Source: Squalus acanthias (lineage: Eukaryota). From it: 64,000 nucleotides of DNA. How positions within the stretch are numbered: position 1 is the stretch's first letter; the number at the start of each line of letters is the position of its first letter. The notes under the pieces are model-generated. The model made no database searches and was not told where the DNA came from. It worked only from the letters and a program-made list of their open reading frames with translations. Position numbers and translations under genes: made by a program. Positions 1 to 64,000 of the stretch are shown in pieces. The stretch is from contig CM059432.1 of assembly GCA_030390025.1 (NCBI GenBank), positions 59,088,001-59,152,000 on the forward strand, in the 5' to 3' direction.

Positions 1-1534
1 CACTGAGTAGCTGGGTTATAATTCAGCTGGGCAGGGGTCCAATGTGTGGCAATTGTTTTGAAAATCCTACAATTAGGATAAATTATATTCAGGATAATGA
101 TGTGATCTTGGACATTTTTGCAATTAAACCTGAATTCCAACGGTTAATTCGTTGTTTTAATGACACTAGATCTTTTTGATTACTGTTAATTTCTCAAGGA
201 ATTTTTATTGTGAATCCTCTGTTCTTACTAAGGCTGCTTGATTGTTATGCCTTTTCTTCTGCTGAGAACTATGGGTAAATTAAATTATTGATTCACATTT
301 CTTGTGTAAATATTAATCTCCTTACTTAAATAAAGAGGACTATTATTGAGTGGGCCCCACACAAGAACACCTAGCTGCAAAAAGAGAAGTACTGTAATGA
401 CAAAAGAGACTTCCTAAATGAGAAAGCATAGAATGCTTTGAGAAGAGGCATGACAACTAGCTAGGAAAACGTTACATTAGTTTGGTGAAGAAAATGGTAA
501 ATAATGGAATGAAAGCAATCATTATCACTGCTTTTTATTACATCCGGATGTGATTTGTGTGCCCAGCATAAGGGAAATGCAGCTTTAAAGGTCAAGCGAC
601 AAGGTTTATATTTGTGCCTGACTGGGACAAGACACCAGTAAATAAGCCCACCTAATACAATTCACAGCAAGCCTCTTACTAAATGGAATTCTTTATCCAG
701 GGACTGAAATGTCATTTTTTTTTCATAGTTAGCCCAGCTGCCACAATTGCCATTACCTTCCTTTTGAGTTCATCATTCTTAGTTATTGGGTGATAGTACC
801 ATTGAGTATTGTTTAAGTGGCTGATTGGTGCAAATAATCAAAAAAGTGTGATTATTATTTGTAAATATTAAACAAGGCGCACACGTTATTTAAGAGTCAA
901 TCTATTGAAAAGGTCAGATGGTCATCTAGTGCACAGGGCACAGATTCTGTTCATGATGCCCCAGGAAAAATGACCAATTTCAACTAGGCAGTGGTGCTGG
1001 GAGGAAAAGAAAATTCAATAGTAAGTATTTAAAAAGGAAGAAAATGAAAGCATACATGAAAGAACAGGGAGATGGGATTAGAGTAGATAGTTTTGGTTGA
1101 AGAGCAAGCACCAGCACAGCTTTGATGGGCCAAAGAGCTTCCTTCAGTGCTGTAATTGCTATGCTTCTATATCTTAGATTAAGCTTCAAAGTGAGTCTCA
1201 GGAGGAATAATTGTTTTAGCTTTTATAATGTCATTGCATGGTACTTTATGGGAAAAGGAAATGGAATGGCTTTAAAACTTTCACTGCCTCCATGTAAGAA
1301 CTGTTTGGCACTACTTTCTTTGTCTGGTAACAGAAAAGCCATGTGTCCTTGCTGTTATGGCAATGTCGTGCGGAAGTAAGATGATGATGTACTTTTATTT
1401 CATTGTGGCATGTATTTGTAAATAAACAGAAAGAAAGATTGCTTTTTCACAAGGATGGTATCTCACCAAACAAAAATAGGGCAAAGATATACAAAATGCA
1501 ACTAATTTCAAAACGGACCCCAGCATTACTGTGG

Positions 1535-1760
1535 AACCTGCTACATGCAGCTCAGAGGGAGTAAGTAAAATGTGATGCAAAGCAGGGGGAGTGAGTAACC
1601 TGGTAGATGCAATTTAAAGGGAGTAACTAATCTGCTACTGCAACTCAAAAGGTGTAAGCAACCTGCTAGATATAACCTAAAGACAGTAAGTAACCTGGTA
1701 GGTGCAACACAAAGAGTGCGAATAGCCTGATAGGTGCAACTCAAAAAGAGAGACCATCAA
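1535..1760 (+). repeat. Degenerate ~32-bp tandem repeat, about 7 units
   Basis: Recurring aacctgStagRtgcaac...aaag..agtaagta units, e.g. aacctggtagatgcaatttaaagggagtaact and aacctggtaggtgcaacacaaagagtgcgaat. Confidence 0.65.
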
Positions 1761-2262
1761 ATTCAATCCAAAGGGGATAGCCTGCATAATACAATTCATA
1801 GCAAGTTTCTTACTAAATGAAATTATTTATCCAGGAGCCAAAATGTCAATTCTTTTCATTGTTGGCCCAGTTGGGATAATTACTTATTAAATCTAATAGC
1901 TTACTTAAACTTGCAGTCAAACTTTTTCATTCCTCTGCTTTCCCAGGCTTATTACTTAATGGTAAGAAGCACACTAACAGCTTGGTTTTGTTATTGGAAG
2001 ATTGGAGTAAACAATTACTTGAGAAATTATTAATTAAAATAATAATCTCACCCAGATAAAAATTGGCCAAGAAATATTTTGGTAAGCTGGGCAACTGGGA
2101 TCTGGCTTTTGACCCCTGGATTATACACACGATCACAGGCAATTAAACAAAATGGCCCATATGTCAAGTCTGAATGAACGTTGACATTAAGGTACAAATA
2201 GCAAATACAGCATTGCATTTAAAGGAAGACTGTTGAGAAGAGTTCACAATTTAATTTTCAAT

Positions 2263-2993
2263 GGCCCAGAAATTGATCTCGCTCTGTTCCCGCGGGGGTA
2301 AGCCTTCCCCGCGATGTCTCACCTCGCTTATGCTTTTTCAGATCCAGCTCGCACGAACTTGATGTTCCAGACATCAGCTGTGCTGGGCTTGCGTATCCCA
2401 GCGGCGTAGTGAATTCGTGCGAGCTGTGGGATCACGTGACTCAGTTAGAGCCAATGGCAGCAGACCATCTTCCATTCATAAGTCTCACAGCATGGCTGTG
2501 AAATCTATGAATCTTACACCCCCCCAAAATAACAGCTAAACCTCAATTAAATTAAAAAAAAAAACCATCACATTAATAAAATAAGTATAGTTAATTAAAT
2601 TAACCATTTTAAATAAAAAATTAAATTTTTGAAAAAATTTAAAATCTTTTAAAAAGTTATAAAAATAAACTTACCTGTCTTTAAAGTCTATAAAAAAGAT
2701 ATACCTGTAAAAAAAAATTCAAAAAAATACTTAATTCACTACTTACCTTCTTAAAAGCGGGTCTTACTCCTCCTTTTTACATTTCCAAAATCTTCCCTAC
2801 TTACCTGCGCGTCCAAAGCATGAAGTGCACAGCGTGCGCGCACGCGATGCACTCAGGCCCCGCCCCCTTTTCAGTAGAGCAATTGCCGGTTTTCAGCGCA
2901 TGCACAGGGCATGCAGAAAACCGGCAATTGGGAGTGGGAATACGTGAGAGTACGCAGTGCGTACTCTCGCGTCCCGGGATCAATTTTCGGCCC
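2263..2993 (+). mobile_element. Harbinger-type MITE, hairpin family, copy A
   Basis: Imperfect 16-bp TIRs GGCCCAGAAATTGATC / GATCAATTTTCGGCCC. Closely similar to 5921-6664. Confidence 0.85.
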
Positions 2994-3129
2994 ATAGTCT
3001 TTAGCCTAGGAATCCTAAAATTACCAAAACTGTTTGTCAATTCAATCGTATAGGAATCTTTTCATGTTGAATTATATCAAGGCTAATTGCAGAAATCTTC
3101 AAATATATTAGCAGATTGATTTTAAAAAA

Positions 3130-5180
3130 CTATCTAAAACTACTAGCATTTATATTGTGCCTTTAATGTAGAAAAATATCCCAAGGTGTTTCACAAAGGT
3201 TTAGGGAAAAAACTGATCTGAGCTAAAGAAGGAGATATTAGGAATGGTGACCAAAAGCTTGGTTTAAGAGGTGGGTTTTAATTGGGTCTTAAAGGGGGAT
3301 AGGGGGTTGGAAATGCAAAGTTTAGGGAGGGAGTTCCAGAGAGTGGGCAGCTGAAGGCGGCCTGCCAATCATGTGGCGAACAGAGGGGGATGCATGAAAG
3401 GTTGGAGTCACGTAAACAAAGAGTTTCGGAGGTTTGCGGGGGGGGGGGGGGGGGTGGAATCGTAGCACACGAGAAGGTTACAGAGATAGGAAGGGGCGAG
3501 GCCAAGAAGGATTTAAACATAAGGTTGAGAATTTCAAAGTTGAGGTGTTGGAGGACCAGAAGCTAAAGTAGGCCAACGAGGACAGGGGTGATGGGTGAGC
3601 GGAACTTGGTGTAGGATAGCAGCGGACAACAGTATTTTGGATGAGCTAAAGTTTACAGAAGGAGGAACATGGGAGGCCAGCCTGGAGGATATTGGAATAG
3701 TTGTATCTAGAGATGGCAAACACGTGGATGAGGGTTTCAGCAGCAGATGGAGTGAAATAAGGCCAGAGGCGGACATGTTACAGAGGTGGAATTTGGCAGT
3801 CTTTGTGGCAGGGGGCAGGGTATGGGGTCAGAAACTCAGTTCAGTGTCAAATAGGACACCGAGGTTGCGAATAGTCTGATGACCTGAAACAATGGTTTGG
3901 GAGGAGGATGGAGTCAGTAGCAGAAGCCAAAGTCAACAGTTTTAGTCTTCCCAACATTTAGCTGCTAGAAATCACGGTTCATCCAGGACAGGATGTTCAA
4001 TAAGCAGCCTTACAGCACAAGGGCAGTGCAGGGGTCGAAAGGTGATAGAGAAGTAGCTATCAGTGCCATGAGCATACATGTGGAAGCTGTCTCCACGTCG
4101 GCAGATAATATCACCAAGGAGCAGCATGTAGATGAGGAAGAGGAGGGGGCTAAGGATTGATCCTTGAGGGTCTCCTGAGGTGAAGATGCGGTGGGGGGGG
4201 GGGAAAGAGAGGCCATTGTTGGAGATGCTCCGGTCACGATTGGATAGATAAGAGTTAAACCAAGTGACAGCCACCCCACTGAGCTGGACAACAGAGGAGC
4301 GGTGGTGGAGGAGGATGGTGTGTACGACCATGTCAAAGGCTGCAGAAAAATCGAGGAGGACAAGGAAGATAATGCACCATGGTCACAAACATAGAGAATG
4401 TCATTCGTGACTTTAGTTAGGTTGATTTGGTGCTGTGGGAGGCGCAGAAATCTGATTGGAAGGATTCAAACAGGGAGTTGCAGGAGAAATGGTTTCAGAT
4501 CTGGGAGGCAACAACACATTCAAGGACCTTGGAGAGGTTGGAGATGGGGTGGCATTTTGCAAGGTTAAAAGAATCAAGGGTAGGGTTTTTGAGGAGGGGA
4601 TGATGATGACAGTTTTGAAAGGAAGGGGACAATGTCTGAGAAGAGGAAATTATTTGTAATGTGAGAAAACATGGGGCCAGGAAAGGAAGTTACGTGGTCA
4701 GCAATTTAGTGGAATGGGGTCGAGGGAGCAGGAGGGGGATCTCATGAACAAGGTGAGCTTGGAAAGGGCATGGGTTAGATGGAAGAGAAACTAGAGAGAA
4801 TCGACAGTTCAGGGCTAGTGCAGTGGGGTCCTGGGGGGAGGTTTGGCTTGGTGAGCAAGGTGAAGGGGGAGAAGCTGCAGAGGCAGTTGAATAGATGGTT
4901 TCTATCTTGGCGACACAGATATCCATGAGCTCCTTACACTTGTTACAGGTGAGGGTGGAGGGGTCAAAGGTTTGGGAAGGGGGCAAGGGTTTGGTGAGGG
5001 GGCAAGGATTTGGGGAGGTGGTCAAAAGTGGAGAAAAGAGTTAGGAATCATCTTTTCTCTCCAGGATTATCCTTGGTGAGGGGGCAAGGATTTGGGGAGG
5101 TGGTCAAAAGTGGAGAAAAGAGTTAGGAATCATCTTTTCTCTCCAGGATTATCCTTGGGTAGTGAACGGTTTTGGAAAAG
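3130..5180 (-). mobile_element. Degraded L2-clade LINE
   Basis: RT remnants WFNSYLSNR and PQGSILSPLLFLIYM; L2-like 3' tail near 3145-3200. Confidence 0.75.
4991..5158 (+). repeat. Perfect 82-bp tandem duplication
   Basis: 4991-5072 equals 5073-5154, with TTGG microhomology at the junctions. Confidence 0.9.
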
Positions 5181-5615
5181 GAGTTCAGATTGATTTTTCT
5201 CTATAGTTACAGATACATTTTCACTTTTATTCGTTGATTATATTTAATATTTATAACTGGCAGAAAAATACATTCTAAAACATGCACACTCTGCAGTTAG
5301 TATTTTCAAAAATAATTTTATACGCCTGCCTTTATTAGACCATTTAATAACACAAAGTTCTGGTAGAATGATATGGCAATAGGGTAAATTTTCCACTTCT
5401 AGCATAAAGCCTCACCTGCTGGGAGTGCATATCAGGAAATCACACGTGAGCAGCCCTTCATTATTCTGTCAGGAAAATCAAAGGCTTCATGCAATTTTCA
5501 AACATGCACTTCTGGTAGTCATGGGTTGCAATTAATTTGCAAAAGTGGCAAATCTACCTTAAAATAACTACAGGGTTACTTATTGCACAACTCTGCCTCC
5601 TATACTATAAGAGTG

Positions 5616-5897
5616 TGACCCTCAAAGCCTCCTTGAAAAAGTACAACATCCCCACTGACACCTGGGAATCCCTGGCCCAAGACCGCACAAAGTGGAGGAG
5701 AAGCATCCGGAAGCAAGCGGAAGCAGCGCAAGGAGCGTACGTCAACCCAAGCACCCCACCCAGCCGCCCCTTCAACCACCGTCTGCCCCACCTGTGACAG
5801 AGACTGTAGGTCCCGCATTGGACTCAGTCACCTGAGAACTCATTTTTAATGTGGAAGCAAGTCATCCTCGGTTCCGAAGGACTGCCTAAGAAAAGAG
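5616..5897 (+). mobile_element. 5'-truncated RTE-clade LINE 3' end
   Basis: TLKASLKKYNIPTDTWESLAQDRTKWRR plus a C-terminal CPTC...H zinc-finger remnant. Flanked by direct repeat AAGAGTG (5609-5615 and 5898-5904). Confidence 0.75.
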
Positions 5898-5920
5898 AAG
5901 AGTGACCTGTAAGATACAAT

Positions 5921-6664
5921 GGCCCAAAAATTCGTGAGGAAGCCTTCGTGCGAGGGTAAGGCCTCCCCGCGATCTCTCACTGCGCGTTGGCTTTTTCAGT
6001 TCCAGCTCGCACGAACTTGATGTTCTGGACAGCTGCTGTGCTGGGCTTGCGTATCCCACCGGCGTAGTTAATTCGTGCGAGCTGTGGGATCACGTGACTC
6101 AGTTAGAGCCAATGGCAGCACACCATCTTCCATTCATAACTTTCACATAAGTGCTGTGAAAGTTATGAATACTATAGCTCCCCAAAAGAACCGCTAAACC
6201 TCAATTAAATTTTTTAAAAAAACCATCACATTAATAAAATAAGTATAGTTAAATAAATTAACCATTTTAAATAAAAAATTAAATTTTTGAAAAAATTTAA
6301 AATCTTTTAAAAAGTTATAAAAATAAACTTACCTGTCTTTAAAGTCTCTAAAAAAGATATACCTGTTAAAAAAAATTCAAAATAATACTTAATTCACTAC
6401 TTACCTTGTTAAAAGTGGGTCTTACTCCTCCTTTTTTTATGTGTAGAATCTTCCGTACTTACCTGCGCGTTGAAACCACTAAGTGCACAGCGTGCGCGCA
6501 GCCTGTAGCGCGCACGCGGTTCACCTAGGACCCGCCCCCTTTTCCATTCACCAAGTACCGGTTTTCAGCGCATGCGCAGTGCATGCAGAAAACCGACAAT
6601 TGGAGACAGAATACGCGAGAGTACGCAGTGCGTACTCTCGCGTAGCGGCACTAATTTTTGGACC
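5921..6664 (+). mobile_element. Harbinger-type MITE, hairpin family, copy B
   Basis: TIRs GGCCCAAAAATTCGTG / CACTAATTTTTGGACC; 3-bp TSD AAT on both sides. Confidence 0.9.
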
Positions 6665-6914
6665 AATAAATATAATTTCTTGACCGATATAATAAGTTTT
6701 TTTAATATTATTAAAATATTTGCAAACAATGGATCCAGTATTCTACCATCATAATAGAAACAAGTTAAAAAAAAGGATATTAATCATCTCAAATAATTTT
6801 ATCCACAATTCCCTTCAGCTATCACTATTAAATAAGTCTGGTTTGGAGTCAGCAGTTTCTTAGGAGCCAAAGAACACTTTTTATTTATATCTACTTTGCT
6901 AAAATTAGCAATTT

Positions 6915-7035
6915 CAGAGGAGATCGGGCGGGAAAGTGGAGTTGAGGCCGAAGATCAGCCATGATCTTATTGAATGGCAGAGCAGGCTCGAGGGACCGTA
7001 TGTCCGACTCCCGCTCCTAAATCTTATGTTCTTAA
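6915..7035 (+). mobile_element. Short CR1 3' end fragment
   Basis: gatcagccatgatcttattgaatggcagagcaggctcgagg...cttatgttctt, matching the 3' UTRs of the other CR1 copies. Confidence 0.75.
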
Positions 7036-7532
7036 ATCTCAACTATCCGAAGAAGTTGGTAATATGATGATGTCCTAGTTAAGCTTAGTAATGTCATGTC
7101 AGTGAAATAAAGAGGTAATACCTGGTTATGATGATGCCAGTGAAATAAGAATGTTTGATTCATCATGTAATTGACATGAAGAAGTCAGGATTGAGCATCT
7201 TGCCAATGTCCAAAAGGAATCACTGGTAATAAAACAGTTTAATGATGTCACTGTTGGATATGATGATTGTAGACATAAGACTTCAAGTGGGAGTTAAAAT
7301 CAGAGAAGGGATGGCCATATTAGTGACATTACCTATTTATTATTTGTTAGGATATAAATGACACTTTAAAATGATTTTCTTATTGCTTTTTCCTCCACTC
7401 CCCAACAAGAGTTAATAACAACAACCTGGATTTAGATAATCTGCCAAAGTGCTTCACAGAGACAAAAATAAGAAGTGCTGGGAAAAGGGGCTGAACACGT
7501 GATTAAAAAGGAAGGTTTTAAGGAGGCTTTTT

Positions 7533-9027
7533 GAAACATAGAAAAATAGGAGCAGGAGTAGGCCATTCGGCCCTTCGAGCCTGCTCTGCCATTCAATATG
7601 ATCATGGCTGACCCTCTATCTCAATACCATATTCCCGCTCTCTCCCCATACCCCTTGATGCCTTTTGTGTCTAGAAATCTATCTATCTCCTTCTTAAATA
7701 TATTCAGTGACTTGGCCTCCACAGCCTTCTGTGGTAGAGAATTCCACAGGTTCACCACCCTCTGAGTGAAGAAATTTCTCTTCATCTCAGTCCTAAATGT
7801 CCTACCCCGTATCCTGAGACTGTGATCCCTCGTTCTAGACACCCCCCAGCCAGGGGAAACATCCTCCCTGCATCCAGTCTGTCTAGCCCTGTCAGAATTT
7901 TATACGTTTCAATGAGATCCCCTCTCATTCTTCTAAACTCTAGTGAATACAGGCCTAGTCGACCCAATCTCTCCTCATACGACAGTCCTGCCATCCCAGG
8001 AATCAGTCTGGTGAACCTTCGCTGCACTCCCTCTCTATGGCAAGTATATCCTTTCTTTGGTAAGGAGACCAAAACTGCACACAGTACTCCAGGTGTGGTC
8101 TCACCAAGGCCCTGTACAATTGTAGTAAGACATCCTTGCTCCTGTACTCAAATCCTCTTACAATGAAGACCAACATACCATTTGCCTTTCTAACTGCTTG
8201 CTGCACCTGCATGTTTGCTTTCAGTGACTGGTGTACAAGGACACCCAGGTCCCTTTGTACATTAGTATTGCCCAATCTAGCACTATTTAAATAATACTCT
8301 ATCTTTCTGTTTTTCCTACCGAAGTGGATAACTTCACATTTATCCACATTATACTGCATCTGCCATGTATTTGCCCACTCACTCAACTTGTCTAAATTGC
8401 CTTGAAGCCTCTTTGCATCCTCCTCACAACTCACAATCCCACCTAGTTTCGTGTCGACAGCAAACTTGGAAATATTACATTTGGTTCCCTCATCCAAATC
8501 ATTGATATATATTGTGAATAGCTGGGGCCCAAGCACTGATCCCTGCGGTACCCCACTAGTCACCGCCTGCCACCCCGAAAAAGACCCATTTATTCCTACT
8601 CTCTGTTTCCTGTCTGTTAACCAATTTTCAATCCATGCCAGTATATTACCCCCAATCCCATGTGCTTTAATTTTGCACACTAACCTCTTATGTGGGACTT
8701 TATCAAAGGCCTTCTGAAAATCCAAATACACCACATCCACTGGTTCTCCCTTATCTATTCTACCAGTTACATCCTCAAAAAAACTCCAGTAGGTTTGTCA
8801 AACACGATTTCCCTTTCATAAATCCATGTTGACTTTGTCTAATCCCATTGATATTTTCTAAGTGTCCTGTTATCACATCCTTTATAATAGACTCTAGCAT
8901 TTTCCCTACTACTGATATTAGGCTAACCGGTCTGTAGTTCCCTGTTTTCTCTCTCCCTCCTTTTTTAAATAGTGGGGTTATATTTGCCACCCTCCAATCT
9001 GCAGGAACTGTTCCATAATCTATAGAA
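7533..9027 (-). mobile_element. 5'-truncated CR1 LINE (RT, frameshifted)
   Basis: ORFs with YLDFQKAFDKVPH, GVPQGSVLGP and RPHLEYCVQFW; TTCTATGT tail. Confidence 0.92.
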
Positions 9028-11956
9028 GAGGTAGCAAGGAATGTGGAGCCAATGATGTAGGTAAGAAAAGGGTTGAGGTCCTACAGACAGAGTTTCAGGA
9101 GTTAGAGAGGAATGTTAAAGAGCACAAGCTCAAAAGGTAGTAATTTCTGGATTACTCCCAGTGGTACATGGTAGTGAGTATAGGAGCAGTAAGATAAGAC
9201 AGGTTAACACGTGGCTGGAGAAATGGTGCAGGAGGGAGGGCTTCAGATTCCTGAGGTATTAGAACCAGTTCTGGGGCAGGAGGAACCTGTACAAGATGGG
9301 CAGATTACACTTCAACAGCGCTGTGATCAATGTCCTCGCAGGGCAGTTAACTAGTGCTATGGGGAAGGGTTTAAACTAATTTGGCTGGGGAAGGGGCACC
9401 AGGATGAAGCATCAGAGAGGAGATACAGGTTCAAGTAGTCACATGGGATTATGATATAGTGGCAATAAAGAAGATCTGGCTTAAACAAGGGGAAAAATGG
9501 TCACTTAATATTCCTGGCTACAATGTGTTTAGGAAAGATAGGGAAGGAAAAGAAGATACTGTTACAGCAACAATAACTTGTATTTATACAGCGCCTTTAA
9601 TATAGTAACACATCCCAAGGCGCTAGAACTAGAAAAGGATGATATACTTGAGGGTTCAAAGCCAGACCTAGTTGGTTAGAATTAAGGAACAATAGATGAG
9701 CTATTATGTTGCTGGGTGTATACTATAGGCCACCAAATAGTGGGAAGCAGATAGAGCAGCACACTTGCAGGAAAATTGCAGAAAGATGCAAGAACTTTAG
9801 AGTAGTGAGAATGGGGAACTTCAAATATCCTAACATAGACTTGGAAAATAACATTGTAAAGAGCAAAGAGGAGGAGGAATTTCTGAAATGTGTACAAGAG
9901 AATTTTCTTCATCAGGATGTTTCCAGCCCAAAGAGGAAGGAAGCAGTGCTGGATCTAGTTCTGGGGAATGGAGTAGGGCATGTTTCAGTGGGAGAGCATT
10001 TGGGAAATAGTGATCACAATATCATTAGATTTAGAGTAGTTATGGAAAAGGACAAGGAATAATCAAATGTGAAAATATTCAACTGGAGGAGGGCTAATTT
10101 CAGTGAGTTGAAAAGGGATCTGGTCTAGGTGGATCAGAATCAAAGATTGGGAGGCCTTCAAAGAGGAGACAGTTCGGGTACAGACTAGACACATTCCCAT
10201 GAGGGGGAAAAGAAGTGCATCCAAAGCTAGAACTTCTTGGATAACTAAAAATATAGAGATTAAAATAAAACAGAAAAAGGAGCTTACGTCAGGTTCATAA
10301 TTTAGTAGCTGAATACAAAAAAATACAGCGGAGAACTGAAAAAGGAAATAAGAGGAGCAAGAGAGTATATGAGAATAGATTCGCAGCTAACATAAAAGAG
10401 AAACCAAAAGTCTTTTATAAACATATAAAAAGTAAAAAGGTAGTCAAAGGAAGAGTGGGGCCGATTAGGGACCAAAAAGGAGATGAATACTTTGCATCTG
10501 TCCACTAAAGAAGAGGATGCTGCCAATATCACAGTAAAGGAGGATGTAGTAGAGAAATTGGATAGGATAAAAAGATATAAAGAGGAGGTAGTAAAAGGAT
10601 AGCAGCGCTCAAACTAGAAAAGTCACCCGGTCCGAATGGGATGTGTCCTAAGTTGCTGTGGGAAACAAAGGTGGAAATTGCGGAGGCTCTGGCCACAATC
10701 TTCCAATCCTCCTTAGATATGGGAGTGGTGCCAGAGGACTGGAGGATAACAAATGTTACACACCTATTCAAAAAAGGGCAGTGGGATAAACCCGGCAATT
10801 ACAGGCCAATCAGCCAAACATTGGTGGTAGTGAAACTTTTAGAGACATTAATCCAGTACTAAATTAATTGGCACTTGGAAAAATATGGGTTAATAAATGA
10901 AAGCCAGCATGGATTTGTTAAAGGTAAATTGTGTTTGACTAACTTGATTGAGTTCTTTGATGAAGTAGCGGTGAGGGTGGATGAGGATAGTTCGGTTGAT
11001 GTTGTGTATATGGACTTTCAAAAGGCGTTTGAGAAAGTACCACATAATAGACTTGTTAGAAAAATTGAAGCCCATGGGATTAAAGGGGCAGCGGCTGCAT
11101 GGATACAAAATTGCCGATGGGACAGTAAGCAGACACTAGTGGAGAACAGTTGTTTTTCCAGACTGGAGGGAAGTGTGCAGTGGTATACCGCAGGGGTTGG
11201 TGTTGGGACAACTGCTCTTTTTGATATATATTAATGACCTGGGCTTGGATATACAGCCCATAATTTCAAAGTTTGCAGATGACACGAAACTCAGAAATGT
11301 AGTAAACAGTGAGGAGTATAGCAACAGACTTTAGGAGGACATAGACAGACTGGTGAAATGGGCAGACACACGGCAAATGAAATTTATTGCAAAGAAGTGT
11401 GAAGTGATTAATTTTGGTAGGAAGAATGAGGACAGTCAAGACAAACTAAATGGTATAATTTTAAAGAGGGTGCAGGAACAGAGTGACCTGTGGGTGTACA
11501 TACACAAGCCTTTGAAGGTGGGAGGACAAGTTGAGAAGGCTGTTAAAAAGGCATACGGGACGCTTGGCTTTATAAATAGAGGCATAGATTAAGCAAGGAA
11601 GTTATGCTAAACCTTTATAAAACACTGATTCGGCCCCAGCTGGAGTATTGTGGCCGTTTCTGGGCACCACACTGTAGGAAAGATGTCAAGGCCCTAGAGA
11701 GAGTATCGACGAAATTTACTAGAATGGTACCAGACTTCACTTATCTGGAGAGACTGGAGTTGTTCTCCTTAGAGCAGAGAAGGTAAGGGGAGATTTGATA
11801 GAGGTGTTGAAAATCTTGAAAGGTTTTGATAGAGTAAATAAGGAGAAACAGATTCCAGTGGAGAAGGGTTAGTAACCAGAGGACACAGATTTAAAGTAAT
11901 TGGCAAATAAACCAGAGGCGACATGAGAGGAAAAAAATTACACAGCGAGTTGTTAT

Positions 11957-14900
11957 AGGATCATAGAAATGTACGACACAGAAGGAGGCCACTGTGTCTG
12001 CGCCGGTCGAAAAAGAGCTACAGGCTAATCCCACTTTCCAGCTCTTGGTCCGTACCCTTGCAGTTTACGGCACCTCAAGTGCATATCCAAGCACTTATTA
12101 AATGTGATGAGGGTTTCTGCCTCTACCACCCTTTCAGGCAGTGAGATCCCCACCCCCACCACCCTCTGGGTGAAAGAAATTCTCAACTCCCCTCTAATCC
12201 TTCTACCAATTACTTTAAATCTATGCCCCCTGGTTATTGACCTCTTTGCTAAGGGAAATAGGTCATAGAAACATAGAAGATAGGAGCAGGAGTAGGCCAT
12301 TCGGCCCCTCGAGCCTGCTCCGCCATTCGATGAGATCATGGCTGATCATCCAAACTCAGTACCCTGTACCTGCCTTCTCCCCATATCCCTTGATACCTTT
12401 AGCTTTAAGAAATATATCTAACTCATTCTTGAATATATTTAATGACTTGGCCTCAACTACCTTCTGTGGTAGAGAATTCCATAGGTTCACCACTCTCTGG
12501 GTGAAGAAATTCTTCCTCATTTCTGTCCTAAATGGCTTACCCCTGATCCTTAGATTATGACCCCTGGTTCTGGACTCTCCGACCATCGGAAACATTCTTC
12601 CTGCATCTAGTTTGTCCAGACCTGTCAGAATTTTATATGTTTCGATGAGATCCCCTCTCATTCTTCTATACTCCAGCGAGTATAAGCCCAATCGACCCAA
12701 TCTCTCCTCATATGTCATTCCTGCCATCCCAGGTATCAGCCTTGTGAATCTTCGCTGAACTCCTTCCATGGCAAGAACATCCTTCCTCAGATAAGGTGAC
12801 CAAAACTGCACACAGTACTCAAGGTGTGGTCTTACCAAGGCCCTGTACAACTGCAGCAGGACATCCCTGTTCCTATACTCAAACCCTTTCGCTATGAAGG
12901 CCAACATACCATTTGCCTTCTTCACCACCTGCTGCACCTGCATGCTTACCTTCAGCGACTGGTGCACAAGGACACCCAGGTCTCGTTGCACTTCCCCTTC
13001 TCCCAATCTATTGCCATTCAGATAATAATCTGCCTTTCTGTTTTTGACACCAAAGTGGATAACCTCGCATTTATCCACGTTATATTGCATCTGCCATGCT
13101 TCTTCCCACTCACCCAACCTGTCCAAATCATCCTGGAGTTTCTCAGTATCCTCCACGGAGCACACACGCCCACCCAGCTTTGTGTCATCTGCAAACTTGG
13201 AGATATTACATTTAGTTCCCTTATCCAGATCATTAATGTATATTGTGAATAGCTGGGGTCCAAGGACCGAACCTTGCGGTACCCCACTAGTCGCTGCCTG
13301 CCACTCGGAAAAAGACCCATTAATTCCTACTCTCTGCTTTCTGTCCGCCAACCAGTTCTCTATCCAAGTCAATACCTTGCCCCCAATCCCATGTGCCTTA
13401 ACTTTACCCGCTAATCTCTTATGCGGGACCTTATCGAAAGCCTTTTGAAAGTCCAAATACACCACATCTACTGGTTCTCCCTTATCTATTTTCCCAGTTA
13501 CATCCTCAAAAAATTCCAGTAGATTAGTCAAGCACGATTTACCTTTTGTAAAACCATGTTGACTTTGTCCGATCCTGTCACTGTTTTTCAAATGCTCAGC
13601 TATTACACCCTTTATAATGGACTCTAGCATTTTCCCCACTACCGATGTCAGGCTTACCGGTCTGTAATTCCCTGCTTTCTCTCTACCACCCTTTTTGAAT
13701 AGTGGGGTAACATTAGCTACCCTCCAATCCATGGGTACAGTTCCAGATTCCATCGAATGTTGGAAGATGATCAGCAATGCATCTACTATTTCTAGGGCCA
13801 CTTCCTTAAGTACCCTAGGATGTAGATTATCAGGCCCTGGGGATTTATCGGCCTTCAAGCCCGTCAATTTCCCTAACACCATTTCCCTGCAAATACTGAT
13901 TTCTTTCAGTTCCTCCCTTTCATCAGACCCTATGTTCTCCAACATCTCTGGGAGGTTATTTGTGTCCTCCTTTGTGAAGACAGAACCAAAATATGCATTT
14001 AATTGGTCTGCCATTTCTTTGTTTCCCATTATAACTTCCCCCGCTTCTGACTGCAAGGGACCTACACTTGATTTCACTAATCTTTTTCTCTTCACATATC
14101 TATAAAAGCTCTTACAGTCAGTTTTTATGTTCCCTGAAAGCTTACTTTCATATTCTATTTTCCCCTTCTTAATTAATCCCTTTGTCCTCCTTTGTTGAAT
14201 CCTAAACTGCTCCCAATCCTCAGGGTTACTGCTTTTTCTGGCCAATTTATATGCCCTCTCCTTGGATCTTATGCTATCCCAAATTTCCCTTGTTAACCAC
14301 GGTTGAGTCACCCTTTTTGTTTTATTCTTATGCCACACTGGGATGAACAAATTCTGCAGTTCATCCATGCAGTCTTTGAATGTTTGCCATTGCCTATCCA
14401 CCGTCAACCCTTTGAGTGACATTCCCCAATCAATCCTACCCAATTCGCGCCTCATACCATCGTAGTTTCCTTTATTTAAATTCAGGACCCTAGTCTCTGA
14501 TTCAACTACTTCACTCTCCATCCTAATGAAGAATTCTATCATATTATGATCACTCTGATCCAAGGGGCCTCGTACAACAAGATTGCTAATTAATCCTTTC
14601 TCGTTACATAATACCCAGTCTAAGATGGCCTGATCTCTGGTTGGTTCCTCGACATATTGTTCCAGAAAACTATCCCGTAAACATTCTAGGAATTCCTCCT
14701 CCACAGTATTTTTACTAATTTGGTTAGCCCAATCTATATGTAAATTAAAGTCACCCATGATGACTGCTGTGCCCTTACTGCATGCTTCTCTAATTTCCCT
14801 TTTAATGCCGTCCCCAAACTCCGTATTACTGTTTGGAGGTCTATATACAACTCCCACTAACGTTTTCTGCCCCTTGTTATTTCTCAGTTCTACCCATACA

Positions 14901-16399
14901 GATTCTGCATCATCAGAGCTAATATCCTTCCTTTCAGTTGTGTTAATCCCCTCTTTAACCAGCAATGCTACCCCACCTCCCTTTCTTTTTTGCCTATCTT
15001 TCCTAAATATTGAATACCCCTGGATGTTGAGTTCCCAGCCTTGGCCACCCTGGAGCCATGTTTCTGTAATCCCAATCAAATCGTAGTCATTTACCTCTAT
15101 TTGCGCAGCTAATTCATCCACCTTGTTCCGAATGCTCCTTGCATTAAGACTTCCTATCCACTCTATCTAGGCACCTAATAATTTTATACACCTCAATTAA
15201 GTCTCCCCTCAGCCTCCTCTGTTCCATAGAAAACAACCCCAGCCTATCCAATTCTTCCTCATAGCTAAAATTCTCCAGTCATGAAACATCCTCATAAATC
15301 TCCTCTGTACCCTCGCTAGTGCAATCACATCTTTCCTGTAATGTGGTGACCAGAACTGTACACAGTACTCTAGCTGTGGCCTAACTAGTGTTTTATACAG
15401 TTCAAGCGTAATCTCATTGCTCTTATATTCTATGCCTCGACTAATAAAGGAAACTACGCCTTCTTAACTACCTTATCTACCTGTCCTGCTACCTTCAGGG
15501 ATCTGCGGACATGCACTCCAAGGTCCCTCTGTTCCTCTACATTTCTCAGTATCTTACCATTTATTGTGTATTCCCTTGCCTTGTTAGCCCTCCCCAAATG
15601 CATTACCTCACACTTCTCCAGATTGAATTCCATTTGCCACTTTTCTGCCCACCTGACCAGTCCATTGATATCTTCCTGCAGTCTTCAGCTACTTCTTCAC
15701 TATCAACCACATGGTCAATTTTTGTATCATCTGCAAACGTCTTAATCATGCCCCCCACATTGAAGACTAAATCATTGATATATACCACAAAAAGCAAGGG
15801 ACCTGGTACTGAACCCTGCAGAACCCCACTGGAAACAGCTTTCCAGTCACAAAAACACACATCGACCGTTACCCTTTGCTTCCAGCCACTGAGCCAATTT
15901 TGGATCCAACTTGCCACTTTCCCTTGGATCCCATGGGCTTTTACTTTTTTGACCAACCTGCCATGTGGTACTTTGTCAAAGGTCTTGCTAAAGTCCATGT
16001 AGACTACATCAAATGCACTACCCTCATCAACCCTTCTCGTTACCTCTTCAAAAAATTCAATCAAGTTAATCAGACATGACCTTCCCTTAACAAATCCATG
16101 CTGACTGTCCTTGATTAATCCGTGATTTTCTAAATGATGATTTATACTCAGAATTTTTTCCACTAATTTTCCCACCACCGAGGTTAGGCTGACTGGCCTG
16201 TAATTACTCGGTCTATCGCTTTCTCCCTTTTTAAACAATGGCACAATGTTAGCAGAACTCCAGTCCTCTGGCACCACACCTGTAGCCAGAGAGGATTGGA
16301 ACAATATGGTCAGAGCCTCCGCTATTTCCTCCCTTGCCTCTCTTAATAGCCTGCAATACATTTCATCCGGGCCTGGCAATTTATCTACTTTCAAAGATC
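11957..16399 (-). mobile_element. CR1 LINE nested in the older CR1; itself split into 11957-12263 and 15151-16399
   Basis: RT ORF 15603-16463 and C-terminal ORF near 12025-12260; TSD TTGTTAT at 11950-11956 and 16400-16406. Confidence 0.85.
12264..15150 (-). mobile_element. Young CR1 LINE with an uninterrupted ORF2 (AP endonuclease plus RT); ORF1 absent
   Basis: 921-aa ORF 12356-15121, open upstream to LNARSIRNK. Motifs ITETW, GDFN, SDH, QGSVLGP, FADD. (TTCTATGT)n tail. Confidence 0.95.
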
Positions 16400-17039
16400 T
16401 TGTTATGATCCGGAATGCACTGCCTGAAAGGGTGGTGGCTGCAGGTTCAATAATAACTTTCAAAAGGGAATTGGATAAATACTTGAAAAGGGAATATTTG
16501 TTGGGTTATGGGGAAAGAGCCGGGGAATAGGACTAATTGGATAGCTCTTTCAAAGAGCCGGCACAGGCACGATGGACCGAATGGCCTCCTTCTGTGCTGT
16601 AAGATTCAGTGATTCTAAGACAGCTGAAGGCTCTGCAACCAAAGGCCGAGCAGGAGTGGAAGGCAGGTTCCAGAATTAAGGAGGGGAGATGGAGTGATTT
16701 GCAGATGAGGAGAATCACTTTAGAATAAATTGAGAGAGCAGTACTACAGAGTCACAGGTTTATACTAATAAAAGGCAAATTCAGGACCGATAACGGGAAG
16801 CTTTTCTTCACATAAGGAGCGATCAACACATGGAATGGACTCCCAAATAGACTAATGGAGGTGAAAACCCTGTCATTGTTTAAGCAGTTGGATGCTGCAA
16901 AGGTCATGGATGAATGAGCTGAATCGCTTTCTTCATCTGTAATTATCTTGTAATTGTGTGATCTTGTAAAAAGTATTTTGAAGTCAATGCATTCAGGGAT
17001 AAAAAGATAATAAAGATTGGTGAGAATAGAGGTGATGGG

Positions 17040-17721
17040 GAGAGAGTGAAATACGAGGAATACGACCCCAACCCTCCGCGCACGCACCCGCGGCCTTTTT
17101 TACGGCGGTGGATATCGAGATGTCCGAGTGCCCTGTCGTGGAGACGCGCAGCATTAATTAACATTTAAATTGGGCTCCCACAGTGCAATTGGGAGCCCGA
17201 TTTAAAATTTACTGTTGCTGCGCGGGTTTCCCAGGGGTCGGGAAACCCAGCAATGAAAGGCGGGAGCTGCTGGCTCCACAAGGTAAATGCCTCTTTAACA
17301 CTCCTTGTGGACCAGGAGTGCTCCCCCCAGCCCTCAAGGAAGCCTTTGGTTCCCCCAGCCCCGGTTGCCAGCCTCTGCCCCAACCCCGAGCGCTGGCCTC
17401 CCCCCCAGCCACGATTGCCGATCTTGCCCCAGCCCTTCTGATCGTAGGCCTCTCCCCCCTCCCGATCGCGGGCCTCTACAACTTCACGATTTCCGGGGAC
17501 CGTCCCCAAGGTCCCCGGCTGCGGCCTCTTGCTGCTGGTGTACCCTCCAGCCCGCCAGCCAGGCTGTCCATTTGGCCGGATGCTGGGCAGGAAACGGAGT
17601 TAAAATATGTTAGAGGTTCTGCCGTTAAGTTCGGCAGGCCCTCGCATCCATAGCCTTGCCGGGTTCTTTGCCTATTTTCAGCTCACCTACACCCTCCCTG
17701 CCTCTCTGAAATATTGGGGCC
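17040..17721. mobile_element. GC-rich non-autonomous Harbinger-like element, left end uncertain
   Basis: Right end AAATATTGGGGCC resembles the other TIRs and the left end at 62961 (GGCCCAATATTT); CpG-rich body. Confidence 0.5.
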
Positions 17722-18540
17722 TTAGTCTAGGATAGGATGCAGGAAGCACAGTTTTAGGCAAGTTTCAGTTTGTGAAGGACAGAACTTGGGGAAGTGAAGT
17801 AATTGAATCTGGAAGTGACAACGGCGTTTCAGTGGTGGGGTTTGAAGTATGGGTGGAGGTGGGCGATTTTGTAGAGGTGACATTTTGGTTTTGATAGCAG
17901 CTAGGATGTGGTGTTTGAAGTCCAGATCAGCATCAAACAAGATCATGTACCATTGAGCTCAGCCTGAGTGAGCTGCCAGGGAGAGGGATGGAGTTGTGGG
18001 CTAAGGTGTAGAGTTTTTGGCAGAAGTCGAACAAGGTGGCTGCAGTCTTGCTGCATTTGAGTTTAAGGAAGTTTGTTCATCCAAGACTCAATGAGGGTAA
18101 TTTTCACTGTTGGCGATTTCAATATAAAGAAAAAGTAGCAGGGTGTTTAACGGGCAGCTGATCTGCAACCACCACTTTTCCACCCGTGCAGAAAGTGAAA
18201 ATGACTTCCAATGGCAGCTAAGCAGTCAGATAGCACAGTGGGCGCTGAGGAGTCTAAGGTTGGAAGGTAAGAGGGAGAGCTGGGTGTCATCAGTATACCT
18301 GTGAAATTTGACCCCATGATGAGAAAATCAAATGAGAGATGTAGGTCGTGAACTGTGTATTCTATTTCTGAACTCTAGGCCTGACCAGATGGTCTTTTCT
18401 GGTTCTGTATATTCCTATGTTCCTATGAATAACATTGCCGAGAACAGTATGTAGTTAAGGAAATAAAGAAGGCCAAGGATGGAGCTTTGGGGTATATCTG
18501 AGGTGAACGTGTGGGTTGGGAGGAGAAACCATCACAGGAG
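17722..18540 (-). mobile_element. Highly degraded L2 fragments
   Basis: Patchy similarity to the L2 at 3130-5180; gagctgggtgtcatcagtata is a reverse-strand Y(A/T)DDTQL remnant. Confidence 0.5.
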
Positions 18541-18544
18541 GCGT

Positions 18545-19250
18545 GCATCAACCTCAATTTTTCCAGGACTCCTTGGTCGAATGCTGCCTTGATGTTGAGA
18601 GCAGTTAGTCTCTTTCATAGTCCTTTATGAATTTAGCTCATGTCCATGACTGATGAAGGCTGTAATGAGGTCTGAAGCAGTGTGTATCTGGCAGACCTTG
18701 AACTGAGCATCAGTGAGCAGGTTATTGGTGAATAGGTGTCACTTGATGGCTCTATTGATGACTTCCTCCATCATTTTGCTGATGATTGGGAGGATGGTAA
18801 TGCTATCCTACTTTTTTTTTTTAGATGGGGCATACTTGGCCAATTTTCCACATTGCTGGGTAAATGCCAGGATCATAGCTGTAACTGAAAAGCTCGGCTA
18901 GCGAGGCGCTAGTTCTGGTGTGCAAGTCCTCAGTACTACAGCTGGGATGTTGTCCAGGCCCACAGCCTTCACTATGTCCAGTGCACTCAGTTGCTTCTTA
19001 ATGAACCAAATTGGCTGGACACTGACATCTATGATGATGGGGAATTCGAGAGGAGGCCAATTTGGATCATCCACATAGCACTTTTGTCTGAAAATACTTG
19101 TCAACACTTCAGCCTTGTCTCTTGCACTCATGCTGGACTCCACCATGGTTGAGGATGGAGCCTCCTCCTCCCATTAGTTGCTTGATTGTCGAGCTCCATT
19201 CTCAACTGGATGTGGAGGGCTGTAGAACTTTGTTCTGATTTCATTGGAAC
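18545..19250 (-). mobile_element. Degraded copy of the second LINE lineage (see 39976-43133)
   Basis: KAVGLDNIPAVVLRTCTPELA is homologous to 41400-41750. Confidence 0.7.
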
Positions 19251-20079
19251 AGGTAGGAGTGGAATCAAGCTAAGGCAGTATAAGGGAGCTGGACATGGAG
19301 GAGAGATAGTGGAGGAGATCGAGTGATCAACTCTGTTGAACACCGCGGAGTTCGTGGAGGATGAACAAGGATGGTGTGCTGCAGTCACACTCACAATGAG
19401 CTGTGTGAGTGTGACTCATTGATAATTCTCCAATTTCCTCCCCTCTCTCCTCCCTACAGTGAGATTAGGAACTTGGAAGTGTGCGTTCATGGGTGTGAGC
19501 CTATATATCCCATTATTCTGTGATGAACACATTGGAACCCAACACACAGTGCTTTTGTGCCACCTTAATTTATTTATTGTTGATTAAATATTCAATGAGC
19601 AGGTCAGATGTGCAATTTAGATGTCTGCTTGAGCAGAGTCAAATAACTTCCCCTGAATCTCACTGGGAAAGAGAGATTCCTCACCTGTCAGTTCAAATCA
19701 GATATGAAATACATATTGACTGAACCAGACAAAACAAACAATTGCTGCAGGTCTAATTATTATATCTAAAAGAAAATTATAATTGCGATCACTCTGATTT
19801 TAATTTCATTCTTTTCCCTTCTTGGAAAATAAGTAACTATCCTGCAGTTCTGCTATTGTAAAGTTAGCGTTTGGCAACTAGAGCAGTGATTATTCTTGAG
19901 CTATGTACAAAGCTCTTGAGATGGCTTTCCCTATTTCTTCCAGATGACCAGCCTGAGGCTGAAAAAGGTTGCTTTGCAGGGGAAAGTCCATATGTGTCAA
20001 TTGATACTAGGATTTAAACTCAAAGGACTCGGCACTTTGCAACACTAATTATCATCTATTTGCCCAGATGAAGGGAGGT

Positions 20080-23000
20080 GGGGGGAGGATTTGAACCTTA
20101 CCCACCCGGCAGGCCTGAGTTAAGATGCCGTTGGGGTCCGATTGATGCCATCGGGCCCTGATTAGCATATTTGAGAAGAAACCCATCAGCTTCAGCCGGC
20201 TGCTCAGAAGAACAGGTTAAAATTGGTCAGGTGGCTTTGCAGCGGGTAAGTAACCTGGGGCATTTTAACTGCCCACCCGTCCGATTTCATAGTTCCAATG
20301 GTATGCTGTATAATGAGTGCTCGAGCGCAGTGCCTGCTGCCCGCCCAGTTACCACAGCAAACCAAAATCGAGCCCTGTGGATTTAGCTCCCACACATCAG
20401 GCCATCAATGAGAAGGGAGCAGCACTAAATCCTTTAAATCAACTGTGGACCTGAATTAGGAGCCAGTTAAGCACCGGAGATAATACTGGGAAAGAGAAGA
20501 TAGCTGACTAATTAACAGATTACTGTAGATTTGGATATTATTGACAGAAAAGTCAGGAGATGCATAACCTTCCGCAAGGACTCAGGGAGAGAAGGCAGCA
20601 CTTGAAGGGATTGATGGCCATGTCTTCCTCCCCAGAGGTGCCGGAGCATCAGGCATAGGAGGAGATAGGTTAATGCTAGCAATACCAATCGCATACCAGT
20701 CTCCAATGTGACTAATTCATATGCAGAGCCTCCCAATGGATAACCCTGGGATGTCTAGGGCCAACAGAATCCCAGCAGTAAAACACTGCAGCCAGACAGC
20801 ACACTTACTCTTATTACAGATTAATTATTTTGAAGGAGTGGTAGGTTAGGTATCACACAGCAGAAACAACGTACAAGCACCAAGGGACATGACTGTGGCA
20901 AAGTCACTGACAGTTCATACAATCAACTTATTCAAGAAATTCTATGTACCTGATTTGTACATTCTGCTGAGAATGTCTTTGTAATTGTGCAGAATAATGC
21001 AGCACAACATCAAATGATGGGCATTGATGGTGATGGAGGAAGTGCTGAGGACGATGTCGCTGAAGGTATTTTGGGCCAGTTTCTTTGGTACTTCTAAATG
21101 AATCTGGCACATCAGTATTCCAGGCTGAACTAATATTTCTGGAACTACTTCCTTGTTGTCAATGTTTGTGTCTTGCTCTGGCCTTGATTTCAGATTGTCT
21201 TTCTTCTCCTACATGGTTAGACCCTTTTATATAGCAAAGTTGTGAAGCATGCAGCAGACATTGATGACCTTGAAAAAGCTGGGGAATTGGGGATATACTG
21301 TAAGGTGCCCCCAATTTGGTGAGACATTGGAAGCACCATTTCAAAATATCAATGATATGCTGCATACTGATCTTTCTGTTTGCATGGGGTTGTTGCATCT
21401 GCTCTCTGATGTCCATGGCTGGTATTAGGGTAGTGGCCAGTACTGAAAAGTGTAGCTTTGCTCTCCCAAGAACCATCCTTGCAGTCTGCCTACCCCATCA
21501 AATAAGGGTAACACAGATCATTGTTGCAAAATAAATGCATCACATAAGCTGTGAAGGAAATGGGCATTGACCTCCATAATTCTGCTCTGGTAGTCCAGAC
21601 CTGCTCGATATTCAGTTCACTCCTTTCTGTTCATAGATGCTGCAACAATATGGGCAGGGGCCCAAATGATTACATGGGTGCAACCAATCACATCCTCTGT
21701 GCTTGTGGAAAGCCAGCAGTGCATTGGAATTGTATTGCTCGCACACATTGCTGTTGTTGGTTAGTGGCAAAAGTAATAAACTCTATGGGGGAGAAATTCA
21801 GTATCGCCCCATTTGGGGCGCAATTATCGGCCGGGCGCAAAGATTAGCGCCTGGCGCTAATTATCGCCACCGACTGCAAACTTGACTTTTATCGCCCCTG
21901 GAGGTGATTGGAGCGCTAAATCAGGCGCTTCACACCTGTCTTAAGGCGCAAAGGCCGAGGAGCGAGGCGCTACCTCAGAGCGCTGGCGAAGCTCATGTAA
22001 TGTCAGTCAGCAATGGAACACACACACAATGGCATGGGCCAGGTCTTAAAGGGGATGGTTAATCTCACTTTCCATCCACATCCTGCTAATTGCAGCCTTG
22101 AATCTCGGCCTGGAGAGACCTGCACATCAAATCTGCTGGAAAGAACAATGGAGAGTACCAGGCAAAGAGCTCAGAGTGCAGCCCCCACAGTCTCTTCTAA
22201 ATCGATACAAGGAATGGCAAATCAAAATGAACCTGCAAAGTGCTGCTCAGTACCCAAAACTCCTTCACACAACGTTGAAACTCTCCAGAAGTCTCTCTCT
22301 CTCTCAGAATGCGTAGTTCAAAAATGGCACCAACAATAAAAGGCAGGAAGCGGTCACCTTTAAATAGCGCTCCCCCTTACCCTTCATGACTGCAGAACGC
22401 TCCACTCAAACTGTCGTTGCTAGCGTCAGGCGGTAAGGCAGGGGGCGCCACTCAATATCCGCTCCGGGGCGATACTGGGGCGTTGCGCACTCGACTGATG
22501 TCACGATCTGCCGGCGCAGGAGATCGTGGCGGTAGTGTTTAGCGCCGCCGCAAAATGTCTAGTTAATTTCACGAGCGGCGCAAACTTCACTGCGCCTGGG
22601 CGCTAGATGCTTTGCGCCCTATTAGCGCCCTCTTAAGGCGCTAACGGGAGGCGCAACCAACTGAATTTTTCCCCCTTTGGCTCTCCTGAATAAAGCATCA
22701 GTCAGCTCCTTGGTCTATCTGTGGACAGTGAGCTGGGTAACACTGTAGATGTCTCCAGTGCTAGCCTGGAAGGAACTGGAAGCTTTAAAATTGAGGGTCA
22801 CAGTGACCTTGACTATCATTGGCAGTACTGTCTGGAAAGTTGGTTGGAGGTCTTCTTGTAATAGATGGCACAGCTCAATCACTGACTGCTTGCTAAACCA
22901 TAGCCTCCTAAGGCCATGCTCTTCACTAAATTTCAGGTAGGTGTTCCTGGGATAGTACAATCAATGGGTGGCACAGAAGCAGGCCTTTGGTGCCAACTGA

Positions 23001-23886
23001 TATCTTTAGCAAGCCATTCCTAAGCCAAATGTAGGAGAACATTGAAAGCAATGTCTACATAGCAACCTTCTGTCACAAACAGCAAAGTTGTCAGGTTCCC
23101 CACTGCTGCAAAAACACAATGATTTTTCGGGACTACGGCGCGATTCAGATGATGCCTCTGCTACCAACACCCGAGTTATGTGTCTGGAAGAAATGCATTG
23201 CATCTGTGATGTGCAACATAGTAACATTTCAGGCAGGAGAAGAGCTTTTGTCCATCTAGCCCACCTATCCACGGTATTTGCTTCATGCAAGCTGAGGAAT
23301 ATTGGCCGAATTGGGGTACTATCCCGGAGTAGAACACGCTGCACGTGCCTAATGAGGCTGGCAGCAGAACCATGGCAAATTCATCTGCTGGTCTCATTTG
23401 CTTGTTACTGAGGAGCTGCAGGCACCAGTCACAGCCCCAGAGGCAGCCTGCAGGTCCCGGGGGAAGCAAAATCGGCCAGCTCAGGTCGTTAAGAGAATCT
23501 GGGAGGGGGGTAGGCAATCAGGAGAGGGGTGAGAGGTGGCCGGCAGTGACCCGTGGATTTAATGTGGATAAGTAATTAATATGGTAAGTAAAAATATTAA
23601 AATGTACCTTTAAGGACCGATGGTTTGGATGTCAAGCGCTTGCAGTTGCAAACCAATTTTGCAATGAGGGCCTGAAACAGACCTTAGGCCCTCTATTCTC
23701 ATATGCAAAGGATCTAAGCCTGTTTCAGACGCCTGCACTGGATGCCTACAGAAGAGCCTTTACCAATATGGCAGGCAGCACACTTCTGGTGCGGAATGAG
23801 CATGTGCATGCTGCCCGCCATATTGAACCCTTAGGCGCCCATTTTAAACCTGTAAAACACCTATAGCATCATCGAATTTCTGGGCC
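20080..23886 (-). mobile_element. Heavily decayed PIF/Harbinger element; left boundary approximate
   Basis: HARBI1-like remnants at 22680-22960 (FSKQSVIELCHLLQEDLQP...KVTVTLNF) and 21200-21550 (DAFIL, GWFLG, FQCL); right end GAATTTCTGGGCC. Confidence 0.6.
21787..22675 (+). mobile_element. Harbinger-derived MITE, GGCGC-rich family, copy 1
   Basis: TIRs GGGGGAGAAATTCAGT / ACTGAATTTTTCCCCC (15/16); flanks TAT/TTT; homologous to 43283-44175. Confidence 0.88.
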
Positions 23887-24789
23887 ACAGTTTGCTCTCC
23901 CTTAACCAGCAATTATGCCAGTATTAATCTTATTAATCATTCTTACGTCCTGATTACATACCTTAGTAAACAGACAGCACTGTTCAGTGACAGCCAAGAA
24001 TACCATAACGCTCCTTCCATGCTAGCGCTGGGGACAGCTGCAATGTTACCCAGTTCACTGCTCACAGATAAATACATCACAGAAATGCTGATGCTATATC
24101 TAAGAGAGTCAAGCACTTTAATACTTTTGCCACTGCTACCAGCAATATAGACTACAGTGGTTGGCAATGCTAAGCTACACTCCTGAATTTGTTGCTGCTA
24201 CTTCTCTCCCAATTATTATTAACTTTGGTATACTCTGCTCCTTCCTTGGATATTCTGCACTTTACTCCTGTGGAAATAGTAAACATAGAAATTCCTCCCA
24301 CTATAATATTTAACTCATAGCTACCCACAATAAAATTTCCCCCCCAAAGTGTACATGATAATATTATTTGATGTGTACATTTCTAATTCACCATCTGTTA
24401 TTATATTAAAAATCTTGTGTATGTTTGCATGTCCTGCCCACATAAACATCTCCTGTTTGATGTGAACATTCAACATTGAAAATGCCTTTATAATCAGATT
24501 CAGACAATCAGAATTTCCTATGTAAACAGGGCCCAGTAACACTATAGTTGCAGGCTGTAGCTGCTAGATTGCATTGTGGGTCCACTGTATCATGCACCAC
24601 GATTGACTCACTGTGAGCAACAATGCGGGAAATTTATTTGTTTTTCTTAGAAATTAAAAATCAAAGAGAAGCTAAAGAAATGACCCGAAAGAACCCAAGC
24701 CCTGTAATTAGCAGTCTTCCTTTAAGCAGCTTCTATATATTTTCATGAATTACATATTAAAAATGAAAAAGAGAAAAACATCAACAAAC

Positions 24790-24816
24790 CTGGCAGCTTC
24801 ATCCCCTTGATGTTTT
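24790..24816 (-). CDS. KCNQ3: KCNQ3 27-nt micro-exon (exon 9 equivalent)
   Basis: Pyrimidine tract, then aag|AAAACATCAAGGGGATGAAGCTGCCAG|gtttgt. Phase 2/2 gives (R)KHQGDEAA(S), which aligns with mammalian RKEQLEAAS. Confidence 0.8.
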
Positions 24817-25899
24817 CTTTAGATTTAAAAAAGAGCGGAAAAAAGACAGCATTAATGCATTAATCTACAATCAGCTTCTGAGACTTAGATTTTTTTTTTA
24901 ACCTCTAAAAATGAACAGAGAAATAGAACTTTTGCACTGAATAGATTTTACAACTTCCATTTAATCTTCAAACAAATAACCTTATGAAACCTGTGTGTCC
25001 TTATAGTAATGTGAGAAGTGCAGCTTAAGCAGTCATTTCCCATCCATGATAATTATAATGGAGAAATCATGCAGCCAGATGTGTTCCCAATTGTAAGGCA
25101 GCTTTTAAAATGGACGAGGTAGTCAAAGATGGGCTACTCTAATGCATGGCTTCAGGAACACACTGGGAGTCATTACAAACCAGCTTGAAAATGGAATTGA
25201 TAACAAATGTTACAACAGTGTTGTTTGGTGTGCTCGGATACCAGTGCATGCTCACAATTACCCAAAATTGCTCCTCCCAGCCATACACCATCAGCGAGCC
25301 ACTGATGAGGAAGTCAGTGCTTCACCTACAAAGAGGTGTGGAGAGTCAGCAAACCACTTGTTTTGGCCCCTTCCATTTAACTCATACAGGTTGAGTTGAG
25401 AGCACTATTGAGAGGGGCCTGGCAGTACATCATGCCTACCCAATTGGGACAGGGAAAGGTGAAAATTACATATGAACATAGGAAGAAATCTAAAAGACAA
25501 GATTTTTTTAAAAAGCTTTTAAATTGGGGTAAAAATAATGTTTAAACATATTCGGATTCTAAAACAAATAAACATATAGATTTTATTGATGATTTTTTTT
25601 CTCATACCTTGGGATACAGTTCCTTGGGTGCAAGGTACCCACTAGTGTCTCGCCCAAGAGCACCATTATTCATTTATGAGGCTTGACGCTGAATGTTGCC
25701 AGCCTAATCTAGTGCAGGGGGCATCCTGTCCTCACCCAACATCTTTACCCATGTACCTCTATCAGGGGTTCCAGCCAACTTTCCCCACCCTTAAGGCGGG
25801 AACACGGAGTGTAATTACCAAGCACCTCCCACCACCTTGGCTGAAATGGATTACCCGAGCACAGACCAGGGATCAAATTTTGGACTATCCCGGTTGCAC

Positions 25900-27006
25900 G
25901 GCTCAATGGAAATCAGGAAGAAAACTCTCCACTGGCTGGAGTCATACCTAGCACAAAGGAAGCTGGTTGTGGTTGTTGGAGGCCAATCATCTCAGCCCCA
26001 GGACATCGCTGCAGGAGTTCCTCAGGGCAGTGTCCTAGGCCCAACCATCTTCAGCTGCTTCATCAATGACCTTCCCTCCAACATAAGGTCAGAAGTGGGG
26101 ATGTTCGCTGATGATTGCAGTGTTCAGTTCCATTCGCAACTCCTCAGATAATGAAGCAGTCCATGCCCGAATGGAGCAAGACCTGGACAACATTCAGGCT
26201 TGGGCCGATAAGTGGCAAGTAACATTCGCGCCACACAAGTGCCAGGCAATGACTATCTCCAACAAGCGAGAGTCTAACCACCGCCCCTTGACATTCAATG
26301 GCATTACCATCGCCGAATCCTCCACCATCAACATCCTGGGGGTCACCATTGACCAGAAACTTAACTGGAACAGCTACGTAAATACTGTGGCTACAAGAGC
26401 AGGTCAGAGGCTGGGTATTCTGTGGCGACTGTCTCACCTCCTGACTCCCCAAAGCCTTTCCACCATCTACAAGGCACAAGTCAGGAGTGTGATGGAGTAC
26501 TCTCTACTTGCCTGGATGAGTGCAGCTGCAACAACACTCAAGAAGCTCGACACCATCCAGGACAAAGCAGCCCGCTTGATTGGCACTCCATCCACCACCT
26601 TAAACATTCACTCCCTCCACCACCGGCGTACTGTGGCTGCAGTGTGTACCACCTACAAGATGCACTGCAGCAACTCGCCAAGGCTTCTTTGACAGCACCT
26701 CCCAAACCCGCGACCTCTACCACTAGAAGGACTAGGGCAGTAGGCGCATGGGAACACCATCACCTATAAGCTCCCTCCAAGTCACACACCATCCTGACTT
26801 AGAAGTATATCGCTGATCCTTCATCGTCGCTGGATCAAAATCCTGGAACTCCTTACCTAACAGCACTGTGGGAGGACCTTCACCACACGGACTGCAGCGG
26901 TTCAAGAAGCCGGCTCACCACCATCTTCTCAAGGGCAATTAGGGATGGGCAATAAATGCTGGCATTGCCAGCGACGCCCACATGCCAGGAACGAATAAAA
27001 AAAAAC
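25900..27006 (+). mobile_element. 5'-truncated LINE of the second (CR1/Jockey-group) lineage
   Basis: GVPQGSVLGPTIFSCFINDL, MFADD, KAQVRSVMEYS; 3' end caagggcaattagggatgggcaataaa plus A tail. Confidence 0.9.
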
Positions 27007-27799
27007 AAATTTCTGATTTTGCATTTAAAACGATAAAGATTGAAATATGATGGACATAATCACAAATGCTATTTGAGTTATTGCATTGAGGTTGGCTTTG
27101 GTGTCAGTTGCAGGTTGATATGCAGGATTTCCACTTGTGCCAACACCTTTTGTATTTTATTGTGACTATTACTGGCAGTTTTAATCCCCTTGGATCCATA
27201 GTAAAGTTAGTTGGCACTCACCCATCCCGTACAGATATTTTCCAGTCTGTGAGCAGGGGTCCCACATAAATATCCCCTTCTGGTAGTGTTAAAGGGAGAT
27301 TCTTGTGACGAAAATGGAAGTTTGTCCCTGTGGTGGAGGTTGTCTGCAGGTCAGATTGAGCAGGTGGCACCACTCTTTCGCTGCCTTTTTGAGAAGAACC
27401 TCAGGTAGTTCTCTTCAGACATTCCCTGAAGCTATTTCAGGGTCTTTAAATGGCTGAATGGGTAATGATGGGTTTAGACAGTGCAATTCTGGTACAAACG
27501 AACCTCTCATTTTGCTTCTTTCATCCTCTTCTTTCACCTCCAAATACTCAAGCAGAAAGGAGCACCATTTGCCATCACCAAAGGAGTCAATTCCAAAGAC
27601 ACCGCTTGAAACTCATTAAGCGCACCGACTATTTTGGGCGTTCAAGCAGCTTCAATCAGCTGTTCGCACCTCGTTAAAGGACGGTTAGCGTAGTGATGCG
27701 TCTGTATGTAAATGGTGACCTCAGTTTTTTCTTGCCCTTTCATGATTTCCATGACTTGGATCAGGCAGCCCTGCGGCCTCTGGTCTCCCCACAGGGCCT

Positions 27800-28181
27800 C
27801 TAGAAATCCTGCGACTACTGCGAGCCCTTCTTGCCGGCTGTTTTGCCACCACCGGATTAGAGCCGGATTTCTTTGGCAAGAACATGGCCAGGACGCCGCC
27901 CTGTGTGCTGGTGACACCATCCAGCAGCTTGCTGAGCTCCTCGTCATTGCGGATGGTGAGCTGCAAGTGGCAGGGGATGACGGATGCCCTGGGCCGCGTT
28001 GCCCGCCAGCTCCAGGTTCTCGGCCCTCAGGCACTCGAGGACGGCAGCCAAGTAGACTGGGTTCTCAGCCCCAGCGCGCTCGACATAATTACCTTTGTGG
28101 AGCAGGCGGTGAACACAGCCGGCTGGGAACTGAAGGCTGGACTGAGTTCAACGTGTCTTGGACTTTGCACGGGCTTTACCT
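27800..28181 (-). pseudogene. Histone H2A.X-like pseudogene with C-terminus SQDF
   Basis: GKARAKSKTR*...[17 protein letters not shown]...VYLAAVLE...LELAGNAA...[20 protein letters not shown]...QGGVL...LPKK, then after a frameshift [14 protein letters not shown]. Has stops and indels; no ATG. Confidence 0.85.
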
Positions 28182-28929
28182 TTGGAAGGAGGCGATTACT
28201 CTTTTTTAATTTTTCGGTTACATCATTCACCGCGTATAGCGGACAAATCGCGTTGACCGGCCTGCTATAAGCGGTAGGGACTGTGCCCATTTCATCAATA
28301 TGTTGCAAACTAAAAATACCTAAGTTCCTCTTTAAGAAGACTCTTACTGAAAGGCTGGAGTGTTTCTGACCTTTTATGCCTACTATACAGGGGCAGGTCA
28401 TGTGCACTTTATGATTCTGGTAGAATGAACGGAATTGCGTAGCAACTCTGCTTTAAATCTAATTTGTCTATAATTGAGTATTAAAATGTCATACAAACAT
28501 ATTAAGTGTCTATCCATTAATATCACCAACAGTAATCCCTAGCTGGTCTGTTTTCAAACAAAATGTAAGTACTCAACCTTTTTTTATGAACTAAGTGTCT
28601 ATCTGTAAAAAGGCTTAATAGCTCTTAACAAATCAAAATTGAATCTAGTCACTTTCTTTCCAACCGTCTCTTGCCCACCTAGAAAATGGAAATCTATTGC
28701 TATTAACATTAAAGAAAAGAATAGATAAGACACAGCAGGATAATTTTTCCTGAGTTCTTACTGATGACAAGTTACTTCACACACCGCGAGCACGCATTGG
28801 AAAATCTGGTTTGCAGCAAGGAGATGTACCTCGCTATTGGCAAAGACTCAGAAAACTTACCCAAATATACAGGTTCTAGACTAGATTCACTAGTTCTAAT
28901 TCAACATCAGCAAGAGTCATCCTGTTGTG

Positions 28930-29600
28930 CTCCTACCTCAGGTGGTGATTCAATGCGCTCTCCCAAGGTACTCACTCAGACTCAACCTGACAGTCTGCAC
29001 CTTAGCAACCTGCTCGGCCTTGAGCTGAGCTACATGACCCACATCCAGTCCATCACAAAGACGCAACATAACCAACCCACTGAACTCTGAACTATGCCTT
29101 TGTATCCCCAGTTTTATTTCTCCAGCAATCTCCTCACTGACTTCTCAAGCGCTACCTTACATGAGCTCCACCTCATCCAGAACTCTGCTGCTTGTATCCT
29201 ATCCCACACACATATCTCCCTATCCTTGTTGCTCCGCATCCCCCAGTGCATTCGTTTTAAAATCCCTGTTCTGGTTTTCAGATCCCTCATAGGTTTTCTT
29301 CTCCCTAAGTATGCAATCTTCTCCAACCATATATCCCCTCATACATCTTATGCTATTCCAACTAGGGTCTGCACTATCACTACATCTTTTTGCTCCATGA
29401 CTGATGGTAGAGATTTTAGGCATCATACATCTGCACTTTGAAATTCTCTTCCTAAATCCCTCTGCTTCTCTCCTTACCTTCAAAATCCATATGCAAAGCT
29501 ACCGATTTTGCTTTTGACCCTGCTCAAGCTTCTCTCCTTCCTATTCGGGTCCCCTACCCTCCATAATAAGCTTGGGTTATCTTGTTATGTGAAGCACACA
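28930..29600 (+). mobile_element. Degraded L2 3' region
   Basis: LHLIQNSAACILS...IRFKIPVLVFRSL, a typical L2 C-terminal remnant. Confidence 0.6.
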
Positions 29601-30894
29601 ATAAAAGTGCAAAATATTACAGTTCTATCACAAATATAAACACATTTCCTGTAACAGATGTGTTGAAATTGTGCTGCGTGATATTGGTACTTAGCTCATT
29701 GACACATTTGCATGTTTTCCTCTGTCTTATTAATGAAGTTTAACTTCTTCATTAAAATCACCGAAGAAACTTCACGCAAATGTGCTAATTCAATTATTAA
29801 AACAACACATCATAATTCCAATACATATATTAAAAACTACTGATTAAAGAATCAATAAGAGGCGAAGGACAGAATTTATACAGTGGAAACACTATAATAT
29901 TGCAAAGGATAGCCTCATATTTCTGTTTAGTTCATGGATTATTATAGTGCTTGAAACATAATAAGGGATAAAAAAAAATGTCCGAGATTAAACAAGAGAT
30001 AAAGGAATTAAAAATTCTTGGTGTGCTTTGCACCATCTAATGTGAACCTGTGGGTTGCGTTCCTGCTCCAGAATGTGCCCTCTGTGCTGAATCTTTCACT
30101 AACGAGAAACCCACACTATCTTCTTTGTAAATTTGAAGCCTTATGTTTGCACTACAAGCACAATTTGTATTTCTACTCCATACCCTGCTGACCTGACATT
30201 TCAAAATTGTTCAGAAGTGTGGTGACACAGTGTGCTGAGCGTCATCTAATTAAAGCTCTTCCACAGGCTCAAGCACCGCTGCAATCAGTTTCCAAGCTGG
30301 CCCAATCGGAGAGAGGCAAAACATAGGGGGGAGTCACTCTTGATTATCTTACAGTGGTCAGTTATGAGGACATTGGTAGTGGGTCGAGTCCCCATCCTCT
30401 TGACTGCAAGGTGTAAAATAAGCAGTGAAAAAATTCCAGCAAAAACACAGGAAAACGTAGTCAGAATATACCCCATATGGGGGGGGAAAAAAAGCAAAAA
30501 AAAAATTGAAATAATGGCCAGAATTGGAGGATGTATTTTAAATTACTGACTGAATTCAGAGAAGCGTAGAACAGGTCAAAATTTATGGGACCATTGGAAT
30601 AAAGCCAAATTATGTCATTATAAAGCATTTATTTTCTGCTTCACCAAAAGAGATTTAAGAAACACCGCAGCATTCGAAACCCACGAGTGTCACAAGCTGC
30701 CTGGTAAACTCTGAAGCAAAATGTTTTAGGTGGAAATTCAACTGCCTGCACTTGTGAATATCCTATTTGTGCAACATTTGACTGTTCATGTAATCCTTCA
30801 TTATCACACTCAAAGGAAATGCTAAATGTTTAGACAGTTTAGACACACACAAAAAGTGAAAATTTGCATAGCATAAAATATTTAGAAGATAAGG

Positions 30895-32875
30895 ACATAA
30901 GAATGAGGAGCAGAGTCGGACATACAGCCCTTCGAGCCTGCTCAGTCATTCAATAAGATCATGGCTGATCTTTGACTTCAACTCCACTTTCCCACCCGAT
31001 CCCCATATCCCTTGACTCCCCTAGAATCCAAAAATCTATCTATCTCAGCCTTGAATATACTCAACGATTCAGCAACCACAGCCCTTTGGGGTAGAGAATT
31101 CCAAAGATTCACAACCATCTGAGTGAAGAAATTCATTTCAGTCTTAAATGGCCGACCCCTCATCCTGAGACTATGCCCCCTAGTTCTAGACTTTTCAGCC
31201 AGGGGAAACAACCTCTCAGTATCTACCCTGTCAATCCCCCTCAGAATCTAATATGTTTCAATTAGATCGCCTCTCATTCTTCTACACTCCAGAGAGTATT
31301 GGCCCAATCTACTCGATCTCTCCTGTAGGACAACCCTCTCATCCCAGGAATCAATCTAGTGAACCTTCATTGCGCTGCCTCGAAGGCAAGTATATCCTTC
31401 CTTAGATAAGAAGTGCACAGTACTCCAGGTGTCGTCTTACCAAAGCCCTGTACAATTGTAGCAAGACTTCCTTACTCTTGTACTCCAACCCCCCTTGCAA
31501 TAAATACCAACATGCCATTTGCCTTCCTAATCGCTTGCTGTACCTGCATGCTAACTCTCTGTGCTTCCTGTACAAGGACACCTAAATCTCTCTGAACACC
31601 AACATTTAAAAGTTTCTCACCATTTAAAAAATATTTTTTTCTCTACTTCTTACCAAAGTGAATAACCTCACATTTCCCCACATTATACTCCATCTGCCAG
31701 CTTATTGCCCACTCATTTAACCTGTCTATATCCCTTTGCAGGCTCTTTGTGTCCTCCTCACAGCTTACTTTCCCACCTAGCTTTGTATCATCAGCAAACT
31801 TGGATACCTTATGTTCAGTCCCTACAACATAGATTATAAATAGCTGAGGCCCAAGACCTGATCCTTGCGGCACCCCACGAGTTACAGCCTACCAACCGGA
31901 AAATGACCCGTTTATCCCTACTCTCCGTTTTCTGTCCATTAACCAATCCTCTATCCATGCTAATATATTACCCCAACCCCGTGAGCCCTTATCTTGCATA
32001 ACAACCTTTTATGTGGTACCTTATCGAATGCCTTTCGGAAATCCAAATATACTACATTCACTGGTTCCCCTTTATCTACCTTGCTAGTTACATCCTCAAA
32101 AAACTCTCGTAAAATTGTAAAACACAATTTCCCTTTCATAAAAAGCATGTTGACTCTACCTAATCATATTATGATTTTCTAAGTGCCCTGTTACCACTGC
32201 CTTAATAATGGAGCCCAGCATTTTCCCGATGACTGATGTCAGGCTAACTGGCCTGTAGTTCCCTATTTTCTCTCTCCCTCCTTTCTTGAATAGCAGGGTT
32301 ACATTTGCTACCTTCCAATCTGCTGGGACCATTGTAGAATCTGGGGAATTTTGGAAGATCACAATCAATGCATCCACTATCTCTGCAGCTACCTGTTTTA
32401 GAATCCTAGGATGTAGGCCATCAGGTCCACGAGAATTGTCGACTTTTAGTCCCATTAGTTTCTTAAGTCCTTTTTCTCTACTGATGTTAATTACTTAAAG
32501 CTCCTCAATCTCATTAGCCCCTTGGTTCCCCACTAGTTTTGGTATGCTTTTTGTGTCTTCCACTGTGAAGACTGATACAAAATATTTGTTGAATGTCACT
32601 GCCATTTCTTTATTCCCCATTATAATTTCTCCTTTCTCAGCCTCTAAGGGACCAACGCTTACTTTTGCTACTCTCTTCCTTTTTACATACATGTAGAAGT
32701 TCTTGCAATCTGTTTTTATATTTCTTACTAGTTTACTCTCATTCTATTTTCTCCATTTTTATCAATTCTTTGGTCATCCTTTGCTGGTTTCTAAAGCTCT
32801 CCCAATCCTCAGGCTTACTATTATTCTTCACAACATTATAAGTCTCTTCTTTTAATCTAATACTATCCTTAACTT
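30895..32875 (-). mobile_element. 5'-truncated CR1 LINE, fragmented ORF2
   Basis: Several RT fragments (GNYRPVSLTS, YLDFRKAFDKVPH, FADD) and a CR1 3' UTR. Confidence 0.9.
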
Positions 32876-33824
32876 CACTTACTGCAAAGCATGGCAAGGA
32901 ACCCTTACTGCATGCAGACTGGTGCAGGTCTCAGTCCTGGCAGCAAGAAGGTGCATTCCCCAGCAGTGGTACAACAAACATCCCCCCTCAACAAATCACT
33001 TGTGGGACATTTACCAATTAGATTCGGGGATGCATAAACTGTGCGTCGGGCTGAGGAAATACAAGAAGGTGCAGACGCCATTCCCGCTTGATGCACTCTA
33101 ACCAACTCAAATCACGAACCCCCTCATTACTCATTTCAGTTTGAAATGCAACCTATTTTGATCCTGATTATTATTAAAATAAAATAAACAGAGCCTTGAA
33201 TGTCCACATCATGCTGTTCACCAATGTCAGCACTTAATACTTCCCAGTGTCGACAGGGGTTCTGATGAAGGATCTCTGCCAAAATGTTTACCTGTCTTTT
33301 CCCTTTTTGAGATGCTGATGGCCCTGCTGTATATCTCCAGTATTTTCTGGCTTTATTTTTGAGTGCTCTCTTGTAAAATAGCACGAGGAGAGATTTTTGT
33401 GTCTGTCTGCCTGCTGAGATTAGCAGTTTTCTTGAGAATCTCAAGAGTCAAACCGCACAAAGAGAGATGTGTAAGTGGAGATGTGCAAGTGATTTATATA
33501 ATGTAAATGACTTTTGTACTTTTAAAAAAGTAATAAAAGGCATGCACACCATTGGAGGTGTAAAAACTGAGCTAACGGTACTTCAGATTCGTTAACAGCA
33601 TTTTGTAACCTGCGTATTCATAATTTAACAGAGATTGTCTCCCCCTCCCATAAAAGCTCACCAGGTAAAACTACAACAAAAGCTTCCGATTGTCAGAGCT
33701 GTTTAAGTTTAATATTTTTCTACGGTAACATTTACTGCGATGTTTACCCTGGTAAAACCTTCTAATCTTTATAGGTAAAATTCATGTTCAAATGTGGGAG
33801 TTGTTTAACTCAGATGCTGAGAAA

Positions 33825-33965
33825 AAGCAGATGGAGTAGAATTTCCGCAGGGGTTCTCCCAATCGTCTGCTGTAACATTAACAGCCACTTACGTCGTTTC
33901 CCTGGGGTTTCTGCCGATGTTAAGGCAGGAGATCTGAAGAACCCACGCGGACATTTTACACTGTT
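33825..33965. mobile_element. Possible ~135-bp miniature inverted-repeat element
   Basis: gtagaatttccgcagggg-ttct at the left pairs imperfectly with agaacccacgcggacattttac at the right. Confidence 0.4.
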
Positions 33966-34736
33966 ATCTCTGTAAAGCAATTGCTGCTTAAATGGGCCTA
34001 AAATGTATTTTTAAATCACATTGTTTTAATGTTGGAAATGGTTTCCCGATGACATTATTAAACTTACAATACCCACAAGTTTTCATTGCTTCCCAAAGTA
34101 ATCTTAATTTGAAAAGAATCAATTCAAATGCTATTATTAAGAAACAATAAAGTAGAACATTGTAGTTGTTAATACAGAGCTATATTCTGCTGGCCATACT
34201 GGCTGAGTGTTAGATCCAACTCTACTCAGGTAATACACCAGCTTTGCACAGAATAGGGGCTGACTTCTTATTTTTTGAGAGTGTAATTTGGAATGAACTT
34301 TAGAATTAAAAGAAAATTGTACAGTTTCACAGCTTTAAATTCTCCATTTTGAGAGTGTTGTTTATTTTATATGAGAATTCCTGTTTGTTGCTTTGTAAGT
34401 TTAAAATTAATCAGATTGTTATAATTGATAAATTAAATTACAATTGAGACAGACATGAAAATATAACTCAAACAAAACATAGTAATAAAAATGTGGAAAA
34501 TGAATGACCCATGTACCTACTTTTTCAGGTATTCAAGGCCTTCAAAACTGGCTTCCATGTTGCTACGCAAACTGAAATCTCATCAGGAGCATAATAACGC
34601 CATGCACACTAAAGTTTTAAGATAAATGATCAATTTGGGAAGGGAATGAAAGTGAAAAAAAAATAATAGTAAATAAAAAGTCAGTGAATTGTGCATTTTT
34701 TGTTTGCAGAGTTGAACTGAGCAGTAGCATACATGC

Positions 34737-34831
34737 CTGAAGAAAGGAATCGCTATGACAGTTTCGTAATATCTCCATGTGGCACCAAGATCACTCCGGT
34801 TGAGGTTCGTGGCGTAAAATCTCCATGCAGT
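34737..34831 (-). CDS. KCNQ3: KCNQ3 coding exon, helix A / IQ-like calmodulin-binding region (exon 8 equivalent); GC donor
   Basis: 95 nt, cag|ACT...TTC AG|gcatgt. Translates [31 protein letters not shown](R). Ends in phase 2, matching the next exon. Confidence 0.9.
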
Positions 34832-35181
34832 CTGGATCAAAACAAAACATGGAAAGGAAGATTTTACAAAAGATAATCTCAATCAATATTGTTTTCTACA
34901 CAAGTTCTCCCTCATAAACTTTAGAATTTAATGCAATGTGCCTTTAACCTTGCCAGTCAATCTCCCATGGGATTGCACACAGCAGGTTGGGGGACACGCA
35001 GGTTTGAAATGGAGCACACACCAAATATAAACTGGAAGAACACAGTCACATGAAGAGCTCATCTGGGGAAAACCCATGAGCAGAAGTGTCAGGAGTCAAA
35101 GAGCATTGCCGACAGTTCAGAGGGAGTACACATCCCACTTTCAGCATCGAGTTAGGATATTTTGTCTGGCTAAAATATATT

Positions 35182-35939
35182 GGCCCAGATATTCCGATCC
35201 CTACGGGTGGGTACGCGCTGTGTACCCGCCCGTAGGGACATCGGAAATGCCGGTTTCAGGCATGAACAGCGCATGCGCTGAAAACCGGCATTTCCGATCT
35301 GTCAAGAATCCTCTTGACAGATCGGACGCCTGCCCTAGAGAAGGGCCTCTGCGGGCGGATAGTTCCGCTTTATGGAGACCCTCCGCCCGCAGAAAACCCT
35401 TACAATTCGTACGCCTGGTAAAAGCAGGCATAAGGCCTGCTTTTACCAGGATAAGAGTTGAAAAAAAAGTTTAAAAAAAATGTTTCCACTGGTTTATCAT
35501 TTAAAAATACTTTAAAAAAGGTAAGTTTATTTTTAGCCCTGTAAAAAACTTTAATTATTTTTTCAAAAAATTAAATTTTTGTTTAAAATACTTAATTTAT
35601 TGTAATTTCAAGTCATTTTAAAACATGTGATTTAAAAAAAAAATTATTTAAAGTTTTACTATGTTTTTTCATTGATCTCCATTCATATATTTGACAGGTC
35701 TTCCTGTCAAATGTATGAAGGGAGAGTCCCTTCAGTGATTGGCTCCCCATGGCCCACGTGATCCCAGGGACGCTGCGAACTACATGCGCCCCTGGGATAC
35801 GTGAGCCCTGCGCACTTCAAGTTTGGAGAGGCCCAGGAGCGGAGGTGTGTGCGTCCCGGGAGCCCTCAGGTAAGGGCGTAGATTTTTCCAGATCGCAGGC
35901 CTCCACCCGCAGGAGGCCTGCGATCGGAAAATACGGGCC
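35182..35939 (-). mobile_element. Harbinger-type MITE, hairpin family, copy C (reverse orientation, divergent)
   Basis: TIRs GGCCCAGATATTCCGATC / GATCGGAAAATACGGGCC; TSD ATT. The AT core (aggtaagtttatttt...caaaaaattaaattttt) and cacgtgatccca match the reverse complement of copies A and B. Confidence 0.88.
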
Positions 35940-36939
35940 ATTACCTTTACTCCTCTGGTCAGACAGTGTCATCGCCTGTATGTTTAGATATTGAGGCAGG
36001 AAAAATACACTGCAGCTCCAGAGGAGCCTGGACCAAATGGTAGCTCTGTGGAATTGCAGTCCTGGCACTAGGTACTGAGCGGAAGATAGACAAAATGTAA
36101 TACAATTTTGTCCAGTTCTTTCAAAACAAACATTTCTAAATGATAATTCAGAAAAACAATTTTTTTTGGATTCATACATGGAAACAACAGTAACCAATGC
36201 TGGAGCAGACAAACGCCTTCTGAGGAGGAAGGGAGGGAGCAGTGGCTTCTGGAAATTGTAGTCCTGGGAATGCCGACGGGTAAATTTAATACAAATCTTA
36301 CAAGGACATTTTCTCCAAGGAGGATTCAGCGGGAGACTGGGATTCCCAGAGGTCTAGCAATTTCCATTGTACTACTTGTGGTGGCGGGTAGAGTTATTGG
36401 CGTCAAGTTTATTGGTAAGTTTGTGATTTCTTTTTGTTAATTTTTCACGTTTGTTGTATGATAAGTTTTACTTTTAGGAGTATGTAGTTGGATGAGTGAG
36501 GAGATGTCATAACAGCTATATAATCGGAGAATTATTTTCCTGGAATGTTATTAGGAAATGTATTTTTAGTAAAATGTGACTGTGGAGAAAATTGAAATTG
36601 GGAGAAAGATTTTGTGCAATATGATTGGTGAATAACAAAAGTAGAAAATAAGCAACTAAAGAGGAGAAAATGCAGACGGTTAGCCAATGAGAAAGAAGGA
36701 ACTGATACACAGACTCAATGGTCACAGCGTAAATGACAGGTACAAAAATATGTAGTTTTTCTAATTTTCCAACAGGATTTCATGAAGAAAGCTGTAAAAA
36801 TTTCAGTTTGCCTTCTAGGATCCAGTAAGATTCCCCCTTTTCTTTGACTCCAATTTTATTGGCCCTGGAGGAATGGTTTTCACCGTGCACCAGCTATCAG
36901 TTGGGAGAATGAGTTGCTCTGGGCTCTGGTCTGCTCTAG

Positions 36940-37441
36940 GGGGGAAAAATTGAGTCGCGCCCCAGCACACCGAAAAAATTAGCACCCCCCACAGCCGAAA
37001 TTCACCGGTAGCGCCCCAAGAGGGAAGCGGGGTGCTACTGGAAGCGCCCCGCCTCCCTCTTGGGGCGCTGCAAGTGAATATCACGTCGCGCCGCGGTACT
37101 GCAGACCTTATTAAAGGGGAGGGGCCTAGCATAGCATGACCCGGGGCCCAGCTGGGCCACCAGGGATCGGAATGCCGGCAAAAGAGCCCAGCACTCAAGA
37201 GAAGTGCCGGGCTCACGGAGCGTAGCCGGCACTCCGCCGGGGGGGCTGGTCAGGAGGCCGGGGACGGCAACGGGGGCAGGTGCTGGCAGGCGGCCAGCAA
37301 CAAAAATGGCCACCCGGCACCTTCCCTTTAATTAGCGCCGCCCGTAAGTCAGGGGGCGCTACCGAAGATCGCAGCCGGGACGCGAGCAGGGCGCTGCGCA
37401 CGGCGATGACAGGAGCCGCAAAGCAACCAAATTTTTAGGCC
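36940..37441. mobile_element. ~500-bp CpG-rich Harbinger-type MITE
   Basis: Ends GGGGGAAAAATTGAGT / ACCAAATTTTTAGGCC; flanks TAG/TAT; GCGC-rich body. Confidence 0.65.
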
Positions 37442-37682
37442 TATGTCTGTTCTCACTGCTACTCCATCAATGGGCAGTCGTGCTAAGCAGCTATGCCAGT
37501 TCTTCCCATTTCCCACAGGTGGAGTAGGCCACCCCAATCAGGGACCCATCTGGGGGCTCCAGAGGTTGGATGCGTGAGCTGAAACTTTGACTCTCATCCC
37601 TGCTTTTTATCTCATCAAAAGCATCACAGACCAAACATTTGTTTGTCAGGTCTGAAAGCACTGGAGTGCACCAGTCCACCTC

Positions 37683-37760
37683 TGTGTGCCTGTACCTGTA
37701 TGTGTGTGTGTGTGTGTGTCTGTATGTGTGTCTGTGCCTGTATATGTCTGTGTGTTTGCA
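37683..37760 (+). repeat. Imperfect (TG)n microsatellite
   Basis: tgtatgtgtgtgtgtgtgtgtgtctgtatgtgtgtctgtg... Confidence 0.9.
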
Positions 37761-39389
37761 TGCAATAACTGGAGTATAGATCAAATTAAGTCAAGTCTTA
37801 CATACCAGTTGTTAGAAAAGTTTAAATTGCAGTGAAGTTCAGTCCAATTTGAAGAATATTAAATACTAAAGGCCACCGAGTTTTTGTGGGTCCCTATATT
37901 TTTGTAACTTTTCATGTTGATGAAATTGTTACACAAAGTAAGATTGTTAATACAAGTTTAGAATCAGAGTACTGTGCTTGTATCATCACTGAAGTGCTGG
38001 CAAACCAGTATGTCCAACAGATAAATACTGCCACCATCAGGATATTAGTGGTACTACTGCAAAATAAAAAAAGATTAAAAATTGCAAATGCTAGAAATCT
38101 GAAATAAAAACAAAAAACACAGCCGGTAAGGTAGCAACTTTAGAGAAAAGACAGGTTGTGATACTTTTGATGAAGGGTACACCCCATAATGTCATAACCT
38201 GTCTTTCACTTTTCAGTTGGTACTACTGCAGCTCTGGAAAACAAATCTGTGATATTCAATGGTTGTGAATTTATTTTAAAATACAAAAATGAAGATTAAG
38301 AAGCCTAGAACTCAGAAATAGTCAAATCTAACAGTAGAATCTTCCTATTTGCCTGCTGTAAACACTGAATCCTGTACTACACCAGAGGTGCAACCAGGTA
38401 TAAAGAGTTGTGCGGCGGAGCATCAGAATAACTCTGAGGGTTCGATTCGAACTCCCCCGGCCTGGCAGAAACGACAAGGAGCAGGAGTGCTCCTCCAGGC
38501 CCCGTAAGGATACTTGGGCCTCCCCTGCTCCAGACTTTCTCCTCTTCCCTCGGCCAGGATTCCCTGCCTGGAGCATTACCTTGTGCCGGGGACTGTACTC
38601 CTGGCTCCCCGGCGGTGGCCTCCTGCTGCCCGATTTTAAAGGGCAGGCTGCAGCTACTTTGCTGTTTAGGTCGGGAAAATGGCGAGCAGCACGCTAATGA
38701 GGCCCAGCCGCTAAAATCAGCCGAGTCGGCTTGCTGTCGCTCGCCTTGCCGCATTCCCGCCCTGGAGTTGGAGTCAGATTTTTTTTTTTTAAATGGGGGT
38801 TACACATCCCTCAACGGTTGCATCTATATCCTGCACGTCCCAACATGTGCTGCAATTGGTATTTGTACCCAGTGGATAGAGCTCATGGCACCTTCGGAGC
38901 AGCACAACAGCCATGGCAATCAAAAAGCTCAAAATTGTTCAAATATCCCTTGAAAGCTGCGTTTGATTTTTGTGATTTCTCCACCTCTAACATTGACGTT
39001 TATGCTCCTGACCAAATTTAACACCAAACTCTCTGTTGGGTGGAGATGTGTCTGGATGTTGTGGAGGGCACTGTGGAGTGGAGGGTGGAAGCAAAAACTG
39101 TTCAGTTTATGCTGGAACAGAGTTTTGTGCGAGATCTGGGAGGTGGTGGAAAACTCATTTTGAAACATATGAAACACAACAAGCTGTTGCCCTTTTGTGA
39201 AACCAGCCCAGTGTGGTGATGCCCTTCTTATTCCACACTGTGGAGCAATTTGCAGTAAGTGCCTCTGAGAGATAATTACTAAACCATAGTGGAAAGATGG
39301 ATGAAAGACCCAGGAGCACCTCCCGCTTGATGTGAAAACCTGGAACTTGCAATCTGTCAAGAACCTTCTTCCCTGGGAAAAGGTCATCC

Positions 39390-39930
39390 GTGGGTGGAGA
39401 GTTGGGCTATTTGCCCAACTTCTGCCCAGTGAATGCCCGTAAGGCCTGCTTTTACCAGCAAAAGAGTTTTAAAAAACATAAAAATAAAATGTTATCAATC
39501 ATTTATACATTAAAAATCCTGTACAATAAGGCAATTTTATTTTTGGCCCCGATAAAACATGTAAAAAAAAAATTCAAAAAATTTAATTTTTGTTTTAAAT
39601 ATTTAATTAAAGGCCATTTTTATTTATTTGATGCGTAGATGTATTTTTTGGGGTATCCCCATTCATGCTTATGGGGTTTCCGTAGATACGGAATCCCCAT
39701 AAGCATGAATGGAGACTCCCTTCTTTCATTCGTTGGGCCGGCCCATGTGATCCCAGGGACGCTTGTGAACCGCCTTCACCCCTGGGATACGTGGACCTCC
39801 GCCCGCAGGTACCTGGGCAGGCCCAGGACCGCGAGTCTCTGTACCTCCCGGACCACCAGGTACGCGGGCATTTTATTTGCGGATCGGAGGCATTTCCCCA
39901 CGGGAAGCCTCTGACTGCAAATTCAGGCCC
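39390..39930 (-). mobile_element. Harbinger-type MITE, hairpin family, copy D (one end missing)
   Basis: taaggcctgcttttaccag, AT core and catgtgatcccagggacgct are shared with copy C; terminus AAATTCAGGCCC. Confidence 0.75.
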
Positions 39931-39975
39931 AGAGCTCGTCAATACGGAGACATGTTCCTTTTATGTTGCCAAAAC

Positions 39976-42900
39976 TTTTCTTTTCCGTTCCTGGGCTGTG
40001 GGCATATTGCCCAACCCTAATTGGCCTTGAGAAGGTGCTGGTGAGCTGCCATCTTGAACCGCTGCAGTCCGTGTGGTGAAGGTACTCCCACAGTGCTGTT
40101 GGGGAGGGAGTTCCTGGATTTTGACCCAGCGACGATGAAGAACGGTGAAATATTTCCAAGTCAGGATGGAGGGGAACTTGCAGGTGATGGTGTTCCCATG
40201 TGCCTGCTGTCCTTGTCCTTCTAGGTGGTGGAGGTCGCGGATTTGGGAGGTGCTGTCGAAGAAGCCTTGGTGAGTTCCAGCAGTGCATCTTGTAGATGGT
40301 ACACACTGCAGCCACGGTACGCCTGTGGTGGATGGAGTGAATGTTTAAGGTGGTGGATGAGTTGCCAATCAAGCGGGCTGCTTTGTCCTGGATGGTGTGG
40401 AGTTTCTTGAGTGTTGTTGGAGCTGCACTCATCCAGGCAAGTGGAGAGTATTCCACTATACTCCTAACTTGTGCCTTGTAGATGGTGAAAAGGCTTTGAG
40501 GAGTCAAAAGATGAGACACTCACCACAGAATACCCAGCCTCTGACCTGCTCTTGTGGCCAAATTATTTATGTGGCTGGTCCAGTTAAGTTTCTGGTCAAT
40601 GGTGGCCCCAGGATGTTGATCGTGGGGGATTCGACGATGGTAATGCTGTAGAATGTCAAGGGGCAGTGGTTAGACTCTCGCTTGTTGGAGATAGTCATTG
40701 CCTGGCACTTGTGTGGTGTGAATGTTACCTGCCACTTATCAGCCCAAGCCTGAATGTTGTCCAGGTCTTGCTGCATGCGGGCATGGACTGCTTCATTATC
40801 TGAGGAGTTGTGAATGGCGCTGAACACTGTGCAATCATCAGCAAACATCCCCACTTCAGACCTTATGATGGAGGGAAGGACACTGATGAAGCAGCTGAAG
40901 ATGATTGGGCCGAGGACACTGCCCTGAGGAACTCCTGAAACGAAGTCCTGGGGCTAGGATGATTGACCTCCAACAAGCACAACCATCTTCCTTTGTGCTA
41001 GGTGGCTTGTTCCTCCAGCCAGTGGAGAGTCTTTCCCCTGATTTCCATTGACTTCAATTTTACTAGGGCTCCTTGATGCCACACTCGGTCAAACGTTGTC
41101 TTGATGTCAAGGGCAGTCACTCTGACCTCACCTCTGGAATTCAGCTCTTTTGTCCATGTTTGGACCAAGACTGTAATGAGGTCGGGAGCCGAGTGGTCCT
41201 GCCAGAACCCAAACTGAGCATCAGTGTGCAAGTTATTGGTGAGTAAGTGCCACTTGATAGCACTGTCGACGACACCTTCCATCACTTTGCTGATGACTGA
41301 GAGTAGACTGATGGGGCGGTAATTGGCCAGATTGGATTTGTCCTGCTTTTTGTGGAGAGGACATACCTGGGCATTTTCCACATTGCCAGTGTTGTAGCTG
41401 TACTGGAACAGTTTGGCTAGAGGCGTGGCTAGTTCTGGAGCACAAGTACTCAGCACGATAGCCGGGATGTTGTCAGGGCCCATAGCCTTTGCTGTATCCC
41501 GTGCGCTTAGCCGTTTCTTGATATCACGTGGAGTGAATCAAATTGGCTAAAGACTGGCTTCTGTGATGGTGGGGACCTCAGGAGGAGGCCAAGATGGATC
41601 ATCCACTCGGCACTTCTGGCTGAAGATGGTTGCAAAGGCTTCAGCCTTGTCTTTTGCACTCGGGTTCTGGGCTCCGCCATCGTTGAGAATGGAGACATTC
41701 ATGGAGCCTCCTCCTCCCGTTAGTTGTTTAATGGTCCACCACCATTCACGACTGGATGTGGCAGGACTGCAGAGCTTTGATCTGATCCATTGATTGTGGG
41801 ATTGCTTAGCTCTGTCTAGAGCATGCTGCTTCTGCTGTTTAACATGCATGTAGTCCTGTGTTGCAGCTTCCCCAGGTTGGCACCTCATTTTTAGGTACGC
41901 CTGGTGCTGCTCCTGGCATGCTCTTCTACACTCCTTATTGAACGAGGGTTGGTCTCCTGGCTTGATGGTAATGGTAGAGTGAGGGATATGCCGGGCCATG
42001 AGGTTGCAGATTGTGGTGGAATACAATTCTGCTGCTGCTGATGGCCCACAGCGCCTCATGGATGCCCAGTTTTGAACTGCTAGATCTGTTCTGAATCTAT
42101 CCTATTTAGCACGGTGGTAGTGCCACACAACATGATGGAGGGTGTCCTCAATGTGAAGACGGGACTTCGTCTCCACAAGGACTGTGCAATGGTCACTGCT
42201 ACCAATGCTGTCATGGACAGATGCATCTGCGACAGGTAGATTGGTGAGGACGAGGTCAAGTAAGTTTTTCCCTTGTGTTGGTTCTCTCACCACCTGCCGC
42301 AGTCCTAGTCTGGCAGCTATGTCCTTCAGGACTCGGCCAGCTCGGTCAGTAGTGGTGCTACCGAGCAACTCTTGGTGATGGACATTGAAGTCCCCCACCC
42401 AGAGTACATTCTGTGCCCTTGGTACCCTCACTGCTTCTTCCAAGTGGTGTTCAACATGGAGGAGTACTGATTCATCAGCTGAGGAAGGGCAGTAGGTAGT
42501 AATCAGCAGGAGGTTTCCTTGCCCATGCTTGACCTGAAGCCAAGAGACTTCATGGGATCCAGAGTCCATGTTGAGGACTCCCAGGGCCACTCCCTCTGTA
42601 TACCACTGTGCCGCCACCTCTGGTGGGTCTGTCCTGCCGGTGGGAGAGGACATACCCAGGGATGGTGATGGAGGAATCTGGGACATTAGCTGAAAGGTAT
42701 GATTCTGTGAGTATGACTATGTCAGGCTGTTGCTTGACTAGTCTGTGGGACAGCTCTCCCAATTTTGGCACAATTCCCAAATGTTGGTGAGGAGGACTTT
42801 GCAGGGTCGACTGGGCTGGGTGTGCTGTTGTCGTGTCCGAAGCCGAAGCCGATGCCGATGCCGGGTGGTCCATCCGGTTTTATTATTACTTTTCGTAGCA

Positions 42901-43133
42901 GTTTGTTACAACTGAGTGGCTTGCTAGGCCATTTCAGAGGGCAGTTAAGAGTCAACCACATTGCTGTGGGTCTGGAGCCACATATAGGCCAGACCGGGTA
43001 AGGACGGCAGATTTCCTTCCCTAAAGGACATTAGTGAACCAGATAGGTTTTTACGACAATCCGATAGTCACATCATTAGTCCAGGCCTCTGGATTACTGG
43101 TCCAGTAACGTAGCCACTATGTCACCCTTCCCC
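39976..43133 (-). mobile_element. Near full-length decayed LINE of the second lineage (EN plus RT) with a tRNA-like 5' head
   Basis: EN motifs (ILTESYL, GDFNVHH, SDH) and RT motifs (NYRPISLLS, MFADD); same 3' end as the 25900 copy; head GGTGACATAGTGG...ACTGGACCAGTAATCCAG. Confidence 0.88.
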
Positions 43134-43191
43134 AGATATGAGTCTTTATGGTCAAACACAGATGATGTAAGGGGGTCACAAGACTGGAACC

Positions 43192-44494
43192 TGTGTAAGC
43201 CAAGGTACTGCGGATGTGACATCTTTATGATTAGGTTTTGGATTTGGGGTGTAGGGCAGTGATTGGTTCAGGAGGACTCCATGGGGTAGAAATTAGGTCG
43301 CGCCCCATTTGGGGCGCAAATATCGTCCGGACGCAAATATTAGTGCCTGGCGCTAATTATCGGCACTGACGGGAAACTTCACTTTTACCGCCCCGGGAGG
43401 TGAGTGGAGCGCTAAAGCAGGCGCTGCACACCTCTCTTAAGGCGCAAAGGCCGAGCAGTGAGGCGCTAACTCGGAGCGCTGGCGAAGCTCATGTAATGTC
43501 AGTCAGCAATGGAACACACACACAATGGCACGGGCCAGTTCTTAAAGGGGATGGTTAATCTTGCTTTCCATCCACATCCTGTTCATTGCTGCCTTGAATC
43601 TCGGCCTGGAGAGACTTGCACATCAAATGTGCTGGAAAGAACAATGGAGAGCACCAGGCAAAGAGCTCAGAGTGCAGCTCCCACGGTCTCTGCTAAATCG
43701 ATACAAGGAATGGCAAATCAAAATGAACCTGCAAAGTGCTGCTCGGTACCCAAAACTCCTTCACACAACGTTGAATCTCTCCAGAAGTCTCTCCCTCTCT
43801 CTCTCAGAATGCGTAGTTCAAAAATGCCACCAACAATAAAAGACAGGAAGAGGCCCCCTTTAAATAGCGCCCCCCCCAGCCCCACAGCGATTGATAGCGT
43901 TCCAGTCTTCTGGTCGTTGGAAGCGCCAGGCGGTAAGGCAGGGGGCGCCACTCAATTTCCGCTACGGGGCGCCCCAAGGGCGTTGCACCATGGAATGACG
44001 TCACAATCTGCGCGCGCAGGTGGTCGCAGCGGTAAGTTTTAGCGCCGCCGCACAATCTCAAGTTAAGTTCTCGAGCGGCGCAAACATCGCTGCGCCCGGG
44101 CGTTAGCGGCTTTGCGCCCCATTAGCGCCCTCTTAAGGCGCTAACGGGTGGCGCAACCAAGTGAATTTTTACCCCCATAGGTTTTAAATGAGTGTAAGGA
44201 TATCAGAGCGGGGTCTTAACAGTCACAACGTTTAGAAGATTTCAGAAAGAATCAAGGAGACACCCGGGAGACAAAGAGACACGAGAGACAAGAGACACAG
44301 GGTGCAGCTTACTGACGGTTACGACTTCTACCCAGAGGCTAACGGAGTAACAGAAGTCTCAATTATTCTCTGTAAACTGCTGCTCGAATATTGTAATGTA
44401 TTTAGTCCTGCTTGTGCTTAATAAAGTTAAAGCACTGTCCACAATACGGGTCACCCTCGAATCATTTGGAACTGGATCCCTCTGGGATCTTACA
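43192..44494 (+). mobile_element. Probable solo LTR (~410 bp without the inserted MITE)
   Basis: TG...CA ends (TGTGTAAG / CTTACA), 4-bp TSD AACC (43188-43191 and 44495-44498), AATAAA at 44420. Confidence 0.65.
43283..44175 (+). mobile_element. Harbinger-derived MITE, GGCGC-rich family, copy 2
   Basis: TIRs GGGGTAGAAATT / AATTTTTACCCC; TSD CAT; homologous to 21787-22675. Confidence 0.9.
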
Positions 44495-44529
44495 AACCAG
44501 GACATGATGAAGGACAACAGATAAAAGCG

Positions 44530-45345
44530 TGAGAACTGGCAGCAGAGAGTCAGTGAGAGCGGAGAGAGTGAGCCTGAGGGGAAACTGTGCGAGAGGACAA
44601 CAGATAGTAGCTGGAGAACTGGTCAGAGTCAGAGCATGAGCTGAACGCAGAAAACTGAGAAAGAAAATGAAAAGTGACGTCACTGCCACAGAGGGAGCTG
44701 ATTGATGGGTAACAGGTAAGTGTTAATTTGTTTTAGTAAATTGTTCATTTTTCACTGTTGAAATTCACTTGATGGTAGTTTCTATTGTGTTTCAGATTTA
44801 TAGATATCATTTCCATTACCTTTAGTTAACTTTTTACTGCTTTAGTATCTCAGTCTTTCAGTGGTCAGTTTCTTAGAGTTTTATAGGCAGTGTCTTAGAC
44901 TTCAGTTTCTTAGATTTTTAGAGTTGGGTGTCAAGTGTTTTAGTGGTCAGGGTCTCAGTGATTTAGAGCTCAGTGGATTGACTACCATGACAGGCCAGCG
45001 GGGATCCGTTGCATGCGCATCCTGTTCTATGTCAGAACTCCAGGACACTTCATGCATCCTGGATAATCATGTGTGCAGGAAGTGCCACGTAGTTGCTCAG
45101 GCTCAAGCTCCGTGTTTTGGAGATTAAGGAGAGGCTGGAGTCACTGAAGGGCATTCGGGATTCTGAGAGTTTCCTCGAACGTGTGCTCCAGGAGAAGGTG
45201 CAGGCCATGAGCGAATGGGTGACCACCTGACAGGGTAGAAGGAAGACACAGGTAGTGCAGGCATCCCCCAAGCCAGTGACACTCGCCACTGCCAGCGTCC
45301 ACAGGGTCAGCGCTGGGAGGGGATGAGTTGGATGGGGAGGCTTCA
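44530..45345 (+). mobile_element. CR1 5' UTR and ORF1 N-terminal remnant
   Basis: MTGQRGSVACASCSMSELQ...HVCRKC resembles the CR1 ORF1 CxxC...CxxC zinc finger. Confidence 0.55.
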
Positions 45346-45660
45346 CTTTTTATGGGGTTTTTAACGGCGATATTAGGGTAGAAAAGGGGAAGTTTTCGTC
45401 AGTTCAACTGATTTCACTGATTGCTGGCTATGGGGAGTTCCACAGCGCAACCTGTGGCTAAGTCGGGAATGAATGACTGCAACTTCAGGATTTCCGCGTT
45501 TATCTGTGCACGCACTAAATCCGGAAGTTACTGTCAGTTTCAGAGGGGTAATGACGGCAAACGCCGACAGTTTTGCCATTATTGCCATGGCAAAATCCGG
45601 GCCATTGATTTCAAATTTCTTTTGTAACTGTAACAGTTTTCTATCGCTTAACCACCGGAC

Positions 45661-45756
45661 CTGGATCAAGCTTGCTGCGGGATTTCTTCTTTTTTCAAAA
45701 TGCTTTTGACGATGTTGCTCCTGAACTTTAAGAGCCAGCCCTGAGCCCAGAATGCC
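45661..45756 (-). CDS. KCNQ3: KCNQ3 coding exon, end of S6 to helix A (exon 7 equivalent)
   Basis: 96 nt, aag|...|gtccgg. Translates [38 protein letters not shown] rather than GSGFAL is KCNQ3-like. Confidence 0.93.
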
Positions 45757-46104
45757 CTTATTAAAGAAAAACAAATATTATCAAATTCTGCAAACAGAAA
45801 AGAAATCAAGCCTAAAATCAATCTTACACTTAAGATGTTTCAGTCACTCTGTATTTATATAAAAGCTTAAAATATATTAAATAGAATTCCTAATATTCAT
45901 GCAATGACACCACAACAATTATTATTAAATCCCTTGTGTGGTAGTAAATATTATTGAGGTAACAGACATTAATTCATAATTGTTAATTAACAGTCATGAA
46001 ATCAAATAACAGCTATAATAAGATACTCAAAGGCCTGGGGTAAATTTTCATCTTCACTGAATGGGTGGTAATTTGACGGAGCAGATCGTTATAGAACCTA
46101 CCCT

Positions 46105-47200
46105 GTTCCACCATTCAATTACATCATGGTTCCACTCCATTTACCCGCCTTTGCTCCATATCCCTTGATACCCTTACCTAACAAAAATCTATCAATCTCA
46201 GTCTTGAAAATGTCAATTGACCCAGCATCCACAGCCTTTTGGGGGAGAAAGTTCCAGATTTCCACTACCCTTTGTGTGAAAAATTGCTTCCTGATTTCAT
46301 TCCTGAATTGCCTAGCTCTAACTTTAAAATAATGCCCTGTTGTTCCGATTTCCCCCACCAGAAGAAACAGCTTCTCTGTATCTGCCCTGCTGAATCCTTT
46401 CATCATCTGAAACGCCTCAATTAGATCACCCCTCAACCTTCTAAACTCAAAGGAATACAACCCAAGTTTATACAACCTGTCTTCACGATTTAACCCTTTA
46501 AGTCCCGGTATCATTCTGGTGAATCGGTGCTGCACCCACTCCAAGGCCAAAACATCCTTCCTGAGGAGCAGTACCCAGAATTGAACGCAGTGCTCCAGAT
46601 GGGATCTGCCCAAGGCTCTAAAAAACTGAAGCATAACTTCCTCTCCTTTATATTCCAGCCCCCTTGAGACAAAGACTATGAAAATATTTATGTATAAAAT
46701 GTTATGTTACGCTTACAATAAGATGAAACGGCAAGGGTGAGAAAAGGCTATTCATCCCAACAAAGCTCACTACTTCTATACCCAACTCTCCCATTATCCC
46801 AATGTATTTTGAGGTCCCCAATGGCTTTGTCTGCTAATCTGCCTGGCAGATTATTCCAAGCATTTAATAGCTTTCAAGTAAAGTTCTTCCTGATATATAT
46901 CTGTGTTGAATTTATTTTTCACTAATTTAAATTTATGTCCTGATCCTCTTTTCCTGGATACTTTGAAGTAATAATCTGAAGTCACCTTATCTATACATTT
47001 AATAATTTATATACCTCACTGAAGTCCCCTTTTAAACCCTTTCTGGATGACAGAGACTGAGCTACTCTAATGTTCATGGCTCATCTCATTTACTTGGCAT
47101 CAGTCTTGTTCCTCTCTCTACCCTCTCTCATTCACGTATGTTTTCCAGCGATTGGTACCAAGAGTTGAGCACAGTACTCAAACTGTGGTCTGTGCACTAT
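46105..47200 (-). mobile_element. CR1 3' fragments (46105-46675 clear; 46680-47200 older)
   Basis: ORF 46119-46634, HLEHCVQFW...FFTQRVVEIWN. Confidence 0.8.
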
Positions 47201-47614
47201 AAAGCCTTTCAGGCACAAAACAGGCTCAAAGCATACCAATTTAACATTGGACAGCCGGTGCCCAATCTGCACAGGCATTGGTCCCGCTGCTAAATTCACT
47301 ATTTTGCGCTGTTTCTCCAAGGGTTCTGCCAAGCTAAAATATAAAATCCACCCATTAATGCAGTTAGTCTTTGGAGCTTTTTTTTTTAAACTACCTCAAC
47401 TGAAAAAAATAAACATGGTTAAAAACTGAGTGAACTTGGGGGCTTCACCTCCACAAGCCTTTCCTATTGTGTGGAAGTGATATTATAATGTCTGTTTAAA
47501 TTTGTGCTTGCGAGCTTGGAGAGAGGTCAGGGATATTGGGCCCATAACGCGTGCTTGGATATTTTTCATAGTTTAACATGAAAAGATAGCAAAACCAGGC
47601 ATTGTGGTACTTAC

Positions 47615-47725
47615 AGCTGGTAAAGCAAAAAATGACACTCCCACAAGAGCAAACATTGCAGCTAAAAGACGGCCTGCCCAAGTCTTTGGTGTCTTGTCGC
47701 CGTAGCCAATCGTAGTCAGTGTAAT
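47615..47725 (-). CDS. KCNQ3: KCNQ3 coding exon, selectivity filter and S6 (exon 6 equivalent)
   Basis: 111 nt, tag|...|gtaagt. Translates [37 protein letters not shown], containing the GYG filter. Not captured by the ORF track. Confidence 0.95.
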
Positions 47726-47919
47726 CTACACAAAGAAAATCAAAGTTACACAACCAGATATGGATTGTTCCTGCTGCTTGGTGTAGAAAAGCAATTGTGT
47801 TACCTATAGCAATCTCAGGATGAAAAGGAAAGCTGCATATACCGGAAATCTGAAATAATAACAGAAAATGCTGGCAATACGCAAGGTTCATCGCATTTAC
47901 AAAGAAAACAGATGACTTA

Positions 47920-48546
47920 GGGCTGGATTTTGATACTGGGGGGGGTTGGGGTCGTGTTATCCACTTTTCGTGTTATCCACCCGACTGCAATTGGATGTGG
48001 GAGATTGATGCGATTTTCACCTAATTGGGCAATTGAGTTCCAGCATGTGGGAACCCATGACCCAATTAGTGTTTTCAGTCTGAAAGTCGCCTCTGATGAT
48101 GTCATCATTGCTGCTGCATTGAAGGTCTGCAAAGACTGCCTGGCCTTTGCTGTGAGAGGACTTGGATGCAAAATGAGCAGCAGCAGCCCTAAGTCTGCCC
48201 CCAGATATTTTACAGAGAGAGAGCGAGAGAGAGCAGCCATCCAAATGTGCTCCCGCCAGGTTTCACAATCGTGGTTAAGAACAGGCGTGCTTCATGTAGA
48301 ACAAGGGTTAAAATCACAAAGGCCTTTCAAAATGGCATTATAGAGCCAATTTAGTGCTTGTTAAGGGCCTTAACAGCCTATCCCGTCTCTTAGAGGCGGG
48401 ACGGAGTCGGGACCAGCAGACACGATTTCATGAAAATTGCGTGGAGGCGGGATGGAGGCGGACTTGTGCCCGCCCGCCAGTTTTCGCAATTTTAACCCCC
48501 CACACGCCTCCAAACCCGCCTCCACGGGTCAATGAAAATCCAGCCC
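47920..48546. mobile_element. Harbinger-type MITE (distinct family)
   Basis: Perfect 12-bp TIR GGGCTGGATTTT / AAAATCCAGCCC with the canonical PIF/Harbinger TSD TTA. Confidence 0.9.
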
Positions 48547-48874
48547 TTAATGTTTTAGGGATGTAGATGTTTCATTAGAATCTCAGGTGGGAACCCTTGC
48601 AGCGAATTGTTTCTTTAACTGTCCGTTTACTGCTTTCAATCCTCTGAGAATTGCAGGAACATTTGTGAGCTGTTTCCAATGGGCATCTTTCAGGCATTTC
48701 ACAAGGGCAGTGGTTTGATTCCCTGGGTAGCCCAGGAACGTCACCAGCCATGCTGCCAAAATACTGCTGGGACACAGGGATATTGAGCAGAAGAATTGCT
48801 TCCTCCCATGTGTTGCGATTTCCTATGTCATTTAAAAGATTCAGCTCCATTTTTTAATTCCCATCACCTAAATT

Positions 48875-50165
48875 CTAGGATCATAGGAACAAGGGTATCC
48901 CATACAGTCCCTCAAGCCTGTTCCACCATTCAATTAGATCATGGCTGATCTGTATCTCAACTTCATTTACCCACCTTTGTTTCATATCCCTGAATACCCT
49001 TACCTAACAAAAATGTATCAATCTCAATTATGACATTTTCAATGGATCTAGACTCATCAGCTTTTTGGGAGAGAGAGTTCCAGATTTCCACTACCCTTTG
49101 TGTGAAGAAGTGCTTCCTGACATCACCCCTGAATGGCCTAGCTCTACTTTAAAGGTTATGCCCCCTTGTTCTGGGCTCCCCCAACAGAGTAAATAGTTTC
49201 TTTCTATCGACCCTATCAAATCCTTTAATCATGTTAAACACATCAATTAGATCACTCTTTAATTTTCCATACTCAATGAAATACAAGCCGAGTCTATGCA
49301 ACCTGTCCTTATAATTTAATCCTTTTAACCCCAGTATCATTCTGATGAATCGGCAATGCACCCCCTCCAATGCCAATATATCCTTCCTGAAGTATGGTGC
49401 CCAGAACTGAACGCAGTACTCCAGATGCAATCCAACCTGAGATTCATACAACTGTTGCATAACTTCCATCCTTTTGTATTCCAGCTTCCTTGAGTTGAAG
49501 GCTAACATTCCATTAGCCTTTTAAATTATTTTTTGTACCTGTCCACTAGCTTTTAGTGCTTTCTGTACATGGATATCTAAATCTCTCTACTCCTTCACAG
49601 TTCCTAGCTTCTTACCTTTCAGAAAATATTATCTATCTTTCTTAGGTCCAAAGTGGATGACCTCACACTTCCCCATATTGAACTCCATCTGCCGCAGTTT
49701 TGCCCACTCATTTCATCTATCGATGTCCCTGTGGAATTTTCTGCTCCCATCTACATTATGCAGAATTCTGCAGAAATTGTATGAGAAGGATCACTCATCT
49801 TCTCCCCTATAGAACTAAAAATAAAGAGGCAATGCTGAATCTGTACAAGGCCTTAGTTAGGCTGCAGTTGGACTATTGGATTCAGTTGAAGGCACCTCAT
49901 TATAGGAAGAATATAAGAGCAATGGAAAAGGTGCAGCATATATTCAGTCGGATGGCTTCAGGGATGAAAGATTACCCGAAGGAAAAGAGAATTGAGAAGA
50001 TAGAACATTGTGCTCTAAAGCTAAGAAAGTTAAGAAATGGACTGATAGAGGTTTTCAAAATTATAAAGGAATATGATAATGTAACTACCGATAGATTGTT
50101 TTCACTGGTCAGCAAGATGGTAATGAGCAGGTATAAAGTTAAGATAATCGCAAAAAGAATTAATG
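48875..50165. mobile_element. Two CR1 3' fragments (48875-49770 minus, 49800-50165 plus)
   Basis: HLEYCVQFWAPY on the minus strand; MLNLYKALVRLQLDY on the plus strand. Confidence 0.8.
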
Positions 50166-51698
50166 GTTAGAGGACCCAGGGCTAAGGTTCCCGGCACAAG
50201 GTAAATACTCAGGGAGTGGAATACCGGTCGGGGAGGGGGAGGAAGCCCAGGGCAGGACCAAGGTTTTCTTGTGGAGCCCAGAGGAGCACTGCCGTTCCTC
50301 CTGGCCCACAAGGAAACTAAAAAGAAATGCAAAAACTTACTTTGTTGGGCCCCTTCTGGTCCTGGCTGCTGTTCCGGCAGGTTTTGCCTGGCGAGGAAAC
50401 CACCACTGCTCTCCTGCTCAGGCCTCAGGTTAAAATGGCAGACCGGGTCCCGATGACATCATCAAAGGCCAATCTGCATATTTAAAGAGGACCCTGCCGG
50501 CTTGGTCACTCAGCATCAACAATAATGCTCTACTTTCAGTTCATGATCTTATCCTACTTCCTCTTTCTAAGGCAAAATTGCTTAACTGAACTCTAGAAAG
50601 TACCTCTATGATTGACTGAGCCAGAGCCTACTTTGGAAATTTCTGGTACTTTGCAGGTGTCAATCCTACAAGATTAAAATCACTTAGTATTAAAACCATT
50701 GGTTCAAAAATGTTAACAGACAGACAGACATGTTTAGCTGAATTTTCCTCTGGGTGTGGGTGTTGCTACACCATGGCTCGACTCAATAATGATTTAGTTA
50801 CTATATGCAGCGGATCTCTATGCTGGTGAATAACTATTAAACAGATCATTTAACCAGACTTCACAGACATACTTGTGTTGGTGAGCTGGAATGCTAGGGT
50901 GCTTTTAGGAAGGAAATAGCTGTGCTCAAACATAGCAGAGGTAGTTATGGCTTGCGTCCCCTTCATCTGTGCCCCTCGACAGACCTGCTTCAATTTACCC
51001 CTGAACTTCCATTCACAGTTTACGCAGGTATGGGATGTTAATTCAGCTAAGATTCTGTACTACTCCTTCTCCTTTACTTGTTGCCCAGCGACAGATCCAT
51101 TTCCCATCAAACATGCTGCTGTGTGTTGCAGCATTCCCAACAGTAGCTCTCAAGCAAGGCTTCATTCAGGATTGCGATCCTCAACAAAAGGTTGTCGGGC
51201 AGCCCAGATAAACATTGGATTGAAGTTCTGTGAATTCAAATGTAAAATTTTAAAATTTCCTCTCAATGTTTTGCCGAAAGTGGAGGAATTTTGTGGAATG
51301 GAAGTCACTGCAAGACAAGCAGCTTTTAAGGAAAGTACATTGCTGTGGTAATGCCTGCACCATTTTAATTCAGGCTCCACCCAATCACCTGCGGTGCACC
51401 TCACCAGAGCTCCACTAGGGCAACAAAGAGAGCAGAATAAATTAACATACTTGCATCACAACAAAGTCTGATTGTGGTGTGAAATACAATATTAATGTAA
51501 TAAAATGTCACCTTATATATAACTTTTTTCAAACGTAGAACTAGAAATATTAATTAACTGAAGTACAAATCAAATACTAAGAAATGTACGATTGGTTATC
51601 CCAGAAGGTTTTGCAGACAGCAAAGAAGTCCTTGTATCCCAGAAGGCCCAAGTACACTCCCACTGTCCTGACTGAATATCATCGGTGACAGCACTTAC

Positions 51699-51842
51699 CA
51701 AACCCCACCACAGTGCATCTGCATAGGTATTAAAGTCCTGTGTACTGTTTCTGGCATCATTATCATCTTTTTCAACCAGGTAAACAAGAAAGGAGGCCAG
51801 AATGAGTGACAGAAATCCGATGTACCAGGCAGTGATGAGTTC
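51699..51842 (-). CDS. KCNQ3: KCNQ3 coding exon, S5-turret-pore helix (exon 5 equivalent)
   Basis: 144 nt, cag|...|gtaagt, phase 0/0. Translates [48 protein letters not shown]. Confidence 0.95.
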
Positions 51843-54385
51843 CTGATAAACATGAAAAAGATCTATTAGTTTCTTCAAAGTTGATAAATACACAATGTCC
51901 CACTCTACTGTAGGTGCCATCTTGAATTAATATGATGTCAATCCACTCAATTAGTAATTTTACTGTTTTGATATTTATATAGGCAAATTTCATGATCCAG
52001 TAGCACAGAACAAGTCTGATTACAGACTTGTATCTTAACTTCTTAACTAATATCTTAACTTCACTTCAATAAATGAGGGGAATAGGAATAGTCAGAATAT
52101 TCTCTATTTAGATGTAACAGGTTTCATGATAAATGACTACAGAAGTTATTTGAAGCTTTAAGTGATGATCTCATCAGGGCAGATTTCTCTCCACAGAATT
52201 CACGGTGATTGAATCAGTGTTTCATGTACAAACACTTCATATTGAAAATTCAAAATCAAACTTTAACTCAAGATGTGCAAAACTAATGAACAGAAAAGTG
52301 CAAATTACACTTGTTCGCTGAAGCTATTCTTGTCAATAAATTGAAGGTTACACTCTCCTCCACGATCCCACCCAATTTTAGGCAGGATTGAAGTGGATAG
52401 TGAGCGAAAATTCAAGGCAGTAAGGCCTACCACTGCCTGACCTGTACTTCCTGTCCCCCGCCCCTGCCACCGGCCTCTGCTTCCCTGCCCGCTACGAGTA
52501 AATAGTGCTGGCGGGGACAGGGTCTATGTTACCACTGCTTCCTGTGGATGGTTGGGCCGAATGGCCTGTTTCCATGCTGTATATCCTATGTAATCCTATG
52601 TTACGGGGAAGGTGGTGGTAGGCCCTGGGGACTGGTGGTAATGACCCTGAGGTGCCCCCACGTTGGGGGCGGAGGGGGGGGGGGGGAAGAGGGCAGAGAG
52701 ATTCGTGCTGACCTCTTCTCCCTCCGTTCCACCCCTGCTGAAGGCCTGGGTCTTGGCCGAGGCCGTTAAGTGATCATTGGGGGCGTTTCTGCCTCTTTAA
52801 TTGCACTCACAGCTGTTCTGGTGCTGCAAGGAGTAGTCTCGTGCATAGCACCATCAGGATTTTATGCTCTTGCAGGATTGGGCTCCTTCTTGATGGCGGG
52901 AACCCAGCCAGAAGCCCGCCCTGCATATGAGATGACCCCAGATCTAGGAAACTGGGTCGGGGTTCTGGCAATGTTCTGGCGAGGCAGGCAGAAGTCGTGT
53001 CACTTTTTTCCTTTTCTCTCCTGCTCCTGGGTCAAAGTTCATGATCGACATATGATGGGCTCCCGGTGGGATTCCTGACACCAAGAGGACGCCCCCCATT
53101 GGTTTTGATGCATCCTAATCTTACAAGATACTAACTGTGCGATGTTCATGTGATTGTGTGTTTCACTGTGTGGTAATGAATGAGAAGGAGAATCAGATGT
53201 AGGAAGGTATTAGTGCTGAGCTTTGGGAGTCCTATGGAATCACCTTCATACTCTTATATTCAAGGATGTCTCGGTTGGACTCCTCTAAGAAAATCTGGCC
53301 TAGAAATTGGATATGGCCTGAAAACGGGCGGTGTCATGGGCCAGCGCTATTTGGCTGCACCCGTTCTAAGTGGTGCAGGCAGCATGCGAAATTCGTGCTG
53401 CCTGCTCATTTACATCATTGGAATGCTGATCCCAGCACTAAACACGCTGCTGATTGGCTTAGTGCTCAACAGGTGGGCCAATATCGGGTGCAGTCTAATG
53501 ACCAGTAATGTTTGGCCTAGTCTCTCTCCACTGCTTAAATGGGAGGTGCTTTGATGCAGCAGCACCTCATTGTCATTGCAGTCTGAAGCCATGGCACTTC
53601 AACAATAACAGCAACACAGAAAAAGAGCCAGTAGGTTCTCGGATGCGGCTCTCGAGGCCTTGGTTGTGGCAGTGGAGAGAAGGCGGGGTGTCCTGTTCCC
53701 GTAGTCTGGCAGGAAGCCATCAACGCCCACTTGTAGAAGGCTCTGGCAAGAGATAGCTGCCTACGTCACGGCCAACAGCGTCGTGCCGAGGACCTGGATC
53801 CAATGCCGAAAGAAGTTTAATGGCCTCACACGGCAGGTCAAGGTGAGTGAAAGCTTCAGCAAATGCCATATCCTACTATCTGCACCACAAGCCTCACACA
53901 CTGCTCAATGCACCACCACCACCCCCCATCCCATCATTCACCTACCAACAATCTCTACCTATCACCACTCATACCTCACAATCATAGCTTCACTTCACCC
54001 TCACACATTTACCACTGCTGCAACACTCACACCCACATCTCACACCTTGCACACACTGACAGCTATTGAACTATGGCAGGCACATCGCCCAAACACATTG
54101 CACCGCACTCACTCACACACATCCCTTTCTCTTACAGGCCAAGGTGGTTCACAACCACCAGAAGCAGCGGCAAACGGGAGGCGGCCAAGCCGCTTTAGAG
54201 AAATTAAGACAACTGGACGAGACGGTGCTCGACATAATTTGAGGGGAAGTCACCGAGGCTGTGGCAAAGGGCGATGTTGAAGCCCTTGGGGACAATAACG
54301 TTTTGGTCATTCCTAATCCTTCTTCTCACTTCCCACTTCTCCCTCATCCCACAATCTCCTCTCACTTACAAGCTGTTGATGGTAT

Positions 54386-55166
54386 ATGCCCGCATGCAAC
54401 AAGACCTGGATGCGTTCAGGCTTGGGCTGATAAGTGGCAGGTAACATTCGCGCCACACAAGTGCCAGGCAATGACTATCTCCAACAAGCGAGAGTCTAAC
54501 CACTGCCCCTTGACATTCAATGGCATTACCATCGCCGAATCCCCCCATCAACATCCTGGGGTCACCATTGACCAGAAACTTAACTGATCCAGCCACATAA
54601 ATATTGTGGCAACAAGAGCAGGTCAGAGGCTGGGTATTCTGTGGCGAGTGTCTCACCTCCTGACTCCCCAAAGCCGTTCTACCATCTACAAGGCACAAAT
54701 AAGGAGTGTGATGGAATACTCTCCACTTGCCTGGATGAGTGCAGCTCCAACAACACTCAAGAAGCTTGAAACCATCCAGGACAAAGCAGCCCGCTTGATT
54801 GGCACCCCATCCACCACCTAAAACATTCACTCCCTCCACCACCGGCATACAGCGGCTGCAGTGTGTACCATCTACAAGATGTACTGCAGCAACTCGCCAA
54901 GGCTTCTTCGGCAGCACCTCCCAAACCCGCGACCTCTTCCACCTAGAAGGACAAGGGCAGCAGGCGCATGGGAACACCATCACCTCCAAGTTCTCCTCCA
55001 AGTCGCACACCATCCTGACTTAGAAGTATATCGCCGATCATTCATCGTCGCTGGGTCAAAATCCTGGAACTCCCTCCCTAACAGCACCTTCTCAAGGGCA
55101 ATTAGGGATGGGCAATAAATGCGGTCTTGCCAGCGGTGCTCACATCGCATAAACTAATTTAAAAAA
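54386..55166 (+). mobile_element. Truncated second-lineage LINE inside the Myb gene intron
   Basis: QAWADKWQVTFAPHKCQ...KAQIRSVMEYS; same 3' end as the 25900 copy. Confidence 0.9.
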
Positions 55167-55900
55167 TGCATGCATATCATGCTTTCCCCGTCCTCCCCTC
55201 ACCACAACCTGACTCATGTGCCTTTCTGCTTACAGATAACCAAGAACTGCCAGCAGGCCAGCCTGTCCCCGAAGTCATGGAGGAGAGTGGAGAAGAAGAA
55301 GAAGCCACACCGTCACTGCATCTGACACTCGCAGAAACTGGCACTGCGCGGAATGTAGCATTTAGTATAGATGTGCGATTTGCACATGGTGAGGCACCAG
55401 GCACAAGTGGGCTGCAGCAAGGCCAGGGGCCAGCTCACCGGAGGGTGAGTTCGCGCATGGGTTTTGCTGTACACGACTCAGATGATGACCTTGATGGGGC
55501 AGCCTTCAGAAGGGTGATGGACATGCACACCGAAATGCTAGGTGCAATGGTAAGCCTGCCAGAGAGCCTTTTGGCAATGTCGAGGAGCATTGGAGGAGTC
55601 CGGCTCCAACATTGGACGGGGCTTTGTCAATGCTTGGAGCTAATGCTTACCAGGCTGGAAATGATGGACTACTCCAGGAGAGACTGTCGACCCAGCCATA
55701 ATGCTGCGTGTGATGGGCGATGTGGCAGCTTCCACGGCAGCACAGGCGGATGCAACCCTGCGTCTGAGTGCTGCAGTGGAAACGCAGACTGCTCTCCTGC
55801 AGACTCAGCTTGCTGCCACGCAAGCTCAGATTGCTGCCATCGTGGCTGGGTTTACGAGTGTCGAAGGGGGCTCGCAGGGTGTTGCAGGAGGCCAGCAATC

Positions 55901-57596
55901 TAACCTCCCAGAGATGTCGGGGAACATAGGGTCTAATGAGAGGGAAGAACTGAATGAAATCAATATTTGTAGGGAAATGGTGTTGGGGAAATTGACGGGA
56001 TTGAAGGCCGATAAATCCCCAGGGCCTGATAATCTACATCCTAGGATACTTAAGGAAGTGGCCCTAGAAATAGTAGATGCATTGCTGATCATTTTCCAAC
56101 ATTCGATGGAATCTGGAACTGTACCCATGGATTGGAGGGTAGCTAATGTAACCCCACTATTTAAAAAAGGTGGTAGAGAGAAAACGGGGAATTATAGACC
56201 GGTAAGCCTGACATCGGTAATGGGGAAAATGCAAGAGTCCATTATAAAAGATGTAATAGCAGAGCACTTGGAAAACAGTGACAGGATCGGACAAAGTCAA
56301 CATGGATTTACAAAAGGTAAATCATGCCTGACTAATCTACTGGAATTTTTTTGAGGATGTAACTGGTAGAATAGCTAAGGGAGAACCAGTGGATGTGGTG
56401 TATTTGGACTTTCAGAAGGCTTTCGATAAGGCCCCGCATAAGAGATTGGCGTGCAAAGTTAAAGCACATGAGATTGGGGGTAAGGTACTGACTTGGATAG
56501 AGAACTGGTTGGCAGACAGGAAGCAAAGAGTTGGAATAAACGGGTCTTTTTCCGAGTGGCAGGCAGTGACTATTGGAGTACCGCAGGGATCGGTGCCAGG
56601 ACCCCAGTTATTCACAATATATATTAATGATCTAGACGAGGGAACTAGATGTAATATCTCCAAGTTTGCAGAAGACACAAAGCTGGGTGGGCGTGTGTGT
56701 TGTGAGGAGGATGCAGAGAAACTCCAGTATGATTTGGACAAGTTGGGTGATTGGGCAGATGCATGGCAGATGCAGTATAATGTGGATAAATGCGAGGTTA
56801 TCCACTTTGGTGGCAAAAACAGGAAGGCAGATTATTATCTGAACGGCAATAGATTGGGAAAAGGGGAAGTGCAATGAGACCTGGGTGTCCTTGTGCACCA
56901 GTCGTTGAAGGTAAGCATGCAGGTGCAGCAGGCGGTTAAGAAGGCAAATGGTATGTTGGCCTTCATAGCGAGAGGATTCGAGTACAGGAACAAGGATGTC
57001 TTGCTGCAGTTGTACAGGGCCTTGGTGAGACCACACCTTGAGTATTGTGTGCAGTTTTGGTCGCCTTATCTGAGGAAGGATGTTCTTGCCATGGAGGGAG
57101 TGCAGCGAAGATTCACCAGACTGATACCTGGGATGGCAGGAATGACGTATGAAGAGAGATTGGGACGATTGGGTTTGTATTCGCTAGAGTTTAGAAGAAT
57201 GAGAGGGGATCTCATTGAAACTTATAAAATTCTAACAGGACAGGACAAACTAGATGCAGGAAGGATGTTCCCGATGGCGGGGGAGTCCAGAACCAGGGGT
57301 CACAATCTAAAGATAAGGGGTAAGCCATTTAGGACTGAGATGAGGAGGAATTTCTTCACCCAGAGAGTGGTGAACCTGTGGAATTCTCTACCACAGAAGG
57401 CAGTTGAGGCCAGCTCATTAAATATATTCAAGAAGGAGTTAGATATATTTCTTAAGGCTAAAGGGATCAAGGGATATGGGGAGAAAGCAGGGACAGGGTA
57501 CTGAATTTGTATGATCAGCCATGATCTCATTAAATGGCGGAGCAGGCTCGAGGGGCTGAATGGCCTACTCCTGCTCCTATCTTCTATGTTTCTATG
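55901..57596 (+). mobile_element. 5'-truncated CR1, closely related to 12264-15150, inserted in Myb exon 3
   Basis: RT ORFs 56389-56877 and 56893-57504 are nearly identical in protein to the 921-aa ORF; TTCTATGT tail. Confidence 0.93.
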
Positions 57597-58438
57597 TCCA
57601 ACAGATTGCTAGGAATGCTGAGGCACTGCCCCAGGGGAGTGGGAGTGGGTCAGTGGAGCAGGACCCAGCTGTCCTCTCTCAGGATGACAGCATTCCCGTT
57701 CCCACCACTGCCACTCTGCCATTGCCCTTGCCGCTGCCTGTCAGCCAGCCAGCCCAGACTGCTGCCGCCCTTGCCAAGGTGGTGCAGTCTACAGCCGGGC
57801 CTTCTAGGTCCAGAGCTGCTCGAGGTCGTCCTGCAAGGCCATCTGCAGTCTCCCCCACTGAAAGTCAGCAGCCTTCCACCAGCCATGATGCAGCCACTGG
57901 GGGAGCACTGCGTAGGAGCACTAGAGTAGGAAAAGGCACACAAACAATAGGCACTAAGGGATTGCACAAGGGTGATTAGTTCATATTGTAATGTGAATTG
58001 AATATTTACGAATTTATTAATTTTGTTTGGAATGTTTGATTTGTGGTGGCTCTCATTTCAGCTTTGTGCCCAGGAGGACACTGTGATGTTCCGTGACAGA
58101 GGGATGGTAAGATGGGGATATGGTGAGCAACGGGGATCTGGGATTTCATTCAGGGGAACCGGAGTCTGATGAGGCGTTCACGGACAGCCCATCCAGAAGG
58201 GGGATTTGCTGCCTGCCTCCTCCCTTCCTCCTCCTGAGGTGGTCCCACAATCCTTACTGGCAAGGGCTACATCCTCAGATGGCCAAGTTGTAAAGCATGC
58301 AGCAGACCACCACGAAATGGGACACCCGCTCCGGCGAGTATGGGAGGACTCCTCCCAAGCGGTAAAGGCAGCGGAACCGTTGCTTCAGCAGCCCAATGGT
58401 CTGCTCGATGATGTTCCTCGTGGCAGCATGGCTCTCAT

Positions 58439-58591
58439 AAGAACATAAGAATTAGGAGCAGGAGTAGGCCATACGGCCCTTCGAGCCTGCTCCGCTATTC
58501 AAGAAGATCATGGCTGATCTTCGACCTCAACTCCACTTTCCTGCCCAATCCCCATATCCCTTGATTACCCTAGAGTCCAAAAATCTATCTA
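58439..58591 (-). mobile_element. 153-bp CR1 3' end inserted in the transposase
   Basis: TSD TCTCAT (58433-58438 and 58592-58597); TTCTTATG tail. Confidence 0.88.
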
Positions 58592-59322
58592 TCTCATTGT
58601 ATAAGTGCTGGGCAGGAGTGGTGGGATAGCGGAGGTGAGTCATCAGCCAGGTGCACAGCAGATCACCCGCGTCTCCGAGCAGCCACCCTCGGGTATGACA
58701 TGGTGCCTGGAAGATTGCTGGCACACCAGGCTGATGCAGGATGAAGGCATTATGACTACTGCCAGGATAGCGGGCATTCACCATCAGAATGAGCTGGACG
58801 TGGTCGCACAACAACTGCACATTAAGTGAGTGGTAGCCTTTGCGGTTAGGGAAGATCTCAGGATTGGTATACGGTGCCCGCAAAGCTGCGTGGATGCAGT
58901 AAATGGCATCCTGCACAATGGGGAAGCCCGCTATCTTGGCAAAGCCACATGCGTGCTTCTCCTGCTTCTCTTTGTTGAGAGAGAAGACAACGTAGTCCCT
59001 TCTCCTGGTGTAGAGAGCCTCAGTGACCTCCCGGATGCAGCGATGGACTGGGAGATTTAGCTATGTCTCCTGCTGCAGACTGCAACGATCTGCTGGCGAA
59101 GAAATTGAGGACCACGGTGACCTTGAGGGCCACTGGGTGAGCCGTGATCGCCCTGCTCTGAGGCTGCAGGTCTGGCTGCAGGAGGTGGCAGAGTTCTGTG
59201 ACCACCTCCTTGGTGAAGCAGAGCCTCCGAATACACTGCTCCTCGCTTAAGTGGAGATAAGAGAAGTGCTCTCGGAAGAAGCTAGGTGAGGGCCTCCTGT
59301 TGAGAGCCCTCCTGGCCCTCCT

Positions 59323-60835
59323 GGAGGTGGCCTTGGAAATAGTGGATGCATTGACGTTCATTTTCCAACATTCCTTAGACTCAGGATCAGTTCCAATGGA
59401 GTGGAGGGTGGCCAATGTAACCCCTCTTTTTAAAAAAGGAGGGAGGGAGAAAGCAGGGAATTATAGACCGGTCAGCCTGACATCGGTCGTGGGTAAAATG
59501 ATGGAAGCAATTATTAATGATGTCATAACAGACCATTTGGAAAGTGGCGACATGATAGGTCCAAGTCAGCATGGATTTGTGAAAGGGAAATCATGCTTGA
59601 CAAATCTTCTGGAATTTTTTGAGGATGTTTCCAATAGGGTGGACAGGGGGGAACCAGTAGATGTGGTGTATTTGGACTTTCAGAAGGCCTTCGACAAGGT
59701 CCCACACAAGAGATTGGTGAGCAAAGTTAAAGCACATGGGATTGGGGGTAATGTGTTGACGTGGATTGAGAACTGGTAAATGGGTACTTTTCAGAATGGC
59801 AGGCAGTGACCAGCGGGGTACCGCAGGGTTCGGTGCTGGGACTCCAGCTGTTTACATTATATATGATTTGGACGAAGGGATTAAATGTAATATCTCCAAA
59901 TTTGCGGATGACACTAAATTGGGAGGCAGTGTGAACAATGAGGAGGATGCTAGGAGGCTACAGAGTGACTTGGACAGGTTGGGTGAATGGGCAAATGTAT
60001 GGCAGATGAAGTACAATGTGGATAAATGTGAGGTTATCCACTTTGGTGGTAAAAATAGAGAGGCGGACTATTACCTGAATGGTGGCAGATTAGGGAAAGG
60101 GGAGGTGCAACGAGACCTGGGCGTCATGGTACATCAGTCACTGAAGGTGGGAATGCAAGTGCAGCAGGCAGTCAAGAAAGCAAACGGAATGATGGCCTTC
60201 ATAGTAAGGGGATTTGAGTACAGGAGTAGGGAGGTGATGCTGCAGTTGTACAGGGCCTTGGTGAGGCCACACCTGGAGTATTGTGCGCAGTTTTGGTCTC
60301 CTAACTTAAGGAAGGACATTCTTGCTATTGAGGGAGTGCAGCGAAGGTTCACTAGATTGATTCCTGGGATGGCCGGACTGACATATCAAGAAAGATTGGG
60401 TCAACTGAACTTGTATCCTCTGGAGTTCAGAAGAATGAGGGGGGATCTTATAGAGACATTTAAAATCCTGACTGGTTTAGACAAATTAGATGCGGGCAGA
60501 ATGTTCCCAATGTTAGGGAAAACTAGAACCAGGGGTCACAGTCTAAGGATTAAGGGGAAGCCATTTAAGACTGAGCTGAGGAGGAACTTCTTCACCCAGA
60601 GAGTGGTGAATCTATGGAATTCTCTTCCACAGAAGGTTGTTGAGGCCAGTTCGCTAAATATATTCAAAAGGGAGTTAGATATAACACTCACAACTAGGGG
60701 GATCAAGGGGTATGGCGAGAAAGCAGGAATGGGGTACTGAGGTAGCATGTTCAGCCATGAACGCATTGAATGGCGGTGCAGGCTCGAAGGACCGAATGGT
60801 CTACTCCTGTACCTATTTTCTATGTTTCTATGTTT
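59323..60835 (+). mobile_element. 5'-truncated CR1 inserted in the 5' part of the transposase
   Basis: RT ORFs; TSD CCTCCT (59317-59322 and 60836-60841); TTCTATGT tail. Confidence 0.92.
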
Positions 60836-62044
60836 CCTCCTCCCTCTGGGCACATCTTCTCCTCTTCCTCTCCCGAAGATTCTCGAGCGCAAGGGGGACT
60901 GCAAGTAGAGCCCCCATCACTGTGAGCAAGTCATGTGAGCAGAAGCCTTTAAATATGAATGAAGGCATTCTCCACTTGCACCAACACTGCCTGTCACCTT
61001 AGAAACTTGAAACAAGTTTCAAAAGCTGCAAGAGTTGCAGAAAGTTACACAGAGCCAGTCAAACTGAAAAAGCATGTCAGCTACAAGTTGTTGATGATGA
61101 TCCCTTTAAGTAGCACTGCTAGAGGCTCCTTCCTGCTGTGAACGCTGGTCAGATGGTCGTAATTAACACAGGCCGGTAAGTGGAGCGGCAAGCACGAAAA
61201 TGGCAGATCAGGTGTCAGGTGAGCGTTGCACACTCACTGACGTCACAGTCTACATAATTTACATATCTCCAGTGAGCGTGGACATCGGCAGCACTGCCAA
61301 CCTGCCGAAAATGGCAGCTGCTGCAGTGCCACTGAAAGCGGGCGGAAGTGAGGCGGCCACCATTTTTTTCACCAAAACAGACCTTAACGGCCAGCGCTAA
61401 CACCTCCAATTTCTAGGCCCCTGGGCCTTATAATTCCTGTCTCCGAGAAGCTCAGTTTCATCTTCTTTGCCAAGCCTGCCTTCTCCTCAACACTTCTGAA
61501 TTCTCTATAAAGCCCAAGTTCATCTAAGATTTAAATACTGAGGAGCTTGCTATGTGGAACACATCCCAGTCCCAACTCCCCGTAATGCTGTGATTTTGGA
61601 GCATTCCTGAAAGGTCGGTACTGAGGTTTTTGACCAAATATTAGTGAATAACCCTGATGTACATCATGTCAAGCAGTTTTAGGCATGACACCAGACACAA
61701 TATATTTCCTTTCATGCTAAGAAACTTGAATTTCAGACATTTCCATAGCACAAGTGATACTGTCCTGCTCAGTATATATTCAGCACTTGGGTGTCTTCTT
61801 AGATCCTAACATTCCATCATATTTTCGCCTACCAAGAATATTTTCTCTTCATTTGTTTCTTTTATTACTTTCACATCAGGTGACAAACTAAGAGGATCTT
61901 ATGAAGTATGAAAAGCGGCTACTGTATGGAATCCAACAGAAACAGGCAAGAAGCATAAAAAGTGACAGGTATTAAATCCAAGTCTTTAGTTTATGGATAA
62001 GGCAATGATTTAGCTTCATTCTGTGTTTGAAGTGGTTCCCATAC

Positions 62045-62217
62045 CTTGCTGTGTGAACAAATTGCTGAACCTAAAAGTTTCCATGTGCCTCCTCTCCGGT
62101 CCATTCGCAACATGCGCAGTATTTGTAGAAAACGTAAGCTTCGCAGAGATGTCGCCACTATGTTCTGCAGTGTCCCCACTGCAACAATCACCACAGAACC
62201 AATCAGGACGATGATAT
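62045..62217 (-). CDS. KCNQ3: KCNQ3 coding exon, S3-S4-S4/S5 linker (equivalent to human exon 4)
   Basis: 173 nt with tag| acceptor and |gtatgg donor. Translates (D)[63 protein letters not shown] (not ATSALRS) and GSAICxHSK are KCNQ3-type signatures. Confidence 0.95.
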
Positions 62218-62332
62218 CTAGACAGATACAAAGAAAATACTGGGGTGTGAGCAATACCTTGGCCGTAATCCAAGATCCACCAAGACTTCAGGAACAGTTT
62301 GAATCAGATTCTTCAAAGACTGCCTATGTATC

Positions 62333-62745
62333 AGCTGTGGCTCAGTGGGTAGCACTCTCGCCTCTGAGTCAGAAGGTTGTAGGCTCCCGTCCCACTCCAG
62401 AGACTTGAGCATAAAATCTAGGCTGACACTCCAGTGCAGTACTGAAGGAGTGCTGCACTGTCGGGGGTGCTGCCTTTCAGGTGAGGTGTTAAACCAAGGC
62501 CCCATCTGCCCTCTCAGGTAGGCGTAAAAGATCCCATGCTACTATTTTGAAGAAGAGCATGGGAGTTGTGCCCGTGTCCTGGCCTATATTTATCCCTCAA
62601 CCAACCTCACTAAAACAGATTATCGGGTCATTCCTGTTTGTGGGACAATTACTGTGCGCAATTTGGCTGCGGCATTTCCGACATTGCAATAGTGACTACA
62701 CTTCACAAGTAGTTAATTGGATGTAAAGCGCTTTGGGATGTCGTC
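62333..62745 (+). mobile_element. tRNA-derived SINE of the DeuSINE (SacSINE1-like) type
   Basis: A-box TGGCTCAGTGG; Deu-domain-like aaagatcccatg...gaagaagagca...tatccctcaaccaac; L2-like tail gtaaagcgctttgggatgtc. Family assignment is from recall. Confidence 0.8.
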
Positions 62746-62960
62746 CTGGAAGCAGTCCTGGATACATTCTAAAAAACATTCCCTACTTTGCACTTTCTTT
62801 ATTTTGGGATGGTGAAAATCACCCAATATTTATCACCCTGTTGTTCTTATCTAACTCTCTGCTCTGACCCCATCTATCTCATCTCCACTTTTGGTGGCCT
62901 GCAATGCACACGAAGCATTCTACCATTTCTCTTTTTATTTCTTAACTCTATTAATATTAA

Positions 62961-63409
62961 GGCCCAATATTTACGGGGCTGCGCGTTTGGAGCATGGGTG
63001 GGAGAAGTTATGGATGGGAAACCCGGAGTACAGATTTCCCGAACGTCCTGTAGTTATTAAATTTGTTCTCCAGGTTTCCCACCCGATAGCCAGTCTGATT
63101 GACAGGCTGGCTGCCGCTAAGGTGGGAAAGCCTGCAGCAGAAGGACACAGCAGGTAGGGAGGCAGGGAGAGATATCGCGGTCGAGGGTCTAGTTGGGGGG
63201 ATGGTGGTCATGGGGGCAAGATGGTGGTCGGGAAGGGATCTGATCGATGGGGGTGGATATGGTGGTCAGGGCGGTGGAGATGGTGGGCGGTGGGGGGTTG
63301 TCCAATCATGGGGGAATGGAGATGGTAGACAGGGGGGGTTCCAATCCTGGGGGGGAGAGGGGGAGCAAGACCGCAGGGGTGCGGGGGGTGGTTTACAGGG
63401 TAGCTTGCA
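62961..63409. mobile_element. Left part of a Harbinger-like non-autonomous element, interrupted by a LINE
   Basis: taa|GGCCCAATATTTAC terminus; GC-rich body. Confidence 0.5.
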
Positions 63410-64000
63410 TTTTTTATTCATTCATGGGATGTGGCCAGCATTTATTACTCATTCCTAATTGCCCTTGAGAAGGTGGTGGTGAGCTGCTGCAGTCCGTGAG
63501 GTGAAGATTCTGCCACAGTGCTGTTAGGGAGGGAGTTCCAGGATTTGGACCCAGCGACGATGAAGGAACGGCGATATATTTCCAATTAAGGGTGGTGTGT
63601 GACTTGGCGGGCAACTTACAGGTGGTGGTGTTCCCATGCGCCTGCTGCCCTTGTCCTTCTAGGTGGTAGAGGTCGCGGGTTTGGGAGATGCTGCCAAAGA
63701 TGCCTTGGCAAGTTGCTGCAGTGCATCTTGTAGATGGTACACACTGCAGCCACAGTGCACCGGTGGTGGAGGGAGTGAATGTTTAAGGTGGTGAATGGGG
63801 TGCCAATCAAGTGGCCTGCTTTGTCCTGGATGGTGTCGAGCTTCTTGAGTGTTGTTGGAGCTGCACTCATCCAGGCAAGTGGAAAGTATTCCAGCACACT
63901 CCCAACTTGTGCCTAATAGATAGTGGAAAGGCTTTGGGGAGTCAGTAGGTGAGTCACTCGCTGTAGAATACCCAGCCTCTGACCTGCTCTTGTAGCCACA
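63410..64000 (-). mobile_element. 3' part of a second-lineage LINE, running off the window
   Basis: LAWMSAAPTTLKKLDTIQDKA; caagggcaattagg 3' end. Confidence 0.9.

Follow-up and report, generated by a model that had tools for sequence, protein, structure and literature searches.

Four related elements, A to D, lie within a 64,000-nucleotide stretch of Squalus acanthias DNA (the window), and each carries a hairpin at a corresponding position whose inner stem letters differ among copies and still pair. The question is what keeps such stems paired. The initial annotation proposed either that secondary structure is selected, as cruciform, single-stranded DNA or RNA, or that template switching keeps rewriting the arms.

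A gene-less Harbinger-type element and its helper

All four copies are genuine and contain the stems quoted for them. They belong to a gene-less Harbinger-type (PHIS) MITE of ~750 bp with at least 18,227 copies in the S. acanthias genome:

2263..2993, + strand: MITE copy A, young stage; both TIRs; flanks AAT / ATA, a discordant 3-bp duplication
5921..6664, + strand: MITE copy B, youngest stage; both TIRs; TSD AAT/AAT
35182..35939, - strand: MITE copy C, middle stage; both TIRs; TSD ATT/ATT on the + strand
39324..39930, - strand: MITE copy D, old stage; right end missing

The limits first assigned to A, B and C hold, whereas copy D, which begins at 39930, extends to ~39324 rather than 39390 and lacks a right TIR. 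Copy B is 98.6-99.2% identical to its best 30 other matches, and the best other copies reach 91-94% for C and 77-83% for D. The short TIRs are found in A, B and C and at 30 of 30 B-type loci, and no transposase or Myb tblastn match falls inside the MITE matches. Identical 3-mers flank 37 of 58 young copies, including non-AWT pairs such as GAT, TCT and CTT; AWT stands on both flanks in 44 of the 58, and TWA in none. Given these non-AWT identical pairs and the DDE transposase of the helper, a reading of the flanks without a TSD, or as the work of a tyrosine recombinase, was dropped.

A helper with the same TIRs carries a DDE_Tnp_4 ORF (E 1.9e-43) and a Myb/SANT exon (E 4.5e-14), PF13873 being recovered from both exons scanned (E 4.5e-14 and 4.2e-13). 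The Harbinger-type assignment made initially is thus borne out: short TIRs without coding capacity, a 3-bp TSD and a DDE_Tnp_4 partner with the same ends mark a non-autonomous PHIS element. Within PHIS the features are mixed. The Myb/SANT second ORF agrees with PIF/Harbinger in the strict sense and the absence of a TWA duplication does not, while the ANT duplication and a TIR starting AG or GG agree with Pangu, but the second ORF is not motif-less as in that group.

Copies form a single ladder of stages

The inner stems had been described as unrelated and replaced. They are, however, alignable column by column, and continuous intermediates in other copies connect them, which rules out non-homologous stems. 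The 204 copies compared can be ordered as a single ladder, with D at the old end, C in the middle, A/B at the young end and stepwise intermediates between them; one lineage replaced itself step by step. A two-parent mosaic is ruled out by middle stages with up to 106 states absent from both D and B. One large import from the helper, between stages S13 and S12, is genuine and was excluded from per-site rates. The ladder, in which many stage consensuses are built from 3-7 copies and the order of changes comes from group consensuses and pattern counts rather than reconstructed internal nodes, is a dated series of intermediates from one lineage spanning at least 0.7 substitutions per site. Change in the amplifying lineage is at least 7-fold faster than in inserted copies, and the excess is probably 10- to 20-fold.

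Over the last ~110 bp, stage ends (S01, S05 and S08) have best identities of 94-98% to helpers of like age, and the 5' 40 bp of copy A are 100% identical, at the level of the stage consensus, to the Myb-side end of one helper (L173). These identities indicate that, as the lineage changed, its ends stayed in step with those of contemporary helpers. Neither an older helper for S13-S23 nor a helper with hairpins H2 or H3 was found in 1.48 Mb of DNA. Neither hairpin was found in any of the 13 helper copies examined, where the single match is a separate MITE, and both would thus not be needed by those helpers.

Hairpins within the copies

The hairpins, numbered H1 to H8, and other internal features are as follows:

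2474..2512, + strand: H3 in A, 15/18 paired; invariant outer dyad, inner stem with 3 mismatches
2880..2930, + strand: H7 in A
6003..6084, + strand: 13-bp inverted repeat in B (arms 6003-6015 and 6072-6084), of recent origin by single-step build-up
6050..6096, + strand: H2 in B, invariant core with the word CACGTG at its end
6132..6170, + strand: H3 in B, perfect stem, 16/16 bp paired
6205..6440, + strand: AT-rich core of B, no folding signal
6479..6528, + strand: H5b in B, only from stage S12 onward
6552..6602, + strand: H7 in B, two GCATG words 11 bp apart
6612..6644, + strand: H8 in B, 16/16 paired; two GTAC words 11 bp apart; common to the transposase-side end of the helper
35199..35237, - strand: H8 in C, 2 unpaired among 17 positions checked, one at the loop
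35240..35325, - strand: H7 and H6 in C
35414..35450, - strand: H4 in C, near-invariant from S23 to S13, later decayed
35676..35725, - strand: H3 in C, 21/23 paired
35751..35808, - strand: H2 in C
35885..35931, - strand: H1 in C, gone from stage S12 onward
39651..39720, - strand: H3 in D, 25/26 paired over 39659-39712; outer dyad halves 10 bp farther apart than in C

Recomputed H3 pairing equals that first reported in all four copies, and folding z-scores (200 shuffles) range from -3.3 in A to -9.5 in D. The AT-rich core of B has a profile-level match to the transposase-side non-coding end of the helper, and its minus strand contains words that resemble splice donors.

Covariation arises only in the amplifying lineage

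Covariation, which the initial annotation had proposed as a test, is significant. There are 21 compensated pairs against 1.5 under the null (maximum of 8 in 5000), and in H3 both sides changed in 9 of 17 pairs, with a score of 0.348 compared with 0.114 for shuffled and at most 0.107 for slid controls. Joint change of both arms is confined to the amplifying lineage; inserted copies lose pairing neutrally, their paired and unpaired sites changing at equal rates (0.022 versus 0.017 for G/C, 0.015 versus 0.013 for A/T). Because mutation of inserted copies proceeds at the same pace inside stems and next to them, ordinary rewriting at replication is too rare to account for the pattern. Correction continuing in inserted copies was not seen either, with only 2 compensated doubles among copies of the B, C and D types, one of them at a CpG. 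Along the ladder, change per step is 0.026 at paired sites and 0.118 at unpaired sites of the GC-rich region, the former figure being depressed by the choice of helices as those paired in at least 3 stages.

Such covariation could signify a structured RNA with selected stems. Promoter-like and donor-like words in the sequence would suit a transcribed element, and yet new mismatches comprise 16 G·T and 20 A·C with no strand bias, the G·U-type balance is 8:8 on the left and 8:12 on the right, and of 36 new pairs 25 arose by transversions and only 11 by transitions. Moreover, hairpins appear and disappear with end swaps, and the 64-kb window has no Rfam match. The RNA or one-strand structure first suggested is therefore not favored, and we regard it as very improbable.

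Symmetry is restored by jumps and by single steps

The letters flanking the hairpin cores are replaced over time, and symmetry returns either in one multi-base jump or through changes of single bases. In one jump, three bases changed together: among 69 loci, 18 have the old state, 51 the new and none an intermediate, with only 2 other fixed columns in 22 copies. H3 of copy A is the state before this correction. In one locus (L249) the inner part of H3 is exactly inverted in place, and mixed-arm chimeras occur as well (L117). Single steps, conversely, built the inverted repeat of B, whose successive states number 90, 3, 5 and 1 along one path and 0 in alternative orders among the 100 matches listed; the middle mismatch was repaired first. 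The template-switching idea accordingly stands as one source of symmetry, while amplified single steps occur as well.

The jump without intermediates, the in-place inversion and the chimeras are all what would be expected if symmetry outside the cores had no function and if, in the active lineage, error-prone repair of gaps mutated the element and also copied arm onto arm, such that old palindromes would perpetuate themselves. Template switching can create and maintain stems, as shown in PMC8794818. Between stages, 41% of changes are C>G, compared with 19% at copy level, an excess that selection or bias for GC explains too. Neutral copying, however, predicts the background rate, whereas stem sites change ~4.5-fold more slowly, and a contiguous copying tract would not fix a middle mismatch first. 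Symmetry of purely mutational origin thus seems improbable to us.

Invariant cores at fixed spacing

Every lasting hairpin has an invariant core, and turnover is limited to the letters beside it. The initial proposal that shape is kept without sequence is not supported, and the subterminal hairpin H8, described there as rewritten like the inner stems, retains an invariant pair of GTAC words in all stages. The invariant cores agree with the expectation, also raised initially, that Myb binding would conserve sequence. Anchor spacings within the GC-rich parts are constant to within 1-2 bp; the fixed larger changes are three, each of ~10 bp (175/176 to 165, 43 to 33 and 169 to 159), so that the argument for helical phase rests on three events, at about p 0.02. 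At copy level, 40 of 144 deletions are of 9-11 bp.

A ten-base phase would not be expected of single strands, which bears on the possibility that the fold-back itself, as a cruciform in supercoiled DNA or as single-stranded hairpins in gap repair, aids excision or re-copying and that pairing is selected whatever the letters. Both GC-rich ends do fold far beyond shuffled sequences (z -3.9 to -19). The inner letters of H3 are as changeable as the neighboring spacer (0.076 versus 0.067 per step) and remain 91.6% paired, and mismatched stem sites outpace the background (0.19 versus 0.118), with 60 of 85 changes restoring pairing. The stepwise growth of the new inverted repeat points the same way. 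Forms with 2-3 mismatches were nonetheless widely amplified, a fresh mismatch, arising after perfection, reached 20 of 51 loci, S13-S12 saw the complete loss of H1, H4, H5 and H6, and the newborn repeat of B overlaps and competes with H2. Selection on the fold-back consequently appears unlikely, if less so than a purely mutational origin.

We give about even chances to a different reading, in which proteins bind the mirror-symmetric stretches as dyad sites, arrayed in phase along duplex DNA, and some of the symmetry comes from copying of one arm onto the other. The invariant cores in the GC-rich ends would be candidate docking sites, on ordinary double-stranded DNA, for the dimeric proteins of the helper. 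Multi-base jumps would be template switches that likely occur when gaps at excision sites are repaired. Single steps may be selected, since a protein preference that shifts should draw the two halves of a dyad in the same direction. On this view the fold-backs that can be drawn would owe their existence mostly to dyad symmetry combined with arm-to-arm copying. This reading is weakened by H3, which pairs unbroken for up to 26 bp, more than one half-site needs, and by the failure to find H2 or H3 in the 13 helper copies. A shifting preference is weakened by the Myb domain, whose predicted recognition helix is nearly constant across 10 helper copies. Of the 66 restorations, 30 are reversions, which may be noise or side branches.

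Comparison with known systems

In the zebrafish elements Harbinger3_DR and Harbinger3N_DR, a Myb-like protein binds short palindromic subterminal motifs; their TSD is CWG, unlike the AWT seen here. The PHIS superfamily comprises PIF/Harbinger (TWA TSD) and Pangu (ANT TSD), which, as described in PMC4482050, have in common with the present family a 3-bp TSD, short TIRs beginning with G and a helper of ~4.5 kb that encodes a DDE transposase and a second protein; Myb/SANT is there reported as not detected in the Pangu second ORF. The AWT TSD of the present family fits the Pangu ANT rather than TWA, and its Myb/SANT second ORF is unlike Pangu. mPing and Tourist-like MITEs are also non-autonomous PIF/Harbinger elements, and staggered cleavage of a 3-bp TSD, as for mPing, would explain the discordant TSD pairs here; the account in PMC4561436, as far as it goes, describes neither covarying internal palindromes nor a long subfamily ladder for them. 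Harbinger-N12A_XT of Xenopus tropicalis (342 bp) is, like the present family, a vertebrate Harbinger MITE with internal palindromic repeats, a comparison by description only, and the main text of PMC12676858 contains neither "hairpin" nor "secondary structure". Template-switch or quasi-palindrome mutation, as outlined in PMC8794818 and bioRxiv 2023.08.09.552703, likewise yields multi-base arm perfection and in-place inversions, and yeast break repair is described in the latter (10.1101/2023.08.09.552703) as perfecting quasi-palindromes with 1000-fold more mutation than replication. In the present family, by contrast, such events cluster in the transposing lineage, hardly occur in inserted copies and go along with stepwise gains. 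A literature search, covering sources other than subscription papers, Repbase and Dfam, returned no account of such an architecture or ladder in Harbinger.

Implications for the active lineage

DNA transposons are usually pictured as bursting from one template and then decaying at the neutral rate of the host. Tentatively, and with somewhat less than even confidence, we suggest that the active MITE and helper lineages instead form a continuous ladder, like those of influenza or L1, changing 10- to 40-fold faster than host DNA. Transposition-coupled mutagenic gap repair may combine with an arms race that involves both the ends and the Myb gene, such that rebuilding of a helically phased symmetric array keeps pace with its breakage and nearly every step is preserved among the thousands of parked copies. 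Uniform hypermutation is a poor simple fit, given synonymous distances between young and old helpers of 0.12-0.14 for the transposase and 0.63-0.74 for Myb exon 1. The ladder makes countable whether transposition itself mutates the element, and how compensatory changes cross mismatched states, for which both jump and steps are seen. It also carries a warning: a repeat family may covary strongly without giving rise to a structured RNA.

The stems of four elements are homologous

Four copies of one Harbinger-type MITE of ~750 bp (A and B young, C middle, D old), with hairpins numbered H1-H8 along the element, lie in the window among other repeats.

Features of the window
2263-2993, forward: element A
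5921-6664, forward: element B, H3 stem at 6132-6170
35182-35939, reverse: element C, H3 at 35676-35725
about 39324-39930, reverse: element D, H3 at 39651-39720
58278-59265, 22676-22942 and 21146-21783, all reverse: decayed Harbinger-type transposase pieces, nearer a second helper family
about 36940-37420: GC-rich element outside the MITE family, with a 40-bp inverted repeat at 36997-37082
38477-38608: GC-rich element outside the MITE family
4991-5076 and 5073-5158: exact 86-bp tandem duplication

The four elements are alignable over their full length. Element D extends to about 39324 rather than 39390, and its right end is missing. All pairing counts of the initial annotation were correct on recheck, and the fold strength of each stem exceeds that of shuffled controls; an Rfam scan of the window returned zero family matches. 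The inner stems, formerly described as unrelated, are homologous, with H3 (an outer dyad plus an inner stem) altered by small numbers of bases per step in a ladder of copies.

This ladder comprises the 204 copies spanning profile positions 120-480, out of 269 element matches in 1.48 Mb, with terminal branches that shorten towards the young end: about 0.07-0.1 for D, 0.03 for C and 0.004 for A/B. Manual division gave 24 groups, or stages (S, high numbers old), each with 3-33 copies and represented by its majority consensus. In 19 real copies picked to span the stages, H3 pairing is 91.6%, with both sides changing in 9 of 17 pairs. The H3 covariation score is 0.348, compared with at most 0.107 in slid controls; the shuffle test is inflated by kinship among rows. 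Symmetry is maintained in the active lineage, the succession of amplifying templates, and only there, with helix choice and small groups pushing stem-change figures towards conservation. In inserted copies, singleton changes are equally frequent in stems and around them; of the 63 changes that fall on mismatched sites, 27 bring pairing back, close to the yield of transitions alone. Elsewhere, several MITE copies are spaced about 1 kb apart (L074-L079; G000:C1, about 3.28 Mb), and this cluster is duplicated as a whole about 8 kb further on.

A fast lineage

The MITE lineage is fast and does not follow a clock, as relative-rate counts from real copies show: with D as outgroup, window B has 145 changes vs 41 for window C, with medians of 31 vs 8 in the H2-H3 block and significance in 2 of 4 comparisons for the AT core. 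Of 722 sites compared between the D and B consensuses, 329 are different, a corrected distance of 0.70, or 1.72 when steps are summed. D copies, chosen as best matches and hence biased downward in age, lie 0.044-0.068 from neighbours or consensus, and the ratio of lineage to inserted-copy rate is still 7-fold when the 0.10 branch of window copy D is used. From S12 on, roughly 240 bp at the right end match a helper end (helpers carry transposase and Myb/SANT genes), and terminal spacers follow helpers of like age. Comparison of stage states with D and B rejected two-parent mosaics as the origin of the middle stages.

The MITE with its hairpins is real and unusual, of a kind already known; PMC12676858 records a vertebrate Harbinger MITE with internal palindromes. 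The mainly open-access literature searched yielded no description, for this superfamily, of covarying dyads or of a rapidly changing ladder.

Family, target sites and helper

A two-word motif of the MITE has 18,227 exact matches in the 3.7-Gb genome, a lower bound for copy number, compared with 0 for a control motif. The 30 B-type loci that match best have 98.6-100% identity to B, and the TIRs are common to them. The 3-bp flanks of young full-length copies read AWT on both sides in 44 of 58 and are identical to each other in 37.

The flanks of the other 21 are discordant (for example, window 2260-2262 vs 2994-2996), far above expectation from 1-2% divergence, and 11 of these pairs are AAT/ATT swaps. 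Such flanks fit a donor-derived overhang brought along to the new site (compare PMC4561436).

Of 63,886 candidate DDE_Tnp_4 places, 150 were scored and 30 retrieved; 27 of these 30 transposase loci share the MITE right part with scores of at least 79 bits; one further match, L142, is a separate MITE piece. The element at L171, ~4.5 kb long, encodes a transposase of 383 aa and has a Myb/SANT exon convergent to it. Because, by PMC4482050, the TSD resembles that of Pangu and the helper's second ORF that of PIF/Harbinger, we place the family in PHIS, in neither Pangu nor PIF/Harbinger.

Among helpers (loci L171-L190), the youngest are separated from the four oldest by a synonymous distance of 0.12-0.14 in the transposase and 0.63-0.74 in exon 1 of Myb (L171:4553-4804, minus strand). 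In transposase residues 1-60, non-synonymous exceeds synonymous distance in all 12 comparisons. Possible causes are silencing escape, local hypermutation and module swapping. A second abundant Harbinger-type helper family (L181, L183-L185, L187-L189; frames of 386-409 aa) has ends unlike the MITE's. At L177 (about 4500-8700), the helper copy is broken by, or adjoins, a retroelement-like stretch that has integrase-like frames.

Two routes back to symmetry

By eye, the A-type right arm at 69 loci from the first 100 of 4,184 matches is old in 18 and corrected in 51, differing at three of four adjacent bases, with 0 intermediates among these loci; just two other columns separate the groups (22 copies). 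At L249, the inner H3 stem is exactly inverted. The intermediate-free correction and this inversion are both signatures of template switching, a known process (PMC8794818).

Three single changes, all of which were amplified in turn, built a new inverted repeat overlapping H2; read by eye, the first 100 of 2,997 matches include 90, 3, 5 and 1 along the path plus 1 unrelated variant. Mismatched forms do amplify, since mixed-arm classes of the older H3 transition persist at 5 and 8 loci (100 of 635 rows, by eye).

What the symmetry may serve

In the MITE stems, transversions make up 25 of 36 new pairs and new mismatches lack strand bias, whereas compensation in RNA is wobble-led (PMC8794818). Persisting hairpins contain invariant cores; the outer H3 dyad has 2 changes in 240 site-steps, compared with 32 in 420 for the inner stem. 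Core-to-core spacing in GC-rich parts is steady to within 1-2 bp, H7 and H8 are each a self-palindromic word repeated 11 bp further on, and each of the three multi-base deletions that became fixed removed about one helical turn. These cores, spacings, word repeats and deletions point to proteins on duplex DNA, with the dyads as putative binding sites. Counting against such sites, neither H2 nor H3 is present in the 13 helpers inspected, and the predicted recognition helix of Myb is almost constant across helpers. Four hairpins were lost together at S13-S12, and therefore none of these is indispensable. Gap repair would be the likely setting in which arms are copied and ends swapped (PMC3814204; bioRxiv 2023.08.09.552703).

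What the first reader, a model, noticed from the sequence alone, without database searches (positions are those of the whole stretch)
47615..47725. KCNQ3 carries a natural Thr at the mammalian A315 pore position
Seen: the pore reads [14 protein letters not shown]. Established: mammalian KCNQ3 has ITLATIGYGD (A315) where other KCNQs have Thr, and the engineered A315T substitution greatly increases homomeric KCNQ3 current. The rest of this gene has KCNQ3 signatures. Inference: this lineage's Kv7.3 may form efficient homomers, and the Ala that makes KCNQ3 depend on KCNQ2 may be a later, derived state.
Basis: partly seen in the sequence, partly recalled or inferred. Interest (0 to 1): 0.7.

Follow-up and report, generated by a model that had tools for sequence, protein, structure and literature searches.

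The report
Fish-type KCNQ3 with ancestral pore threonine
This shark gene is an ordinary KCNQ3 nerve potassium channel, but like every fish version examined, zebrafish included, it has a threonine where all land vertebrates examined have the alanine that keeps KCNQ3 nearly silent without its partner KCNQ2, so that dependence may have arisen when vertebrates moved onto land.

Summary
Observation confirmed. Minus-strand exon 47725-47615 encodes the pore of a shark KCNQ3. The A315-equivalent codon is ACT (Thr), unchanged in contigs of 4 of 4 runs laid. Orthology holds: KCNQ3 clade 100/100, grouping with KCNQ2 rejected at p=0.0015. The Thr is not special to this lineage. Of 284 labelled KCNQ3 proteins, 165 of 168 from fishes (sharks, rays, chimaera, ray-fins including zebrafish, coelacanth, lungfish) have Thr and 3 lack the pore; 113 of 113 tetrapods have Ala. 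Ala315 therefore arose once, on the tetrapod stem. Six of 8 tetrapod-fixed changes lie in S5-S6 (post-hoc P about 0.001). That fish KCNQ3 works as a homomer is inferred from mammalian A315T data (about 60%), not shown. Other dampers (helix-D Phe622, long C-D linker) are present in sharks. Ten searches of the open library showed no statement of this pattern, but the classic A315 papers were not available. Verdict: an ordinary gene with a real, cheaply testable evolutionary point.

The parts
62045..62217 (-). KCNQ3 exon, 173 nt: S3, S4 voltage sensor, S4-S5 linker
   Evidence: tblastn with shark KCNQ3; AG/GT ends; Pfam Ion_trans at E 8.4e-5, below the curated cut-off
51699..51842 (-). KCNQ3 exon, 144 nt: S5 with the W265-equivalent Trp, long 13-residue turret, start of pore helix ending WWGL
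   Evidence: 100% identical to four shark proteins named KCNQ3; splice sites; turret length
47615..47725 (-). KCNQ3 exon, 111 nt: pore helix, selectivity filter, S6 (the finding)
   Evidence: Pfam Ion_trans_2 E 2.8e-12
47714..47716 (-). ACT codon, Thr at the position of human KCNQ3 Ala315
   Evidence: unchanged in contigs of 4 of 4 runs
45661..45756 (-). KCNQ3 exon, 96 nt: end of S6 and start of helix A
34737..34831 (-). KCNQ3 exon, 95 nt: helix A; followed by a GC (not GT) donor
24790..24816 (-). probable 27-nt KCNQ3 micro-exon; keeps the frame and matches the same stretch of the shark homologues at 7 of 9 residues
   Evidence: AG/GT ends, no stop in the spliced frame; homologue sequences

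Best explanation
This is the shark orthologue of KCNQ3 (Kv7.3), a subunit of the neuronal M-type potassium channel, and it keeps the ancestral Thr three residues before GYG that KCNQ2, 4 and 5 also have. SHOWN: orthology; Thr in all sampled non-tetrapod jawed vertebrates; Ala in all sampled tetrapods; one change on the tree, on the tetrapod stem after the lungfish split, needing only an ACN-to-GCN transition. SHOWN but post hoc: five more tetrapod-fixed changes in S5-S6 (T271, E298, E301, E328, I332). INFERRED (about 0.6): a hydroxyl at 315 raises mammalian KCNQ3 homomer current roughly 10- to 30-fold, and the neighbouring residues I312, T313, L314, F343 and F344 are the same in shark and human, so shark and other fish KCNQ3 should conduct well as homotetramers while still co-assembling with KCNQ2. 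The near-silent, KCNQ2-dependent KCNQ3 would then be a tetrapod innovation. The confidence value is for the evolutionary statement; the functional step is less sure.
For: Tree of 47 rows over the 205 residues of five window exons: window inside a chondrichthyan KCNQ3 clade (99/99) within KCNQ3 (100/100); window+KCNQ2 rejected by AU test, p=0.0015; one T/A change needed among the chordate rows counted. Identity 99.5% to sawshark KCNQ3 against 75-78% to four KCNQ2 rows and 72-75% to six jawed-vertebrate KCNQ4/5 rows. Residue census: fish 165 T, 3 without pore, of 168; tetrapods 113 A of 113, with Danio rerio P0478, Protopterus P0012 and Latimeria P0164 all T. All KCNQ2/4/5 and cyclostome rows with a pore in the tree have T. 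PMC4687061 (passages, Introduction, part 1 of Discussion): residue 315 is 'uniquely an alanine in KCNQ3', Thr or Ser raises current about 30-fold by their citation, and their own data are 14.9 versus 140 pA/pF. Window residues at 312 and 343/344; column conservation 305-349.
Against: No functional data on any fish KCNQ3 were found (PMC5659376 expressed zebrafish Kv7.4, not Kv7.3, in the passages seen). Shark KCNQ3 homologues keep Phe622 in helix D and, in 9 of 10, a long helix C-D linker (46-48 residues, against 18-32 in five of six measured KCNQ2/4/5 rows), both tied to weaker homomer assembly or ER retention in mammals; these parts lie outside the window. The A315T effect was measured in a tetrapod background that differs from fish at five other pore-domain sites. 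Lungfish and coelacanth are one sequence each, and the coelacanth pore is oddly divergent. Samples are the top 120 hits of three searches over 90%-identity clusters plus listed cluster members, so rare exceptions could be missed. Synteny could not be tested.
Confidence: 0.85

Rival explanations
1. The residue history is as described but has little functional weight in fish: fish KCNQ3 is still a poor homomer and depends on KCNQ2 through C-terminal features (Phe622, long C-D linker with an ER-retention-like motif). Ala315 only tightened an older dependence.
For: Phe622 in 10 of 10 full-length chondrichthyan KCNQ3 and in all groups. The QSP-containing linker motif is in sharks, sturgeons, gars, bichirs and coelacanth. 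PMC4687061 shows this linker halves homomer current in mammals, and says several domains act together.
Against: In mammals A315T gives large currents although Phe622 and the linker are still there (140 versus 14.9 pA/pF); removing the linker gives only about 2-fold. Sharks have Glu at 633 and Gly or Val at 631 rather than the amniote Gly633/Asp631; Glu633 is half of the double change proposed to favour tetramers.
Confidence: 0.35
2. The gene is not KCNQ3 but KCNQ2, 4 or 5 (or a KCNQ2-converted exon), so Thr is expected.
For: KCNQ2/4/5 all have Thr here. Helix A in the window has Asn at 373, not the tetrapod Lys.
Against: Tree and AU test; 100% exon identity to four proteins named KCNQ3; the finding's own exon scores best against KCNQ3 chains; 13-residue turret against 7 in 8 of 9 KCNQ2/4/5 rows checked, one not measurable; Thr is shared by all sampled fish KCNQ3.
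Confidence: 0.01
3. The ACT codon is an assembly error or a private allele for GCT.
For: A single A/G difference separates the two codons.
Against: No other letter at 47714-47716 in 4 of 4 runs from four studies; 11 of 11 chondrichthyan proteins have Thr.
Confidence: 0.005
4. Ala is ancestral for KCNQ3 and fishes reverted to Thr.
For: A tardigrade KCNQ (P0257) has Ala at this site, and other unnamed, mostly invertebrate-type representatives have Cys, Ser, Leu or Met, so the site is not frozen.
Against: It needs separate reversals in chondrichthyans, ray-fins, coelacanth and lungfish, while the sister paralogue KCNQ2 and all cyclostome rows have Thr; one change explains the chordate data.
Confidence: 0.01

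Closest known systems
Chondrichthyan KCNQ3 models in NCBI/UniRef (Pristiophorus P0004, Heptranchias P0001, Mustelus P0003, Heterodontus P0006, Hemiscyllium P0002)
   Same: 97.6-99.5% identical over 205 residues; same Thr and same turret.
   Different: Only scattered substitutions; nothing in the pore sets the window apart from them.
Human KCNQ3 / Kv7.3 (PDB 22az, 24vi, 9x5j)
   Same: Orthologue; same filter, W265, I312-L314, F343/F344 and long turret; shark homologues also share F622 and the ankyrin-G anchor.
   Different: Thr for Ala315, and the fish state at the other tetrapod-fixed sites in the window: S271, Q298, N301, A328, L332, N373.
Engineered KCNQ3-A315T ('KCNQ3T', 'KCNQ3*')
   Same: Same residue at 315. 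The standard laboratory background for homomer studies (PMC4687061, PMC7733659, PMC5945843; passages) is in effect a reversion to the fish state.
   Different: The mutant sits in a tetrapod pore. The natural fish channel differs at five more S5-S6 sites and has not been recorded in any paper I could find.
KCNQ2 / KCNQ4 / KCNQ5
   Same: Thr at this position, S5 Trp, GYG filter.
   Different: Separate clades; 7-residue turret; shorter helix C-D linker in most rows measured.

Membership tests
Neuronal KCNQ2-5 channels | S4 arginine repeat, S5 TAW tryptophan (W265), TIGYG filter, S6 leading into helix A | tested here: met
   Read directly from window exons; TAW as a KCNQ2-5 mark from PMC2597720 passages
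KCNQ3 orthologue group (jawed vertebrates) | Falls inside the KCNQ3 clade, apart from KCNQ2/4/5 | tested here: met
   100/100 support; window+KCNQ2 rejected, p-AU 0.0015
KCNQ3 orthologue group (jawed vertebrates) | Extended S5-pore turret | tested here: met
   13 residues in the window, 10-24 in four KCNQ3 rows, 7 in 8 of 9 KCNQ2/4/5 rows, one not measurable
KCNQ3 orthologue group (jawed vertebrates) | C-terminal ankyrin-G anchor, helix-D Phe622, long helix C-D linker | not testable with these tools
   These exons lie outside the window and no genome is held. Present in the nearest homologues: anchor in 9 of 10 and Phe622 in 10 of 10 full-length chondrichthyan proteins
KCNQ3 orthologue group (jawed vertebrates) | Conserved gene neighbourhood (synteny) | not testable with these tools
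   Only internal exons of the gene lie in the window; no genome held
Tetrapod-type (Ala315) KCNQ3 | Ala at 315 and the co-fixed T271, E298, E301, E328, I332, K373 | tested here: not met
   Window has the fish state at all seven sites; not filed in this group
Tetrapod-type (Ala315) KCNQ3 | Very small homomeric current, rescued by KCNQ2 | not testable with these tools
   Needs heterologous expression

The most novel reading that the evidence does not exclude
The near-obligate KCNQ2/KCNQ3 heteromer of mammalian neurons is a tetrapod invention. On the stem between lungfish and amphibians the KCNQ3 pore domain was reworked (six fixed changes in S5-S6, with Thr315Ala as the switch), turning a self-sufficient channel into a partner-dependent one. 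Fishes, zebrafish included, would run functional KCNQ3 homomers that can partly stand in for KCNQ2.
Probability: 0.4. Interest if true: 0.65.

Novelty: new variant of a known kind. Interest (0 to 1): 0.45.

Why it matters
Channel papers call Ala315 'unique to KCNQ3' and use A315T as a laboratory trick. The data here say the trick restores the state kept by every fish sampled and that Ala was fixed once, on the tetrapod stem. That gives a dated, two-state natural experiment on how a heteromer partner becomes dependent, testable with one cDNA and one point mutant. It also warns that zebrafish kcnq2/kcnq3 models of neonatal epilepsy may not share the human subunit dependence. Limits: the window is a typical member of a large group, the sequences are public, and function is untested.

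Tried and rejected
Own-genome search: no genome held, so no synteny and no downstream exons. Sensitive tblastn for the 5' and 3' parts of KCNQ3 found nothing convincing in the window beyond the 27-nt micro-exon found by motif. The first tree (48 rows) was distorted by a misaligned coelacanth KCNQ2 row without the pore (branch length 10); that row was dropped and the tree rebuilt with LG+G4; one search failed on a grouping error. The pattern missed the coelacanth (filter starts with Ser); the looser pattern caught it. Dropped before the census: 47 of the 120 hits that were unlabelled fragments without the pore, and from the fish/tetrapod totals two unnamed proteins (one T, one A) and the lamprey-labelled P0462 (T). 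The 'sarcopterygian' and 'tetrapod+lungfish' rows are not independent tests, because the 97% threshold lets tetrapod-only sites through; I do not use them. No RNA holder on record was listed for the stretch. Paper searches that showed no statement of the fish/tetrapod split, judged from listings and from passages of seven papers. The Gomez-Posada 2010 J Neurosci paper (DOI recalled) is not held. No structure or complex was predicted: a KCNQ pore tetramer would pass by likeness to solved structures whatever residue 315 is. Earlier scan notes: none on this gene.

Full report
What is in the window. The window is animal DNA, 44.8% G+C, rich in LINE and Harbinger-type transposon remains. A KCNQ gene runs on the minus strand. 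Six exons were mapped with splice sites: 62217-62045, 51842-51699, 47725-47615, 45756-45661, 34831-34737 and a probable micro-exon 24816-24790. They splice into 214 residues with no stop. The start and the C-terminal half of the gene lie outside the window, and no genome is held.

The observation. The finding's exon reads [10 protein letters not shown]... and follows an exon ending in WWGL. It aligns without gaps to human KCNQ3 312-348, which reads ITLATIGYGD, so the fourth residue is the A315 equivalent. Its codon is ACT at 47716-47714. Contigs of 4 of 4 runs laid show no other letter there; X5 differs only at 47711, a silent change in the next codon. X1 may be the assembly's own sample, but X5 and X10 are other studies and X6 carries another organism label.

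Which paralogue. The S5/turret exon is 100% identical to four shark proteins named KCNQ3. Over 205 residues the window is 99.5% identical to sawshark KCNQ3, 78-85% to bony-vertebrate KCNQ3, 75-78% to four KCNQ2 rows and 72-75% to six jawed-vertebrate KCNQ4/5 rows. In a 47-row maximum-likelihood tree rooted on two KCNQ1-like rows, it lies in a chondrichthyan clade (99/99) inside KCNQ3 (100/100). Forcing it with KCNQ2 is rejected (p-AU 0.0015). One row, a coelacanth KCNQ2 model without the pore, was left out after it distorted the first tree. The turret is long, 13 residues against 7 in KCNQ2/4/5. It is a shark KCNQ3; I did not determine the species.

Who has Thr, who has Ala. I labelled 284 KCNQ3 proteins by the source's species name; the ray-finned hits were labelled in bulk. 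Thr: 11 chondrichthyan, 4 bichir/reedfish, 6 sturgeon/paddlefish, 2 holostean, 140 teleost (Danio rerio P0478 among them), 1 coelacanth, 1 lungfish. That is 165 of 168 fish proteins; the other 3 lack the pore. Ala: 4 caecilian, 6 salamander, 12 frog, 30 mammal, 1 tuatara, 16 squamate, 14 turtle, 1 crocodile, 29 bird, which is 113 of 113. Several rows are isoforms or close relatives, so these are not independent events; the point is that there is no exception. KCNQ2, 4, 5 and six cyclostome rows all have Thr, and one change explains the chordate rows counted. Ala315 thus arose once, after the lungfish split and before amphibians and amniotes parted. The human codon is GCC in a primer printed in PMC7733659 (passage), so one transition suffices.

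Company on the same branch. In 237 of the 284 proteins (those of 740 residues or more, the three unassigned left out), 8 of 689 well-filled columns are fixed (97% or more) in tetrapods and absent from all fish: T271, E298, E301, A315, E328, I332, K373, W484 (numbering checked against human). Six of the 8 lie in S5-S6, which holds 85 of the 441 columns that are conserved in tetrapods (hypergeometric P 9e-4). I drew the boundaries after seeing the list, so this is suggestive only. Other stems do not show it: chondrichthyan 1 of 26, ray-finned 1 of 3, teleost 0 of 2, amniote 0 of 1. Against a burst of change, the tetrapod stem is not unusually long in the tree (0.14 against 0.18 for chondrichthyans). 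The window has the fish state at all seven sites it covers.

How it most likely works. Established (PMC4687061: passages, Introduction, part 1 of 2 of the Discussion): mammalian KCNQ3 homomers give small currents; Thr or Ser at 315 raises them about 30-fold by the literature it cites and from 14.9 to 140 pA/pF in its own data; the authors favour an unstable pore that is rescued by a hydrophilic residue or by KCNQ2. A trafficking explanation also exists (Gomez-Posada 2010; recalled, not held). The shark pore has the Thr and the same I312, T313, L314, F343 and F344. I infer, at about 0.6, that it conducts well as a homomer and still mixes with KCNQ2, which sharks have (Scyliorhinus P0254 sits with KCNQ2 rows). 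Against: shark homologues keep Phe622 (10 of 10) and mostly the long C-D linker with its ER-retention-like motif. In mammals that linker costs only about 2-fold and does not cancel A315T. Sharks have Glu633, not the amniote Gly633; frogs have Glu too, so that site does not track Ala315. Among 148 distant representatives the site is Thr in 82, Cys 36, Ser 10, Ala 4, Leu 4, Met 3, with no pore in 9, so its effect may depend on context.

Is it known. The sequences are public and annotated as KCNQ3. Ten full-text searches showed no paper stating that fish KCNQ3 has Thr or reporting currents from a fish KCNQ3. I judged this from listings and from passages of PMC2597720, PMC4687061, PMC7733659, PMC5945843, PMC5659376, PMC4016485 and bioRxiv 2025.05.07.652122. 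No supplements were read. The library lacks most subscription papers, the original A315 studies among them, and these may mention it. The scan's own notes hold nothing on it.

Verdict. The window is not special: it is a typical fish KCNQ3. The value lies in the clean fish/tetrapod split at a much-used residue, the cheap experiment it invites and the caution for zebrafish models. Interest 0.45; new variant of a known kind.

Noticed in passing
P0164 (Latimeria KCNQ3, XP_064410507.1), pore and S6: The coelacanth KCNQ3 model departs from all other sampled KCNQ3 at nine pore/S6 sites that are otherwise nearly invariant (A306G, T316S in the filter, T323I, K325E, T326K, R330Q, S342T, A348S, G349D in the PAG hinge). 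This could be relaxed selection, a non-conducting subunit, or a model error.
   Followed up: no
P0462 (labelled Lampetra 'KCNQ3-like', XP_078480629.1, 38-kb contig): Nests among teleost KCNQ3 with a zero end branch; probably fish DNA in a lamprey assembly, so no evidence for a cyclostome KCNQ3.
   Followed up: partly
P0257 (Hypsibius KCNQ): A tardigrade KCNQ has Ala at the same pore position, apparently an independent origin.
   Followed up: no
window 34736-34729 (minus): The intron after the 95-nt exon starts with GC, not GT (GC-AG type); not checked against reads.
   Followed up: no
window 12359-15166 (minus): 936-residue stop-free frame with endonuclease and reverse transcriptase domains: an apparently intact LINE ORF2 (CR1-like by recall) in a KCNQ3 intron; many broken copies lie elsewhere in the window.
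   Followed up: partly
window 27724-28100 (minus): Frameshifted histone H2A-like stretch (Pfam Histone_H2A_C, E 9e-5), probably a pseudogene in the intron.
   Followed up: partly
window 58530-59460 (minus) and 53705-54277 (plus): DDE_Tnp_4 transposase remnant and a Myb/SANT-like remnant facing each other: likely one decayed PIF/Harbinger element with later insertions.
   Followed up: partly
helix D of KCNQ3 homologues (outside the window): Position 633 is Glu in fishes and frogs, Asp in salamanders, Gly in caecilians and amniotes; 631 is Gly/Val/His in non-teleost fishes and Asp in teleosts and tetrapods; Phe622 is universal where matched. The reported KCNQ3 assembly determinants thus arose at different times.
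   Followed up: partly
window about 47820-47890 and 47913-47950: Very high-copy repeat pieces 100-200 bases from the pore exon (summed contig depth 10^5-10^6).
   Followed up: no
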